From contig DYNY01000006.1 in NCBI GenBank assembly GCA_020720815.1, forward strand, positions 1 to 60,440: a stretch of 60,440 nt of DNA, written 5' to 3'. Positions 1-60,440 of this stretch are shown here, piece after piece. Made by a program: the position numbers and the translations under genes. The notes below the pieces were generated by a model. The model saw nothing but the letters and a program-made list of their open reading frames with translations. It searched no databases and was not told the origin of the DNA. The DNA comes from Candidatus Elulimicrobium sp. GTDB lineage: Bacteria > Patescibacteriota > Minisyncoccia > Phycocordibacterales > UBA918. How positions within the stretch are numbered: the stretch's first letter is position 1; every line of letters starts with the position of its first letter.

Positions 1-25
1 CTTTGGTAATCTATAATTGCTTTAG

Positions 26-508
26 TTAAGCTTTAAGTAGTTCCTCGAGTTGATCCAGTCCCTGGTTGAAGCCTTCTTTCATCCCCATTTCTATTACCGT
101 CTGCAAGTCTTTTTCACTGGCGTAGGTGGTGGTGACGATTATCTTGGTCACTTCTCCTTCTATATCAAACTGTAGGTCCCAGTGGCTTGTGGGTAGGTCA
201 GCATTGATAACCCCTTTTTCATCACAGAAGCAATCAATGGCAGTGAACGAGGCGAGGGGAACAATCATTAAGTATTTGTTAAGACAATATTGCTTTTCGC
301 CAACTGGCCCTTCCATGAAGTAATGCCAGGCGCCACCTTCGCTAAAGTTAAAAGACTTAGTGCGGGCGTGCCAAGGAGCCGGGGCCCACCATTTTTCTAG
401 TATTGTATTATCAGTCCAGGCGTCCTAAACCTTTTCTAAGGGAGCTGTGAAGGAACGTTCAGCCACGAGGGTCTTTTTGTCATCGCTAATAGTATAGATG
501 GTTTTCAT
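26..508 (-). pseudogene. SRPBCC/AHSA1-family protein interrupted by one in-frame TAG
   Basis: ATG at 508 reads MKTIYTISDDKKTLVAERSFTAPLEKV*DAWTDNTILEKWWAP...EGGAWHYFMEGP... in frame with the 26..316 ORF. The TAG (425-427) sits where the family has W (VW.AWT). Confidence 0.8.
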
Positions 509-517
509 AATTTAAAA

Positions 518-1330
518 TTAATTAGTGGCTTTTCTAAAATAGGATTCCTGCGAGAATACCCCATCACCGATTTTGGCCTGGTGAATACGGGCAAAGCTAC
601 TGCGCTGGGCCATCAGTTCAATAAATCTAGTACCTTTGATACCAGAACTACCATGTACCAGTGCATGTGCGCCATCTGGTACATTACGTAGTTGTTCAAA
701 ATATGGCAGTTCACCAAAGCGAGTCCTCGTAACACCAGCGGGATTTATATCATCAGTGGTTAAGGTAGTTTTGCAATTGCCAAAGTTGTCGATGTGCCAG
801 ATGGCATTTGGTAGTTCTGGTATTAGACTTAAGTCATGAGGGGTGCTCGGTAGGTTGTTACCCTTTAGCATAAAAGCGCCAGCTCGGGGCAGAAAATCAA
901 AGCTACGGAATTGGGTCGTCGGGATTTGCTTGGCGGCTTCTTCTGAAATAAACCCAGCCTCGAGCATTGCCTTCGCTCCCGTATGAGTATCAAGGAGATC
1001 TAGCCTAGGGAGAAGACCTAGTTGCTTAACGGCGGAGAGAGTGTATCCATCAACACTAACTAAAATCAAAGTTTGGCCGTAGTAGAAAAAACCAAATGGG
1101 GTGCCATTTTCCCATTTGGTCGTATGTCCGCCTCGGGGAGCTACATTTACTAAGACGAGGCCTTCGCGACCTTCAGTAGCATCTAGTACGTCAACCAGTT
1201 GCATACTAGCTTCAAGGTCGCTTTCTACGCCAATAAATGATAAACCAGTTTTCATGATAGAAGCTATTCGACTCTCTTGTCGCCCGCGCGCATTATCGTC
1301 TTTGCAATCATTGATGATGGTGGTGAACAT
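518..1330 (-). CDS. SAM hydroxide adenosyltransferase / SAM-dependent halogenase-like (DUF62) protein
   Basis: LVNVAP, TQFRSFDF and WHIDNFGNCKT motifs. Confidence 0.7.
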   Translation of the reverse strand: MFTTIINDCKDDNARGRQESRIASIMKTGLSFIGVESDLEASMQLVDVLDATEGREGLVLVNVAPRGGHTTKWENGTPFGFFYYGQTLILVSVDGYTLSAVKQLGLLPRLDLLDTHTGAKAMLEAGFISEEAAKQIPTTQFRSFDFLPRAGAFMLKGNNLPSTPHDLSLIPELPNAIWHIDNFGNCKTTLTTDDINPAGVTRTRFGELPYFEQLRNVPDGAHALVHGSSGIKGTRFIELMAQRSSFARIHQAKIGDGVFSQESYFRKATN

Positions 1331-1417
1331 GAAAAATATTTTAGTTAATAACAGTTAATAGATGGTAACAAACCGAGTGGTAAATTAAAAGAGTGATTTA
1401 GCTTTTGAAAAATAGAG

Positions 1418-1440
1418 TACGTCCCGCTAAACGGGACGTA
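1418..1440 (-). terminator. hairpin closing orphan 1461-1679
   Basis: TACGTCCCG-ctaaa-CGGGACGTA. Confidence 0.6.
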
Positions 1441-1460
1441 TGTAAGTTGATTTTTTGTAA

Positions 1461-1679
1461 TTACGACGAAGCTAGACGCTCCAGCTCAGGTTTGCAGACT
1501 AGGCGCCCGCTACCATCGCAGGTTTGTCCTGGTCGTTGACCTTTGATTGGAAGACCGTAGTGTGCGGGATAGGTGTAACCTTTACCACCTGGCCCGACGC
1601 CGATACAAAGCTTTTGTCGACAGACTGGGCAGAGCGACTGGTACGATCGGCCGACATTGAGGATTACATCTTGATTCAT
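1461..1679 (-). CDS. 72-aa orphan, putative zinc-ribbon protein
   Basis: ATG 1679 has GGAGT SD 6 nt upstream; CPVC...H...CDGSG motif. The longer 1823 start would run through a terminator. Confidence 0.6.
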   Translation of the reverse strand: MNQDVILNVGRSYQSLCPVCRQKLCIGVGPGGKGYTYPAHYGLPIKGQRPGQTCDGSGRLVCKPELERLASS

Positions 1680-1746
1680 GAGATTACTCCGGCTGGTGAA
1701 CAGGCTATAGTTTTTATAACATGTATATAGGTAAAAACTCAAGACA

Positions 1747-1779
1747 AGTAAAAGCCCCTTGGCTGAAGGGGCTTTTACT
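1747..1779 (-). terminator. intrinsic terminator
   Basis: 14-bp perfect stem AGTAAAAGCCCCTT-ggctg-AAGGGGCTTTTACT. Confidence 0.7.
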
Positions 1780-1825
1780 AAATTGTGATGGGAAATAGCG
1801 AGGAATACCCTTTGCATTTCCACAT
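1778..1825 (-). CDS. candidate 15-aa peptide MWKCKGYSSLFPITI
   Basis: GGAGGT SD (1834-1839) 8 nt before ATG, TGaTATAAT -10 at 1851-1859, terminator overlapping the stop. Confidence 0.45.
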   Translation of the reverse strand: MWKCKGYSSLFPITI

Positions 1826-1893
1826 AGCGTATTACCTCCGCTACCTAAATATTATATCATTCCGATTATAAAGTTGCCAACAAAATCTGGTAC

Positions 1894-1925
1894 AAAAATA
1901 TCCACCACAGTGGGCGGATATTTTT
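1894..1925 (-). terminator. hup terminator
   Basis: AAAAATATCC...GGATATTTTT imperfect stem just after the hup stop. Confidence 0.55.
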
Positions 1926-1944
1926 ACGTTAAAAACAGTGGCGA

Positions 1945-2217
1945 CTATTTAACAGCATCTTTTAGAGCCTTGGCAGCGCGGAACTTTGGAACACGCATAG
2001 CTGGAACCGATACAGTCTCTCCAGTACGTGGGTTACGAGCCTCTCGCTTAGCGCGAAGCTTAGCTTCAAAAATACCAAAACCAGCAACCGATACAGCCGT
2101 ACCATCCTTCATAGCTGATTCGATACTACCAAACACTGTATCTACTGCTCGTTCAGCATCGGCCTTTGTAGAACCGAGTACTTCATGTACTGCGCTGATG
2201 ATATCTGCTTTATTCAT
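1945..2217 (-). CDS. hup: histone-like DNA-binding protein HU
   Basis: MNKADII..., GFGIF, REARNPRTGE, PKFRAAKALKDAVK. Confidence 0.97.
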   Translation of the reverse strand: MNKADIISAVHEVLGSTKADAERAVDTVFGSIESAMKDGTAVSVAGFGIFEAKLRAKREARNPRTGETVSVPAMRVPKFRAAKALKDAVK

Positions 2218-2404
2218 AGAATTGAGAGAATTAACTTTTTAGTGCGATTAAAAATTTTGTGGTGAGTGTCTAACTCATGCACGACGCCGACTGTGTGGCA
2301 TAGGAGTATTATATAGCAAGCTAGAAAAGCTGCCACGTCTTCCTCTGTGTGCTTTTGTGTTGTGTAATTTAATTCACTACTTTTATCCCGGTCAGAATTT
2401 TCGC

Positions 2405-3934
2405 TTAGCGAGCGTAACTTACAACTCGAGTTTCGCGAATTACGTGTACTTTAATCTCTCCTGGATAACGCAAACGGGTTTCGATGGTTGTGGCAATTGT
2501 GCGCGCCAGCGTGTGCGCTTCAAAATCGCTGATAGCTTCAGGATTAATAAGGACGCGTATCTCGCGACCAGCGGCGATAGCAAAGGCTTTATCTACACCA
2601 TTTAAATCAGTCGCGATAGTTTCGAGGTCAGATAACCGTTTTATGTAGTTTTCAATTGAATCACGTCTAGCACCTGGACGACCGCCAGAGATAGCGTCAG
2701 CTACTTGAACGATAATTGATTCTGGAGTTTCGTAAGGATATTCCTCATGGTGAGCCCTCATCGCCAAAATAACTTGTTGATCTACGCCATATTTCTCCAA
2801 GATGCGAATACCAATTTCTACGTGGGTACCGGCAACTTCGTGACTAACGGTCTTACCGATATCATGCAAGAGGGCACCGGCTCGTGAGACTGCTACATCG
2901 GCGCCAATTTCTTCCGCAATAATCGCGGCCATGTGCGCCATTTCCACTGAGTGCCAAAGTACGTTCTGACCGTAGCTAGTGCGGAAGTGTAGTCGACCAA
3001 GAATCATGATGAGGTCAGGGTGAAGGTTTGGTACGTTGGCGTCATAAGCCGCTTTCTCGCCCATCTTTCTGACAATAGAAGCCACTTCCTTACGGGCGGT
3101 ATCAACCATCTCTTCAATCTTGGCTGGTTGAATACGGCCATCTTTTAGTAGGTTTTCCATGGCGACGCGAGCAATTTCTCGTCGGATAGGATCAAAGGAA
3201 GAGAGGACAATATAACCAGGTGTTTCATCTATCAAAACATCAACTCCTGTAGCACGTTCAAAGGCGCGCACATTGCGGCCTTCCTTACCAATAACTTTAC
3301 CTTTTAGATCGTCACTTGGGATTTCCACATGAGCGGTCATAACGTTAGTTGGTACGTTGTTACCAACGCGGTGAATTGCGGCTAAAATCAGATTCTGAGC
3401 CCTTTCTTCAAACGCTTCACTACCAGCGCGTTCGATTTTTTCGATTCGTGCACGTAGGTCTTCAGCTCGTTCCGCTTCCATCTTGGCTACGATTTGATCG
3501 TATGCTTCTTCCAGAGTTAGTTTGGCTACATCTTCTAGTTTCTTTTCAATATCGTTTTTTCGTTCATCTAGTCTTTCTTTGATTGACTTCACTTCGACAA
3601 TCTTGCTTTGGAGTGATTCACGTTGTGAATCAAGATCTATTTGTCTACTATCAATCAACTCTTCGCGCTTCTGCAGGTGTTTTTCTTTTTCCGATAACTT
3701 TTCTTCCTGAGTCTTTCGTTCCGTTTTGGCTTCATCTAGTGTAGCTGCTGCTTTTGCTTCCGCCTTTTCAATTATTTCGACAACCCGTTTTTCTGCTTCG
3801 AGTGTCTTCTCTTTGATGTCTAATTCCAGGGATTGCTTCTTGGATAAGGCATGAAGGTATCGAAAGTAATAGCCAGCTGCTACGCCGAGTCCGAGGGTTG
3901 CGATAATGGCGAGGCCCTGCAAGAATGGTGGCAT
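2405..3934 (-). CDS. rny: ribonuclease Y
   Basis: N-terminal TM, coiled coil, KH domain (KGKVIGKEGRNVR), HD domain (RTSYGQNVLWHS, LLHDIGK). Confidence 0.96.
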   Translation of the reverse strand: MPPFLQGLAIIATLGLGVAAGYYFRYLHALSKKQSLELDIKEKTLEAEKRVVEIIEKAEAKAAATLDEAKTERKTQEEKLSEKEKHLQKREELIDSRQIDLDSQRESLQSKIVEVKSIKERLDERKNDIEKKLEDVAKLTLEEAYDQIVAKMEAERAEDLRARIEKIERAGSEAFEERAQNLILAAIHRVGNNVPTNVMTAHVEIPSDDLKGKVIGKEGRNVRAFERATGVDVLIDETPGYIVLSSFDPIRREIARVAMENLLKDGRIQPAKIEEMVDTARKEVASIVRKMGEKAAYDANVPNLHPDLIMILGRLHFRTSYGQNVLWHSVEMAHMAAIIAEEIGADVAVSRAGALLHDIGKTVSHEVAGTHVEIGIRILEKYGVDQQVILAMRAHHEEYPYETPESIIVQVADAISGGRPGARRDSIENYIKRLSDLETIATDLNGVDKAFAIAAGREIRVLINPEAISDFEAHTLARTIATTIETRLRYPGEIKVHVIRETRVVSYAR

Positions 3935-4013
3935 AGTTCCTTATTTTACGTTGTTAAATTCTCTCAACCGTGACTGTCAGTTCAATCGTACCATACCAGA
4001 AGTATGAGAGGTT

Positions 4014-4054
4014 GTAAAACACCCCGATGAGCCTAGCTCATCGGGGTGTTTTAC
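4014..4054 (-). terminator. clpP terminator
   Basis: 19-bp perfect stem GTAAAACACCCCGATGAGC-cta-GCTCATCGGGGTGTTTTAC. Confidence 0.75.
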
Positions 4055-4068
4055 TGTTCTCTTTCTAA

Positions 4069-4680
4069 TTACTTGTATACCTGGTCCACTATTCCGTAAG
4101 CTTTGGCTTCATCTGCATCCATAAAAAAGTCGCGGTCAACATCATGCTCAATCTTCTGGAGTTTCTGACCGGTCGCTTTGGCGAGCATTTTGTTGAGTTT
4201 GTCGCGGGTCTTTATGATGTGACGGGCAGTAATATCAATATCAGAAGCCTGGCCGTAAGCGCCACCACTCGGTTGGTGAATCATTACTTCAGCGTTTGGT
4301 AGCATAAAGCGCTTGTCTTTTTGGCCTTGCGATAGGATGAGCGAGCCCATGGAGGCGGCCATACCCACACATACCGTAGCCACGTCTGGCTTGATGTGGT
4401 GCATGGTATCAATAATTGATAGGCCAGCGGTCACACTCCCGCCGGGGGAGTTTACATAAATATAAATATCTTTCTTAGGGTCTTCAGATTCTAGGAAAAG
4501 AAGTTGGGCGACGATTAGATTCGCCATTTGGTCTTCAATTTGACCAGTAATAAAGATAATTCGTTCTTTAAGTAGGCGGGAGAATATATCGTAGGCGCGC
4601 TCTCCACCCATGGTCTTTTCAATGACCATTGGCACCAGGTAGTTACTGACGGTTTGGTTTTGTTTTTCTTGGTTTGACAT
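4069..4680 (-). CDS. clpP: ATP-dependent Clp protease proteolytic subunit
   Basis: [32 protein letters not shown]. Confidence 0.97.
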
Positions 4681-4815
4681 ATGCGCTGTATGGTAGCAGA
4701 AAATAACTGGCTCTGCCAGTTAGGGGTTAATTTAATTGCCAGGCCAACTGTTTCTAGTGCTTAGTTATATAGGTGCTCGGCGTGGGCATTATGTTCTTCA
4801 TGAGGAGAAGTGAAC

Positions 4816-5034
4816 ATGAGCGAAGAAAATATTTCTAAGTTACAACCCTCTGAAACTATACCCGAGGTAAAAATGTTGGTGACTGGTTTCATGTTCTGTT
4901 TACATCCAGAAAAATTTGGTGTTTGTGGGGCGACACTCAACACTTTTAGTGCAGACAGTGAATTAGTGAAGTGCATGTACGGACATACTTTTCACGTTGC
5001 CATTGTACGCAAGAAGTTTTTCAAGGCGGAATGA
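4816..5034 (+). CDS. 72-aa orphan, possible Zn-binding (C..C..CxxGH)
   Basis: GAGGAG SD 4802-4807, ATG 4816, hairpin after the stop. Confidence 0.55.
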   Translation: MSEENISKLQPSETIPEVKMLVTGFMFCLHPEKFGVCGATLNTFSADSELVKCMYGHTFHVAIVRKKFFKAE

Positions 5035-5059
5035 TTCTTAAGTGGTTGTTTGAAAAGAT

Positions 5060-5095
5060 AAACCCCCCACGAAGCCGAGGCTTCGTGGGGGGTTT
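5060..5095. terminator. bidirectional terminator between orphan and tig
   Basis: 17-bp perfect stem AAACCCCCCACGAAGCC-ga-GGCTTCGTGGGGGGTTT. Confidence 0.7.
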
Positions 5096-5113
5096 GAACA
5101 TTTCCTGCTTACT

Positions 5114-6286
5114 TTATTTAGTTGCTTCCAGCATTTTCATCACGGCGTTGTTGGTTAGTACGGTTGTGACATAGACAGTCACTCGGTACGGGTCAGCGTC
5201 TTTATATTGAGAAATTAATTCCTTTACTTGAGCTTCCACTTCTTCCTTTTCAGCTACGATTTTCTCGGCCTTAGAAATTTCATTAAGAATTAATTGGAGC
5301 TTAGCTCGCTTTTCCGCTGCTGGTGTCCATTCCGCTTTCAGATCTTCTATGGTTTTGTTTATGTGTTTGAGATAGTCTTCAATTTTTAGATTAGAGCGAC
5401 TGAGGTCTTCTTCCATCTGGGCAAACATCTGATTGAGTTCTGAGTCAATCAAAATCTGTGGTAGTTCGATAGTACTGTCGGCAATAATCGTATCAGTAAT
5501 CTTGGCGCGGTGTTTGCTTTCCACGTCTTGGGCTTTTTGGATAGTTAGATGTTCCTTAATTTTTTCTTTAAAATCTGCGACGTTAGCAAATTGTCCTGGT
5601 TGGCCAAGTCCGGCTACTAGTCCATCGGTTAATTCTGGTAGAGATAGTTTGGCTAGGTCAGTTTCAGTTTCGATAGCCGATTCACCTGCTTCTGGTGTAG
5701 CTGGGGTAGTTTCGGTTTCAGTAGTCTCTGCTTTGTCGGCTCTGGCCTTGGCTTGGATTCGGTCATAGGCCACCTTTTGCCGCAAAATCTCATTGATTTG
5801 TTTTTTAATTTCCTCTTCAGTTACTTCTTTAGATTCCTTACCTTTATTTATCTCGGCCGCGAGCTTTTTATAATCAGGTAGAGTAATGTCAGGAATAACC
5901 GCTACGGTGATAGAAAGCCCTAGTGGGTTATTGGGCGCAAGCTTAGTTAGTTCTACCTTTGGGTGACCGATAGCGTCAATCTTATGTTCCTCAAGAATGT
6001 GAGGGTACATATGAGCGATAGTACGCTCAGCCATTTCACTAAGGATAGACATTTCCCCGAGGTGCTTCACTAAGATATTTTCTGGTACGTGACCTTTGCG
6101 GAAGCCGTCTAATTCAACGTTAGCGCCCAGGTCTTTAATAGCGGCGCCACGTGCCAGCTCTACCTCTGCCCAAGGTATTTCGCCGACAATCTTTACTTGC
6201 GATTGTGGCTCTTTAGTAACGGTAAAAGCGCCCTTAAAATCAATATCATGGGCGTGGTGATCGTGCTCGTGTGAATGTTGTGACAT
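5114..6286 (-). CDS. tig: trigger factor lacking the FKBP/PPIase domain
   Basis: GFRKGHVP ribosome-binding motif, C-terminal SurA-like domain; the middle domain is replaced by a T/E/A-rich linker. Confidence 0.9.
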   Translation of the reverse strand: MSQHSHEHDHHAHDIDFKGAFTVTKEPQSQVKIVGEIPWAEVELARGAAIKDLGANVELDGFRKGHVPENILVKHLGEMSILSEMAERTIAHMYPHILEEHKIDAIGHPKVELTKLAPNNPLGLSITVAVIPDITLPDYKKLAAEINKGKESKEVTEEEIKKQINEILRQKVAYDRIQAKARADKAETTETETTPATPEAGESAIETETDLAKLSLPELTDGLVAGLGQPGQFANVADFKEKIKEHLTIQKAQDVESKHRAKITDTIIADSTIELPQILIDSELNQMFAQMEEDLSRSNLKIEDYLKHINKTIEDLKAEWTPAAEKRAKLQLILNEISKAEKIVAEKEEVEAQVKELISQYKDADPYRVTVYVTTVLTNNAVMKMLEATK

Positions 6287-6437
6287 AGTACGCGCTAGTG
6301 TACGTAAATATAGGATATTTGCAACCAGAAACTAAAGAAAATTTGAAATCCTCAAGGTGCTTATCTGACGTTTTGGGTTATTTAGATATGGCAAACCCCG
6401 CAGGGTTTGCGGGGTGGGGTGGTGTAGGACTTCGACA

Positions 6438-6863
6438 TCACGTCTTCCTGATGACTGCCAACAACTTTGGCACTGTACCAGGGAAGGGTGCTTCCGGTGG
6501 CGTCGGGCAGTTTTTCGGAAGTGGTGTATTCAAAATTGACACCTCCTTGTACCCAAAGAGGTAGAGGTTGGTTCCGTCAGACAGGTCTTTGAAAAGACGA
6601 TGGAGTATTTCAGGTAGCGTGCCAATCACCTGGAACGTCCAGGGAAACTGTACGGTCACCTGGGGGCGCCAGGTTGTATAGGTGACTCCATACATCACGT
6701 ATGCCGTCGGGAAGGCCAACTTCAGTCCAAGAATTTCCCACCGCTTGCACTCAAGTGAGATTTCGCTCAGAGCGAGGAAAATCTCCGATATGGGTGAGTG
6801 ATCGATTCGTGCGAATCCCGCTAGCGTGACGTTATCGAAAGGAACAGTGTGAGAATGAAGCAT
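6438..6863 (-). CDS. orphan hypothetical protein
   Basis: Own TTTACA-17-TAAGAT promoter (about 6912-6940), GAGAG SD, hairpin 6395-6415 after the stop. Confidence 0.55.
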   Translation of the reverse strand: MLHSHTVPFDNVTLAGFARIDHSPISEIFLALSEISLECKRWEILGLKLAFPTAYVMYGVTYTTWRPQVTVQFPWTFQVIGTLPEILHRLFKDLSDGTNLYLFGYKEVSILNTPLPKNCPTPPEAPFPGTVPKLLAVIRKT

Positions 6864-6985
6864 GATCGTCTCTCGAGAAGAACGACAGTGAAAGCACTGC
6901 CACTTTTCATATCTTAGGGGAGGGGAGGGAAAATGTAAAGATTGGATACCAATTTACCACGGTAGTTTTACCCTACGAATGTTGA

Positions 6986-7014
6986 TTGACAGGTGATACA
7001 CTTTTGATACACTT
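6986..7014 (+). promoter_or_regulatory. TA promoter with tandem operator repeats
   Basis: TTGACA 6986-6991, TGaTACACT -10; TGATACACTT repeated at 6994 and 7005. Confidence 0.65.
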
Positions 7015-7022
7015 GGGGTATT

Positions 7023-7250
7023 ATGGCAACAACAAAAACAAGAATCAACGTTAGTTTAAGCGCTGAGGTTGAGCAAGCTCTTAAGGCTTTAGCTAAACGT
7101 GACCAAGTACCTTCCGCTACAAAAGCGGCTGAGCTTTTACGACTAGCTCTTGAGATTGAAGAGGACTATGTATTTTCGGCAATAGCGGATGAGCGACTGG
7201 CAGAAAAGAATATAAAGTGGCTTAAGAGTGAGGAGGTGTGGGGTAAATAG
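7023..7250 (+). CDS. CopG/RHH antitoxin (RelB-like)
   Basis: RINVSLS beta-strand plus helices, acidic C-half; directly upstream of a RelE toxin. Confidence 0.8.
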   Translation: MATTKTRINVSLSAEVEQALKALAKRDQVPSATKAAELLRLALEIEEDYVFSAIADERLAEKNIKWLKSEEVWGK

Positions 7251-7253
7251 AAT

Positions 7254-7526
7254 ATGTACCAGGTTATTTTTCATGTCAAAATTGTTGATGACTTAAAACA
7301 TATTTCACCACCACTCCAAAAGGCAATTAAAAAAGCTATCGAAGAAAAACTAACTACCTCACCAGAATCATTTGGTAAACCGCTTCAGTTTTCACTGAAA
7401 GGGGCTCGCAGTATGAGGGTGGGCAATTATCGAGTAATATTCCGTCTATCAAAATTGATTGTACAAATTATTATGATCGGGCACCGGTCAGTTGTATATG
7501 AGAATATACTAAGACGAAGGATTTAG
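7254..7526 (+). CDS. relE: RelE/ParE-family toxin
   Basis: GKPL...LKGARSMRVGNYRVIF, IGHRSVVY. Confidence 0.88.
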   Translation: MYQVIFHVKIVDDLKHISPPLQKAIKKAIEEKLTTSPESFGKPLQFSLKGARSMRVGNYRVIFRLSKLIVQIIMIGHRSVVYENILRRRI

Positions 7527-7551
7527 ACATTAAGTAGGTAATTATTAAAAA

Positions 7552-7580
7552 TCACCCAAAGCTCGGGGAGCTTTGGGTGA
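7552..7580. terminator. terminator between relE and orphan pair
   Basis: 13-bp perfect stem TCACCCAAAGCTC-ggg-GAGCTTTGGGTGA. Confidence 0.65.
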
Positions 7581-7657
7581 AGTTGCGTTTGTTGGGAGAT
7601 GTCTGGCAGTGAATGAGGAGGGTTATTTTTTATGTTCCAATCCCCTCGATTAGTTGA

Positions 7658-8389
7658 TTAAGCCTGGATCCACTGCTCAGTCCCCTTGGGTCGCCATTCT
7701 CTGACCCACGATGGTCCGATTTCGTCACTTCTCTTGTTGCGACGGAACCAGACACGTACTTGGTCACCAGCGTTGATTGTCTTCCACGCGCTGTATTCGA
7801 TTCCCGGTCTGTCATCTTGGCCGTCAATGTGTACCTTGACTAGGTACCTCGTCCTGGGGATACGTCCAGTATTGAGGGGCACAGAATATTTTCCTTCAAC
7901 TTCGACAACCGCATACTCATCGTCTCCATACGGGGACAGACGACGGAAGAGGCGAAAGCGAGACGTTTGGGGTCCAAGAACTTCGAAAGTGGCTGTGGTA
8001 ACGAGCACAATGAGCAAAATATACACAATGAGGAGTAGATGACCAGAAAGAGTGCTCCATCTCGTCTCTTTTGATTGCCCTCCGGGGTGTATTGTGACTT
8101 CACTTCCCATGTCACGTACCTCGTTGGTCCACGTGCAGATGCGAGTAATCTTCCAGGACCCGTTCTTATCGTTGACGCATTTTTCTTGTAGGCGAACAAC
8201 CTCTCCTTCTCGGAGTCGTACGAACAGCCGGGTCTCTAATCGCGGTTGCGATGGGATGTACGTAATCCCATTCACCTTCAGGTTGCCTGTGGGTTGTTGT
8301 TCTACTAGCTCTATATTCTGCGCCTGGGCACACATGCATACCGACAAAAGAAACATCAGAGAGAAAGCAATCCACGTGACGGTTTTCAT
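7658..8389 (-). CDS. orphan membrane protein (signal peptide, one TM, beta-rich C-domain)
   Basis: Signal peptide ending AQA; TM LLLIVYILLIVLV; AAGGGG SD. Confidence 0.65.
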   Translation of the reverse strand: MKTVTWIAFSLMFLLSVCMCAQAQNIELVEQQPTGNLKVNGITYIPSQPRLETRLFVRLREGEVVRLQEKCVNDKNGSWKITRICTWTNEVRDMGSEVTIHPGGQSKETRWSTLSGHLLLIVYILLIVLVTTATFEVLGPQTSRFRLFRRLSPYGDDEYAVVEVEGKYSVPLNTGRIPRTRYLVKVHIDGQDDRPGIEYSAWKTINAGDQVRVWFRRNKRSDEIGPSWVREWRPKGTEQWIQA

Positions 8390-8457
8390 TTTCCAACCCC
8401 TTCAGTGTTGAAATGAACGAAAGGGGCTGCGTGTGACGCGTCCCCTTTGTGTAGGAA

Positions 8458-8772
8458 CTACTTGAGTACACCGTTTTTCTTGAGCGCTTCGAGTACCTCC
8501 TTGTCTTGCTTGGTGAATAGGGAGGCTATCCATTGGCACGTTCGCACTGCAACTTCGAGCAGAAACACGAAGAGCTGTAGGCTATGTACCGCCGCAAGGA
8601 GCGCGAGGGTGTACTTGGGCGGAAGGCCTTGATCGCCACCAGTGAAGCGCCAGCCGTAGTAGAAGTAGGCGATAACACAATCAAAGATGAGGATAGAGAC
8701 GAGCCCTGCACGCGAGAAGCTGATGTGCCACACGGACATGTCAGGTTGGGTACTTTTGAGTGATGTGGTCAT
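8458..8772 (-). CDS. orphan two-TM membrane protein
   Basis: Perfect AAGGAGGT SD (8777-8784); two hydrophobic segments. Confidence 0.65.
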   Translation of the reverse strand: MTTSLKSTQPDMSVWHISFSRAGLVSILIFDCVIAYFYYGWRFTGGDQGLPPKYTLALLAAVHSLQLFVFLLEVAVRTCQWIASLFTKQDKEVLEALKKNGVLK

Positions 8773-8839
8773 GACGACCTCCTTTTAAATGAACGGGGAA
8801 CAAAGTGACTTTGCTTCGTTGGCTAATTTAGCAAAATTG

Positions 8840-8898
8840 TTGACAATAAATCAAAATAGTTGTACTTTATTAATATATTTTAAACTGTTAGTTTAAAA
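8840..8898 (+). promoter_or_regulatory. sigma70 promoter and palindromic operator
   Basis: TTGACA(8840)-17-TACTTT(8863); TTTTAAACT-gtt-AGTTTAAAA at 8878-8898. Confidence 0.65.
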
Positions 8899-8904
8899 AC
8901 ATAT

Positions 8905-9732
8905 ATGGAGAAAACTTTAAGTACAGTCATCAAAGAGAAGCTGGCAACTGGCACTAAGCCGGTTGTCGCTTTGGTAGAGGTGATTGCTAAAGAAGAGCAA
9001 GTAACTATTCAGGGAGTATACAAGGCACTACGTTACCTCAAGGTTTCAGGAGTGGTCACTATTCACAACAAGCAAGCCTCACTATCTTTGGTCTGGCTCG
9101 ATAAAGAACAGCAACGATTACAAAGAACAGCCCAGCTGTACCTAGATGAGCAGTCCTTGGTCGAAAGTTTGGTGAAGAAGCGCTCCAAGGCGAAGTTTAC
9201 TTTTCATAGTATGCGCGACATTGATCATTTTTGGGTGCAATCTTTTGCGATTCTTACCAATGAGCTTGATGTGAAGGAGTATTCATATTCTATTCAACCT
9301 CATGATTGGTATTATTATAGTGATCTTGATAGTGATGCGTTTTGGATTGGAAAGCACAAGGGGCAACAAAGGACATCAAGAATTGTCTTGACTCATGCTT
9401 CTGGTCTTGATTATGTAGTAGTGAGACAGCGCAAGAGTGAATTGGGTCGATTGTTTGAATTTACCCTCAATGAAAATCCACTCAAGCAGAAAAGCTATGA
9501 GTATTACAACGTGATTGGCCCATATGTTTTCAAGGCACTGTTTGATCAGGCTAAAGTCAAAGGGCTAGATGCATTTATTTCTTCCCATTCGCGATTACCT
9601 TTGGAAAAGCCGGATAAGGAGATTCTAAAAAATATTATAGAAAGTGAGGGAAACTATACCTTGCAAATTGAGTATTCGCCCAAGAAAGCTGACGCAATGC
9701 GCGCGAGTGTGAGTAAGTATTTTGAGTTTTAA
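8905..9732 (+). CDS. winged-helix regulator with C-terminal sensor-like domain (TrmB-like architecture)
   Basis: TIQGVYKALRYLKVSGVV HTH/wing; 275 aa. Confidence 0.6.
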   Translation: MEKTLSTVIKEKLATGTKPVVALVEVIAKEEQVTIQGVYKALRYLKVSGVVTIHNKQASLSLVWLDKEQQRLQRTAQLYLDEQSLVESLVKKRSKAKFTFHSMRDIDHFWVQSFAILTNELDVKEYSYSIQPHDWYYYSDLDSDAFWIGKHKGQQRTSRIVLTHASGLDYVVVRQRKSELGRLFEFTLNENPLKQKSYEYYNVIGPYVFKALFDQAKVKGLDAFISSHSRLPLEKPDKEILKNIIESEGNYTLQIEYSPKKADAMRASVSKYFEF

Positions 9733-9742
9733 TAATAAAGAA

Positions 9743-9770
9743 ATCGCGTGAAGCAGGAGCTTCACGCGAT
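9743..9770. terminator. terminator between convergent genes
   Basis: ATCGCGTGAAGC-agga-GCTTCACGCGAT. Confidence 0.65.
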
Positions 9771-9792
9771 GAGAAGTGTCTTGATTGCCTCT

Positions 9793-10224
9793 CTACGAAA
9801 GGTAATAGCAAATGAGCGTATTACCAAGGAGGAGGCTAACGATAACCACCATACACATGACCAATAGTGTGGTTGGTTTTAGTTGACTCAAACACGCGAT
9901 GAGCCTGTCTCAAAGCGGTTTTGGGCAGAGCGCCCCCGTCAGTGTTGTTGCTACTGTCATAAGAACGAGAAATGCGAACAAATACATTGGGAGTTGCAGG
10001 ATACTGCCGAATGCACAGAGAGAGGCTTTCCAATCACAGAATTGATTGGTAGGCCTGCTTAAGGCAGCTTATGCTTCAGGTGCAAAGAACAACGTGCCCA
10101 AAAACCACAAGGCCAGAAGGATGAGCGAGGAAGCTACTCTTTGCTTAGCTTTTCTCGGGTTGTGCGCATATGACCAAAGGTCAAATAGTGGCAAGAGAGC
10201 AAAGATCAAATAGTAAGTACTCAC
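9793..10224 (-). pseudogene. four-TM orphan membrane protein with two in-frame stops
   Basis: GAGGAG SD then GTG 10224; one frame continues through TAA (10069-71) and TGA (9910-12) to TAG 9793-95, with further hydrophobic segments. Confidence 0.6.
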
Positions 10225-10325
10225 AGGTTTCTCCTCTGAAGGGTTGGGGATCGGTCCGAAAAACATGATTACACAAATCCCTTGGGATAGTCGCTTTTTA
10301 CGACTAATTTGCTACTATAATGTGC

Positions 10326-11075
10326 ATGAATAGTCACCAGCTAAAACTACTCGGGCTGACAGTTAACGAAACCAAAATCGTTAAGGCACTTGGTCATGTA
10401 CCGATGTCTCTAGCTGAAGTAGAAAAGAAAACCACACTAGCTCACGCTAGTGTGGTAGATACACTCCGGCGACTCACCAGTAGAGGAGTGGTAAAAGTAG
10501 TTCACTCACAAAAGCGAAAAACTTATACGTGCGAAATAAGCAAGCTATTTAATGGGGACGCAGCTATCAACAAAAAGTCGTTTGGAAATATAGAAGTGTA
10601 CGAAGGAAAGGAGGCTCTGCTGTCATTAATAAGTACTGAGCTCATAAGGAACCGACACGGTCGACTACTTTCTTTTCATGGGGAAGAGATTGGTAAGGGT
10701 TGGCTCGGGATTCTTGATCCGCGGGAAATACAAAAAAGAAATGAATTGATTGTTGAACATGACATCATCGTGGAAAGGTTTGTCCCCCAGAGCGGATACC
10801 GAAGGCTCTTTAAGTCGCTACCCACTACTTGGCAGAAGACCATGATTGGTCGGACTCATGTCACCTATTTCTTGCCCGATGAATACTTTCAGACTAAGAC
10901 CGAACTCATGATGTTTTCGGACGTGGTTATGGTGTATGAAACCCACAATCAGCGGATTACTTTATTTAGAGACAAAGAAACGGTGAAGTTGTATGCCAGC
11001 CTGTTTGAAATAATACGTACAGTTGGTGTTAAAATAAATTCAGAGGAAGAGTTTGTAAGTTATCTGTATAGCTAA
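10326..11075 (+). CDS. TrmB-family transcriptional regulator
   Basis: LKLLGLTVNETKIVKAL...HASVVDTLRRLTSRGVV, IEVYEGKEAL; upstream inverted repeat TAGTCG-N7-CGACTA at 10288-10306. Confidence 0.75.
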   Translation: MNSHQLKLLGLTVNETKIVKALGHVPMSLAEVEKKTTLAHASVVDTLRRLTSRGVVKVVHSQKRKTYTCEISKLFNGDAAINKKSFGNIEVYEGKEALLSLISTELIRNRHGRLLSFHGEEIGKGWLGILDPREIQKRNELIVEHDIIVERFVPQSGYRRLFKSLPTTWQKTMIGRTHVTYFLPDEYFQTKTELMMFSDVVMVYETHNQRITLFRDKETVKLYASLFEIIRTVGVKINSEEEFVSYLYS

Positions 11076-11147
11076 CATCTGACGTACACCTAGAATCTAA
11101 TTGCTGGTTATTCGTAAAACCCTTAATTGTTCTGCTATAATTTAATC

Positions 11148-11543
11148 ATGAAGCCAGAAATATTAGATACAGAGGAAGAATTTTCGCTGGTTAAGCGCGC
11201 CAAGAGTTTTTCTTATGCTGGAAGAGGAGTTTGGGTATTTATCAAGACAACTCACAATGCTTGGATTCATCTGGCTTTGTTTGCTCTCGGTATTATGCTG
11301 GGATTATATTTTGGCATAACTAAGGTCGAGTGGATGATGTTAGTATTTGTCAGTGGATTTGTCCTGGTGGCTGAGGCTTTCAATACCGCCATTGAGATAG
11401 ATATTGACCTTACTTCACCGGATTATCATCCCTACGCCAAGGATACCAAAGACGTCGTGGCTGGAGCTGTGTTGCTGGCTGCTTCCACAGTCTTAATTAT
11501 TGGGGTGATGATTTTTGTTCCGTACATAGTAAATCTAATTTAA
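11148..11543 (+). CDS. dgkA: diacylglycerol/undecaprenol kinase (DgkA family)
   Basis: SFSYAGRG, EAFNTAIE, AKDTKDVVAGAVL. Confidence 0.9.
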   Translation: MKPEILDTEEEFSLVKRAKSFSYAGRGVWVFIKTTHNAWIHLALFALGIMLGLYFGITKVEWMMLVFVSGFVLVAEAFNTAIEIDIDLTSPDYHPYAKDTKDVVAGAVLLAASTVLIIGVMIFVPYIVNLI

Positions 11544-11565
11544 TTTGAAAGCTAGGATTATACTT

Positions 11566-11892
11566 ATGTCTAGTTTTGAATCTCAACCCTATAAACAAAC
11601 AAGTAAAGTTAATCAGCCACCTTTACCTATTTCCGGAAGAGAAAGTATGGAAGTACGGAGAAAGTTTGCTCAGCAAGAGGTGGCTGAGTTGTTAGCCTTG
11701 TTAAGTGAAAAATTAGGTAAAGCAGTTCAGCTTGAATATTTGTCAGAAGAGTTTGGTGAAGCTGGAGCGAATGTAGAGCAGTATTTCCAAGAAATTATGG
11801 CCGGTCAAGTTGAATATAATTTAATAGCTAGTCAAGCTCGCTTATTCAAAGCCAAAAATATTCTGATAAATCAAATCGAAGAGAAACACTAA
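11566..11892 (+). CDS. hypothetical protein
   Basis: Open frame with host-like composition; TAGGAT -10 just upstream. Confidence 0.55.
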   Translation: MSSFESQPYKQTSKVNQPPLPISGRESMEVRRKFAQQEVAELLALLSEKLGKAVQLEYLSEEFGEAGANVEQYFQEIMAGQVEYNLIASQARLFKAKNILINQIEEKH

Positions 11893-12118
11893 TTTGGGTT
11901 TGAAATGTAGGATACGAGCGAATTTTGGTTTTAATCTTGCAGGCATAGGCTCTGATGAGGGACAATAAACAAAAGTGGTTTGTTTTTGATAATAGTCAAA
12001 AAACTCAGCAGAATAATACCAAAAGTATTTACAGGAGTAGTCATGACCGGATGCTTTGGCTGGACGGGATTGGGTTTAGGCAGTACTCTTTTGTCAGTCT
12101 AGTTACAGAGGAGAACCC

Positions 12119-12298
12119 TTGGACACAAATCCTAATCAAGTTTGGCCGATGTCTCGTGCCTTTACCGACCGGCTGACCCGACTCGTTGAATGTTGTTCCA
12201 TTGATTCGCCCGAGTGGAAAGTTGGTTGGATAGAAGTTGAAGCTCTGGCGAACGAGGAAGTGAGGCTGTTGCCAAAGCCACCCGAGCCCACAGAATAG
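12119..12298 (+). CDS. 59-aa orphan not in the ORF track
   Basis: GAGGAG SD 12108-12113, TTG start, MDTNPNQVWPMSRAF...PKPPEPTE, hairpin 12298-12324 at the stop. Confidence 0.5.
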   Translation: MDTNPNQVWPMSRAFTDRLTRLVECCSIDSPEWKVGWIEVEALANEEVRLLPKPPEPTE

Positions 12299-12348
12299 CC
12301 CCCAGAACCTTTGGTTCCGGGGGCATTCATATTTAAATAATCTTTCTG

Positions 12349-12726
12349 TTATTGAGAGGTCTCGAGTTCGGCTTCGATTTGGTTGATCTCAGTTTCTAAG
12401 GTATCGAGGTCAGTACTTAGTAGGTCCGCTTCAATTGCACTTAGTTCATCTGAAGTGCTCATTACGGTAAGGCTTTCTATTTGAGCGGTAGCAGTTGGTG
12501 TTTCTGGTTCTTTATTGGTTTCTAAGGTAGGGCGAGTTTGGTTGAGGTCTATTACTACTGGTTGAATGCTGATACTGTACCAATAATAAAGACCTCCCAG
12601 AATTAGACCGAGAATAATAAAGAGGATGATAATTATTGGTGCTATAAACTTTTTTACTGACGCACTACTTTCTAAAAGAGTTAACGATGTCTTATTTTCA
12701 TTAGTTTTTACTTGGTTATTGTCCAT
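12349..12726 (-). CDS. single-TM hypothetical protein
   Basis: TM IAPIIIILFIILGLILGGLYYW; acidic C-terminus STSDELSAIEADL. Confidence 0.75.
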   Translation of the reverse strand: MDNNQVKTNENKTSLTLLESSASVKKFIAPIIIILFIILGLILGGLYYWYSISIQPVVIDLNQTRPTLETNKEPETPTATAQIESLTVMSTSDELSAIEADLLSTDLDTLETEINQIEAELETSQ

Positions 12727-12732
12727 AATTAT

Positions 12733-13401
12733 TTAGTTAGAAATTAGTTCCTCAGCGATGGGGTTTGTTTCATCAGCACGGATACCTGTTTCTTTGTTAT
12801 TCAAAACGGGATTTTTTAAAAACATAATAGATTCACGCAAAGCAAAGTGAGCTTGGCGGATAAGTGAGCTGGCTTCTCGGTATCGTTCACGTACGGCCTG
12901 CCAATCATTTCGGGGTTTTGTAGAGAAGGTAGCTTCATTTACTAAAGTATCGATATCTCTTAATTTAAGTCTAGCAAAAGCCAAGAGCTCGTTAGCTGAC
13001 AATAATTTTTCTCGGGCTAGTCCAGCTTCTAAACCTCCCTCCTCCACTTTTATAATGCGCTGTTCTAACCTCAGACTGATGTTAGATAGTCGCATTACAG
13101 CCGTGTCCATACGATTACTGATGTTGGCAGAAAGGTTCAGGATTCTGGTTTGGCGGACTTTGGTCAAAGCTATCCTCTGTTCTCTAGTCGTATTAACGCG
13201 TTCATTGGGTGTTACCGGGGAAATAATGTTTGGGTTTGAGGAACTTTCGACCATGATCAGTTCATCTGTCACCAGAGGGGCTGAAGTAGAAGATAAGTTT
13301 TCTGTCGCTGGCATGATCTGTGCTCCGGTTGTGCGAGCTACCAGCAAAACGGTTAAGACAAGTGGTAGAGTAATATATATTTTTTGTTTTGCGAGATTCA
13401 T
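12733..13401 (-). CDS. secreted coiled-coil hypothetical protein
   Basis: Signal peptide after ATG 13401; helical heptad pattern. Confidence 0.7.
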   Translation of the reverse strand: MNLAKQKIYITLPLVLTVLLVARTTGAQIMPATENLSSTSAPLVTDELIMVESSSNPNIISPVTPNERVNTTREQRIALTKVRQTRILNLSANISNRMDTAVMRLSNISLRLEQRIIKVEEGGLEAGLAREKLLSANELLAFARLKLRDIDTLVNEATFSTKPRNDWQAVRERYREASSLIRQAHFALRESIMFLKNPVLNNKETGIRADETNPIAEELISN

Positions 13402-13487
13402 AACTTTTAAATTAACTGCTAGGTAAAAATAGTATACCCCCTCGCGCCTTATCGGCGGGAGAGGGTATACACAATGTTGCATTCTGA

Positions 13488-14408
13488 CTAGAGCTTAAGG
13501 GCGGGCAGGATTTGTTTCTTGCGCGAGAGGATACCTGGAAGTATTTCAGTGTCAGCTTCGACCGCCACTCCAAAAGAAGCACTGATTACTTGCTTGGTCA
13601 GGTCGTTGTAGGTAAGGACGGTGGCGTTTTCATTTAGAATATCGATTATAAAGAATAAGACATCATCAATATCTCCTTCTTCCTCTATACAGGTTTTAAT
13701 TGCTTCAATAATACCTTCTTTGCGGTCTAGTACAGTGACAACGTTTGTAGTTTCTATGACAGATACGCGGAAGTTTTTATCGCCGACATTGTACTTTTTA
13801 CTATCAAGCTTTATTAAGCCGGTGTCAGTGAAGCTGGAAATATCTGATTTAGCAGTGAACATTTCATCGGCATAGGCAGTTACGTCAATCCCGAGGGTAC
13901 TAGCTAGTTTTTCGGCTACATCTTTATCGTGCGGAGTCGTGGTCGGAGAACGGAAGCCGAGAGTATCAGACAAGATAGCTGATAGCATTAAGCCTGATAT
14001 GTTAGTCGGAATAATAATACCTTCTGCGGACATGAGGTCATACATTATAGTGGCAGTGCAGGCTACTGGCTTGATCGTAATATCGGTTGGGGTTTGTGTC
14101 GTAAGCCCGCCGACAAGTTTATGATGGTCAATCAAAGCTAGAAGATTCATCTCGTTAATATTTTCCGGTAATTCTTGTGGGTTATTGGTATCAACCACCA
14201 CGACTGATTCGCCTAAAGTCAAAGGCGGTAGAAGTTCCGGGACAGCAAAACCAAAGCGTTGTAAAACAAAACTGGTTTCACTGTTTAGTTCACCAAGCAC
14301 ATAGGCGGTTGCCTCGCCCACTGTATGCTCATTTAAATACCATGACCAGACAATGGCGGCCGTTGTAGCGTCAGTATCGGGTGATAGATGTCCAAAAACT
14401 TTTATCAT
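13488..14408 (-). CDS. ppaC: Mn-dependent inorganic pyrophosphatase (family II)
   Basis: GHLSPDTD, IDHH, AILSDTL.FRSPTTT, SRKKQ. Confidence 0.93.
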   Translation of the reverse strand: MIKVFGHLSPDTDATTAAIVWSWYLNEHTVGEATAYVLGELNSETSFVLQRFGFAVPELLPPLTLGESVVVVDTNNPQELPENINEMNLLALIDHHKLVGGLTTQTPTDITIKPVACTATIMYDLMSAEGIIIPTNISGLMLSAILSDTLGFRSPTTTPHDKDVAEKLASTLGIDVTAYADEMFTAKSDISSFTDTGLIKLDSKKYNVGDKNFRVSVIETTNVVTVLDRKEGIIEAIKTCIEEEGDIDDVLFFIIDILNENATVLTYNDLTKQVISASFGVAVEADTEILPGILSRKKQILPALKL

Positions 14409-14475
14409 AAAAATAGTTAGATTAGTAAGAAGTCTAGTGTAGAACAGGAGAGGACAGGGTGCAAGTAGAAATAAT

Positions 14476-14522
14476 AAAAACAGCCAAGAACGTACTCTTA
14501 AAGTACGTTCTTGGCTGTTTTT
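14476..14522 (-). terminator. nusA terminator
   Basis: 21-bp perfect stem with 5-nt loop and T tail. Confidence 0.75.
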
Positions 14523-14542
14523 TTGGGGTCTACAAGATTAAC

Positions 14543-15964
14543 TTATTTCACTTCCTCTTCAATTTCGGCCACCTTTTCTCCTTCCTCAATTTCCTCAGCC
14601 ACTAGAGCCTCGGCTTCTTCTGGTGTATCAATTTCATTAAATTCGTCATTATCAGGATTGGTGTCACGGTCACCCATAATCTCGTCTTCTTCAGGTAGAG
14701 GTGGATTGACTGTGGTCGCATCTTCATTTTCTAAAACGTCCTCCTCACTTCCAGCTGGCGTTTCTTCACTAGCTTCTAGGGTGACATTACCGGTGGCTTC
14801 CGCCTCGGCTAGAGCTTCACCATTTTGGGCAGAGACAATATCAATTTTCCAACCAGTAAGTTTGGCGGCTAGGCGAACATTTTGACCGCCTCGTCCGATA
14901 GCTAAAGATTGTTGATCAGGGCTTACTTCAGCTACAGCATGACCGCGCTCGCCCGTTTCACTATTTGGTTCACTGACGATTTTAACATTCATTACTTGGG
15001 CTGGAGAAAGAGCATCTTCAATAAATTCACTAGCTACTCCCGACCACTCAATGATGTCAATTTTTTCGCCACCAAGTTCACTCATGACGGTAGAGACACG
15101 CACGCCACGTTGTCCGACCATTGAACCGACTGGGTCTATGTGTTGGTCGTTGGCAAAGACGGCAATCTTAGATCTAGCACCGGCTTCGCGAGCTACAGCC
15201 TTAACAGTGACAGAGCCATTTTGGAGTTCTGGGGCTTCTATTGCAAAAAGGCCAGCTAGGAAATCGGGATGAGAACGTGAGAGTTTTAGGAAAATACCGC
15301 GTGAAGTTTCTTCCACTGCGACGAGTAGCGCCCGAACTCTTTCGCCTGGTTTGTACCGCTCGCCCGGAATTTGTTCATCGTAGGGCATGATAGCCGTGAC
15401 GCGACCAAGGTCAACGTAAAGATTCCCACGTTCAAAGCGTTGAACGTGTCCCATGACAATATCACCAGCTTTTTGACCGAACTCAGCCAGGGCTGACTCC
15501 TTTTCTGCCTCACGAATTTTTTGGACAATGACTTGTTTGGCAGTTTGAGCTGCGATGCGACCGAAGTCATCTTTGGCCTCAAGAGGGAAAATTAATTCCT
15601 CACCAGTCTGAGCGTCTTTTTTAATCATTTTGGCCGTGGAAAGCATGATGTGCTTCTCTTCATCAAAACGAACCCGAGTATCGCCACTTACACTATTTGC
15701 CTCTGTCTCTGATTCTGCTTCTTCACCTTCTTCTAGTTCTGGCTTCAGCATACTTTCATCCACCACAATTTTTATTTGATGAAAGTTAGTTGCGCCAGTA
15801 TTCAGATCAAATTTACAATTAATAATCTGGCCACGCTTACCAAATTCTTTTTTATAAGCAGTGGCAAGTGATTGTTCAATCGCATCAATCATTTTTTCCT
15901 TGGTAATACCGCGTTCCTCCTCCATTTCCTGTAGTACGGCATTAATTACTTTTAAGTCGAACAT
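14543..15964 (-). CDS. nusA: transcription factor NusA
   Basis: FGRIAAQTAKQVI, S1 domain, AREAGARSKIAV, SLAIGRGGQNVRLAAKLTGWKIDI; likely start MFDLK at 15964. Confidence 0.96.
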   Translation of the reverse strand: MFDLKVINAVLQEMEEERGITKEKMIDAIEQSLATAYKKEFGKRGQIINCKFDLNTGATNFHQIKIVVDESMLKPELEEGEEAESETEANSVSGDTRVRFDEEKHIMLSTAKMIKKDAQTGEELIFPLEAKDDFGRIAAQTAKQVIVQKIREAEKESALAEFGQKAGDIVMGHVQRFERGNLYVDLGRVTAIMPYDEQIPGERYKPGERVRALLVAVEETSRGIFLKLSRSHPDFLAGLFAIEAPELQNGSVTVKAVAREAGARSKIAVFANDQHIDPVGSMVGQRGVRVSTVMSELGGEKIDIIEWSGVASEFIEDALSPAQVMNVKIVSEPNSETGERGHAVAEVSPDQQSLAIGRGGQNVRLAAKLTGWKIDIVSAQNGEALAEAEATGNVTLEASEETPAGSEEDVLENEDATTVNPPLPEEDEIMGDRDTNPDNDEFNEIDTPEEAEALVAEEIEEGEKVAEIEEEVK

Positions 15965-16124
15965 ACCAATTTTATTATTGCGTAGCAAATCCATAAAATT
16001 GAGTCTCCCATAAGTATTTATTCCTAAAACCCTTATGGGAACATCACAACCTTGTTTCATTTACTACTTAGCTTTTAAGTTTGTATAAAGTTTATGATTA
16101 AGTTTTTTTCCTATTTCTCACGAA

Positions 16125-16150
16125 GAATGCCCGGCACAAGCCGAGCATTC
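16125..16150 (-). promoter_or_regulatory. nusA leader attenuator-like hairpin
   Basis: GAATGCTCGGC-ttgt-GCCGGGCATTC-tt about 15 nt after a TATAGT -10. Confidence 0.5.
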
Positions 16151-16241
16151 ATTCAGTCCTTATACTATATATGAGGTAGGGGGAGGTGTAAAGTGCCTGT
16201 AACTAACGCCCACCTTGGCGGGGGATGCCTTCCGTAGCTAC

Positions 16242-16499
16242 TTACTTATAAATAGATTGGTCACCAATCGCTATAAAAACCACTACGTCTGCGTCCTCGT
16301 AGGAAAACACAATGCGATGTGAGTAGGTGACAGAGAAGCTGTGGAAGTCTTTCAGTCTCCCTTTGAGTCTATGTACCTTTAGTTTCTCGTGGTTTACGGA
16401 ATCTTTGAATAACTCGATACGCTCTAGGGCGTCACTTTGCAGTTCGCTTGGGAGTTTTTTAAAATCCCGTACAAAGGAGGGTTTAAAGCTAATTAGCAT
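16242..16499 (-). CDS. RelE/YafQ-like toxin without adjacent antitoxin
   Basis: SFVRDFKKL, LKVHRLKGRLKDFHSFSVTYSHRIVF, IGDQSIYK. Confidence 0.8.
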   Translation of the reverse strand: MLISFKPSFVRDFKKLPSELQSDALERIELFKDSVNHEKLKVHRLKGRLKDFHSFSVTYSHRIVFSYEDADVVVFIAIGDQSIYK

Positions 16500-16596
16500 C
16501 CTTGTCGTCATTTGGTGGATTCGTTGGTAGCCCTAATCAAGGGTGTCCCGAAAGACCATCAGCCTTAAATCAAGCGAAATTGAACGGAGAAAATAC

Positions 16597-16883
16597 ATGA
16601 ACATGAATCGAGTTGTCGTCATTAGCCTGCTTGCCTTGTCCACAATGCCCGCGACGTGGCAATGGCTGTCGCTGCGCGCCAAGCCGCTGAAGAGTTTGCC
16701 AAGGCAAAGGAGGCGCAAACTGCCAAGGTTGACCTCGATATCAGGATGGTCTACGCGGAAGCAGCCCGGCTCCAGTCACAAGCGTCAGTCGAAGCGGCGA
16801 AAAAGTTCAACGGCCAACTGCCGGCCGGTAGTCAACTGCTTTTTGGCCTTGATCAGCAAGTGCCACAATCGCCGAAGAAGTGA
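16597..16883 (+). pseudogene. internally deleted SPFH/band-7-like gene
   Basis: SD-led hydrophobic N-terminus MNMNRVVVISLLALS joined out of frame to ...AARQAAEEFAKAKEAQ...AAKKFNGQLP, which resembles the SPFH C-terminal KWNGQLP motif. Confidence 0.55.
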
Positions 16884-17005
16884 TTTGTGTCCGCGGCGGC
16901 TTTGCTGTGTGAAGCCCAAGGGTCCCGAACCAAAGTTTGTGCGCAAGCATGAATGGCGGTTCGGGTTTTTTTCTTTGGGTACAAATATAGTGATATAGTA
17001 GGTGG

Positions 17006-17752
17006 ATGCAAAAATACGACAGCGATACTACACCAATCTTACAGGTACAGAATCTGACCAAAGCTTATGGCCGTAAGACGATCTTGGAGAATTTTAATCT
17101 TGATATTGCTAAGGGGGGCTTTTTTGGTTTACTCGGTCCTAATGGGGCAGGCAAGTCTACTCTAATTCACTGTGTCACTGGTATTGCGCGTATCACCGCT
17201 GGGAAGGTTTTGGTCGGTGGGAGTGATGTTGAGACTGAGTATCAAGCGGCCAGGCGGCAAATTGGTCTCTCGCCACAGGAGTTTAACGTCGATATCTTTG
17301 CCACTCCACTCCAGCTTTTAGATTTTGTCGGTGGCTACTATGGACTTTCCGCTTCGGTGCGCAAAGAGCGAGCGGAAGAATTGATTACGCAATTTGAATT
17401 GACCGACCATGCGTATAAACAATTTAAAGAATTATCCGGTGGTCTTAAGCGTCGAGTGACTTTGGCTCGGGCACTGATGCATAAGCCACCACTCTTGATC
17501 CTTGATGAACCGACCGCTGGGGTGGATGTAGAGCAACGGCATAGCTTATGGCGCTATTTCAGGGAGCTTAATCAGTCTGGCACAACGATTATTTTGACTT
17601 CACATTATTTGGAAGAGATTGAACAGCTGTGCACTGAAGTGGCGATTATTAATAAAGGCAAATTACTAATCCGAGAATCAATCGAAGACTTTACTAAAGA
17701 AGGGTCGGTCGAAGAAAAGTATTTGCGGTTAACTTCAGGTAACACTTTCTAA
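17006..17752 (+). CDS. ABC-2 transporter ATP-binding protein (YadG-like)
   Basis: GPNGAGKST, LSGGLKRR, LILDEPTAGVD. Confidence 0.93.
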   Translation: MQKYDSDTTPILQVQNLTKAYGRKTILENFNLDIAKGGFFGLLGPNGAGKSTLIHCVTGIARITAGKVLVGGSDVETEYQAARRQIGLSPQEFNVDIFATPLQLLDFVGGYYGLSASVRKERAEELITQFELTDHAYKQFKELSGGLKRRVTLARALMHKPPLLILDEPTAGVDVEQRHSLWRYFRELNQSGTTIILTSHYLEEIEQLCTEVAIINKGKLLIRESIEDFTKEGSVEEKYLRLTSGNTF

Positions 17753-17753
17753 T

Positions 17754-18524
17754 ATGGAAAACATTAATTGGGTGGCTATCTACACCATGGTTCGTAGGGA
17801 AGTGACGCGGACTTTTCGGGTGGTGGTACAGACGCTAGTAGCGCCGGTTATTTCGGCTTCACTTTATATCTTTATTTTTGGAGTAGTGGTGGGTAGGAGT
17901 ATCGATACAATAGTCGGAGTGCCGTATATTACCTTTGTTTTTCCTGGTATTTTGATGCTGTCAGTTATCAATGCTTCTTTTAGCAGTAGCTCAAGCTCGC
18001 TTTATTTTGCACGTTTTACTAAGAGTATTGAGGAACTCTTAGTAGCGCCAGTTTCTTATTTGGAAATTATTTTTGGCTATATGCTGGGTTCGATGATGCG
18101 AGCTTTGATTGTGGCTAGTTTGATTTTGTTAGTAGGAGTTCTTTTTGGGGCAGTGTCTTTAGTAAGTCCGCTTTTGTTTGTTATTTATATTCTAGGCGTA
18201 TCGGCCATCTTCTCGCTCTTGGGAATGTTGGTAGGGTTATGGGCGCAAAGCTTTGAACAGCTTTCCGTTCTAAATACTTTTATTATTACGCCATTCACTT
18301 ATCTTGGGGGAATATTTTATTCCATTACCATGTTGCCGGAGACGGCACAGATAATTACTATGCTTAATCCTTTCTTCTACTTTGTTGATGGGATTCGTAA
18401 TGCGATGATTGGTATCAGTGAAGCAAATATTTTTGTGGGTGCGGTAGTGATTGGTGGGTTAGTAGTCGGACTCGGAAGTACAGTATTTTATTTATTTAAA
18501 ACTGGTTGGCGGGTCAGAGTTTAG
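17754..18524 (+). CDS. ABC-2 transporter permease (YadH-like)
   Basis: Six TM segments; QTLVAPVIS, YLGGIFYSI, NPFFYFVDG. Confidence 0.92.
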   Translation: MENINWVAIYTMVRREVTRTFRVVVQTLVAPVISASLYIFIFGVVVGRSIDTIVGVPYITFVFPGILMLSVINASFSSSSSSLYFARFTKSIEELLVAPVSYLEIIFGYMLGSMMRALIVASLILLVGVLFGAVSLVSPLLFVIYILGVSAIFSLLGMLVGLWAQSFEQLSVLNTFIITPFTYLGGIFYSITMLPETAQIITMLNPFFYFVDGIRNAMIGISEANIFVGAVVIGGLVVGLGSTVFYLFKTGWRVRV

Positions 18525-18628
18525 AGAATATTCACTCCTAAGGTGGGGAATTAATTGACCGCAAATTTTTCTCGAGGTGATACAATAGAAGTAAGAGTGA
18601 GTGGTTCTTAATAGCTCATTTATTTGGT

Positions 18629-20380
18629 GTGCGTATACAAGATGAACAACTAAAGCGTTTTGTGCTTGATGCTGGGCTCATCAAGAAGGCGGATATTACT
18701 GCGGTCGAAAAAGTTGCCAAAGACGAACGTCGGACACTGGCGGAAGCATTGATTGCTCATGGGCATATGACTGAGGATGATATGCGTCGCATTGAGTCTT
18801 ACGTGCTGGGCATACCCTTTGTTTCGCTGAAGAATATAAAGATTGATTTTGAGGTTTTATCTTTGATCCCTGAGCCAGTAGCACGTAATCACAATATTAT
18901 CGCTTTCAAAAAAGGTGACGGTGAACTTGAAGTAGCGATGCTCGATACAGCTGACTTGCCAGCGATTGACTTTGTAAAAAAGAAAGTAGGTTTGAAAATC
19001 CTTTCACGTTTGACTGATACTGATTCAATGCGTTCGGCCTTACGCCAATATCAAAAAACCCTTAAGGATGAGTTTGGTGACATCATTATGAAAGACGCTT
19101 CAGCTCTTAAGGTGATAGCGGATGAAAATGGAGAAGAAATGTCGGAAAGTGATCTAAAGAAAATGGCGGAAGATCTGCCGGTGGTACGTATTATAGATAC
19201 TCTTTTACGCCACGCCATTATTCAAGGGGCGTCTGATATTCATATTGAGCCAATGGAAGATGATGTGGTGGTACGCTATCGTATAGACGGTATGTTGAGT
19301 GATGCAATGAAGTTACCTAAGCATGCTTCTGGTACGTTAGTGGCGCGTATTAAGGTTTTATCTAATCTTAAGCTAGACCAAAAACGTTTGCCACAAGATG
19401 GTCGTTTCAAAATGGAGATGGATGGGCAAAAAGTCGCTTTTCGTGTCTCTGTTCTTCCGGTTTTTTATGGTGAAAAGATTGTGATGCGACTTTTACGCGA
19501 GAACCGCAGTGGTTTTTCACTCGAAGGGATTGGTTTTCATGGTTCTACGCTTGAGCGTATCCATAAAGCGACGCGAGCCACTACCGGTATTATCCTGGTG
19601 ACTGGTCCGACTGGTTCTGGTAAATCAACCACTCTATATACTATTTTGGACTTATTAAATACACCGGAGGTGAATATTTGTACCATCGAAGATCCGATTG
19701 AGTACCAGATGCCACGCATAAACCAAAGTCAGGTAAAGCCAGAGATTGGTTTTACTTTTGCAGCTGGTCTCCGCTCTTTAATGCGCCAAGACCCCGACAT
19801 TATTATGGTTGGCGAAATCCGTGATGAAGAAACAGCTAGTCTGGCAATTAATGCAGCTCTAACTGGGCACTTGGTGCTTGCTACGGTACACACTAATTCA
19901 GCCGCTGGGACGGTTGCGCGCTTGATTGATATGGGTTCCGAACCTTTTCTTTTGGTTTCAACTTTACGCGTAGCAATTGGACAACGTCTCGTCCGAAAAT
20001 TAGCTGATGATAAGTTGCCTTATATTCTCACTAAAGCTGAACGAGATGATTTAGCTAAGCATCTCGATTTGGACTTAATCCTTAAGACATTGAAAGAAGA
20101 AAATATGATAGCCGATAATGCCACATGGAACGATATACCTTTTTATCATCCAAAAGAAAAAGGCGAAACTGAAGATGGTTATCATGGACGTATGGGTATT
20201 CACGAAGTCTTAGAGATGACTCCTACTATTAAAAGTATGGTAATGGCACAAAAGACGGGTGATGAGATTGAACTACAGTCACGCAAGGAGGGCATGCTAA
20301 CAATGATAGAAGATGGTATTTATAAAGCAGCTAGAGGCTTTACTAGCATTGAAGAAGTGTTACGAGTTATTAATGAATAA
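18629..20380 (+). CDS. pilB: type IV pilus/T2SS assembly ATPase (PilB/GspE)
   Basis: ASDIHIEP, GPTGSGKST, IEDPIEY, RQDPDIIMVGEIRD, TGHLVLATVH. Confidence 0.92.
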   Translation: MRIQDEQLKRFVLDAGLIKKADITAVEKVAKDERRTLAEALIAHGHMTEDDMRRIESYVLGIPFVSLKNIKIDFEVLSLIPEPVARNHNIIAFKKGDGELEVAMLDTADLPAIDFVKKKVGLKILSRLTDTDSMRSALRQYQKTLKDEFGDIIMKDASALKVIADENGEEMSESDLKKMAEDLPVVRIIDTLLRHAIIQGASDIHIEPMEDDVVVRYRIDGMLSDAMKLPKHASGTLVARIKVLSNLKLDQKRLPQDGRFKMEMDGQKVAFRVSVLPVFYGEKIVMRLLRENRSGFSLEGIGFHGSTLERIHKATRATTGIILVTGPTGSGKSTTLYTILDLLNTPEVNICTIEDPIEYQMPRINQSQVKPEIGFTFAAGLRSLMRQDPDIIMVGEIRDEETASLAINAALTGHLVLATVHTNSAAGTVARLIDMGSEPFLLVSTLRVAIGQRLVRKLADDKLPYILTKAERDDLAKHLDLDLILKTLKEENMIADNATWNDIPFYHPKEKGETEDGYHGRMGIHEVLEMTPTIKSMVMAQKTGDEIELQSRKEGMLTMIEDGIYKAARGFTSIEEVLRVINE

Positions 20381-20382
20381 TC

Positions 20383-21609
20383 ATGCCTACTTTTACTTAT
20401 AGTGGGGAAGATCATTCGGGAGAGAAAGTAACCAAGACAGTGACTGCCGATGACCGCTATGCTGTATATGATATAGCTAGGCAAGAAGGACACCGAATTA
20501 CTAGTATCAAAACTACTAGCAGTGGATTTAAGAAATTTCTAAATATTGAAAAGTTAAATTATCTGCTTAGTCGAGTCTCGAGTGATGAGTTGGTAATGAT
20601 AACTAGAAATTTGGGTTCCATGCTTAAGGCAGGTCTTACTGTGACACGGGCACTGACTGTTATAGAAAGACAGTCATCTAATCCAAGAATGAAAGGGGTA
20701 ACTAAGCAAATCGTTGAGCAAATAAATAAAGGTGAACAATTTCACGTGGCATTAAAAAAGTTTCCAGAAGTATTTAGTGATCTTTATATTGCGATGATTA
20801 AGGCCGGTGAAGAGAGTGGCAGTTTATCGGAGTCTCTAAAGACTCTTTCAGTTCAAATGGAACGCTCCAGTAACTTGGCTAAGAAGGTTAAAGGGGCAAT
20901 GATCTACCCAGCGATTGTTATTACTGTCATGGTAATAATTTCTATTTTAATGATGATTTATGTGATGCCACAAATCACCGATGTATTTAAAGGAATGGAT
21001 AAGGATCTTCCTGCGACTACCGAATTTTTAATTGGTGCCAGTGATTTTTTTGTGGACAATACCCTGGTTGCGCTTGTTTCAATAATTGGTTTTGTAGTGG
21101 GTACACTATCATTTCTTAAAACAAAAGCCGGTCGCACTATTTCTTCCTGGGTCGTAGTCAGGTTACCGGTTATTGGTACTATGGCTAAAGAGACGAATAC
21201 TGCTCGTACGGCCCGTACCCTTTCGTCGTTACTTAATTCTGGTGTAGATGTCATTCAGTCAATTCAAATTACCGAGGAAGTAATTCAGAATGTTTTTTAC
21301 AAAAAAATTCTCCGTGATGCGGCAGAGAGAGTAGAGAAAGGCACGGCCCTCTCTGAGACTTTTATTGAACGTTCAGACCTCTACCCAATTTTGGTTGGTG
21401 AGATGATTTTGGTTGGTGAAGAAACGGGTCAGATATCTGGCATGTTGCAGGAGCTAGCTGTATTTTATGAAACGGAAGTAGAGCGAAAAACTAAAGATCT
21501 CTCAACGATTATTGAACCTATTCTAATGGTGATTATTGGGGCTGGTGTTGGCTTTTTTGCTTTGGCGATGATTGCCCCAATTTATTCAATTTCAGATGGC
21601 TTGAAATAA
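20383..21609 (+). CDS. pilC: type IV pilus platform protein (PilC/GspF)
   Basis: AGEESGSL, AMIYP, VGEETG, IIEP. Confidence 0.92.
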   Translation: MPTFTYSGEDHSGEKVTKTVTADDRYAVYDIARQEGHRITSIKTTSSGFKKFLNIEKLNYLLSRVSSDELVMITRNLGSMLKAGLTVTRALTVIERQSSNPRMKGVTKQIVEQINKGEQFHVALKKFPEVFSDLYIAMIKAGEESGSLSESLKTLSVQMERSSNLAKKVKGAMIYPAIVITVMVIISILMMIYVMPQITDVFKGMDKDLPATTEFLIGASDFFVDNTLVALVSIIGFVVGTLSFLKTKAGRTISSWVVVRLPVIGTMAKETNTARTARTLSSLLNSGVDVIQSIQITEEVIQNVFYKKILRDAAERVEKGTALSETFIERSDLYPILVGEMILVGEETGQISGMLQELAVFYETEVERKTKDLSTIIEPILMVIIGAGVGFFALAMIAPIYSISDGLK

Positions 21610-21621
21610 GCCAGACCCGAT

Positions 21622-23379
21622 ATGAAAAAAATACCAATTACAAATAATGGTTTCTCCTTGATTGAAGTGATTGTTGTGAGTGCTATTTTGGTTTTGGTAT
21701 TTGGTGGTTTGTTTGTAGCTTTTGATTATTCACTAAAAGTTATTAATAACTCACGGGCTAAGCTTACAGCTATTTCTGTTGCTAATGATCGAATGGAGTA
21801 TTTTCGGTCTCTGCCTTACGCTGATGTTGGTGTGGTAAATGGTTTCCCGGTAGGGACTATTCTTCAAACTAGCACCACTACGATGAATGGAATTGAATTT
21901 GCTGAGCGAGTGCGGGTTGATTATGTCGATGACCCAGATGATGGCCAGGTCACTGCTACCACCACTGATAGTAATAATATATCCACTGATTATAAAAGAA
22001 TAAGACTAGAATATACTTGGGAGATTGCTGGAGCTACTAGTACCATTTTTATGGTTAGTAATATTATCCCTCGTTCCATTGAGACCAATGTTGGTGGTGG
22101 TACGGTGCGTATTATTGTAATAGATGATAATTCAGAATTGCTACCCGGGGCTAGTGTCAGAGTTAAAAATATAAGTAACGGTTATGATGTGACTTCAGTT
22201 ACTGATGTTAGTGGGATGGCTCTTTTTTCAGTTCCAGCCGATAGTGATTATGAAGCTGAGGTAACCGGGCCGATAGCTGGTAAAAATTACTCGATTGATG
22301 GAACCTATGTTGCCACTACCAGTAATCCTAATCCTGTGGTGTCAGCCTTTTCTGTACTTGAGGCCGATATTTCAACTCTCACTTTTCAGATCGGTGAATT
22401 GAGTGATTTAATGATAAAGACCCTAAGTTCGGTAGTAGAGGGTAATTTACGGGAAGAATTTATTGATCTTAGTGGTGTCGCTTCTAGTTCCGATATTGAT
22501 ATTATGGCTGGCCAATTAGTCCTTGCTGGGTCGCCGAATTATGAAATTAGGGGTGTAGCATATCTTATGCCAATTGAACCAACTACCCTATTGCGTTGGG
22601 AGACGATAGCTATTGGAGCTGATTTGCCAGTTGACACTTCATACAAGGTACGGGTTTCAACCGGTACTAGTTCTGGGCCATTTACACTAATACCAGAGAT
22701 AGATTTGCCTGGTAACAGTGCTGGTTTTAGTGATAGTCTGATTGATATTTCGGAATTAGATCCAGTCGTTTATCCATCATTAGTAGTGGAGCTAGTTTTA
22801 GAAACCACTGATACTAATTTTTCTCCGTTTCTTGACGAGGTCGGTGTTTATTACCGTGAAAGTGAAGTTATTAGTCCAGATGTAGACTTTACTATGGTTG
22901 GCAGTAAAGTAATTGGTAGTGATGCGATTTTCGCGCCTATCTATAAATTTAATTTAGCCACATCAACTAACTCTTTTGGGGAACTTCTGTTACCTGAGAT
23001 TGAGTTTGATATATATAGCCTTAATTTTTCTCCTAGCTACGATGTAGAATCTGGCTGTCCGGCGCTTCCGTTTACCCACCAGGCTGGTATTAATGGAGAG
23101 CTTGAGTTGTTACTAGCAGGTAATCAACTATATACATTACGCGTGGTAGTGACCGACTCACTTGCTCGAGCTATTCCTGGAGCCAAAGTAATCTTAAGTC
23201 GTAGTGGATTTTCTAGCACAGAGTACGCCAATACTTGTGGTCAGGTTTTCTTTAATAGTGGTGTGGCCGATGAAGTAGATTATGTTGTTGACATTAGTGC
23301 ACCAGGCTATACGACTATCAATATAAACCCTTATGAAATAGGGGCTGATAATTTATTGAGTGTTACACTCAACCCATAA
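21622..23379 (+). CDS. large prepilin-like protein with carboxypeptidase-regulatory-like beta domains
   Basis: G/FSLIEVIV class III signal; two LPGASV/IPGAKV-type repeats. Confidence 0.8.
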   Translation: MKKIPITNNGFSLIEVIVVSAILVLVFGGLFVAFDYSLKVINNSRAKLTAISVANDRMEYFRSLPYADVGVVNGFPVGTILQTSTTTMNGIEFAERVRVDYVDDPDDGQVTATTTDSNNISTDYKRIRLEYTWEIAGATSTIFMVSNIIPRSIETNVGGGTVRIIVIDDNSELLPGASVRVKNISNGYDVTSVTDVSGMALFSVPADSDYEAEVTGPIAGKNYSIDGTYVATTSNPNPVVSAFSVLEADISTLTFQIGELSDLMIKTLSSVVEGNLREEFIDLSGVASSSDIDIMAGQLVLAGSPNYEIRGVAYLMPIEPTTLLRWETIAIGADLPVDTSYKVRVSTGTSSGPFTLIPEIDLPGNSAGFSDSLIDISELDPVVYPSLVVELVLETTDTNFSPFLDEVGVYYRESEVISPDVDFTMVGSKVIGSDAIFAPIYKFNLATSTNSFGELLLPEIEFDIYSLNFSPSYDVESGCPALPFTHQAGINGELELLLAGNQLYTLRVVVTDSLARAIPGAKVILSRSGFSSTEYANTCGQVFFNSGVADEVDYVVDISAPGYTTININPYEIGADNLLSVTLNP

Positions 23380-23385
23380 AACTTT

Positions 23386-24000
23386 ATGTCACTTAAAAGT
23401 TTTAATAAAAATAGTGGTATGACGCTCATTGAAGCGGTAGTAGCGGTGGGTCTATATACCATACTATCGGTAGTGATTATGGCAACCATTACTGATTTTT
23501 ATAAATTTAATGCGTACACTCTAGAACAAGTTGATGAAATCGAAAATGCTCGCAGGGGTATGACTCAATGGAATCGGGATGCTAAGGAAATGACTACTGG
23601 GGAAGATGGTTCATTTCCAATTGCGGTGATTGATGAGCATCGGTTTGGTTACTATAGTGACACTGACCAAGATGACATGGTTGAATATGTAGAATACATA
23701 TTAGCTACCACGACATTGAGAAAATTTAGTTATAACCCTACTGGTACACCAGCTTCTTATGACTTAACTACTCCTGATATGGAGCAGGTACTTTCACTGT
23801 ATGTACAAAATATTAATCAAGGGACTTCTACGTTTATGTATTTTGATAATAATGGAAATAAATTGAGTTCAACTTCTCCAATTATTAATGTGCGCTACAT
23901 TCAAGCTCAAATGATTGTAAACATTGATCAGAATCGTTCGCCCGGAGAGTTTATGCTCAGGTCTAGTCTTGCACCTCGCAATCTAAAGGATAATCTATAA
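23386..24000 (+). CDS. minor pilin (PilW/GspJ-like)
   Basis: G/MTLIEAVV class III signal; C-terminal PRNL. Confidence 0.8.
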   Translation: MSLKSFNKNSGMTLIEAVVAVGLYTILSVVIMATITDFYKFNAYTLEQVDEIENARRGMTQWNRDAKEMTTGEDGSFPIAVIDEHRFGYYSDTDQDDMVEYVEYILATTTLRKFSYNPTGTPASYDLTTPDMEQVLSLYVQNINQGTSTFMYFDNNGNKLSSTSPIINVRYIQAQMIVNIDQNRSPGEFMLRSSLAPRNLKDNL

Positions 24001-24006
24001 TAAGCT

Positions 24007-25440
24007 ATGAATCGTAATTTGACATTAAGAACAAAGAACAACAAATCAGCTGGATACTTAATGATCCTAGTCTTGGTTTTTAGTGGCATATTTTTTACTA
24101 TCATTAGTGGTTTTGTTGGCTATGTAATTACCCAAAACAAACTTGTAAATTTTCGCTACGAACAACAACGAGCCACTGAAATTGCTGAGGCCGGATTAAA
24201 TTATTACAAATGGTATTTAGCTCATTATCCTGGGGATTTGACCAACGGTACTGGTGTGCCAGGGCCATATGTACACCAATATAAAGATCCAGTGAGTGGA
24301 ACATTTTTCGGAGAATTTTCTCTGACAGTTGCTAGTACCACCTATTGTGGTAGTATCGCCTCGATTGAAGTTGAGTCGACGGCCTTTACTTATCAGGATC
24401 TTTCGGCAATTAGTACGGTGCGAGCTCGTTATACCAGACCAACAGTAGCTGAGTATTCATTTATAACAAATAGTTCAGTTTGGTACGGCGATGATAGAGT
24501 GATTACTGGTCCGGTTCATTCCAATCAAGGAATAAGAATGGACGGATTCCATAACTCTGCTATTGGTAGTGGTCAACTAACTTGGACATGTGATAGTACT
24601 TTTGGTTGTAATCCAAACCGTGTCGTAGCAGGTGTTTACACTACTAGTGGTAATGCTACACCTGGCCTTTTTCAGTTCCCTACCTCGCCGGTTGATTTTA
24701 ATGGAATAAGTTTAGACTTAGGTGAAATAAAAAACAAAGCACAAAATGCTGGTGGAATTTACTATGGACCATCAGGTGCTAGTGGCTATAGAGTAATTTT
24801 TAATGGTGATAATACGATTACAGTCCGTCGAGTGAATTCGACTACTGCTTATACAGCTTATTCAACCACTGAAGGGTATCATACAGAAAGTAATGTTATT
24901 ACCAATGACAGTTTATTAGGAAATAGGGTGGTTAATTCTGCTTGTCCGATTTTATATTTCGAAGATAAAGTTTGGTTGGAAGGTCAGGTTTCGCAAAAAG
25001 TTACTTTAGCAGCAGCCAATTTATCAAGTGGAGCACAAACAAACATAGTAATAAATAACAATATTGAATATGTTCCTGACAGCGTGTCTGGCTTGTTAGC
25101 TATCGCTGAGGATGATATCGATGTTGGTTTAGTAGTGCCAAATAATATGAGAGCTGATGGAATTTATATAGCACAAAATGGCAGATTTGGCAGAAATCAC
25201 TACAGGGCTTCTGATTTATCAAACGCATTAGATCCCTATATTCTTCGGGGAACTCTTACACAATATGGAAGTACTATTTCAAATGGAAGAGTTGGCACAA
25301 AGTGGACAAATAATGGTGTAACAATCTCAGGTTTTGCTAATCGAATTAATTCATTTGATTTAAACCAGGTAGTGAGTCCACCGCCAATTACTCCCGAGAC
25401 TTCAGATGTCTATACTTTTAAGGATTGGCGTCAAGATTAA
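24007..25440 (+). CDS. PilX-like minor pilin
   Basis: G/YLMILVLV N-terminus without E5, IAEAGL, GPVHSN. Confidence 0.75.
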   Translation: MNRNLTLRTKNNKSAGYLMILVLVFSGIFFTIISGFVGYVITQNKLVNFRYEQQRATEIAEAGLNYYKWYLAHYPGDLTNGTGVPGPYVHQYKDPVSGTFFGEFSLTVASTTYCGSIASIEVESTAFTYQDLSAISTVRARYTRPTVAEYSFITNSSVWYGDDRVITGPVHSNQGIRMDGFHNSAIGSGQLTWTCDSTFGCNPNRVVAGVYTTSGNATPGLFQFPTSPVDFNGISLDLGEIKNKAQNAGGIYYGPSGASGYRVIFNGDNTITVRRVNSTTAYTAYSTTEGYHTESNVITNDSLLGNRVVNSACPILYFEDKVWLEGQVSQKVTLAAANLSSGAQTNIVINNNIEYVPDSVSGLLAIAEDDIDVGLVVPNNMRADGIYIAQNGRFGRNHYRASDLSNALDPYILRGTLTQYGSTISNGRVGTKWTNNGVTISGFANRINSFDLNQVVSPPPITPETSDVYTFKDWRQD

Positions 25441-25441
25441 A

Positions 25442-25478
25442 CAAAAAGGTCGCCAGGCATAGCCTGGCGACCTTTTTG
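25442..25478 (+). terminator. pilus operon terminator
   Basis: 17-bp perfect stem with T tail. Confidence 0.75.
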
Positions 25479-25498
25479 CTATGGTACAATTTATCAGT

Positions 25499-26275
25499 AT
25501 GAAATACACCAAAGCCCTTGTGGTTGGTAATTGGAAACTTAATCCAGGCACCAGTATTGAAGCGAAGTCATTAGCCTTGGCGATTAAAAAACATGTGGCA
25601 AAATATAAAGAAACGCAAGTGGTGGTTGCGCCACCATTTTTATTTATACCGGATGTAGCACGCAATCTAACCAAGACCGAAGTCAAGTTGGGAGCTCAAG
25701 ATGCTCATTTTGAGGAACGTGGTGCTTGTACCGGTGAAGTCAGTCCCGTAATGTTAGCTACTTTTGGTGTGACTTATGTAATTGTTGGGCACTCAGAGAG
25801 GAGAGCGCTTGGTGAGACTAATAAACAGGTTAATCTAAAAATTCAAACTATACTTAAACGTAAACAAACCCCAATTGTTTGTATCGGAGAAAAAGTGCGT
25901 GATAGTCAGGGTCTGTTCTTCAATGAAATTGAAGAACAGGTAAGAAGTTTAGCTGAAAAACTGACCCCTGTTATGTTATCTCGAATTGTTATTGCTTACG
26001 AACCGATTTGGGCGATTGGTACCGGAGCCACAGCGACAGCTGAAGATGTGAAAGAGATGCAGCTCTTTATTGTTAGTGTATTGACCAAGATTTACGAGAG
26101 AAAAGTAGCCGCCAAAGTACATCTCATTTATGGTGGATCAGTTAAATCTAGTAACGCTTTGGAGCTATACCAAGAGGGAGGGATGAATGGTTTCTTGGTT
26201 GGGGGAGCAAGTTTACAAGCTAAGGAATTTGCTGCGATTGTTGCAATGACATTGCCCAAGGAAGCTAAAAAATAA
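25499..26275 (+). CDS. tpiA: triosephosphate isomerase
   Basis: GNWKLN, GHSERR, AYEPIWAIGTG, YGGSV, LVGGASL. Confidence 0.97.
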   Translation: MKYTKALVVGNWKLNPGTSIEAKSLALAIKKHVAKYKETQVVVAPPFLFIPDVARNLTKTEVKLGAQDAHFEERGACTGEVSPVMLATFGVTYVIVGHSERRALGETNKQVNLKIQTILKRKQTPIVCIGEKVRDSQGLFFNEIEEQVRSLAEKLTPVMLSRIVIAYEPIWAIGTGATATAEDVKEMQLFIVSVLTKIYERKVAAKVHLIYGGSVKSSNALELYQEGGMNGFLVGGASLQAKEFAAIVAMTLPKEAKK

Positions 26276-26279
26276 TATT

Positions 26280-27404
26280 ATGGATTTGCGTTTAATTACA
26301 GAAGCAGAAAATTTGCAGGGTAAATATGTATTGGTAAGAGCATCTTGTAATGTGCCTTTGGATAAAGGAGTGGTTTGTAATTCATTTCGTCTACGCCGAG
26401 CACTGCCTACCTTGGAATATTTACGTCTCGAGGGAGCACGGGTAATCGTGATATCACATATTGGTAGAAAGACGACTGATTCCTTGCTACCAGTTTATGA
26501 AGCGCTAAATAAATTAATTCCAATTAGTTGGGGTGGCCGTATCACCGATCCAGCTTTTGCTACCACTAGAGAGGCGATGAATGACGGAGATATTGTCCTA
26601 TGTGAGAATCTTAGGCAAGATACACGAGAGGAAAGTAATGAACAATCGCTAGTCGAAGAAATAGCTAAGTACGCCTCTATCTACGTAAATGATGCTTTTG
26701 CCGAAGCTCATCGTGATCATGCTTCTACCCTTGGCTTGGCACAAGTTTTGCCAGCTTATGCTGGCATTACTTTGGCGGAGGAAGTGATAGAACTAATGAA
26801 GGTAATGCAGCCACAAAGCCCCTCGCTCTTCTTACTTGGTGGCGCTAAGTTTGAAACTAAGATGCCCCTGGTGGAGAAATATCTTAATCTCTATGATCAT
26901 GTCTTTGTCGGAGGAGCACTTGCTAATGATGTGTTAAAGGCTAGGGGGTATGAAGTCGGCACTTCTCTGGTGTCAGATGTTTCTCTAGCAAAAGCACCAT
27001 TTCTATGGAGTGAGAAGCTACTTTTACCACTTGATGTAATTGTTGACGGTCCATATGGAGTAGCGACCAAGCTGTTAGATCAAGTTGCTAAAGAAGAGAA
27101 GATTTTGGACGTCGGTCCAGAAACAGTGTTGATGCTAGAGAGTTATATTTTGAAGTCTAAAACAATTTTGTGGAATGGACCATTCGGGAATTATGAGCAG
27201 GGATTTGTTGAGGGAACGGAAGCAGTGGCTGAGATGATAGCTAAAGCAACCGGTTTTTCCGTGTTGGGTGGAGGAGATACAGTAGCATCGGTGGAGAAGC
27301 TTGGGCTTAACAAAAAGTTTGGCTTTATTTCGATTGGCGGTGGTTCGATGTTGACTTTGCTTGAGTATGGTACGACACCAGTGCTACAAGCACTGTGCAA
27401 ATAA
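26280..27404 (+). CDS. pgk: phosphoglycerate kinase
   Basis: SHIGR, ENLR, VNDAF..AHR.HAS, GGAK, WNGP.G, GGGDT. Confidence 0.93.
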   Translation: MDLRLITEAENLQGKYVLVRASCNVPLDKGVVCNSFRLRRALPTLEYLRLEGARVIVISHIGRKTTDSLLPVYEALNKLIPISWGGRITDPAFATTREAMNDGDIVLCENLRQDTREESNEQSLVEEIAKYASIYVNDAFAEAHRDHASTLGLAQVLPAYAGITLAEEVIELMKVMQPQSPSLFLLGGAKFETKMPLVEKYLNLYDHVFVGGALANDVLKARGYEVGTSLVSDVSLAKAPFLWSEKLLLPLDVIVDGPYGVATKLLDQVAKEEKILDVGPETVLMLESYILKSKTILWNGPFGNYEQGFVEGTEAVAEMIAKATGFSVLGGGDTVASVEKLGLNKKFGFISIGGGSMLTLLEYGTTPVLQALCK

Positions 27405-27413
27405 ATCTGTTAA

Positions 27414-27456
27414 AATACAAAAGCTGTGGAGGCTTAGCCTCCACAGCTTTTGTATT
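27414..27456. terminator. bidirectional terminator pgk/HIT
   Basis: 20-bp perfect stem, 3-nt loop. Confidence 0.78.
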
Positions 27457-27457
27457 A

Positions 27458-27856
27458 TTATTTAATTAATAATAACTTCTCACGAACAGCACTAGCTGTT
27501 ATTTTAAGTTCTTCGTCTTTTGCTTCTATTCTTGGATTTAAAACTAAGTCAGTGTTTCGGCAAGGGTAGAGCCGGACGTGGACATGTGGTACTTCAAAGC
27601 CTTCTATAACCACACAGGTCCGCAGGGTGCTGTAGACCAGATCAAGTGCCTGCGCAATTTTCTTAGTGGTGTCCATTAATGCGTCGTATTCTTTGGTGGT
27701 TAAATCAAAAACGTAAGCCACTGGTCGTTTATTTATCACTAACAATTGTCCCAACATAGATGGGAATTTGTCAGGGATAACAATTGTTTGTTCATCCTCA
27801 TAAATAATCTCAGCCGGAATTTCGCGGTCAATAATTTTAGAAAAAATAGTTTTCAT
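27458..27856 (-). CDS. HIT-family hydrolase
   Basis: TIFSKII.REIP, GFEVPHVHVRL (third triad His replaced by Arg). Confidence 0.88.
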   Translation of the reverse strand: MKTIFSKIIDREIPAEIIYEDEQTIVIPDKFPSMLGQLLVINKRPVAYVFDLTTKEYDALMDTTKKIAQALDLVYSTLRTCVVIEGFEVPHVHVRLYPCRNTDLVLNPRIEAKDEELKITASAVREKLLLIK

Positions 27857-27906
27857 ATAATTCTAGTATACTCCCAGATTAGCTGTTTGTGGTAGGATAG
27901 GAAAAT

Positions 27907-29610
27907 ATGCCTCACTTTGAGCACCGACCACTTATGCCAGAAGAAGTTGCGTTTAATTTGGCTGAATATGACACTTGGTTAAGAAGGTTATTGTTTAATC
28001 GGGGGGTGACTAACAAAGTTGAAGCCGAAGTTTTCCTGGCACCTTCTTATGATCAGCACCTGCACGACCCTTTTTTATTGCATGATATGGAAAAAGCGGT
28101 GGAACGAGTTTTGCGGGCAATAGCTAGCGACAAAAAAATTGTTATCTATAGTGATTATGATTGTGATGGTATACCGGGAGCGGTGGTGCTACACGATTTT
28201 TTTGTCGCAATTGGCTTTAATAATTTTTATAACTACATACCACACCGACATTACGATGGTTTTGGTCTTAGTTCTAAAGCGGTTAAAAGATTAAAGGACG
28301 AGAAAAATCCAGATTTAATTATTACCATTGATTGTGGTACTACAGATTTTGAAGCCGTTGCTTTAGCGAGTGAACTCGGTATAGATGTCATCATTACTGA
28401 TCATCACGAACCCAAGGCCACGCTACCGCAAGCGGTCGCTATAGTGAATCCTAAAGTAGGTCATACTTATCCTTTTACTGGTCTTTGCGGGGCAGCGGTC
28501 ATTTTTAAGCTAACCCAAGCTTTGATTGTTCGGGGTAATTTTAACCTATCATCCGGCTTAGAAAAGTGGTGGCTCGATATGGTTGGAATCGCGACGATTG
28601 CCGATATGGTGCCGTTGTGTGATGAAAATCGTGTTTTTGCGCACTATGGGCTTAAGGTGTTGCGTAAGTCACGTCGTCCAGGTCTTAAGCTTCTACTGCT
28701 TAAACAGAAGGCCAGTCAACAACATCTAACGGAAGATGATATTGGTTTTATGATTGGTCCACGAATTAACGCTGCTTCGCGTATGGATACTCCGGAAGAC
28801 GCTTTTTTAATGCTGGCGACCAAAGATGATACGGAGGCTGTTAAGCGAGTAGATTATCTTGAAGATCTAAACCTAGAAAGAAAATCGGCTGTGGCTCAAA
28901 TTACCAAAGAGTTACATAAACGACTTGAATTAGTTGATGAGTTACCACCAATCTTTGTCATGGGTAATCCAAATTGGCGACCATCGCTCGTTGGTTTGGC
29001 CGCTAATAAATTAGCTGAAGAACACAACCGCCCGGCTTTTCTTTGGGGTCGCGATGGTAATGGCCTTATTAAAGGCTCGTGTCGCTCAGGTAGTGAAATC
29101 AGTGTGATCAAAATCATGGAAGTAGCTCCGGAACTCTTTATTGAATTTGGTGGTCATCATATGTCGGGTGGTTTCTCAATTAGGGAAGAAAAGATTCATA
29201 CTTTCACGGAAGGTTTGACCAAAGCTTTTGTGTCTTTGGGTGCTACAGCACAGGTAGTTGAACCACTTTTGGTGGATATAGAATTAGGGCTAGATGATTT
29301 TTCGTCGTCACTACTACGAGCCCAAAGATTGTGTGGACCCTTTGGGGCCGGTAATCACAAGCCACTTTATTTAATTAAAAATGTCACTCCAAAGGAAGTC
29401 TTGGTCTTTGGTAAAGGGAAAGAGCATACTAAGTTAACTTTTAATACTAGTGGGATTGTAAAGGAAGCCATTGCTTTTTTCCGGACCCCAGAACAGTTCA
29501 AAGTCACACCAACAATTGATGGTATTTTTTCATTGTTAGTCCACTTGGAAGAAAGTTTTTTTATGAATCGTTCGCAGACTCGTCTGCGTATAATTGAAAT
29601 ATTTCGCTAG
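27907..29610 (+). CDS. recJ: ssDNA exonuclease RecJ
   Basis: DYDCDG, TIDCG, TDHH, PRINAASR, GSCRS, FGGH. Confidence 0.95.
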   Translation: MPHFEHRPLMPEEVAFNLAEYDTWLRRLLFNRGVTNKVEAEVFLAPSYDQHLHDPFLLHDMEKAVERVLRAIASDKKIVIYSDYDCDGIPGAVVLHDFFVAIGFNNFYNYIPHRHYDGFGLSSKAVKRLKDEKNPDLIITIDCGTTDFEAVALASELGIDVIITDHHEPKATLPQAVAIVNPKVGHTYPFTGLCGAAVIFKLTQALIVRGNFNLSSGLEKWWLDMVGIATIADMVPLCDENRVFAHYGLKVLRKSRRPGLKLLLLKQKASQQHLTEDDIGFMIGPRINAASRMDTPEDAFLMLATKDDTEAVKRVDYLEDLNLERKSAVAQITKELHKRLELVDELPPIFVMGNPNWRPSLVGLAANKLAEEHNRPAFLWGRDGNGLIKGSCRSGSEISVIKIMEVAPELFIEFGGHHMSGGFSIREEKIHTFTEGLTKAFVSLGATAQVVEPLLVDIELGLDDFSSSLLRAQRLCGPFGAGNHKPLYLIKNVTPKEVLVFGKGKEHTKLTFNTSGIVKEAIAFFRTPEQFKVTPTIDGIFSLLVHLEESFFMNRSQTRLRIIEIFR

Positions 29611-29668
29611 CAATAACCGATTGGTAATACTTATGAAATGAAGAAGACTGATGTTACAATGGCTTAAT

Positions 29669-30088
29669 ATGGAAAAAATCATTGCTTATACTGATGGTGG
29701 TGCACGTGGTAACCCGGGCCCGGCAGGGGTTGGTGTCTATATTGTAACTCCGTCAGGTGAAGTAGTCCGGGAAGTAAAAAAGGCGATTGGTGATAATACC
29801 AACAATTTCGCTGAGTACCATGGTGTTTTACTGGCGCTTCAGACTTTAAAACAAATCTATAGTACCAAAACTAAGGCGATGCAGTTTGAGATTCGTCTTG
29901 ATAGTGAATTGGTAAAAAAACAGCTTAATGCAGAGTACCAAATAAAGGAAGTTACCCTCGTTCCAATATTTATTGAGATTCACAATCTGCGTGTCTCGGC
30001 TTTTCCTAATCTTACTCTGACTCATGTTCGTCGTGAACTAAATAAAGAAGCGGATAGGCTTGTAAACGAAGCCATCGACGGTAAATAA
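29669..30088 (+). CDS. rnhA: ribonuclease HI
   Basis: TDGGARGNPGPAG, TNNFAEY, DSELV, RELNKEAD. Confidence 0.93.
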   Translation: MEKIIAYTDGGARGNPGPAGVGVYIVTPSGEVVREVKKAIGDNTNNFAEYHGVLLALQTLKQIYSTKTKAMQFEIRLDSELVKKQLNAEYQIKEVTLVPIFIEIHNLRVSAFPNLTLTHVRRELNKEADRLVNEAIDGK

Positions 30089-30119
30089 AATACAATAAAA
30101 GTGGAGGAGTTAAAAATCC

Positions 30120-31766
30120 ATGACTAGCACTCATTATTACTTGGTGGTAATCTCTTTCATTTTTGGTATTTTTGGAGCCACTATTTTTTCAATTCCTCAA
30201 GCCACCTTAGTGTGGCTCATGGGTGGAGCCTTAATCTTTGCCATTTTATGGCGAAGATTTAATCATGTAAATAACAAAATCTATTATCTAGAGGCGGGGC
30301 TCATCCTCGCCTTTTTTGTGCTTGGTGCAGTTCGACTTAATATTACTTTAGACTCTTTCGGACAGTCAGAGTTGGCCAAGTTTATTGGTCAGGAAATAGT
30401 TGTAAGTGGAGTAGTAGTATGCGAGCCAGAAGTGCGTGAAAAAGTGAAATATCTATACGTTCAAGCAGAAGACGATTTACTTTTGGTTTCAACCGACCGC
30501 TACACTAAGGTAGCTTATGGCGACGTTGTTACCGTCTTTGGTCAATTAACCAAGCCTGAGGAATTCATTACTGACTTTAGCCGCACTTTTGATTATCCAG
30601 GGTACCTACTCGCTAAGGGTGTGGAGTACCGGATGACTCTGGCCAGTATAGTGGTCGAAGGTAAAGACGCTGGCAATTTTTTTATTGCTCAGTTATTAAA
30701 TTTTAAATCGGTTTTTCTAGAAAATATTAGTACCGTGATACCGGAGCCGGCTTCGGGACTCGGTTCTGGTTTGTTGCTTGGAGTCAAACAAGCTCTAGGT
30801 GAAAAGTTAGAGCTGGCTTTTCGGGAGACCGGCATTATCCATATCGTGGTCCTATCTGGCTACAACGTCATGTTGGTAGTTATTTTTATAATGTACATAC
30901 TCGGTTACTTTCTTCCTCTCTGGCCACGCATCATAGTGGGAATTTTAGCCATTATAGTTTTTGCGTTGTTAGTTGGTTTATCGGCTACGGTTGTGCGGGC
31001 TTGTCTCATGGCTTCTCTAGTCTTGGTGGTGCAGGTTTTTGGTCGGACCTATATAGTTTTGCGCGGGCTAATGCTCGCCGGGGTGATAATGTTGCTTTTG
31101 AATCCTTTATTATTAATTTACGATGTTGGTTTTCAACTTTCATTTCTGGCTACGTTGGGATTAATTTTGCTTTCTCCACGGGTTGAACAATGGTTCAAAA
31201 TTGTCCCTGGTAAGCTCGGTGTGCGTAGTTTTTTGGTGGCTACTATCTCAACCCAGATAGCTGTATTACCATTACTGCTGTATCAGATTGGACAGTTTTC
31301 GGTCGTAGCGGTCGTGGTCAATGTGCTAGTTTTGCCGATGGTGCCAGTGGCGATGATACTTACTTTTATAACGGGTCTAGCGGTCTTTATGTCGCCGTTT
31401 TTAGCTAGCTTAATTGCCGTCCCTACTTTCTTCTCGCTTAGTTATATCAATCAACTCGCGCTCTGGTTTGCTGAGTTACCCTTTGCTTCATTTGTGGTTC
31501 CGGCTTTCCCTTTTTATTTTGTTCCAATCGCTTACGCTATTATGGGCTATTTGCTCTATCGCTCCTATCAACCAAACTGCGCCGGCGGATATAGTGAAAT
31601 GGCTGAATCAATCATTAAATCTACTTTGGCTAAAGAGAAAAAATTCGACTTAGAATTAAAGGACTGGATAATTGAAGAAGAACCAGAGAAACTGACAAGA
31701 GTAAAAGACTCTGATAAATCATGTAGTGATCTACCAGAGTCCGATACGCCAATTTTCTTCCGGTAG
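30120..31766 (+). CDS. comEC: ComEC/Rec2 competence channel (OB-like plus Competence domain)
   Basis: GIIHIVVLSGYN, VVRACLM, GFQLSFLAT. Confidence 0.9.
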   Translation: MTSTHYYLVVISFIFGIFGATIFSIPQATLVWLMGGALIFAILWRRFNHVNNKIYYLEAGLILAFFVLGAVRLNITLDSFGQSELAKFIGQEIVVSGVVVCEPEVREKVKYLYVQAEDDLLLVSTDRYTKVAYGDVVTVFGQLTKPEEFITDFSRTFDYPGYLLAKGVEYRMTLASIVVEGKDAGNFFIAQLLNFKSVFLENISTVIPEPASGLGSGLLLGVKQALGEKLELAFRETGIIHIVVLSGYNVMLVVIFIMYILGYFLPLWPRIIVGILAIIVFALLVGLSATVVRACLMASLVLVVQVFGRTYIVLRGLMLAGVIMLLLNPLLLIYDVGFQLSFLATLGLILLSPRVEQWFKIVPGKLGVRSFLVATISTQIAVLPLLLYQIGQFSVVAVVVNVLVLPMVPVAMILTFITGLAVFMSPFLASLIAVPTFFSLSYINQLALWFAELPFASFVVPAFPFYFVPIAYAIMGYLLYRSYQPNCAGGYSEMAESIIKSTLAKEKKFDLELKDWIIEEEPEKLTRVKDSDKSCSDLPESDTPIFFR

Positions 31767-31915
31767 CTTTAAATTTGTATAAAACAAGGCTGGCACACGC
31801 ATTTTTTGATTGTGTAGGAGAATGATTTTAACTACCTAACTTGAGTTACTGCCACGACAATACCAAAGGTGAAGACCACGGGTTAGTAGCTAGGTGATTT
31901 AAAGATCTCGTAGTT

Positions 31916-32494
31916 TTAATTGATTCGCTTTGCAATTACCTCCCAATTTAAGTTAGTTAAGAAAGCATCGATATATTTTCCTTTATCGGCTGGCAAATAG
32001 TCACGCATATAGGAATGTTCCCACATATCAAGGGCTAGTACGAGATCAAGCCCGGGCAGTTGCCCCAAGTGTTGTTCATCGACCCAGGTGGCGACCAGGC
32101 GCTTAGCATCGGTGTCGATATAGAGCATGGCCCAGCCTACCCCGCGCGTCATGGCGATAGTCCGGAAGTGAGTAGTAAAGGCTTCAAGCGAACCGAAGTC
32201 TTTATTTATAGCTTCGTGCAAAGCACCCGAGGGCAAGGGCTTGCTTCCACCCTCAAACTGCTCAAAGTAGGCTTCGTGGTTTTTCATCCCACCAAACTCA
32301 AACCCTAGTCGGCGTTGCATCTCAGCAATCGCATAGCCATTGGCTTCCGCCTCATACTTGTAAGCCGCAATCCGCTCATGAATCAAGTTCACGTGCTTCA
32401 CGTAGCCAGCGTATAAGCCAAGGTGTAAATCAATACTTTCCTTGGATATCCCAGCTAATTCTGGGATATTAAATGTTTTTGGGGTGTAGAGCAT
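31916..32494 (-). CDS. sod: Fe/Mn superoxide dismutase
   Basis: HLGLYAGYV, NHEAYF, GVGW, DMWEHSY. Confidence 0.92.
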   Translation of the reverse strand: MLYTPKTFNIPELAGISKESIDLHLGLYAGYVKHVNLIHERIAAYKYEAEANGYAIAEMQRRLGFEFGGMKNHEAYFEQFEGGSKPLPSGALHEAINKDFGSLEAFTTHFRTIAMTRGVGWAMLYIDTDAKRLVATWVDEQHLGQLPGLDLVLALDMWEHSYMRDYLPADKGKYIDAFLTNLNWEVIAKRIN

Positions 32495-32592
32495 AATAAT
32501 TAAATTAAACTAAGATAATGCTTAGTATAACAAATAAAATGCTTTCCCTATGTAAATTTATATAAATATTTTTGTGCTAATATACAAATATT

Positions 32593-32712
32593 ATGTTTGA
32601 ACAATCTCTACAAGAAATTGGTTTATCAGAGAAAGAGGCGCGCATTTATTTGGCTCTACTGCAAGTAGATAGAAATACTGTACAAGAATTGGCCAATTGG
32701 ACACTACGTTGA
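32593..32712 (+). pseudogene. truncated TrmB-family regulator (first ~34 codons)
   Basis: MFEQSLQEIGLSEKEARIYLALLQVDRNTVQELA, then unrelated sequence and a stop. Confidence 0.75.
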
Positions 32713-32954
32713 TCGACCTCAGCTTTGAGGTAACGGACGCTGGTGTGGAGATAACTATTGAGAAATCCAAGACGTACTTTGGCTTTGCTCTGGCGGACAG
32801 CATGTTCGCCGGCAACATCACCATAAAACGGGTGAGCCTTTCGGTGGAGGAGGTGGCTTCGGCTACCTTTCTCTTCGCCGAGTACCGCGTGAGTGATCGG
32901 GTGCTCGTGCCGAGGGGGTTTGAAACTGACCTCCGGCACATCAACCAGGGTTGA
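32697..32954 (+). pseudogene. fragment of a foreign-looking gene
   Basis: GC-richer open frame beginning exactly at the trmB breakpoint, with no SD or promoter. Confidence 0.35.
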
Positions 32955-33153
32955 GCCAGAGAAAGGAGACTCCTTGCGCTGGCTCCACGCAAAGGTTTGC
33001 ACCTCTTGGTGGGTATAGGAGCATTTTCGTGAGAATTCCTATGGCGGGAGTTTGCACAAATTTGCCGTTTGACTCACGAAACGAGTCACTTTCGTAAAGT
33101 GTGTACTTTACCTGATGAGTCGGAAACGACGAAAAAGCTTTAAAATCAATCAA
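32941..33153 (-). CDS. orphan or orphan remnant
   Basis: GGGAG SD before a TTG start; -10-like TATACT upstream. Confidence 0.35.
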   Translation of the reverse strand: MIDFKAFSSFPTHQVKYTLYESDSFRESNGKFVQTPAIGILTKMLLYPPRGANLCVEPAQGVSFLWLNPG

Positions 33154-33195
33154 TCCGTTTTTCTCCCAGGGGTTTATTTATAGTATAATTACAGG

Positions 33196-33819
33196 ATGAT
33201 AAATAATTCTTGGTTCCCAAAGATTTTGCTGGTGGCCTATATGGTGGTGTTTAGTATTTTAGCTATTAGTCCTTTTAGTCGTGATGTTTGGTTGGCCGAA
33301 AATTTACCGATTGTTTTGATTGTCCTTTATTTAATATTTTTGTATTGGCGCGGAGTACAGTTTTCTAACACCAGCTACGCCCTGATGTCAGTCTTAATTT
33401 TTATGCATACGGTAGGCGGGCATTTTACTTTTGAACGTGTGCCTTTCGATTGGTTTAATGACTTCTTTGGTTTTGAACGCAATATGTATGACCGAGTCGC
33501 TCACTTCTCAGTTGGGTTTTACGCTTACCCGATTGCTGAGTATTTGAGCGTTCGCAAATTAGCTAATACTAAGTGGCTCATATATCTCACACCGCTTTTC
33601 TTTATTATTTCCATTGCGGCTGTTTATGAAATGATTGAGTGGTGGTTTGCTGCTACCTATGGTGGCGAGGCTGGTGCTGCTTTCCTTGGTTCCCAGGGAG
33701 ATATTTGGGATGCGCAAAAAGATATGCTGATGGATACCTTGGGTGGGATTAGTGCTCTGTTATCGTTTTTCTTTTTATCGTTATGGCAAAGTATTAGTGG
33801 GGTGGTAAAAAGGGAATAA
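33196..33819 (+). CDS. DUF2238/YjdF inner-membrane protein
   Basis: GGHFT, RNMYDRVAHF, YEMIEW, FLGSQGDIWDAQKDM. Confidence 0.88.
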   Translation: MINNSWFPKILLVAYMVVFSILAISPFSRDVWLAENLPIVLIVLYLIFLYWRGVQFSNTSYALMSVLIFMHTVGGHFTFERVPFDWFNDFFGFERNMYDRVAHFSVGFYAYPIAEYLSVRKLANTKWLIYLTPLFFIISIAAVYEMIEWWFAATYGGEAGAAFLGSQGDIWDAQKDMLMDTLGGISALLSFFFLSLWQSISGVVKRE

Positions 33820-33836
33820 GTTTCTAGTAGAATTAA

Positions 33837-34721
33837 ATGGATAAAGTTATCCGTCTACGATTGGCGCTACTAACTGTACTGTCTTTGGTGGTGCTATTAG
33901 CTTTTTTGCCAGCTATTTCTGGTAGCCAACTTGGGGCGGTCTTTGGTAGTAGAGCTGGCGATAGTCTACTCACGGTGGCGTTCTTGGACGTGGGGCAAGG
34001 GGATGCAATTTATATTGAAACTCCAGACGGAGTACAAATGCTCATTGACGGTGGACCAGATAGTTCTATTTTGCGCGAGCTAGGTCGAGAAATGCCTTTT
34101 TGGGACCGGACAATTGATGTGATACTAGCCACTCATCCAGATAAGGATCATATTGGTGGTTTGGTTGATGTACTAACACGGTATGAAGTAGCTAATATTA
34201 TCAGGACCGAAAACGATAGTGATACGGCCGTCTCTTCGGCTTTTATATTTTCCACTGAGGAAGAGCAGTCAACTTTACATATTGCTAAAGCGGGGGAGGT
34301 AATAAGGTTGGGTGCTTCCACCACCCTAACTATCTATTCACCAGCCAGTGATACCAGTAACTGGGAAAGTAATACATCTTCTATCGTAGGCCAGCTCAAA
34401 TATGGCGAGATTGAATTTATGTTAACCGGGGATGCGCCAATTGGGATCGAGGATTATTTAGCCAAGACTTATGGCCAGAGTCTTCAAAGCGAAGTACTGA
34501 AGCTCGGACATCATGGGTCTAAGACTTCGACTGGGGAAGCTTTCTTGGCAGCGGTGGCGCCGGAACTAGCGGTGGTCTCGGCTAGTATAGATAATCGCTA
34601 TGGCCACCCGCACGCAGAAGTGATAGATAGGGTAGAAAGTAGAGGGATAGAAGTTTTAAGTACCGCAAAGCTAGGGGCAATTATACTTAAAAGTGATGGA
34701 GAAAGGGTATGGACTGAGTAA
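33837..34721 (+). CDS. ComEC-type metallo-beta-lactamase domain protein
   Basis: FLDVGQGD, THPDKDHIGG, LTGD, LKLGHHGS, NRYGHPH. Confidence 0.92.
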   Translation: MDKVIRLRLALLTVLSLVVLLAFLPAISGSQLGAVFGSRAGDSLLTVAFLDVGQGDAIYIETPDGVQMLIDGGPDSSILRELGREMPFWDRTIDVILATHPDKDHIGGLVDVLTRYEVANIIRTENDSDTAVSSAFIFSTEEEQSTLHIAKAGEVIRLGASTTLTIYSPASDTSNWESNTSSIVGQLKYGEIEFMLTGDAPIGIEDYLAKTYGQSLQSEVLKLGHHGSKTSTGEAFLAAVAPELAVVSASIDNRYGHPHAEVIDRVESRGIEVLSTAKLGAIILKSDGERVWTE

Positions 34722-34725
34722 ATAC

Positions 34726-34765
34726 AGCTACAAAATAGTACGGTTAACCGTACTATTTTGTAGCT
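34726..34765. repeat. perfect 40-bp palindrome
   Basis: AGCTACAAAATAGTACGGTT|AACCGTACTATTTTGTAGCT. Confidence 0.85.
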
Positions 34766-34819
34766 TAATAATTTTGGAGTTTATTTACTTTTAATTGGCT
34801 GTGTTCGAGGGTAGGGGAC

Positions 34820-34863
34820 AAAGCAAAAGCCGGCGGTCCCTAGGGACCGCCGGCTTTTGCTTT
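34820..34863 (-). terminator. perfect 44-bp palindrome, rpmB terminator
   Basis: AAAGCAAAAGCCGGCGGTCCCT|AGGGACCGCCGGCTTTTGCTTT. Confidence 0.8.
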
Positions 34864-34869
34864 TTAGCT

Positions 34870-35112
34870 TTAGATTAAGGCTGCTTTCTTTAGAGTCTTG
34901 TAGGCTCCGTTCTTGGCGATTGTGCGGAGTCCTTTGGTTGAGACCTTGACTGAGACACTTTTACCTAGTTCTGGAACGTAGATACGTTTCTTTTGTAAGT
35001 TTGGTGAACGCTTAACGTTACCACAAGGGTTAAACTGTGTCGCACGAGTGCGGTTACTGTAGCGTCCACCTACTTGGACGCCCTTACCTGTAATTTCACA
35101 TTTATTTGCCAT
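34870..35112 (-). CDS. rpmB: 50S ribosomal protein L28
   Basis: MANKCEITGK, PNLQKKRIYVPELG, VSTKGLRTI. Confidence 0.93.
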   Translation of the reverse strand: MANKCEITGKGVQVGGRYSNRTRATQFNPCGNVKRSPNLQKKRIYVPELGKSVSVKVSTKGLRTIAKNGAYKTLKKAALI

Positions 35113-35217
35113 ATTGATGTTTTAAGTCACGCTATACTAGCATGAGCGCTTGATATTGCAAGCTTTAGATAAAAGGCAAACCCCGCCACCAACGAAGTTG
35201 TCGTTGGTGGGGCGGGG

Positions 35218-35484
35218 TTATGAGGATAGTGGCGTAAATGAATCACCCAGGCTATTGATTTCTGCGAGGTAAGACTTTTCTTGCACACTGGCAACTTTTA
35301 TAGTCGCCTTTAATAGTGCTTGGTACCGGCTGTTTCGTGTTGGACGGTAAGCTATCTTCAGGTCGGTTGGGGCCAGCCAGTACTGCACAGCAGTGCAATA
35401 ACTTGGTCTGAGAGATGGGTCGGCCTTAAGTACTGACAACAGGGGCGCTTGTACGGCCAGGTACATTTCTTGATGGGTAGGCAT
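35218..35484 (-). CDS. 88-aa orphan
   Basis: GGAG SD; GC-rich hairpin 35179-35219 at the stop. Confidence 0.55.
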   Translation of the reverse strand: MPTHQEMYLAVQAPLLSVLKADPSLRPSYCTAVQYWLAPTDLKIAYRPTRNSRYQALLKATIKVASVQEKSYLAEINSLGDSFTPLSS

Positions 35485-35581
35485 CGCTTTGTCTCCGGTT
35501 GATTAATCCAAAACCTAAAGTAATACAAATATTATTATTTAGTAATTATCTCTCGCCAAAAAATACCAGGCAGGTTAATAT

Positions 35582-36226
35582 ATGAGCTATATGGATGATA
35601 TGAAGATAATAATGATTGTTGCTTTGGTTCTATCGGTAGTGATTCATGAAATGGCCCATGGCTACGCGGCTAATTGGTTGGGCGACCCTACCGCGCGCTT
35701 GCAGGGGCGTTTGTCAGCTAATCCGCTAGTGCATATCGACCCGTTCATGTCGGTTATTTTGCCAGGACTACTAATTATGACTGGCTCGCCCTTTCTCTTT
35801 GGGGCGGCTAAGCCAGTACCTTATAACCCATACAACTTCACAAACCAAAAGTGGGGGGAAGCGATTGTGGCGGTGGCTGGTCCGGCTATAAACTTAGTCG
35901 TTGCTCTTATTTTTGCAGTCTTAGTCCGGTTGTCTGATTTTCTTTCCTTACCAGAGACATTTATTGTGATAGCGGTTCAAATTGTTATCCTTAATATTTT
36001 CTTAGCCTTTTTCAACTTAGTACCGATACCACCTCTAGATGGTTCTAAAATATTACCTCGATTATTGCCTTATTCATTGGCTATGAAATACGAAAAATTC
36101 CGCATCATGCTAGAGCGTAATGTTGCCCTGTCATTTGTTCTAGTAATTCTTGCTTTCATGCTCATCTTAGGTACTCCCTTACAGGTGTTAACAGAAGCCA
36201 CCGCCTCTATTTTGCTTGGCTTTTAG
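35582..36226 (+). CDS. site-2 protease (M50)
   Basis: HEMAH, GDPTA..GRL..NP, AGP, NLVPIPPLDG. Confidence 0.93.
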   Translation: MSYMDDMKIIMIVALVLSVVIHEMAHGYAANWLGDPTARLQGRLSANPLVHIDPFMSVILPGLLIMTGSPFLFGAAKPVPYNPYNFTNQKWGEAIVAVAGPAINLVVALIFAVLVRLSDFLSLPETFIVIAVQIVILNIFLAFFNLVPIPPLDGSKILPRLLPYSLAMKYEKFRIMLERNVALSFVLVILAFMLILGTPLQVLTEATASILLGF

Positions 36227-36252
36227 AGTTGTAAAATAGTTGAAAAAAGCTA

Positions 36253-36373
36253 TTTGTAATTAAGCAAAGTCACGAGCAGTGAAACTGCGACTAAGCTTTG
36301 CTTATACAGGCGCTTAGCATATTTCGACCTTCGGGGGAGAAATAGGCTAAAGCGAGCTGTAAGGTATTACAAA
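36253..36373 (+). ncRNA. candidate structured RNA or REP-like element (three-way junction)
   Basis: Closing stem TTTGTAAT/ATTACAAA enclosing two hairpins (tGAAA and cTTCGg loops), each with a tandem GA/GA. Confidence 0.5.
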
Positions 36374-36429
36374 GATTGACCCTAAAGTTGCATTAATCTC
36401 TATTTATAGTACAGTAACCAAGCTAATTT

Positions 36430-36843
36430 ATGGCAACAATACAACAATTAACAAAAAGGAAGCGAACTAGCCCAGCTCGGAAGAGTAAGACGGGGGCTTT
36501 GCATTCTGGATTTAACAAAATCGAGAATCATCCCAACTATTACAGTTCTCCATTCAAGCGTGGCGTTTGTACTCGCGTAACCACTAAGACCCCTCGTAAG
36601 CCGAACTCAGCGATTCGAAAGATTGCTCGTGTACGCTTAAGCAACGGTCAAGAAATTACTGCGTATATCCCTGGTATCAAACATAATCTCCAGGAACACT
36701 CAGTGGTATTAGTTCGTGGTGGACGTGTAAAGGACATTGGTGTTCAGTACACTATCGTTCGAGGTAAGTACGATGCAACTGGAGTGGCCGAACGACGAAT
36801 GGGTCGGTCTCGCTACGGAGCGAAGAAACCAAAAGCTAAATAA
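36430..36843 (+). CDS. rpsL: 30S ribosomal protein S12
   Basis: [50 protein letters not shown]. Confidence 0.98.
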
Positions 36844-36871
36844 TTTTAGTTAAAACAAATTAATAGTCTAT

Positions 36872-36972
36872 ATTCGCTACAGATAATGGAAGCGATTCAA
36901 GCCCAAGGCTTCGGAATCAATTTATGCGAAGAATGAAGAATGTCATAACACTCCTCATTTCTAATGCTGTAG
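36872..36972 (+). promoter_or_regulatory. candidate rpsL-rpsG intercistronic regulatory RNA
   Basis: CTACAG/CTGTAG closing stem around two hairpins. Confidence 0.5.
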
Positions 36973-37000
36973 TTGAAGCAGTTAAGAACTAATTATAAAT

Positions 37001-37471
37001 ATGAGACGTCCAATTAAGAAACGACCAGTCGTTTCACCAGACGTAGTCTACAAATCAGTAGACGTCGAACGCCTTATCAACTACATTATGCTTCGTGGTC
37101 AAAAAGAGACTGCGCGCAAGATTGTTTATGCGGCGTTTGAAGAAATTAAAAATGCTAAGGAGGCCCAAGATCCACTTGAAGTGTTTAATACCGCCGTGCG
37201 AAATGCTGGCCCGATGATGGAAGTTCGCTCACGTCGTGTGGGAGGAGCTAATTACCAGGTACCGCGCGAAGTTCGACCAGAACGACGCATGGCTCTAGCT
37301 TTACGCTGGATTATTATTGGAGCACGCAAGCAAAAAGGTGTGCCAATGCACAAAGCATTAGCCGCTGAACTTAAGCTAGCTGCTAAGGAAGAAGGAGCTG
37401 CCGTGAAGAAGAAAGAAGATACACACAAGATGGCTGAGGCTAACCGAGCTTTCGCACACTTCGCCTGGTAA
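37001..37471 (+). CDS. rpsG: 30S ribosomal protein S7
   Basis: [27 protein letters not shown]. Confidence 0.98.
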
Positions 37472-37516
37472 AGTAAGTAAAGGAGCGTAGTTACTATTGC
37501 GAACTTTCTCAAAAAC

Positions 37517-37540
37517 ATGCTCCTTACCAGGGCATTTTTT
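37517..37540 (+). terminator. terminator after rpsG
   Basis: ATGCTC-cttacca-GGGCAT-TTTTT. Confidence 0.5.
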
Positions 37541-37722
37541 GAAGCTCACCACTTAGTTACTAATATAATTATTTGTGTTCACTTAAAAAGTTTTCGACTT
37601 TTCGTCTTATTTCGTTTAGAAAATTTCAGCTACTTAGTAAGATTGAATCCTGGGGTTTATCTTTATAAAAAAGATAAACCCCGCGCTTGATGCGCGGGGT
37701 TGAGTTGATGGTCGGTCAGCGT

Positions 37723-38412
37723 CTAGCTGTGGGCGTCGGACACGTGGCAGGGTAACGGCCCCGGCTCGTTTGGCAACTGTCTCGGAATGATGTATAGGAC
37801 CTGACGCATTCCGTCCATTCTGTCGGTCAAGAACAAGATTTCGTTAATTGACATGACTTGTTTCGCCTGCTTGGCCTGTTGAAGCTTGGACTCAAGGTTT
37901 TGTTGTTCAAACATCAACATCTCTTGGCAACGATGCCAGACCAGGTCTTTCACCTGTTTTGTTTGACGTTGCAAGAAACTTCGACTGACGGTGTATTCAC
38001 TATCGGTCCCAATTTCAAAGATAACGCTATCTATAAGAAGTTCCACCAGTGCCGGTTTGATGTCACTCGGACTCAATTCAAAAGCCTTGGCCATCATTGG
38101 CTTAAGCAAGTCGAGCAGCTGTGTTTGTTGCTCGTGTACTCCAATCATTTCCGTTAGGTTGTCCTTGGTTTTTTTCATGTCGCTGAAGTTCAGTAACATG
38201 AGCAAAATGACAATGGCCAAAAAGGAAAGAATGAACCAGCCAAGGCTGATGAAAATGTCCAATACGGGTTTGCCATCTGACCGGAAAATCAGATAGGCGC
38301 TGACCCAAATAAGACCGCAAACAAACAATACGACGCCACCTCGGCGTAGAAGAAGATGCCAACCGAGGTCTTCGGCGTGCTTCTCCAATCGTTGATTGGT
38401 GTGGTTATTCAC
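37723..38412 (-). CDS. orphan two-TM membrane protein
   Basis: AGGAG SD before GTG; hairpin 37677-37701 after the stop. Confidence 0.65.
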   Translation of the reverse strand: MNNHTNQRLEKHAEDLGWHLLLRRGGVVLFVCGLIWVSAYLIFRSDGKPVLDIFISLGWFILSFLAIVILLMLLNFSDMKKTKDNLTEMIGVHEQQTQLLDLLKPMMAKAFELSPSDIKPALVELLIDSVIFEIGTDSEYTVSRSFLQRQTKQVKDLVWHRCQEMLMFEQQNLESKLQQAKQAKQVMSINEILFLTDRMDGMRQVLYIIPRQLPNEPGPLPCHVSDAHS

Positions 38413-38578
38413 TAACGTCTCCTAGAAGGTGAGGGGTTGTGGAAGATCTGATGATCTATTGAGTAAATTACAATAGTTTAGGATTTAGTCAATGTTTTTA
38501 CAATTAACGGGAAATTTAAATTTAAAACTATCCCGAGGAGGAGATACATCTAGTTTAAGTGACTGGTATACTAAAGCT

Positions 38579-39019
38579 ATGGAAAAACTACCCAAGAAAG
38601 AGAAAGTTGCTAAGCAAGAAAAAATGTCATTGGTGGAGCAACAGCGACAGGAAGCTTTTACGGCTGTCTTGGATAAATTAGCTGAACGTTTCCCAAGTGA
38701 ACTCAAGAAAAGTTTTGAATCACACGGCAAGAAGTATGCGCTCACTAGCCCTGAAGATTGTATGGTTGCGTTTGCTCAACAAAATCGCGAGGTGGTCGAG
38801 AGTCTTTATTCAGAAATAAAAGACCAATACGATTACCGCTCCGAACAAGCTATTGCTAAACTCTTTGCTTTGTTTATGGCTTATGAAAAAACCGTCGCTC
38901 TTTATGCTGAGCTGCGAAGTTATTATCCGACTGTGGCTGCTAGGGTTGAGGTGCAGTTGCCACCGCTTTCTCATATAGCCATTCATGGTATGAATACGTG
39001 GGATGAGATAAATAAATAA
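38579..39019 (+). CDS. hypothetical protein
   Basis: ATG 38579 a few nt after TGgTATACT; helical composition. Confidence 0.6.
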   Translation: MEKLPKKEKVAKQEKMSLVEQQRQEAFTAVLDKLAERFPSELKKSFESHGKKYALTSPEDCMVAFAQQNREVVESLYSEIKDQYDYRSEQAIAKLFALFMAYEKTVALYAELRSYYPTVAARVEVQLPPLSHIAIHGMNTWDEINK

Positions 39020-39044
39020 TATTAGTGGCCTAGTACTGTTAAGT

Positions 39045-40100
39045 ATGTCTTCTTTTGATTTTGATGCTGAAATTGTGGCGCATTTGGCGGTTGTGCGCTC
39101 GCTTCAGAAACCTTCCGGTGTTTTCACTGCTTCAGCTCATAATGTATTCACCGGTTATGATAAGGCTTGGCTACGTGACATTTACTTTATGACGCTTGGT
39201 TTTTTAGAGACAGGCGAATTGGAGACTGTACAAAAAGCAGCGAAAGCTTTACTGACTGTTTTTGTGAAACATAAAGATAAGATTAATTGGGCGATAGCTA
39301 ATAAACCACACGAAACTTGGCAATATATTCACGCCCGCTTTCATCCAGAAACCTTTGAGGAGTATTGGGAAGAATGGGGTAATAGTCAAAATGATGCTGT
39401 GGGAGAAGTATTAAATATTTTAGTCGAGTTAGAGCTTAGAGGTGCTAGTGTCATAGATACACCAGAAGAACGAGAAATGCTACAAAGTATTATTGATTAT
39501 TTGATAGCTTTGGAATATTGGCATGATCCCGATAACGGTATTTGGGAAGAGAACATGGAAGTTCATGCTTCTTCAGTCGGCTCATGTGTAGCATCGTTAA
39601 AGAAAGCACAACTTTTACCATGGCTTAAGGTAGCAACTGATGCGATAGTACTAGGTGAATCAGCGTTACATGAACTCTTGCCTCGCGAATCAAGAAATAA
39701 ATTTGCCGATCTCGCTTTACTATCCCTTATCTACCCGTTTGCAGTAACGACTGAAGAAGAGACGATGGAGATTTTGCATAATGTTGAGTATCACCTGACG
39801 CGCGATAAGGGCGTGATTCGTTATAAACTAGATCGGTACTATAATAATAATGAAGATGGCTATAGTGAAGAAGCCGAGTGGTGTTTTGGTCTATCTTGGC
39901 TGGCAATTATTTACGCTGAAAGAGGTGAAAAAGAGAAAGCTTACTACTATTTACGTCGAGCCAAAGCTACCGTGACACCAGCTGGTTTGGTGCCCGAACT
40001 ATATTATTCCCATACCGGTAGACCAAATGACAACACACCACTTGGGTGGGCCGAGAGTATGTATGTAGTAGCACTGAAGAAAGTACAAGATTTAGGGTAA
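39045..40100 (+). CDS. glycoside hydrolase family 15 / phosphorylase-kinase-like protein
   Basis: AWLRD, DNGIWEE, HASSVG, GVIRY, PELY, NTPLGWAES. Confidence 0.8.
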   Translation: MSSFDFDAEIVAHLAVVRSLQKPSGVFTASAHNVFTGYDKAWLRDIYFMTLGFLETGELETVQKAAKALLTVFVKHKDKINWAIANKPHETWQYIHARFHPETFEEYWEEWGNSQNDAVGEVLNILVELELRGASVIDTPEEREMLQSIIDYLIALEYWHDPDNGIWEENMEVHASSVGSCVASLKKAQLLPWLKVATDAIVLGESALHELLPRESRNKFADLALLSLIYPFAVTTEEETMEILHNVEYHLTRDKGVIRYKLDRYYNNNEDGYSEEAEWCFGLSWLAIIYAERGEKEKAYYYLRRAKATVTPAGLVPELYYSHTGRPNDNTPLGWAESMYVVALKKVQDLG

Positions 40101-40107
40101 GGTAGAG

Positions 40108-40154
40108 TAAAACCCTAGTCCGACAAAATTTGATTTTGTCGGACTAGGGTTTTA
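40108..40154 (+). terminator. terminator
   Basis: 22-bp perfect stem, 3-nt loop. Confidence 0.75.
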
Positions 40155-40182
40155 TGGTATCAATACCATATTAAACAAATTT

Positions 40183-41040
40183 ATGTCACAACAACCAGTT
40201 ATTTGTTTTTATCACAAGCATTGTGTGGACGGTACGGCCTCAGCGGGGGTGGTATTGAAAAAGTACCCGCACGCACAAACTTTTCCGCTCGGCTTTGATA
40301 CCATTAATGAAGATTTAGCTAAAGCGCTACCATACATTACCCGGGATAGTCTTATTGTCTATGTCGATAATGCAATGAACTTAGAACAAATAGCAATCCT
40401 GGGTAATGAGGTACTGGTAATTGACCATCATATTTCTGAGCGAGCTCGGGTAGAAGAAATAGCTAGAAACAATAAGAGGGTTACTTTTATTTTTGATTTA
40501 GAACAATCAGGTGCGACTTTGACTTGGCAGTATTTTTTTTCATCCGAAAAAATGCCACTTCTTTTATCTTATATCCGCGATATTGATATTTGGCGAAATG
40601 AATTATTACCAGAATCCACCTACGTTCATTTATTTTTATCTAGCTACCGCGATAAGCCGAAAGAAATAGAAGCCTTACTGTCTAGTGATTTAGGTGATTG
40701 TCTAGCGACTGGGAAAGTCTTGGCTGAATATGTCGAAAGAGAAGTGGTAAAATATACCGAACTCAAGCCGATTACGATTAAAGTTTCAGATTGGAAGGTG
40801 CCAGCTTACAATGTCACTGGCCACCAGTCAAAGGTTGGACACCTACTTTCTTTGGAGTTAAATGAGGCTGTTATTATGTATACTATTTCTGGTGATAGTA
40901 TACGCTGCTCCATTCGTTCCATAGCTGGTCAATCACCGACTGCTTTAGAGGTGGCAAAAGTATTGGGTGGCGGCGGTCACGAACATTCATCTGGAGCTGG
41001 AGTTGATAGAAACTACTTCCTTTCATTAGTCATTGACTAG
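40183..41040 (+). CDS. DHH/DHHA1 phosphoesterase
   Basis: YH..CVDG, YVD, IDHH, SIRS, GGGGH. Confidence 0.88.
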   Translation: MSQQPVICFYHKHCVDGTASAGVVLKKYPHAQTFPLGFDTINEDLAKALPYITRDSLIVYVDNAMNLEQIAILGNEVLVIDHHISERARVEEIARNNKRVTFIFDLEQSGATLTWQYFFSSEKMPLLLSYIRDIDIWRNELLPESTYVHLFLSSYRDKPKEIEALLSSDLGDCLATGKVLAEYVEREVVKYTELKPITIKVSDWKVPAYNVTGHQSKVGHLLSLELNEAVIMYTISGDSIRCSIRSIAGQSPTALEVAKVLGGGGHEHSSGAGVDRNYFLSLVID

Positions 41041-41058
41041 CTTTGCTATAATATAGCC

Positions 41059-41634
41059 ATGTTAAACAAAATATTGTATGTGTTTTTGGTTATTGCAGTT
41101 ATCACTGGGATAGCCCGTCTATTTATTAATAATTCAACTAGTGTTCCAGTAGAAGAAGTAGCTTGTACGATGGACGCTATGCGTTGTCTGGATGGTTCTT
41201 ATGTTGGTAGGACGGGAGAGAAGTGTGAGTTTGTTTGTCCAAAGTTACCTACCGTAGCGCCAGAAATACAAGTTAGTATTGATGATAGGGCGGATCTAAT
41301 AATGCTCAATAGTCCAGTGCCGGGTGGAATAGTTGAAAGTGGAGATATTATTTCTGGGCAAGCTCGCGGACAGTGGTTCTTTGAAGGTAGTTTTCCAGTA
41401 GTATTAACTAACTGGGACGGACTCATTATTGCTGAAGGGGTAATAGCTGCAAAGGGGGAGTGGATGACAACTGAATTTGTTCCATTTTCAGTTACTTTAA
41501 ATTTTGTTAATCCATACTCTGAAGGTAGTCCAGACTTTATGAAATCAGGTAGTATAATATTGCAGAAAGATAATCCGTCTGGACTACCAGAGCATGATGA
41601 CGCACTAGAAATCCCAATTCGTTTTGCCAAATAA
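41059..41634 (+). CDS. membrane-anchored Gmad2 Ig-like protein with Cys-rich motif
   Basis: CTMDAMRCLDGSYVGR..CEF..CP; GQARGQWFFEGSFPV; DNPSGLPE. Confidence 0.75.
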   Translation: MLNKILYVFLVIAVITGIARLFINNSTSVPVEEVACTMDAMRCLDGSYVGRTGEKCEFVCPKLPTVAPEIQVSIDDRADLIMLNSPVPGGIVESGDIISGQARGQWFFEGSFPVVLTNWDGLIIAEGVIAAKGEWMTTEFVPFSVTLNFVNPYSEGSPDFMKSGSIILQKDNPSGLPEHDDALEIPIRFAK

Positions 41635-41689
41635 CGTGGTTGTTTGTTACAATTAGGGCACGATATATTAGTCGATAAGTAATACATTT

Positions 41690-41758
41690 ATGGCCAAAGG
41701 AACCGATATGCGTAAAGAAAAAAAGAAGCCAAAGAAGGATAAGACAGAACTGAAGTAG
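41690..41758 (+). CDS. 22-aa basic peptide MAKGTDMRKEKKKPKKDKTELK
   Basis: ATG..TAG immediately followed by a 21-bp-stem terminator (41760-41802). Confidence 0.55.
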   Translation: MAKGTDMRKEKKKPKKDKTELK

Positions 41759-41839
41759 TCATAAAAACAGCCTATCCCTTTAAGGGATAGGCTGTTTTTA
41801 TGCTTGCGAATAAGAAAATATTGGAACATAATTTTAGCT

Positions 41840-42139
41840 ATGGATTTTATAAAAGACCACATTGCATACTTAAAAGATAATCCAAAAGGTTATTGGTTTA
41901 AGCGGAAGTTATATGGTTGGGGTTGGACTCCGGTACGAGTCGAAGGTTGGATAACTATAATCTTATATATTGCTGGGGTTATATATTTTGCCGTTAAAGC
42001 AGATAATATAACACCAAACACTTTACCGAGTCGTGAATATATTGTGCCGATCATTGTTCTCACCATCATTCTTTTATTCATTTGCTACGTGAAAGGAGAG
42101 AAACCAAAATGGCAATGGGGGACTACCAAAAGAAAATAA
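41840..42139 (+). CDS. small two-TM hypothetical protein
   Basis: WFKRKLYGWGWTP...GW motif; KGEKPKWQWG. Confidence 0.75.
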   Translation: MDFIKDHIAYLKDNPKGYWFKRKLYGWGWTPVRVEGWITIILYIAGVIYFAVKADNITPNTLPSREYIVPIIVLTIILLFICYVKGEKPKWQWGTTKRK

Positions 42140-42266
42140 TAAAAGGTGATAAATAAGATTACAAACACACAAAGGGCTTTCCTTATATATACTAAGGAAA
42201 GCCCTTGTATTAATGAGTCAAATTACCTCTTACATCTCAGTTAAAAATAGTGTATGTTACTGTCCT

Positions 42267-43745
42267 ATGTCACGTAGTGATGGAATAATTGTTTTTAAAG
42301 ATGTCTCGTACGAGTACGATGCTACCAGACCAATTTTAAAAGAGGCTAGTTTTGTAGTGCGTCGTGGAGCCAAAATTACTTTAATGGGACAAAATGGCGC
42401 AGGTAAAAGTACTATCTTTTCACTCATTACTCGTGATCGTTACCCTGATGAAGGTGATATTAATATTGAACCAAAAACCACTATAGCTATTTCGAGGCAA
42501 ATTATTCCCCGAGCTGAACTGGAGCTTTCTATCAGGGCTTTTTTTGAGCAGTGCTTTCCAGAGAAAGTTTATGATATTGATCCAAAGATTGATGAAGTAT
42601 TAGAAGTGGTAAATCTTACACCAACGGAAAAGCAACGGGAGACATTCAAGGACAGAATTATTGGCAGTTTTTCTGGTGGACAGCAGGCTCGTTTACTTTT
42701 GGCCCAGGCGTTAATTCAGAATCCTGACGTTTTGCTTTTAGACGAGCCGACTAACAATCTTGACGTTGCTGGTATTGCTCACTTAACTACTTTTCTTAAG
42801 GAATACTCTAAGACGGTGTTGGTTATTTCTCATGATGCTGATTTTTTAAATTCTTTTACCCACGGTGTTTTGTATTTAAACACTCAGAAAAGACAAGTAG
42901 AACAATATAATGGAAACTATCATACGGTAGTAAAAGACATAACAGCGCAAGTAGAAAAAGAGCAACGTGAAAACGCTCGCTTATCTAAAGAGATTCAAGC
43001 TAATAAAGAAAAGATTAACTATTTTGCTAGTAAGGGTGGAAAGATGCGCCTTGTGGCTAAACGAATGCGTGATGAGGTGGAAGAAGCTGAAGAAAATAAA
43101 GTGGATGTTCGACGCGAGGACAAGACTATCCGTCCATTCACCATTACGCCTCATGATGATGTTCCACTAGAAGTAGTCCGCCTGTCTTCTGTCACAGTAA
43201 TAAAAAACCACGACCCTAAAGAAATCTCATGTGAGGTGGTGCTTAAGCGTGGCCAACATTTACAAATAATAGGCCCAAATGGCATTGGTAAAACTACTCT
43301 GCTAGAGAAACTAGCCTCCGGTCACGCTAAGGGTGAACACGTTACACTAGGAGTAGCAATCGGTTATTATCGTCAAGACTTTTCCAACTTACAATTTGAT
43401 AAAACCGTTTTTGAAACGTTGATGGATTCAATGGAACGTAAGGTGGAAGAAGAGATGCGCGGAATTGCCGCCGGCTTCTTACTTTTTGGTGACGTAATGA
43501 AAACAAAAGTTGGTAATCTATCAGAAGGTCAGAAGGGTTTGGTGGCTTTTGCTAAATTGACGATGGAAAAACCGGGACTGCTAATTCTTGATGAACCGAC
43601 AAACCATATAAATTTCCGTCACATCCCAATTATTGCTAGTGCCCTTCATGAGTACAAAGGAGCGATGATTTTGGTTTCGCATGTGCCAGAATTCGTTTCC
43701 CAAATCCGCGTCGATGAGATACTTGATTTAGCTAAGCTTAAATGA
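42267..43745 (+). CDS. ABC-F family ATPase
   Basis: Two ABC domains (GQNGAGKST/FSGGQ/LLDEPTN; GPNGIGKTT/LSEGQ/ILDEPTN), no TM. Confidence 0.92.
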   Translation: MSRSDGIIVFKDVSYEYDATRPILKEASFVVRRGAKITLMGQNGAGKSTIFSLITRDRYPDEGDINIEPKTTIAISRQIIPRAELELSIRAFFEQCFPEKVYDIDPKIDEVLEVVNLTPTEKQRETFKDRIIGSFSGGQQARLLLAQALIQNPDVLLLDEPTNNLDVAGIAHLTTFLKEYSKTVLVISHDADFLNSFTHGVLYLNTQKRQVEQYNGNYHTVVKDITAQVEKEQRENARLSKEIQANKEKINYFASKGGKMRLVAKRMRDEVEEAEENKVDVRREDKTIRPFTITPHDDVPLEVVRLSSVTVIKNHDPKEISCEVVLKRGQHLQIIGPNGIGKTTLLEKLASGHAKGEHVTLGVAIGYYRQDFSNLQFDKTVFETLMDSMERKVEEEMRGIAAGFLLFGDVMKTKVGNLSEGQKGLVAFAKLTMEKPGLLILDEPTNHINFRHIPIIASALHEYKGAMILVSHVPEFVSQIRVDEILDLAKLK

Positions 43746-43875
43746 AGTAAGCTAACGAACGGTAGCGAATATAATTTTAATTAGTCATGACTTGCTCTTT
43801 CCTTGGGCAAGTCGCTGAAGCTGGAGTCCTAAAACTTACAACAAAATCTCCAACCTGACGGTTGTTGTTTTGCTT

Positions 43876-44126
43876 TCAATCACTCGCTAAAAGATTAATC
43901 GCTTCTTCAATTTTTCCGGCACGGTCTTTCCTGGGGAGACTTTCACAACGGTTTATATGACCTATTATGTATTGCTCACTAGCGCGCTACGAGCGGCTTT
44001 TATTTGGGTGATGAACTCTTTGCAGTTCTCAGTGTCAGACTCTGCCAGTAGATGACGTAGGGCATGAATTTGTCCCTCGGCTCGATTCAGTCTATTTATT
44101 ATATTTTTTTGTAGTTCTTTATCCAT
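43876..44126 (-). pseudogene. frameshifted CsoR/RcnR-family repressor
   Basis: RLNRAEGQI...C..FITQIKAARSAL; after a shift near 43981 it continues SEQYIIGHINRC...IEEAINLLASD*. Confidence 0.8.
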
Positions 44127-44170
44127 ACGTATATTATGCGTTTTGCTCAAAATGGTGCAATACGGTGCAC

Positions 44171-44203
44171 TTTACAATATACCCCCATAGGGTATATTGT
44201 AAA
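44171..44203. promoter_or_regulatory. CsoR-type operator
   Basis: TTTACAATATACCC-ccata-GGGTATATTGTAAA; C/G tracts flanked by AT-rich arms; weaker second site about 44281-44305. Confidence 0.75.
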
Positions 44204-44353
44204 CTCACAAATATAATGTTAGTAAAGTATTACAATTGAGGTAATACCAGCCACAATTTAGCAAATTTGCAAAGTCCGAAGTAACCCTTTTAGGGTATGG
44301 GGTACTTGCGGTATATTATGGTCCGTTCTGTAGAAGTTAATTAAAATATATAT

Positions 44354-44593
44354 ATGTTTGAATTGAAAGTTAGAGGACAAGTTGAGAAAGTTTTATTAAA
44401 GGATATCTTGGTACTCAGGCAAGCTTTTGTGTTAGCTAGCGTATTAATTATTATTGGTACGATATTAGGAATAAATATCCACCCTTACTTTTTTGTGTTA
44501 CCTCTTATTGTGAGTGGCGGTTTGATGTTTTCCGGGTTGGTTGGCTGGTGCCCTATGTCAGTGATCTTGAGTAAGTTGCCTTGCAATAAATAG
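44354..44593 (+). CDS. DUF2892/YgaP-like membrane protein
   Basis: GLMFSGLVGWCPM...LP.N. Confidence 0.8.
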   Translation: MFELKVRGQVEKVLLKDILVLRQAFVLASVLIIIGTILGINIHPYFFVLPLIVSGGLMFSGLVGWCPMSVILSKLPCNK

Positions 44594-44705
44594 TATTAAA
44601 TAACAAAACTAGACAGCCAGGCCGAATTGGTCTTTGTTATTGCTTAATCATCATAAGTCCTGTAACGTTTTAGCTATTATGTACCATTTATAAGTGAGTG
44701 GCATC

Positions 44706-45863
44706 ATGGAGTTTAAACGCACATTAAAGACAATAATCGCTGATTTTAAGACTGGTAACACAGCCAGTTTTGAGGAGCTTTATCACCTCTTTTTGCCAGC
44801 TATATTTGCGTTTGTCTCTCATCGTACTGTTACTCGTGAGGTGGCTAAAGATGTTACCCAAGATTCGTTTATTGAGGAAGAGGGCACTGTTACTGACTAC
44901 GATAATGCTACTAATGCCTCAAGTACCGGAGCGATTATTACTTTTTCTGCTAAAGCAGATGTATTTACTGATATTACGGTAGTGTAAGTAAAAGCTAATG
45001 ATCAAAGGCGTATCTTTACTATCGCTACCACTACTAAGGCTGGGGTAATAGCTGAAATTGCTAGTAATTATGATTTAGAATTGAGTGCAATTGAGGTCGC
45101 CTTGGATTTTGAGATTAAAAACAGGGCCAGTCGCCCAAGTGAGCGAGGAGTGGTGTTTGTAGATTCTACTGGGGAAGAAAGAATTAGTAAGGCAGTGAAT
45201 GTTCTCTTAGATGTTTTGGTGGAAGTAGATAATGAAAATGCCCGCAACGGTCTGCTAACAGCCTTGCTAGCTCAGATTGATAATGTTTCGGTTAAAGGTC
45301 GGGGTAATAGTCAGGGTAATGACTCTAAAATAGACGTGAGTACAGAAGAAAATATGGTTCGTATTGATGATGACAGAGTAGAAATTAATGACGATAGTTA
45401 TCACATCAAGATTGATAAGGATGAGAAAATTAAGGCAAAGAAAGGTGGCGATTTCCGCGATAAAGTTGATAACGGATATTATTCAACGGGTACTTCTACA
45501 GCAACTACCTCAACCAAAATTAAATTAGAAGTAGAGGCTGACGTTTATACTGATATAACCGAGGTTAGGGTGGAGTTAAATGGTACTAAGTCAAACTTTG
45601 TTACAATTGCAAAGACAAAAGATACTGTGGTACAGGAGGTGGCCGTGCTTTATATGGCGGAAGAATCTTTAGTACTGGAAGTATTGGACTTTGAAATCAA
45701 AGAAGGTTCTAGTCTTGGAGATGACCCTCAAAATATTGATGACGAATACAGTGACGATGACGAAGAAGAAGTTGATAGTGACCGTAGAGAAGACAAAAAA
45801 GATGGTGAAGGAGGTAGGGGTAATGATAAAGGTGAGGATGAAGAAGATGAGAGTGATGATTAA
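44706..45863 (+). pseudogene. ECF sigma factor N-terminus fused to a repeat-containing acidic protein, with one in-frame TAA
   Basis: FEELY..F...IFAFV..R...REVAKDVTQDSFI (sigma region 2) ends near 44873; the frame continues through TAA 44985-87 into the 45081 ORF. Confidence 0.7.
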
Positions 45864-45868
45864 TACTT

Positions 45869-45920
45869 AAGCTAAATAAGAAAAACCTAGTTGTAACACT
45901 AGGTTTTTCTTATTTAGCTT
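45869..45920. terminator. bidirectional terminator
   Basis: 23-bp perfect stem between convergent genes. Confidence 0.75.
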
Positions 45921-45937
45921 TCTTAGTATTTAATAAT

Positions 45938-46672
45938 TTAAATTGTCTCAAGTAGAATACTTAGATCAGCCAACGATACTTTCCCGTCATCATTTAAATC
46001 GCTCCGCTTTGCGTTTGAAATTAAATCACCAAGCAAAACGCTTACATCGGCAATCGACTGTTTACCATCATCGGAAAGATCAAAGTTTTTACCTAGACTA
46101 CCGCCCACTATGGTTATATCTTTAGTTGTTTCTAGAGGTACAATCTCTCCCTCTGATGAAACGTTTACGATTGTATCTAATGATGTCGCCAGTACTTCAT
46201 TCGTACCAAGACCATCATGACGTAGCATGCGACTATCTTTTAGTGAGATGTAGCTAACACCAGGTTGTTCTAAAAAGAAGGTGATCGTAATAAGGGGTGA
46301 ACTTCCGGTAAATCCACCAGGTTTGGTAGTGCCTCCTATAAAATGTAGTGTACCCTCTCCATTTATGTACCAAGGTTTTTCTGCCCATAAGTCAGCGGCT
46401 GATTCATTGTATGAAATTTTAGCGACGGAGAGTTTGGTGGAATCAAAATTAATTACTCCGGCAAATACATTGACAGGAGTTTCAGATTCTACTCCTAGAG
46501 TTACAGTCACACTCTCTCCTTTTGTGTTAATAAGGGTTTGTGGTGTGATGGTAAATCTAGCATGTTCACCACTAGTGGTTGAAGCGACATAACCACCGAG
46601 TGAAAAAATGGCCGCAATGATACTGGCAACTAATAATTTACTAAAGTGGAATGAAAACATATTTAGTGGCAC
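45938..46672 (-). CDS. secreted cohesin plus dockerin-like protein
   Basis: Signal peptide, beta-sandwich (VNVFAGVINFD, GGFTG), twin EF-hand-like DLSDDGKQSIADV / DLNDDGKVSLADL. Confidence 0.75.
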   Translation of the reverse strand: MPLNMFSFHFSKLLVASIIAAIFSLGGYVASTTSGEHARFTITPQTLINTKGESVTVTLGVESETPVNVFAGVINFDSTKLSVAKISYNESAADLWAEKPWYINGEGTLHFIGGTTKPGGFTGSSPLITITFFLEQPGVSYISLKDSRMLRHDGLGTNEVLATSLDTIVNVSSEGEIVPLETTKDITIVGGSLGKNFDLSDDGKQSIADVSVLLGDLISNAKRSDLNDDGKVSLADLSILLETI

Positions 46673-46729
46673 AAAAGGTGTCTCGCTACAAGTAGTATAG
46701 CATTAAGGACTTGAGCGAATGATAGTTCA

Positions 46730-47065
46730 TTAAAATTTCTTTCCGTCGACTTTCTTTAGGATTAGGTCATCAGTATTCAAGCCCTCAAGACAATTTAGAT
46801 TTATAGCTATCGTTTCACCACTTTGACCAAATGGCTGTACACCACAGATTTGGCAAAAGCGGTGGTCAATTTGTTTTTTATTAAATTGATAAGTGGTGAG
46901 TTTAGCTTCGCCGGAAAGTAGAGTAAATTGGCTTTTTGGGACAAACGCCAGTAAAAAGCCTTTGCGTTTGCAATGGCTACAGTTACAACTAAGAGCTTCC
47001 GCAAAATCACCCTCTACTTCAAACGTGACGGACCCACAGTGACAGCTACCTTTATGTGTTTTCAT
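46730..47065 (-). CDS. GFA/CENP-V family protein
   Basis: GSCHCG, CNCSHC, FCQICG. Confidence 0.92.
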   Translation of the reverse strand: MKTHKGSCHCGSVTFEVEGDFAEALSCNCSHCKRKGFLLAFVPKSQFTLLSGEAKLTTYQFNKKQIDHRFCQICGVQPFGQSGETIAINLNCLEGLNTDDLILKKVDGKKF

Positions 47066-47132
47066 ATGTTTATAACCATATCAAGTTTAGGGCTAGTTGC
47101 GTAATTTCGGCTTTGGTCCACATTAAGCTTTA

Positions 47133-47834
47133 ATGTTGTTTGTCCATAAAGAAATTATTTTATTACTTACGGCCGAAGCCGGTACTGGTAACCAAGCGCA
47201 GTCTAGTTCCAGCTACACCGGAAGCCAGCACTTTTTTTACGCGGTACCAGTGCTAAAACGAAGGGTTATTATTAAGGCGGTAATTAAAAACCACCAGGCC
47301 AAAGAGTTGTTGGTGTTAGCCGACTCACTATTTAAGGGTCGTTCCCATGAGGAGAAAACAATGGGTGCCATGATTCTGACTTACCGCGAGGACGTCCGTC
47401 AGCTTTGCGATTTTTCAACCCTTGATAGTTGGCTTTCGGAGCTAGTGGGATGGGCGGAAATAGATGCTTTCTGTGGCGGTACTTTCAAAGCGGATGAGCT
47501 ACTAGCAAAACTTAAACCCTGGAAGCAATTTATTTGTACGTTAGCTCATGATGCAAATATTAATAAGCGGAGAGCCGCTTTAGTATTTCTAGTACACCCT
47601 ACCTCCCATACTGATGATGAGCGACTTCATGCCTTAGCTTTCAAACTCATCTTACAATTAGCGCCGGAGAAAGATATTCTGATTACCAAAGCTATCTCTT
47701 GGCTTTTGCGTAGCCAGATTGATACCAGGAAAAGCGTCGTGGCTGACTTTATAAAAACTTATGAAGGTGAATTGCCCAAAATAGCGGTACGGGAAACCAA
47801 GCATAAGCTTTTGACAGGGAAGAAGAATAAATAA
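47133..47834 (+). CDS. DNA alkylation repair protein (AlkD-like)
   Basis: WAEID, KRRAALV, ITKAISWLLR, AVRE. Confidence 0.8.
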   Translation: MLFVHKEIILLLTAEAGTGNQAQSSSSYTGSQHFFYAVPVLKRRVIIKAVIKNHQAKELLVLADSLFKGRSHEEKTMGAMILTYREDVRQLCDFSTLDSWLSELVGWAEIDAFCGGTFKADELLAKLKPWKQFICTLAHDANINKRRAALVFLVHPTSHTDDERLHALAFKLILQLAPEKDILITKAISWLLRSQIDTRKSVVADFIKTYEGELPKIAVRETKHKLLTGKKNK

Positions 47835-47836
47835 AT

Positions 47837-48154
47837 ATGAGCCAAGCCAAGAAACTTAAAACTTATACGATGACCGAAAAGGTCGGTCGCTACCCGAGTG
47901 AAACCGCTACCTGGTATTTAGTGGAAATACCAAAAAAGATTGGTCAGGAAATTTACACCAATTTTGGACAATTTCATAAAGGTTTTGGTTCGTTGCCGGT
48001 CCTGGCTACTATAGGTGCAACAGCTTGGCGAACGTCTATCTTTCGCTCCAAACGTACTAATACCTACATGTTCTTTCTCAAGGTGGCTATTCGCAAAAAG
48101 GAAAATATAGAAGCTGGTGATAAGATTACTTTTAGTATCAAAATTGATTGCTAA
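47837..48154 (+). CDS. DUF1905 family protein
   Basis: GFGSLPVLATIG...WRTSIF, K.AIRKKE.I..GD. Confidence 0.8.
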   Translation: MSQAKKLKTYTMTEKVGRYPSETATWYLVEIPKKIGQEIYTNFGQFHKGFGSLPVLATIGATAWRTSIFRSKRTNTYMFFLKVAIRKKENIEAGDKITFSIKIDC

Positions 48155-48187
48155 ATGTATATATATATTGTATATACTTAAATACAT

Positions 48188-48430
48188 ATGGGAACTAAAA
48201 TTCAAAAATGGGGAAATAGCTTGGGGGTAAGGTTACCAAAAGTTGTTACTGATGCACAGTCACTTAAAGCGGGATCCATGGTTAAAGTTAGTTCAGATGC
48301 TCAAAAGATTGTCATTGAGATAATCAAAACACATAGTCCAAGGATTCAAGATTTGGTTGCCAATATTACAGATGATAATAAGCACGAAACAGTAGACTGG
48401 GGAATGCCCCAAGATAAAGAAATATGGTAA
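48188..48430 (+). CDS. mazE: AbrB/MazE antitoxin
   Basis: IQKWGNSLGVRLP, N.H..VDWG.P...EIW. Confidence 0.92.
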   Translation: MGTKIQKWGNSLGVRLPKVVTDAQSLKAGSMVKVSSDAQKIVIEIIKTHSPRIQDLVANITDDNKHETVDWGMPQDKEIW

Positions 48431-48756
48431 ATAAATATATTCCAGCGGCTGGAGATATTGTTTGGATAGATTTTAACCCTACCAAAGGGCATGAACAGGC
48501 AAAACTCCGGCCAGCCCTGGTTCTTTCGCCAGACATTTACAATAAGAAGACAGGTATGGCTGTTATGTGTCCGATTACTTCACAAGTTAAATCATATCCC
48601 TTTGAGGTCTTACTCAAAAATAAGAAAATTACCGGCACTGTGCTAGTTGACCAGATCCGGTCTCTGGATTGGAAAGCAAGAGGAGTTAAGTACTGTAAAG
48701 CATCAGCTGTTGTATTGAGTGAAGTTCGTGAAAAATTATCGGCACTTATTCTTTAA
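48424..48756 (+). CDS. mazF: MazF/PemK endoribonuclease toxin
   Basis: GDIVWIDFNPTKGHEQAKLRPALVLS, CPITS, DQIRSLDW. Confidence 0.95.
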   Translation: MVNKYIPAAGDIVWIDFNPTKGHEQAKLRPALVLSPDIYNKKTGMAVMCPITSQVKSYPFEVLLKNKKITGTVLVDQIRSLDWKARGVKYCKASAVVLSEVREKLSALIL

Positions 48757-48765
48757 GTAATTTTT

Positions 48766-49416
48766 ATGAAACTATTATTAACATCAGCGGGCTTACGTAA
48801 TGATGCGATTAAAGATGCCCTTGTATCTCTTGTCGGTAAACCACTAAGCGAGACAAAAGTATTATTCGTTACCACGGCGGCTAATACCGGCTCTGATGAT
48901 AAGCGCTGGTTGGTAGAAGATATGAATCGTTTTATCGAGGCGGGAGTTGGAGTTATAGATATTTTAGATTTTGCTGGTCTACCCTTAGAGGTAATATTGC
49001 CTCATTTTGAAAGAGCCGATGTCATTTGTGTTGGTGGAGGAGATGAGCGGTATCTAGCTAGAATGTTTGAAGCTCATAACTTTGCCAAGTTGCTACCTGA
49101 GTGGTTAAAGTTCAAAGTTTATATGGGAATAAGTGCTGGAAGCATGGTACTTGGACAGTATCTAGTGCCAGCTTTAGGGGCTCAAATATTTCTTGAAGAA
49201 GACTTTGGCAATACAGAAGGTGAGGGTCTCGATCTTGTCCCGTTTGCCTACATTCCACATTTGAACTCCTCATTCTTCTCACTCAGAAAAGAAAGACTTG
49301 AGGGAATGAAAGATAAATTCACTATTCCAGTCTATGCGACCGATGACGAGACGGCACTGATGATTGTGGAAGGACAGATCACTAAAGTCGGTCATGGTGA
49401 ATTTATAAGATATTAA
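48766..49416 (+). CDS. peptidase S51 (peptidase E-like)
   Basis: LLLTSAG, VGGG, GISAGS, IPH. Confidence 0.88.
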   Translation: MKLLLTSAGLRNDAIKDALVSLVGKPLSETKVLFVTTAANTGSDDKRWLVEDMNRFIEAGVGVIDILDFAGLPLEVILPHFERADVICVGGGDERYLARMFEAHNFAKLLPEWLKFKVYMGISAGSMVLGQYLVPALGAQIFLEEDFGNTEGEGLDLVPFAYIPHLNSSFFSLRKERLEGMKDKFTIPVYATDDETALMIVEGQITKVGHGEFIRY

Positions 49417-49447
49417 CCCGGCTTTTGTGAAAGATCAGAGGCAGTAA

Positions 49448-51520
49448 TTAGATAGATCGTTGTTTGAAAATTTTCGCTATCGCTAACGAGACGATGAAAA
49501 TGACTACAGATAAAATAATAAACTTGCTATCAATCGCCTCGGTAGTGATACCGTCTTTTAAGAATTCTTCCACACTAAGTGAGGCACCAATAGCTACGAA
49601 AGTGGTGATGCCAAGTAGGGTTCCCAAAATGGTGGCTATCAAATACGGAGTAAAAGGGACGCGGAATAATCCAGCTCCATAATTGACCATATCAAACGGA
49701 AAAAAAGTCAGGCGCATGGTCAGGATAGTGAGGAAGGGGTGTTTCTGTAGCGGAGCTGTCCACTTTGCTAGTAAGGATTTTTTGTCAGTATTTGATTGAC
49801 TGAAGAAACGACCAACGCCATAGGCGAGCATGGCTGAGAGGTTGGCACCAATGATAGTGTAGATAATGCCAAAGAGGCCGAAGAAAACACCGGAGAGAAT
49901 AGTGAGGGCAGTACCAGGGAAGAAAGTCAGTGGTCTAATGGCGTAAGCAAGGATATATAAGAGGGGTCCCCAATAAGTGCTGGTAATAAAATCAAATAAG
50001 CGGACCGTTAATTCGGTCACGGTAAAGCCGTAGGTTTCTTTGTAGTTATAGAGGGCGTATAGAGCTGATAACCAGAGTAGCGCCACCACTATTTTGGGCA
50101 GAGCTTTTTTAAATACATTTAGTAAGTCAGCTTTAAGCGAAGAAAATTGCTCTGCTAGGAAATAATCCCCGGCGCGCTTTAGGATAAGTGAATAGGTCGG
50201 GTAGGCGAAAATAGTCGAACGTAGTTTATAGAGAGAAATATCATTAGCCATGGCTAGAGTGAGAGTACCAATCAGTTCCCCGGCGCGTGGCCCAATAATG
50301 TGTGCTCCAAGGATAGTGCCGGATAGTCGCTTGGCAATGATGATTAGAAGACCACTTGTTTTATCATCAGTTCGAGCTCTATCATTGGCGCTAAAGGGTA
50401 CCTCAACGCGCCTGATATTTTCCTCACCGTACTCTTGTTTTGCTTCAGTCCAGGAAAGACCGACTTGGCCAATTTCTGGGTTGGTGTAAGTGACTTTCGG
50501 GACTAGTTTTTCTTGTGGTGAAATCAATCCTTTACTTAATATATGAGTTATGACTTGGCGGGCGGTATCATCGGCCACGTGGGTAAATTTTAGTCGAGCC
50601 GATACATCCCCTAAAGCGTAGATACTTTTGTTAGTCGTGCGCCAACTACTATCAACTGTGATACCAAAGTTAGTACTTAAGATACCGGCCTCGGTTAGAC
50701 CTTGAGGTAGATTTGGTACACGACCAACTGCAACTAAAACTTTTGTAAAAGGTATTTGCTTGGTGGTGGTCACTGCACCAGACTCGTTCTTTATTTCCAC
50801 TTCAGCTGCCTCTCCCTTTACTTGTTTTACACTAGCGTTAGTTAAGATAGTGATACCAAGGTCGGTAAAAGCTTTGGTGATGATGGGGCCTATAGCTTCG
50901 TCTTCTAAGCGAGCGAAGCGTGGTCCGTTCTCAATGATAGTGACCTGGCTTCCGAGCATGGTCAATGCTTGTCCCATCTCCATCCCAATTGGTCCACCAC
51001 CAATAATCAGAGTCTTGGCCGGTGTTTCACTCAACGTAAAAATATTTTGGTTGGTGAGAATGTATTCTGGAGCTAAACCAGGGATAGAGAGTGGTCGAGG
51101 TGATGATCCGGTAGAGATGATAGCTTGCTTGAAAAGATAAATATTTTCATCTATCTGGAGTGTGTGATGGCTAGTAAAAATTCCCTCTCCCAAAACCACA
51201 TCAATACCCAGGTGTTTAAAATGTTCTGGCGTTTCATCGACTAATATCTCGGCAATTTTACCTCGAACATATTCCCAAGCATTCAATCGATAGGTTTCAC
51301 TGTCTTCAGTTTTGCCCGTCACTTTTATCGCCGAGGCATAGGTTTTGGCATGGTGTAGCAGAGCTTTGCTGGGGATGCAGCCAGAGTTGGTGCATTCACC
51401 ACCGAGATGTGTCTTCTCTACTAGTAAAACTTTTTTACCTAACTTAGCTAAAGCGACAGCGCTGGTTAATCCCCCTGACCCTGCTCCTACTACCACTACC
51501 TCATATTTTGTGACTGACAT
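49448..51520 (-). CDS. pyridine nucleotide-disulfide oxidoreductase fused to a C-terminal VTT/DedA domain
   Basis: GAGSGG, GGECTNSGCIPSK, GGGPIG, AYPT; C-terminus RPLTFFP, RLTFFPFDMVNYGAG. Confidence 0.88.
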   Translation of the reverse strand: MSVTKYEVVVVGAGSGGLTSAVALAKLGKKVLLVEKTHLGGECTNSGCIPSKALLHHAKTYASAIKVTGKTEDSETYRLNAWEYVRGKIAEILVDETPEHFKHLGIDVVLGEGIFTSHHTLQIDENIYLFKQAIISTGSSPRPLSIPGLAPEYILTNQNIFTLSETPAKTLIIGGGPIGMEMGQALTMLGSQVTIIENGPRFARLEDEAIGPIITKAFTDLGITILTNASVKQVKGEAAEVEIKNESGAVTTTKQIPFTKVLVAVGRVPNLPQGLTEAGILSTNFGITVDSSWRTTNKSIYALGDVSARLKFTHVADDTARQVITHILSKGLISPQEKLVPKVTYTNPEIGQVGLSWTEAKQEYGEENIRRVEVPFSANDRARTDDKTSGLLIIIAKRLSGTILGAHIIGPRAGELIGTLTLAMANDISLYKLRSTIFAYPTYSLILKRAGDYFLAEQFSSLKADLLNVFKKALPKIVVALLWLSALYALYNYKETYGFTVTELTVRLFDFITSTYWGPLLYILAYAIRPLTFFPGTALTILSGVFFGLFGIIYTIIGANLSAMLAYGVGRFFSQSNTDKKSLLAKWTAPLQKHPFLTILTMRLTFFPFDMVNYGAGLFRVPFTPYLIATILGTLLGITTFVAIGASLSVEEFLKDGITTEAIDSKFIILSVVIFIVSLAIAKIFKQRSI

Positions 51521-51598
51521 GTAAATTATATAGTACTCTGCCAGACTAAAAAACTGTAGTCTTAAGTAAGGATAAAAAGTGTGGCATACTAAAGTAAT

Positions 51599-53026
51599 AT
51601 GACTGTATTTTTAGATGATTTGATGCTTAAAAAGGCTTCTTTGCCACCCACCAGTATCGTGATATTTGGTGGTACTGGTGATTTGGCTGAAACTAAACTA
51701 TATCCAGCTTTACTTGATCTTTATGTTCATGGCGCTCTACCCAATCAATTTAGAATTATTGGTATTTCACGCAAAGCCCTCTCGCCTGAAGAATATCATG
51801 AGTTTGTCAAAAAAAGTCTGGAGAAAAAAATTAGTAGCTATGAACAGTCAGTAGTGGCTCAATTTTGCCAGCATATTGAGTATCTTGCGGGAGACTTTGG
51901 TCTGGCTTCAACTTATAGCGAGCTATTATCTTTGTTAAAGGAATTTGATGGTGAAGTGATGCAGTGCACCAACAAGCTTTTTTACCTAGCGGTACCACCG
52001 CAGTTATATAGTGGAATATTTAAATATCTAGATGAGTCTGGCTTAATGCGAACCTGTGATGGAGTTCTATCTTGGGCGCGCATTTTGGTTGAAAAGCCGT
52101 TTGGTAGAGATCTTATGACAGCGGAAATACTTGAAGAAGAACTTTGTTCAAGGTTTGACGAAGAACAAATTTATCGTATTGATCATTATCTGGCCAAGGA
52201 TTCGATTGAAAATATTATCGCGCTTCGCTTTGCTAACACTATATTGTCCGACTCTTGGTACAATGGGCAAGTGGAGTCCATCGCCATTCGTTTGCTTGAA
52301 AAAAAAGACGTTGCCAATCGTGGTTCATTTTATGACGGGGTGGGTGCTTTACGAGATGTAGGACAAAATCACGTACTACAAATTTTGGCTTTATTGACCA
52401 TGACACCCAGTGATATTTCCACTGTTAGTGCGATACGGGCCGCTAGGGCAGAAGTATTGGAGAGCCTACTGCCACCTACTTATGTGATTAAGGGTCAATA
52501 CAAAGATTTCACTAAAACAATTGGAGTAGCGTCAGATTCTCTTACAGAGACATACTTTAAAATTAAGACCGAACTTTCTTCTTCTCGATGGTCTGGTGTA
52601 CCAATAACACTTGAAGCAGGGAAAGCACTAGATAAAAATATTAATGAAGTGGTAGTGACATTTCGTCCGCAGGTAAATTGGCAAAGAGAAACTGAACCAC
52701 ATGTAAAAGATCACCGTAATGTTTTGACTATGCAATTCTCGCCAGAACAACGCATCACTCTTTCGGTTTGGGTGAAGAAGCCGGGGTTTACCTTTGCACT
52801 AGAGGAAAGAGTGCTAGAGCTAATTCGAAGTGAGGCGGTGGATGCCTATTCCCCGGAGGCTTATGAGCGAGTACTATATGATTGTATTGCGGGAGATCAA
52901 ACCAGATTTGTCAGTGGTGCCGAGGTGATGGCTGCGTGGAAATTTATTACCCCACTTTTACAAACTGACAATATTCCTTTGTTTTCTTATGAAGTCGGAG
53001 CGCAGTGGTCTGATAGTCTAAATTAA
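51599..53026 (+). CDS. zwf: glucose-6-phosphate dehydrogenase
   Basis: FGGTGDLA, EKPFG, YRIDHYLAK, RDVGQNH. Confidence 0.96.
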   Translation: MTVFLDDLMLKKASLPPTSIVIFGGTGDLAETKLYPALLDLYVHGALPNQFRIIGISRKALSPEEYHEFVKKSLEKKISSYEQSVVAQFCQHIEYLAGDFGLASTYSELLSLLKEFDGEVMQCTNKLFYLAVPPQLYSGIFKYLDESGLMRTCDGVLSWARILVEKPFGRDLMTAEILEEELCSRFDEEQIYRIDHYLAKDSIENIIALRFANTILSDSWYNGQVESIAIRLLEKKDVANRGSFYDGVGALRDVGQNHVLQILALLTMTPSDISTVSAIRAARAEVLESLLPPTYVIKGQYKDFTKTIGVASDSLTETYFKIKTELSSSRWSGVPITLEAGKALDKNINEVVVTFRPQVNWQRETEPHVKDHRNVLTMQFSPEQRITLSVWVKKPGFTFALEERVLELIRSEAVDAYSPEAYERVLYDCIAGDQTRFVSGAEVMAAWKFITPLLQTDNIPLFSYEVGAQWSDSLN

Positions 53027-53032
53027 AATAAT

Positions 53033-53950
53033 ATGAATAATAATAATGGAAAGGTAATTGGTTTTATCGGACTCGGTCGCATGGGTCTAAACATGGCTAC
53101 TTTGCTTGTGGAAAAAGGTTATCGCGTGGTTGGTTATAATCGGAGTGAAGAAGCCAGGATAGCAGCTAAGGCGGTCGGAGTAGAAGTGGTTGACGACATT
53201 AGCTCGTTGATAACGGCTTTACCATTACCCAAGGTAGTTTGGGTAATGGTTTCAAGTAGTGCAGTTGACGCTGTGCTTAATGAACTAACGCCACAACTTT
53301 CACCGGGGGATACTATTATTGATGGTGGTAATAGTTTTTATAAAGATTCAATACGACGTCATAAGGCGCTAAAAGAAAAAGAATTAAAGTTTTTGGATTG
53401 TGGTACTTCCGGAGGTATGGATGGAGCTCGTCATGGCGCATCAATTATGGTCGGAGGGAGGCCTGAAGTATTTGCGGAGCATGAGCACATCTTTGCTTCA
53501 TTGGCGACAAAGGACGGTTACGCTCGAGTGGGTAATGAAGGGGCTGGGCATTTTGTAAAAATGATCCATAACGGTATTGAATACGGCATGATGGGTGCTA
53601 TTGCTGAAGGAATGACTATTCTACATGAACATGAGGAGGAATTTGGTATTAAGCTAGAGGAAGTCTTCAAACCCTACGAACACGAAAGTATTATCACGAG
53701 TAAGCTTGTTTCATGGCTTAAGAAAGCTTATGACGAAGGACAGATAGATTTAATTACCGGAGAAGTCCCTAGAGGAGAGACTGAAAGTGAGATGGAGCAC
53801 ATAGTTACTTTGGGCGATGTGAAAGTACTAGAGGGTGCTTTGGCTCAAAGAAAAGCGACTCGCGAAAAAGCTTCATACCTAGGTAAATTAATAGCCGCGA
53901 TGCGTAACCAATTTGGTGGCCATTCGGTAATTAAGCGTGAGGCAAAATAA
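53033..53950 (+). CDS. gnd: 6-phosphogluconate dehydrogenase (short form)
   Basis: GLGRMG, IDGGNS, GTSGG, GHFVKMIHNGIEYG, AMRNQFGGH. Confidence 0.94.
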   Translation: MNNNNGKVIGFIGLGRMGLNMATLLVEKGYRVVGYNRSEEARIAAKAVGVEVVDDISSLITALPLPKVVWVMVSSSAVDAVLNELTPQLSPGDTIIDGGNSFYKDSIRRHKALKEKELKFLDCGTSGGMDGARHGASIMVGGRPEVFAEHEHIFASLATKDGYARVGNEGAGHFVKMIHNGIEYGMMGAIAEGMTILHEHEEEFGIKLEEVFKPYEHESIITSKLVSWLKKAYDEGQIDLITGEVPRGETESEMEHIVTLGDVKVLEGALAQRKATREKASYLGKLIAAMRNQFGGHSVIKREAK

Positions 53951-53952
53951 GT

Positions 53953-54669
53953 ATGGAGATTATTCGTAGAGATATGCCGGCGATGGCGGCCGGTGAGGTC
54001 ATGACAAAATTGCTAGTCCAATATAAAGACACGCCTGTTTTATTATTACTTTCCGGTGGCTCGGCTTTTTCAATTTTGGAAAATATCCCTGCCTACGTAT
54101 TGGATTCCCGGATTACACTAGGAGTACTTGATGAGCGTTATGACACTGATGAGTCCATTAATAATTTTATTCAGCTAAGTAAGACAGCTTTTTTTAACCG
54201 GGCGGTTCAATCTGGCTGTTTCTATATTGATACGCACGTAGAGTCCGGTGAGACTCTACAAAACCTTGGTTTACGTTTTAATCACATCTTAAGTAAATGG
54301 CGAGAAGATAATCCGGGTGGAGTGGTGTTGATTACTCTTGGCTTGGGTCAGGATGGTCATACCGCCGGTCTTATGCCTGGGTATGTGGAAGAGGTGAGTT
54401 GGTCTGGAGTCTTGGCGATGGGTTATGAAGTTGATACTTTGGTTAATCCATATACCAAACGCGTTACAGTTACGCCACGTTTTCTTAAAACTGAGGTCAC
54501 CGGGGCAATTGCCTATGTAGCCGGAGCTTCGAAGTGTTCAGTTTTGAATCAGCTTCTTTCAGCTGAGGGTGAGATTGAGATTTGTCCGGCTTTACTCTGG
54601 CACTCTATACGCGGACTTACCATTGTTACCGACTGCCAAGAGGGTAATTATTCTACTCTTTCAACATAA
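53953..54669 (+). CDS. pgl: 6-phosphogluconolactonase
   Basis: LSGGS, DERY, GLGQDGHTA; in the zwf-gnd operon. Confidence 0.82.
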   Translation: MEIIRRDMPAMAAGEVMTKLLVQYKDTPVLLLLSGGSAFSILENIPAYVLDSRITLGVLDERYDTDESINNFIQLSKTAFFNRAVQSGCFYIDTHVESGETLQNLGLRFNHILSKWREDNPGGVVLITLGLGQDGHTAGLMPGYVEEVSWSGVLAMGYEVDTLVNPYTKRVTVTPRFLKTEVTGAIAYVAGASKCSVLNQLLSAEGEIEICPALLWHSIRGLTIVTDCQEGNYSTLST

Positions 54670-54731
54670 ACCATTTGCGGAGGGCGGATATTGGGGCGGT
54701 GGGCGAAGCAAATGGTTTGATGTTGGAAGAG
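54656..54731. repeat. long inverted repeat with G-rich loop
   Basis: CTCTTTCAACATAAACCATTTGC ... GCAAATGGTTTgATGTTGGAAGAG. Confidence 0.6.
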
Positions 54732-54752
54732 GGCGAGACTATCTGTAATCGG

Positions 54753-54995
54753 TTGCTGATTACCCATAAATACCGTATAGTTACGCGCAAACAAGGAACG
54801 GGTAGATAATAATAGTACTATTATTTACGATGTTTCGCGTACGTTGGTTTTTGTTTTACCCTTAGACAAAAGCCGAAGCGCTAATGAATACAGGGCGAAA
54901 TAATGTCCATTAGGGTATTTTTTCGTCCAGTATTCATTAAAATGAATGGTAAGTGGTATTTAATATTTAATATATAGTAGATAGTAGATAAATTT
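54753..54995 (+). promoter_or_regulatory. fusA promoter and structured leader
   Basis: TTGCTG-17-TATAGT; hairpins at 54782-54841 and 54882-54939. Confidence 0.55.
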
Positions 54996-57167
54996 ATGGC
55001 ACGAGAATTTCCAGTAAGTCGTATGCGAAACTTCGGTATCGTAGCGCACGTAGATGCAGGTAAAACCACGACTTCAGAGCGTGTACTCTTCTATACCGGT
55101 ATGAGTCACAAGATTGGTGAAGTGCACGATGGCGCCACAGTCACTGACTGGATGGAGCAAGAGCGTGAACGTGGTATCACTATTACCGCGGCCGCTATTT
55201 CTTGTAATTGGTCAAAGACCGATGTGGCTGATCGAAAAGATCGATCACAAATGTATAACTTTAACATTATAGATACTCCAGGACACATAGACTTTACGGC
55301 TGAAGTAAAGCGTTCAATGCGTGTGCTCGATGGTGCGGTAGTAGTATTTGACTCAGTAGCAGGTGTAGAGCCACAATCAGAAACCAACTGGGGTTATGCT
55401 GACGAGGCTGGAGTGCCACGTATTTGTTTCATCAATAAGATGGACCGCCTAGGAGCTAGTTTTGAAAAGTCTTACGCAAGTATTTTGGATCGTCTATCCA
55501 AAAAAGCTGTGCGTATTCAATTACCATGGGGAGCTGAAGATAATTTCCAAGGAGTAATTGACTTAATCAAGATGAAGGCTTTTGTATTTGAAGGTGAGAT
55601 GGGCACAACTGTCCGTGCTGTAGAGATACCTGAAGAACTCAAGGCAGATGCTGAAAAATATCGAGCTGAGCTTATTGAACGAGTAGTTGAACATGATGAT
55701 GTTTTGATGGAGGCTTACCTTTCTGGTACTTTGCCCACCAACGAACAATTGATGGTTACTCTTCGTAAGGCAGTATTAGCGAACGAGCTTTTCCCAGTAA
55801 TGACTGGTTCAGCCCTTAAGAATATTGGTGTACAACTAGTATTAGATGGTGTGGTTGATTATCTACCAGCGCCAACTGACTTACCACCAGTTAAAGGAAT
55901 TAATCCAAAGGATGATAGTGAAGTAACTCGGCTACCAGATGATTCTGAACCTTTTTGTGCTTTGGCTTTTAAATTGCAGACCGATCCATTTGTGGGACAA
56001 CTTACTTTCTTCCGGGTGTATTCCGGAGTAGTAAAGGCGGGAAGCTATATCTACAATGCCACCACCGGTGAAAAAGAACGTTTGGGTCGTATCGTACGAT
56101 TGATGGCCGACAAGCGAACTGAAATTGAAGAAGTGTACGCTGGAGAAATCGCTGCTGGAGTAGGTCTTAAGGAAGTGAAAACCTCGCACACACTTTGTGA
56201 TGAAGCCAATCCAATTATTCTTGAACAAATTAAATTCCCCGAACCGGTGGTAGCTCTCCGGGTCGAACCAAAAACTAAGGGTGACCAAGAGCGTATGGGT
56301 GTAGCTCTTAAGAAGTTGGCAGATGAAGATCCAACTTTTAAAGTGTCTACAGATGAAGAAACGATGGAGACTATTATTGCTGGTATGGGTGAACTTCACT
56401 TGGAAATTCTTGTTGACCGTATGAAGCGTGAGTTTAATGTGGAGGCAAATGTAGGTGCACCACAAGTAGCTTACCGAGAAACCATTCAGCGTGAAGCCGA
56501 GGCCGAATACAAATACGTTAAGCAGTCTGGTGGCCGTGGACAGTATGGTCACGTTAAGATACGGATTCGCCCAATGAAACCTCTAGAAGAAGGAGAGACT
56601 GTGAAAAAGAACATAACCCGCGAAGATCATTACGAATTCATCAACAATATTAAGGGAGGAGTTATTCCGGGTGAATTTATTCCAGCGGTTATGAAGGGAT
56701 GTAAAGAGGCGATGGCGCGTGGTTTCGTAGCTGGTTATAAGATGGAAGATATTTCAGTTGAGTTATTTGATGGTAGTTTCCATGATGTTGACTCATCAGA
56801 AATTGCCTTTAAATTGGCTGCTATACATGCTTTTAAGGAAGCAGCTGCTAAGGCCGGAGCAGTGCTATTGGAACCAGTAATGAAAGTCGAGGTGCGTACA
56901 CCAGAACAATTCATGGGTGATGTTAATGGAAACATTTCTAGTAAGCGTGGTCAGGTGGAGGGTATGGGTGATATCGGTGATAAGAAAGTTATTACTGCTA
57001 AGGTACCACTATCAGAGATGTTTGGTTACACCAACATGCTCCGCTCAATGACTCAAGGACGTGCATCAATGATGATGGAATTTCATCATTACGATGTCGT
57101 TCCACCAAACGTTGCTAACGAAATTAAAAAGAACCGTGGAGTGAAGGATGTAGAGACAGAAGAATAA
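54996..57167 (+). CDS. fusA: elongation factor G
   Basis: AHVDAGKTT, ERGITI, DTPGH, NKMD, GMGELHL, KQSGGRGQYG. Confidence 0.98.
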   Translation: MAREFPVSRMRNFGIVAHVDAGKTTTSERVLFYTGMSHKIGEVHDGATVTDWMEQERERGITITAAAISCNWSKTDVADRKDRSQMYNFNIIDTPGHIDFTAEVKRSMRVLDGAVVVFDSVAGVEPQSETNWGYADEAGVPRICFINKMDRLGASFEKSYASILDRLSKKAVRIQLPWGAEDNFQGVIDLIKMKAFVFEGEMGTTVRAVEIPEELKADAEKYRAELIERVVEHDDVLMEAYLSGTLPTNEQLMVTLRKAVLANELFPVMTGSALKNIGVQLVLDGVVDYLPAPTDLPPVKGINPKDDSEVTRLPDDSEPFCALAFKLQTDPFVGQLTFFRVYSGVVKAGSYIYNATTGEKERLGRIVRLMADKRTEIEEVYAGEIAAGVGLKEVKTSHTLCDEANPIILEQIKFPEPVVALRVEPKTKGDQERMGVALKKLADEDPTFKVSTDEETMETIIAGMGELHLEILVDRMKREFNVEANVGAPQVAYRETIQREAEAEYKYVKQSGGRGQYGHVKIRIRPMKPLEEGETVKKNITREDHYEFINNIKGGVIPGEFIPAVMKGCKEAMARGFVAGYKMEDISVELFDGSFHDVDSSEIAFKLAAIHAFKEAAAKAGAVLLEPVMKVEVRTPEQFMGDVNGNISSKRGQVEGMGDIGDKKVITAKVPLSEMFGYTNMLRSMTQGRASMMMEFHHYDVVPPNVANEIKKNRGVKDVETEE

Positions 57168-57189
57168 TTATTGAAATACCTCGAGAAGC

Positions 57190-57227
57190 TACAAAAGCGC
57201 GACCCCGTAAGGGGTCGCGCTTTTGTA
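57190..57227 (+). terminator. fusA terminator
   Basis: 17-bp perfect stem, GTAA loop, T tail. Confidence 0.8.
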
Positions 57228-57244
57228 ATAGAATAAAAAAGAAA

Positions 57245-57290
57245 GCCGTTTGGTGAAGAGTACTCAAAAGAGTACTCTTCACCAAACGGC
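57245..57290 (-). terminator. terminator of orphan pair
   Basis: 21-bp perfect stem followed by T-rich sequence on the minus strand. Confidence 0.72.
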
Positions 57291-57314
57291 GATGCTCGTT
57301 CTGGGGTGATTGAT

Positions 57315-57740
57315 TTACAGCTCTGGGTAATGGCGACCGTTGGTGCGATGGCCGTTAGAATGAACAAGGTAAACCACATCCGGGTGCCCGTAGCAGACAG
57401 AAATGACCAGGTGGCCATTGTTCTCGTACGGTGCGAAATACCAGTGTGTCATCGACCCGACCCGGATTTCCGCCTGCTCGCGCAAAGCTCTACGCACCGG
57501 CGTACCCGGGTAGCCATCGGCGACAAGTCGGTTGATTACCTCGTCAATGCTCTTGAAGCCGGCTCGGGCTAACTGCTCTGGTGTAAACCCAAGCAGGGTC
57601 TCGCCGGGCAAGAGCCAAACCTCATAGGCCGGCTTACCCATCGCCTTTCCCAGGCCGACAACGGACGAGTTATGGGCACAAGAAACCTGTCGAAGGTCGA
57701 GTCTACCTAGAGTGGCGACGTAGTTGATAAAGTTGTTCAT
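57315..57740 (-). CDS. orphan hypothetical protein
   Basis: AAGGAG SD; ATGA overlap with the upstream ORF. Confidence 0.65.
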   Translation of the reverse strand: MNNFINYVATLGRLDLRQVSCAHNSSVVGLGKAMGKPAYEVWLLPGETLLGFTPEQLARAGFKSIDEVINRLVADGYPGTPVRRALREQAEIRVGSMTHWYFAPYENNGHLVISVCYGHPDVVYLVHSNGHRTNGRHYPEL

Positions 57741-58165
57741 AACTGAGTCTCCTTTAAAGTTTTCTCTAGTAGGGTTAGGGCCAATTCACTACCACAGATG
57801 ATAGAAATAGCCTTACCCTCCCTGTTCTTGCCGATCCAGGGGATTACTCGAACTCGCCATTGTAGGTTATCTGGATTCTTAAACCTTGGTATGAACTCAA
57901 TCAAGATTTTGTACTGCAACCGCTTCCAACGGACAGCATCTTGATAGTGTTGTAGACAAAGCTCCTCTGGCTTGTAAAAGTCACTGGATTGAAAAGCACC
58001 ACTATCACTCTCGAAGATGACAAAGTGAAAGAATGGCTGGTGTGCAAAATTACTCGACAACAGCACGACTGGATCGTGCGGTGGCTTATCGCCAATGATG
58101 ACTTCGGCGATAGTGAGACGACGCTCACAATCATTTAGAGGGGCACTGTTTCTGATGGGGTACAT
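57737..58165 (-). CDS. orphan hypothetical protein
   Basis: GGGAG SD (58174-78) supports ATG 58165 (MYPIRN). Confidence 0.62.
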   Translation of the reverse strand: MYPIRNSAPLNDCERRLTIAEVIIGDKPPHDPVVLLSSNFAHQPFFHFVIFESDSGAFQSSDFYKPEELCLQHYQDAVRWKRLQYKILIEFIPRFKNPDNLQWRVRVIPWIGKNREGKAISIICGSELALTLLEKTLKETQL

Positions 58166-58389
58166 ATTGAAGTCTCCCGTTTTCAAAAGCCTCATTTGAG
58201 GCGGACTAAATTCTGTTGATTATATGAACATATTTTTTTAAGAAAGTAAACAACAAAAAAATAGGTGAATGTTTGTCTATATGTGATTTATATGGTATAA
58301 AATATTGCTTGGTATGGTACCGAGCACGGGTAATTTTGGCACCCGTAGTGTTCTTCTACTTTTGTATGGGTCTCAGGAGGGCTCAGAGC

Positions 58390-58875
58390 ATGACAACTTT
58401 CTATAAGTCAAAGTTCAATCCGGCAATTCCGTTGTTAAGAACGGACCCGAAGAAGAACTCACCTACCCTTGAAGAAATGTGGCGGGCAAGTCGGGGATCG
58501 TTCCATGTGGCCGTGTTGTTTGTATCTGCCAGTGGCCAGGTCCTCGTCAGTCGTCAGCCTGACGAAACCTGGAGCTTGCCAACTCGGCAGGGTTTTGGGC
58601 CTCGAATGGACTACGACTCCATCGTCGGTCGCATCGCGTCGCCACTTGGGCTGACTTGCTCAGCCCTACAGCTCGTTCCCTTGTGCGAATACAAGGGGAC
58701 AGAGCATCAGTACGCCCTGATCAGCGCTTTTGCCTGCGATCAGCGTTTCTGGCAACGAGAGCATGTTCTTTGGATTTCACCAGATGCGACCCGTCAGGGC
58801 ATCGTGCTGGATGACCTTGCCAGAGTTGGAATCGGTCGACATTTGGAGGCCATTTCCAATCTCCAGGCGGCCTAG
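58390..58875 (+). CDS. orphan, possibly degenerate Nudix fold
   Basis: AGGAGG SD 58375-80; HVAVLFVSASGQVLVSRQPDETWSLP; cTTCGg-capped terminator 58909-58941. Confidence 0.6.
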   Translation: MTTFYKSKFNPAIPLLRTDPKKNSPTLEEMWRASRGSFHVAVLFVSASGQVLVSRQPDETWSLPTRQGFGPRMDYDSIVGRIASPLGLTCSALQLVPLCEYKGTEHQYALISAFACDQRFWQREHVLWISPDATRQGIVLDDLARVGIGRHLEAISNLQAA

Positions 58876-59034
58876 GGTCGCTAAAAGTCACCGCATAAGT
58901 GACGAATCAGTGGTCGGAACCTTCGGGAACTGACCGCTTTTAATTAGATTATAAAGTAGGTCGACTTCCTTTTTGGCTCTAAACACCAGGACCTAGTTCA
59001 CTTTTCACCAGTTTTCGGCTTTTACCGCCTTGCC

Positions 59035-59237
59035 TTGCAAAACTTTCACACTCTGATACTATTGCCGAACCGCACACAGATTTTGTCTGTGGGTGGAGCG
59101 AACATAGTATTGCTCTTTCACACTAGCCCGAGTGTTCATTCTAAGCGCGATTGTTCTCGCCTCTTAGAATGTACGCTTGGACATAGCTTTTTGGTAGCTG
59201 TGTGCGGAATTATTACACTAATTAATCTATCATTAAT
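59035..59237 (+). promoter_or_regulatory. tuf promoter and structured leader
   Basis: TTGCAA-16-TACTAT with TG extension; CCGCACACAG/CTGTGTGCGG closing stem. Confidence 0.6.
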
Positions 59238-60431
59238 ATGGCAGAATTATTTGATCGTTCAAAGCCACACGTAAACGTAGGAACTATTGGTCACGTCGAC
59301 CATGGTAAGACTACTCTTACAGCAGCTATTCTAGCTGTACTAAACCAGAAAGGTGGTGGTTACAGTGCAGCAACTAAAGGAGTTGATGAAATTGATAAGG
59401 CTCCTGAAGAAAAAGCTCGTGGTATTACTATTTCTCTCTCACACTCTGAGTACCAAACTCCAAACCGACACTATGCACACATTGATGCGCCAGGTCATGC
59501 GGACTACATAAAGAACATGATTACTGGGGCTGCTCAGATGGATGGTGCAGTACTCGTAGTAGCAGCTACTGATGGAGCGATGCCACAAACTCGTGAGCAC
59601 GTTCTTCTTGCTAAGCAGGTAGGTGTACCAAACATCATTGTATTTCTTAACAAGTGCGATATGGTAGATGACGAAGAAATGATTATGCTCGTAGAAGAGG
59701 AACTTCGTGAACTTCTTACCAAGAACGGTTTTGATGGTGCTAACGCTCCAGTTATCAAAGGTTCTGGCCTTAAGGCACTTGAAGATCCAAAATCAACGTG
59801 GGGTGATAAGGTTATCGAACTTGTGGATGCAATGGATTCATACTTCCCACAACCAGTTCGTGAACTTGATAAGCCATTCCTTATGCCAATTGAGGACATC
59901 TTCTCAATTGAAGGACGCGGTACTGTTGTAACTGGTCGTGTTGAACGTGGTTCAGTTAAGGTGGGTGAGGAAGTTGAAATTGTTGGTATCAAAGATACAG
60001 CACTCACAACAGTGACTGGAGTGGAAATGTTTAATAAGCAACTAGATGCTGCTCAAGCAGGAGACAACGCTGGTATTCTACTCCGAGGTACAAAAAAGGA
60101 AGATGTACACCGAGGACAGGTGCTAGCTAAGAAAGGTTCAGTAACTCCACACACCGAATTTGAAGCTGAAGTATATGTACTCAGTAAGGATGAGGGCGGA
60201 CGACACACACCATTCTTCTCAGGCTACAAGCCACAGTTCTATATTCGTACCACTGACGTGACTGGGGATGTAACTTTGGCTGAAGGATCAGAAATGGTTA
60301 TGCCAGGAGATACTGCTAAGTTTAAGGTTAAGCTAGTAGCTCCAGTAGCTCTAGAAGATCAACAAAACTTTGCGATTCGTGAGGGAGGAAAGACTGTAGG
60401 AGCTGGAGTAGTAACCAAGATCATTGCCTAA
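59238..60431 (+). CDS. tuf: elongation factor Tu
   Basis: [39 protein letters not shown]. Confidence 0.99.
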
Positions 60432-60440
60432 CGAGAACTT

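Follow-up and report, generated by a model that had tools for sequence, protein, structure and literature searches.

Orphan genes between the core genes of the window

The window analyzed here, a 60,440-nt stretch of DNA, corresponds to contig C35 of the Paceibacteria (CPR) genome G000 (856 kb, 41% GC), for which 127 congeners were available for comparison, the nearest by rpsG being G119 (88% nt). Between core genes, including tig, clpP, rpsG, fusA, and tuf, lie islets of one to three small genes, mostly about 0.4–2 kb in size and with no prophage context. A first-pass annotation made from the letters alone had listed 13 such intervals along the window, and ORFs were recovered at or near all 13 of them. 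The claim that these ORFs belong to no recognizable family was upheld, with the Pfam cut-off reached by none of 17 orphan ORFs, and PHROGs and PADLOC returned nothing meaningful for 10 orphan proteins. Rfam gave no hits at the gathering threshold and seven sub-threshold hits in E-value mode, none inside a GC-rich orphan ORF, the closest to an islet being the tig terminator hairpin; the only tRNA call in the window sits within an ORF at nt. 20383–21609. The window's orphans have no paralogues in the genome, the islet DNA is not repeated elsewhere in it, and, as originally stated, no target duplication was seen. In 7 of 11 spacers the longest ORF was longer than expected from dinucleotide shuffles (p ≤ 0.02); in the other four (nt. 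4681–5113, 9733–10319, 11893–12348, and 35113–35581) it was not. Both strands are open in several islet blocks. The reading of the islets as real small genes between syntenic core genes largely holds.

The first of these genes is a 72-aa Cys-rich ORF (nt. 1461–1679, reverse strand), with a Shine-Dalgarno (SD) motif (CCGGAG) 7 nt before its ATG and a terminator hairpin at nt. 1418–1440. Its C-terminal part matches contig C27 of G119 (46% identity, E 1.4e-7), and residues 1–37 of a longer frame (nt. 1461–1823) match conserved DNA beside the gene at 1874 in all five relatives. A putative 72-aa ORF on the forward strand (nt. 4816–5034; SD GAGGAG; GC 0.397) did not stand out from shuffles in length (p = 0.17). 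Upstream of tig, a 141-aa orphan (nt. 6438–6863, reverse strand) has a degenerate SD in G000; its G119 homologue (47% identity, E 6e-36), flanked by tig on one side and the same antitoxin gene on the other, retains a GGAG with a 6-nt gap to the ATG.

Next along the window, a 243-aa membrane protein (nt. 7658–8389, reverse strand) is predicted to comprise a signal/transmembrane (TM) helix, a beta domain, a TM helix, and an OB-like beta-barrel, with residues 150–243 modelled at pLDDT 90–97. A fold search with this model gave no PDB or BFVD match at E ≤ 0.001, and weak OB-fold-like entries only. Six distant homologues were found among 1.84 billion representatives, the N- and C-terminal halves matching different proteins, and one of them adjoins the RNase Y gene (rny) in a Kaiserbacteria MAG, where it is also accompanied by an SD and a terminator. 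The adjacent 104-aa hydrophobic, membrane-like ORF (nt. 8458–8772, reverse strand; SD AAGGAGGT) has no homologue in the five nearest genomes (E < 0.05). Two further sites are chance-like, namely a spacer holding two 65-aa ORFs (nt. 9733–10319, shuffle p = 0.51) and a 59-aa forward-strand ORF (nt. 12119–12298, shuffle p = 0.25).

Within a block of 0.56–0.60 GC on the forward strand lies a 151-aa ORF (nt. 16543–16998, p = 0.008; 133 aa from the ATG at 16597, SD ACGGAG), the coding status of which appears doubtful given its Arg/Lys-rich translation. The interval first assigned here (nt. 16597–16883) mixed two frames, and the frame from the ATG at 16597 stays open beyond 16883. A second GC-rich block (nt. 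32591–33153, reverse strand, shuffle p = 0.012), with overlapping 133-aa and 70-aa ORFs, is missing in five relatives, where the spacer measures 23–176 bp. The translations of nt. 32591–32992 and 16543–16998 look non-protein-like. A reverse-strand unit (nt. 35167–35570) that separates the rpmB promoter from the start of S2P contains an 88-aa ORF (nt. 35218–35484, SD CCGGAGA) and a terminator (nt. 35175–35218). The same site is only 65 bp in G010, with the alignment ending at nt. 35166, and in G088 it holds a same-strand 93-aa ORF with an SD and no detectable similarity to the 88-aa ORF; homology of these two ORFs was thus not demonstrated despite their shared position.

Downstream of rpsG, a 229-aa protein with two hydrophobic, TM-like segments (nt. 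37723–38412, reverse strand) has the SD TAGGAGA and a terminator at nt. 37677–37701; homologue searches, G119 included, gave none. In the fusA-tuf spacer, a two-gene operon (nt. 57315–58195, reverse strand, terminator at 57245–57290) encodes a 152-aa protein (142 aa from the ATG at 58165, SD GGGAGAC) and a 141-aa protein (SD AAGGAGA), overlapping by 4 nt. The 141-aa protein has a single homologue, of 78% identity, in 5.8 billion proteins, and its structure model was unusable (pLDDT 36); the 152-aa protein gave no usable Protein Atlas hit and no homologue in G119. A divergent 161-aa orphan follows on the forward strand (nt. 58390–58875, SD CAGGAGG). The block between these two units (nt. 58184–58301), which probably carries the promoters of both, is conserved with G119 (77% identity over 119 nt), with the flanking ORFs unalignable as DNA. 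The spacer of these two islets (nt. 57315–58165 and 58390–58875, islets 12 and 13) also contains the tuf leader, a real structured RNA. A scan of a metagenome collection with P0005 returned nothing. Several islets encode predicted membrane or secreted proteins.

Composition, Shine-Dalgarno motifs and terminators

The islets had been described by eye as GC-richer than their flanks, and this is true of 11 of the 13 intervals (0.46–0.56, vs. a genome mean of 0.408), the exceptions being nt. 1778–1825 (0.396) and 4816–5034 (0.397). The suggested comparison of codon usage confirmed the difference, with a GC content at third codon positions (GC3) of 0.54 in 16 orphan ORFs vs. 0.36 in 30 core genes (Mann-Whitney p about 1e-7). 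Thirty non-orphan accessory genes, such as toxin-antitoxin pairs and the zwf operon, have a native GC3 of 0.37, and the deviant composition is therefore specific to the orphan class.

Although an SD had been ascribed to every islet, GGAG or GAGG ending 4–11 nt before the start was found for 11 of 14 orphans and was lacking in three, compared to 1 of 30 core and 1 of 29 accessory genes (2/59 together) by the same criterion, with the caveat that some orphan starts had originally been picked beside an SD. Genome-wide, SD motifs in the 78 ORFs with GC3 ≥ 0.47 cluster 4–11 nt before the start, where their density reaches 0.33 and 0.26 per ORF, compared to 0.04–0.12 at other gaps; in the 633 low-GC3 ORFs this peak is only weak. 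An SD at any early start was present in 45% of high-GC3 and 15% of low-GC3 ORFs (p = 4e-9). This association, clear in G000, was also seen in G010 (10/18 vs. 8/71) and was absent in G003 (5/20 vs. 16/64) and G004 (0/11 vs. 10/66).

The statement that most islets have a visible promoter was not borne out, since promoter-like sites showed no enrichment over shuffles (39 vs. 32.6, 17 vs. 16.6, and 6 vs. 10.8). Terminal hairpins fared better: those of the islets consist of a perfect GC stem followed by a T tail (i.e., intrinsic terminators), and strong ones follow the ORFs at 1461, 7658, 9836, 35218, 37723, and 57315, with none listed after 6438 or 58875. Two hairpins formerly assigned to orphans (nt. 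5060–5095 and 12298–12324) belong instead to core genes, terminating tig and 12349–12726, respectively.

The 3′ end of the 16S rRNA gene in G000, and in all four congeners checked, is GGATTAATTCC, in which CCTCC (anti-SD CCUCC) is absent; the canonical anti-SD is kept in 10 of 31 tails sampled across the class. Core genes have A/U-rich leaders without an SD. An altered SD matched to the 16S tail was considered and rejected, as complementary 6-mers were barely enriched before native genes (13% vs. 7%), a slight excess that arises because these k-mers are AT-rich.

Counterparts in related genomes

Homologues in G119 were detected for three of eight orphans tested, at 35–47% identity vs. 96–98% for fusA and tuf, and two of the three were shown to be in synteny. 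No G119 homologue was detectable for the other five (the 229-aa, 152-aa, 104-aa, and 243-aa proteins and the 141-aa protein at 57315). The 161-aa orphan has a positional homologue between fusA and tuf (35–36% identity, E 5e-11 and 3e-16), the gene order in G119 being fusA, an opposite-strand ORF, the 161-aa homologue, the tuf leader, and tuf. The opposite-strand ORF occupies the same place as the operon at 57315 and shows weak similarity to it (E 0.027). The 161-aa homologue keeps its SD (AGGAGA), and the pair has GC3 values of 0.59 and 0.62 vs. 0.34 and 0.45 for fusA. Its dN of 0.73 compares to 0.03 for fusA, with a dN/dS of about 0.46 that is rough since dS is saturated (fusA dS of 1.6 between the two genomes). 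The view that orphans conserved in synteny with core-like codon usage would speak against a cassette origin is answered in part, as some orphans are syntenically conserved and their codon usage is not core-like.

Spacer length varies widely across species (273–2331 bp for fusA-tuf and 83–725 bp for clpP-tig). Downstream of rpsG, seven species carry an ORF of 181–229 aa that runs opposite to rpsG and encodes hydrophobic segments near the N terminus, those similar to the 229-aa protein in size and strand being in G088, G010, G033, G127, G085, and G114. Within a sister clade (G010, G127, and G033), these form a family of 23–26% identity with a canonical SD in all three members and a GC3 of 0.52–0.57. 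The retention of the SD across three species at such identity argues against independent insertions at this site. The same site in G119 holds different genes, indicating that replacement is real. Homology of the 229-aa protein with the 210-aa (G010) and 201-aa (G088) proteins was not demonstrated, as the raised z-scores probably reflect the hydrophobic segments. Junction analysis against G010 was limited because neutral DNA between the two genomes is saturated (pS 0.73).

Origin and translation of the islets

The explanation we favor, with a probability of roughly 60% on the sequence comparisons made here, is that the islets would be a distinct, maintained, and long-resident class of small accessory genes, not fresh cassettes. 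Each islet would be its own transcription unit, for which a GGAG(A)-type SD 5–10 nt before the start, G/C-ending codons, and mostly an intrinsic terminator were shown and a promoter of its own is probable, and such units would occupy permissive gaps between core operons. With non-synonymous evolution estimated at roughly 25 times the pace of fusA, orphans would become unrecognizable beyond sister species and so appear species-specific. The persistence of GC-richness and the SD at saturated synonymous sites suggests that selection or a biased process (e.g., GC-biased conversion) keeps both. Retention of the SD and GC3 in the G119 orthologue and in the family downstream of rpsG likewise marks them as maintained traits rather than scars of import, contrary to the original reading. 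Besides such in-place divergence, genes are gained, lost, and replaced at shared hotspots within the genus.

The first-pass annotation had proposed a cassette-like flux of mini transcription units, of which the self-contained units, the distinct composition, and the varying site content between species stand, and recent capture does not, given the three orphans common to G119. Its extension, in which donors richer in GC and using SDs (bacteria, phages, or plasmids) recently supplied the islets, these being taken up and integrated intergenically with GC and SD unameliorated, we consider rather unlikely. Such an origin would fit a composition and an SD foreign to a genome whose 16S rRNA lacks CCUCC, the existence of SD-using relatives among the class tails, the five orphans without a homologue in the nearest genomes, hotspot content that varies between species, and the 243-aa homologue at another site beside rny. 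A possible route is at hand in the window, with type IV pilus genes (read by eye) and ComEC (Pfam), and horizontal gene transfer is documented in Patescibacteria (PMC12455944). However, no donor emerged from 5.8 billion plus 1.84 billion proteins, which yielded one 78% homologue and six distant ones; a phage or plasmid origin found no backing either, PHROGs being empty for 10 proteins and viral contigs holding no relatives of three queries. Neither repeats nor target duplications came to light, nor did any mobility genes; GC3 and the SD persist in orthologues across saturated dS, and of the three orphans common to G119 two are in synteny.

It is improbable that a large share of the small islets consists of GC-rich non-coding sequence, whether regulatory RNA or decayed remnants, in which ORFs arise by chance since stops are rare. 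The four spacers within shuffle range, the two non-protein-like translations, the blocks open on both strands, and the structured tuf leader beside islets 12 and 13 could all be read this way, but seven spacers exceed chance ORF length, five ORFs have homologues (conserved motifs or 35–78% identity), one domain is modelled at pLDDT above 90, the SDs are correctly spaced, and Rfam gave no hits above threshold. An assembly or binning artefact, with foreign pieces joined into a CPR contig, is scarcely credible: stray rRNA does occur in the bin (an 18S-like end on contig C25 and, on C48, the end of an unrelated 16S rRNA that has CCTCC), but an independent Logan contig from a run that may be the source sample (X1) covers nt. 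1–20000 with one difference, islets 1 and 7 recur without differences in three other runs (X2–X4), and congeners assembled in 2–10 contigs show units of this kind at these sites as well. Runs X2–X4 contain low-depth pieces of the same strain, with bins 6671–11339 uncovered and no spanning contig, a gap that is uninformative on presence or absence, and they gave no informative junction.

The proposed class of maintained accessory genes resembles several known systems in part. Phage morons are autonomous promoter-gene-terminator units of deviant composition between essential genes, as are the units here in their autonomy, composition, and setting, but the latter lie in chromosomal core-gene gaps with no prophage and are partly inherited vertically. 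Like integron cassettes, they are small, comprise a single ORF, and have an inverted repeat behind it, but they end in terminator hairpins, occur singly or in pairs rather than in an array, and gave no Rfam attC hit. Bacterial ORFans are described as short, family-less, taxon-restricted, and fast-evolving, with import vs. in-place origin debated (PMC13012023, PMC12315717, PMC3514957), and the orphans here are alike in having homologues limited to the closest species and low identity beside highly conserved neighbors. E. coli ORFans are reported to be AT-richer than their genome (PMC3514957), unlike the present orphans, which are GC-richer and carry a signal for translation not used elsewhere in the genome. 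Genomic islands and horizontal transfer in Patescibacteria comprise variable regions in small genomes that are otherwise syntenic, for which uptake by competence has been proposed (PMC12455944). The regions here are likewise variable in an otherwise syntenic small genome, but are mostly about 0.4–2 kb, have no mobility genes noticed, and are in several cases syntenic with the sister species.

What is new here is a 16S rRNA without CCUCC in a genome carrying an SD-led orphan class, and the literature searched held no description of such a GC-rich, SD-led gene class in CPR bacteria. We know of no mechanism by which an SD functions without an anti-SD. In Bacteroidota, translation is SD-independent and few genes are SD-led, much as core genes here are non-SD and a minority is SD-led, but the Bacteroidota 16S rRNA keeps CCUCC, which is gone here. 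The anti-SD motif was detected in only 48% of Parcubacteria, with no SD helix supposed in the rest (Tsurumaki et al. 2022, PMC9297842), and the 16S rRNA of the present genus resembles that loss. A minority gene class keeping canonical SD sites is not described in the part of that paper available to us.

One possible, though tentative, reading is that two initiation regimes coexist in these CPR bacteria, an AT-rich core without SD and a GC-rich, fast-evolving, mostly-envelope regulon initiated via GGAG(A) without the canonical CCUCC, in which GC-ending codons and the SD would jointly serve as a code by which the expression of host-interaction genes could be switched. The conserved 16S tail GGAUUAAUUCC could pair weakly with GGAG via UUCC, and GGAG(A) might be recognized by way of this residual UUCC, by a protein factor, or by a subset of the ribosomes. 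An SD conserved at 23–47% orthologue identity without CCUCC raises the question of start-site choice for about half of Parcubacteria. A GC3 of about 0.6 vs. a native 0.36 despite saturation offers a clean case for telling selection on codon content apart from GC-biased conversion. More broadly, "species-specific orphans" and "foreign islets" of CPR genomes may be residents diverging past recognition, which would change estimates of horizontal gene transfer and pangenome flux.

Setting and composition of the orphan islets

The window forms contig C35 of an 856,221 bp genome (49 contigs, 40.8% GC) and carries core genes including RNase Y, clpP, tig, nusA, type IV pilus genes, pgk, recJ, a split ComEC, rpmB, rpsL, rpsG, fusA, and tuf, which lie in synteny with their counterparts in five congeners (G010, G007, G003, G004, and G006). 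Most of these names were assigned by eye from translations; Pfam confirmed a handful of assignments, including nusA, ComEC, and the S2P protease. The Competence/DUF4131 part of ComEC (30120–31766) and its metallo-beta-lactamase part (33837–34721) are separate genes within 30120–34721, with an opposite-strand superoxide dismutase-like gene (named by eye) between them in all five congeners. An ARAGORN tRNA-Ile(aat) at 20561–20635, inside a 408-aa ORF read as pilC-like (20383–21609), is probably a false call.

The islets, small ORFs lying between core genes at 13 intervals, total 8,105 of the window's 60,440 bp. ORF listing and translations placed ORFs where the first-pass annotation had seen them, and their lack of a recognisable family was borne out, with none of 17 orphan ORFs reaching the Pfam cut-off. 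PHROGs and PADLOC searches of the orphan proteins returned nothing meaningful, and Rfam held no family for the islets. In 7 of 11 spacers, the longest ORF was longer than expected from dinucleotide shuffles. A repeat search of the genome found neither recurring islet DNA nor any sign of dedicated insertion machinery. In two congeners (G006 and G007; L017–L020, L029–L032), sequences of 27–42 nt recur at 90–97% identity in several intergenic spacers, and look like a small dispersed repeat family that is absent from the islets studied here.

The islets had been described as GC-richer than their flanks by eye; compared with the genome, 11 of the 13 intervals are GC-richer (0.46–0.56), but 1778–1825 and 4816–5034 are not. 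GC3 was 0.54 in 16 orphan ORFs against 0.36 in 30 core genes and 0.37 in 30 non-orphan accessory genes, e.g., toxin-antitoxin pairs and zwf-gnd-pgl (p about 1e-7). Given that the accessory genes stood close to the core, the shift is specific to the orphans rather than to accessory DNA generally.

The 243-aa protein (7658) joins two rare modules and is modelled as a signal or transmembrane helix, a beta domain, a transmembrane helix, and an OB-like barrel (barrel pLDDT above 90), with no significant structural match in fold searches. Several other orphan proteins show hydrophobic, membrane-like segments by eye; the model of the 141-aa protein was unusable.

Translation signals and unit layout

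The leaders of native genes are rich in A and U; position −1 is U in 62%, and G is not enriched. A Shine-Dalgarno (SD) motif, claimed for every islet, was present as GGAG/GAGG ending 4–11 nt before the start in 11 of 14 orphans and missing in the other three, a count that may be biased, some starts having been picked beside the motif; the same criterion found 1 of 30 core and 1 of 29 accessory genes. Because of these reader-chosen starts, we checked the association genome-wide. A sharp SD-motif peak at gaps of 4–11 nt appeared in the 78 ORFs with GC3 of at least 0.47, and a weak one in the 633 low-GC3 ORFs; an SD at any early start occurred in 45% and 15%, respectively (p = 4e-9). The association depends on lineage, being strong in this genome and G010 but absent from both G003 and G004.

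The genuine 16S gene (C3, 25383–26840) ends in GGATTAATTCC, as in all four congeners compared, without CCTCC, which was kept in 10 of 31 16S tails in a class-wide sample. Anti-SD loss affects about half of Parcubacteria, according to PMC9297842. Two other contigs, C25 with a eukaryote-like 18S 3′ end and C48 with a CCTCC-bearing 16S 3′ end unlike that of the genus, are probably mis-binned.

Terminator-like hairpins were enriched in two of three scanned stretches (45 vs 18.5 expected; 26 vs 8.3), and not in the third (54000–60440; 4 vs 5.5). Terminators do follow six orphan units, but two hairpins previously assigned to orphans are those of tig and the gene at 12349–12726. Promoter-like sites, reported as visible for most islets, were not enriched in the three stretches. 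Any insulated monocistronic unit would show the shared "layout", which does not call for an insertion machinery of its own.

Orphans and their sites in related species

Genus-wide DNA searches suggested that the nearest relatives are G088 and G119. The fusA-tuf spacer of G119 has the same layout, an opposite-strand ORF, a same-strand ORF, and the tuf leader, and the 119 nt separating the two divergent genes are 77% conserved. The 161-aa orphan (58390–58875) has a homologue in the same-strand ORF (35–36% identity, E 5e-11 and 3e-16), which keeps the SD AGGAGA and has a GC3 of 0.62. In the one pair measured, dN was 0.73 vs 0.03 for fusA, with a rough dN/dS of about 0.46 (dS saturated). The structured tuf leader (59034–59237), between a TTGCA...TACTAT promoter and the start of tuf, which itself has no SD, matched no Rfam family; it is 89–90% identical in G010 and G119, and across 11 congeners 20 of 31 predicted pairs still pair despite changes on both sides.

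In G119, a homologue of the 141-aa orphan at 6438 (47% identity, E 6e-36) is flanked by tig and the same antitoxin gene as here; its SD is GGAG there and has decayed to CGAG in our genome. G119 also has an extra 171-aa GC-rich opposite-strand ORF between tig and this homologue (L076, 941–1456), with no obvious SD and nothing at that place in our genome. The putative 72-aa Cys-rich product at 1461 had a 46% match in G119, and the 229-aa (37723), 152-aa (57315–58195 operon), and 104-aa (8458) proteins had no homologue in the five nearest genomes.

G088 carries ORFs at the rpmB-S2P and rpsG-downstream sites that resemble our orphans in size, strand, and GC3 and have SD-like sites, without detectable sequence similarity to them; beside tig, it has no 141-, 243-, or 104-aa orphan. 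At the protein level, the antitoxin/ParE-toxin pair (7023–7526) shares 93% identity with its G088 counterpart (L075), vs 85% for tig. Its position with respect to the diacylglycerol kinase gene differs between the two genomes, and the module must thus have either moved or been exchanged. The match to the G088 kinase gene is broken into two parts, possibly by a frameshift.

Downstream of rpsG, seven species have a 181–229-aa opposite-strand ORF with hydrophobic N-terminal segments. Among these, the G010, G127, and G033 ORFs are homologues of one another (23–26% identity), all with a canonical SD at correct spacing and a GC3 of 0.52–0.57, a family limited to 3 of 128 genomes; G003, G004, G119, and G081 have other genes or none.

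Recent insertions or a maintained gene class

At first sight, the islets look like recent insertions. The syntenic 80 kb of five congeners yielded none of the orphans, spacer lengths vary widely between species when intergenic sites are compared, and G010 holds different GC-rich, SD-led ORFs at hotspots occupied here. Among 127 congeners, nothing significantly matched the 141-aa (57315) or 243-aa protein. In large protein searches, the former had one homologue at 78% identity and the 161- and 229-aa proteins had none; the 243-aa protein had six distant ones, one adjoining RNase Y in a Kaiserbacteria MAG, also with an SD and terminator. As synonymous sites are saturated against congeners (pS 0.73 for G010, dS about 1.5 for G088, fusA dS 1.6 for G119), missing DNA similarity says little about islet age. 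Both GC-richness and the SD survive saturated synonymous divergence in orthologues, which rules them out as donor traits of a recent import that have yet to ameliorate. Of the cassette flux first proposed, self-contained, compositionally distinct units and a site content that differs between species are supported; recent import as the source of these features is not.

Anti-SD loss and horizontal transfer in Patescibacteria are already in print; the literature searches turned up no account of a class of genes that are both GC-rich and SD-led. The islets are best explained as accessory genes that evolve fast, are restricted to a lineage, and are maintained as a class; for part of this class, the tests here favour maintenance. 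Its members would occupy permissive, terminator-insulated gaps, and gain, loss, and replacement at these gaps are real over longer times.
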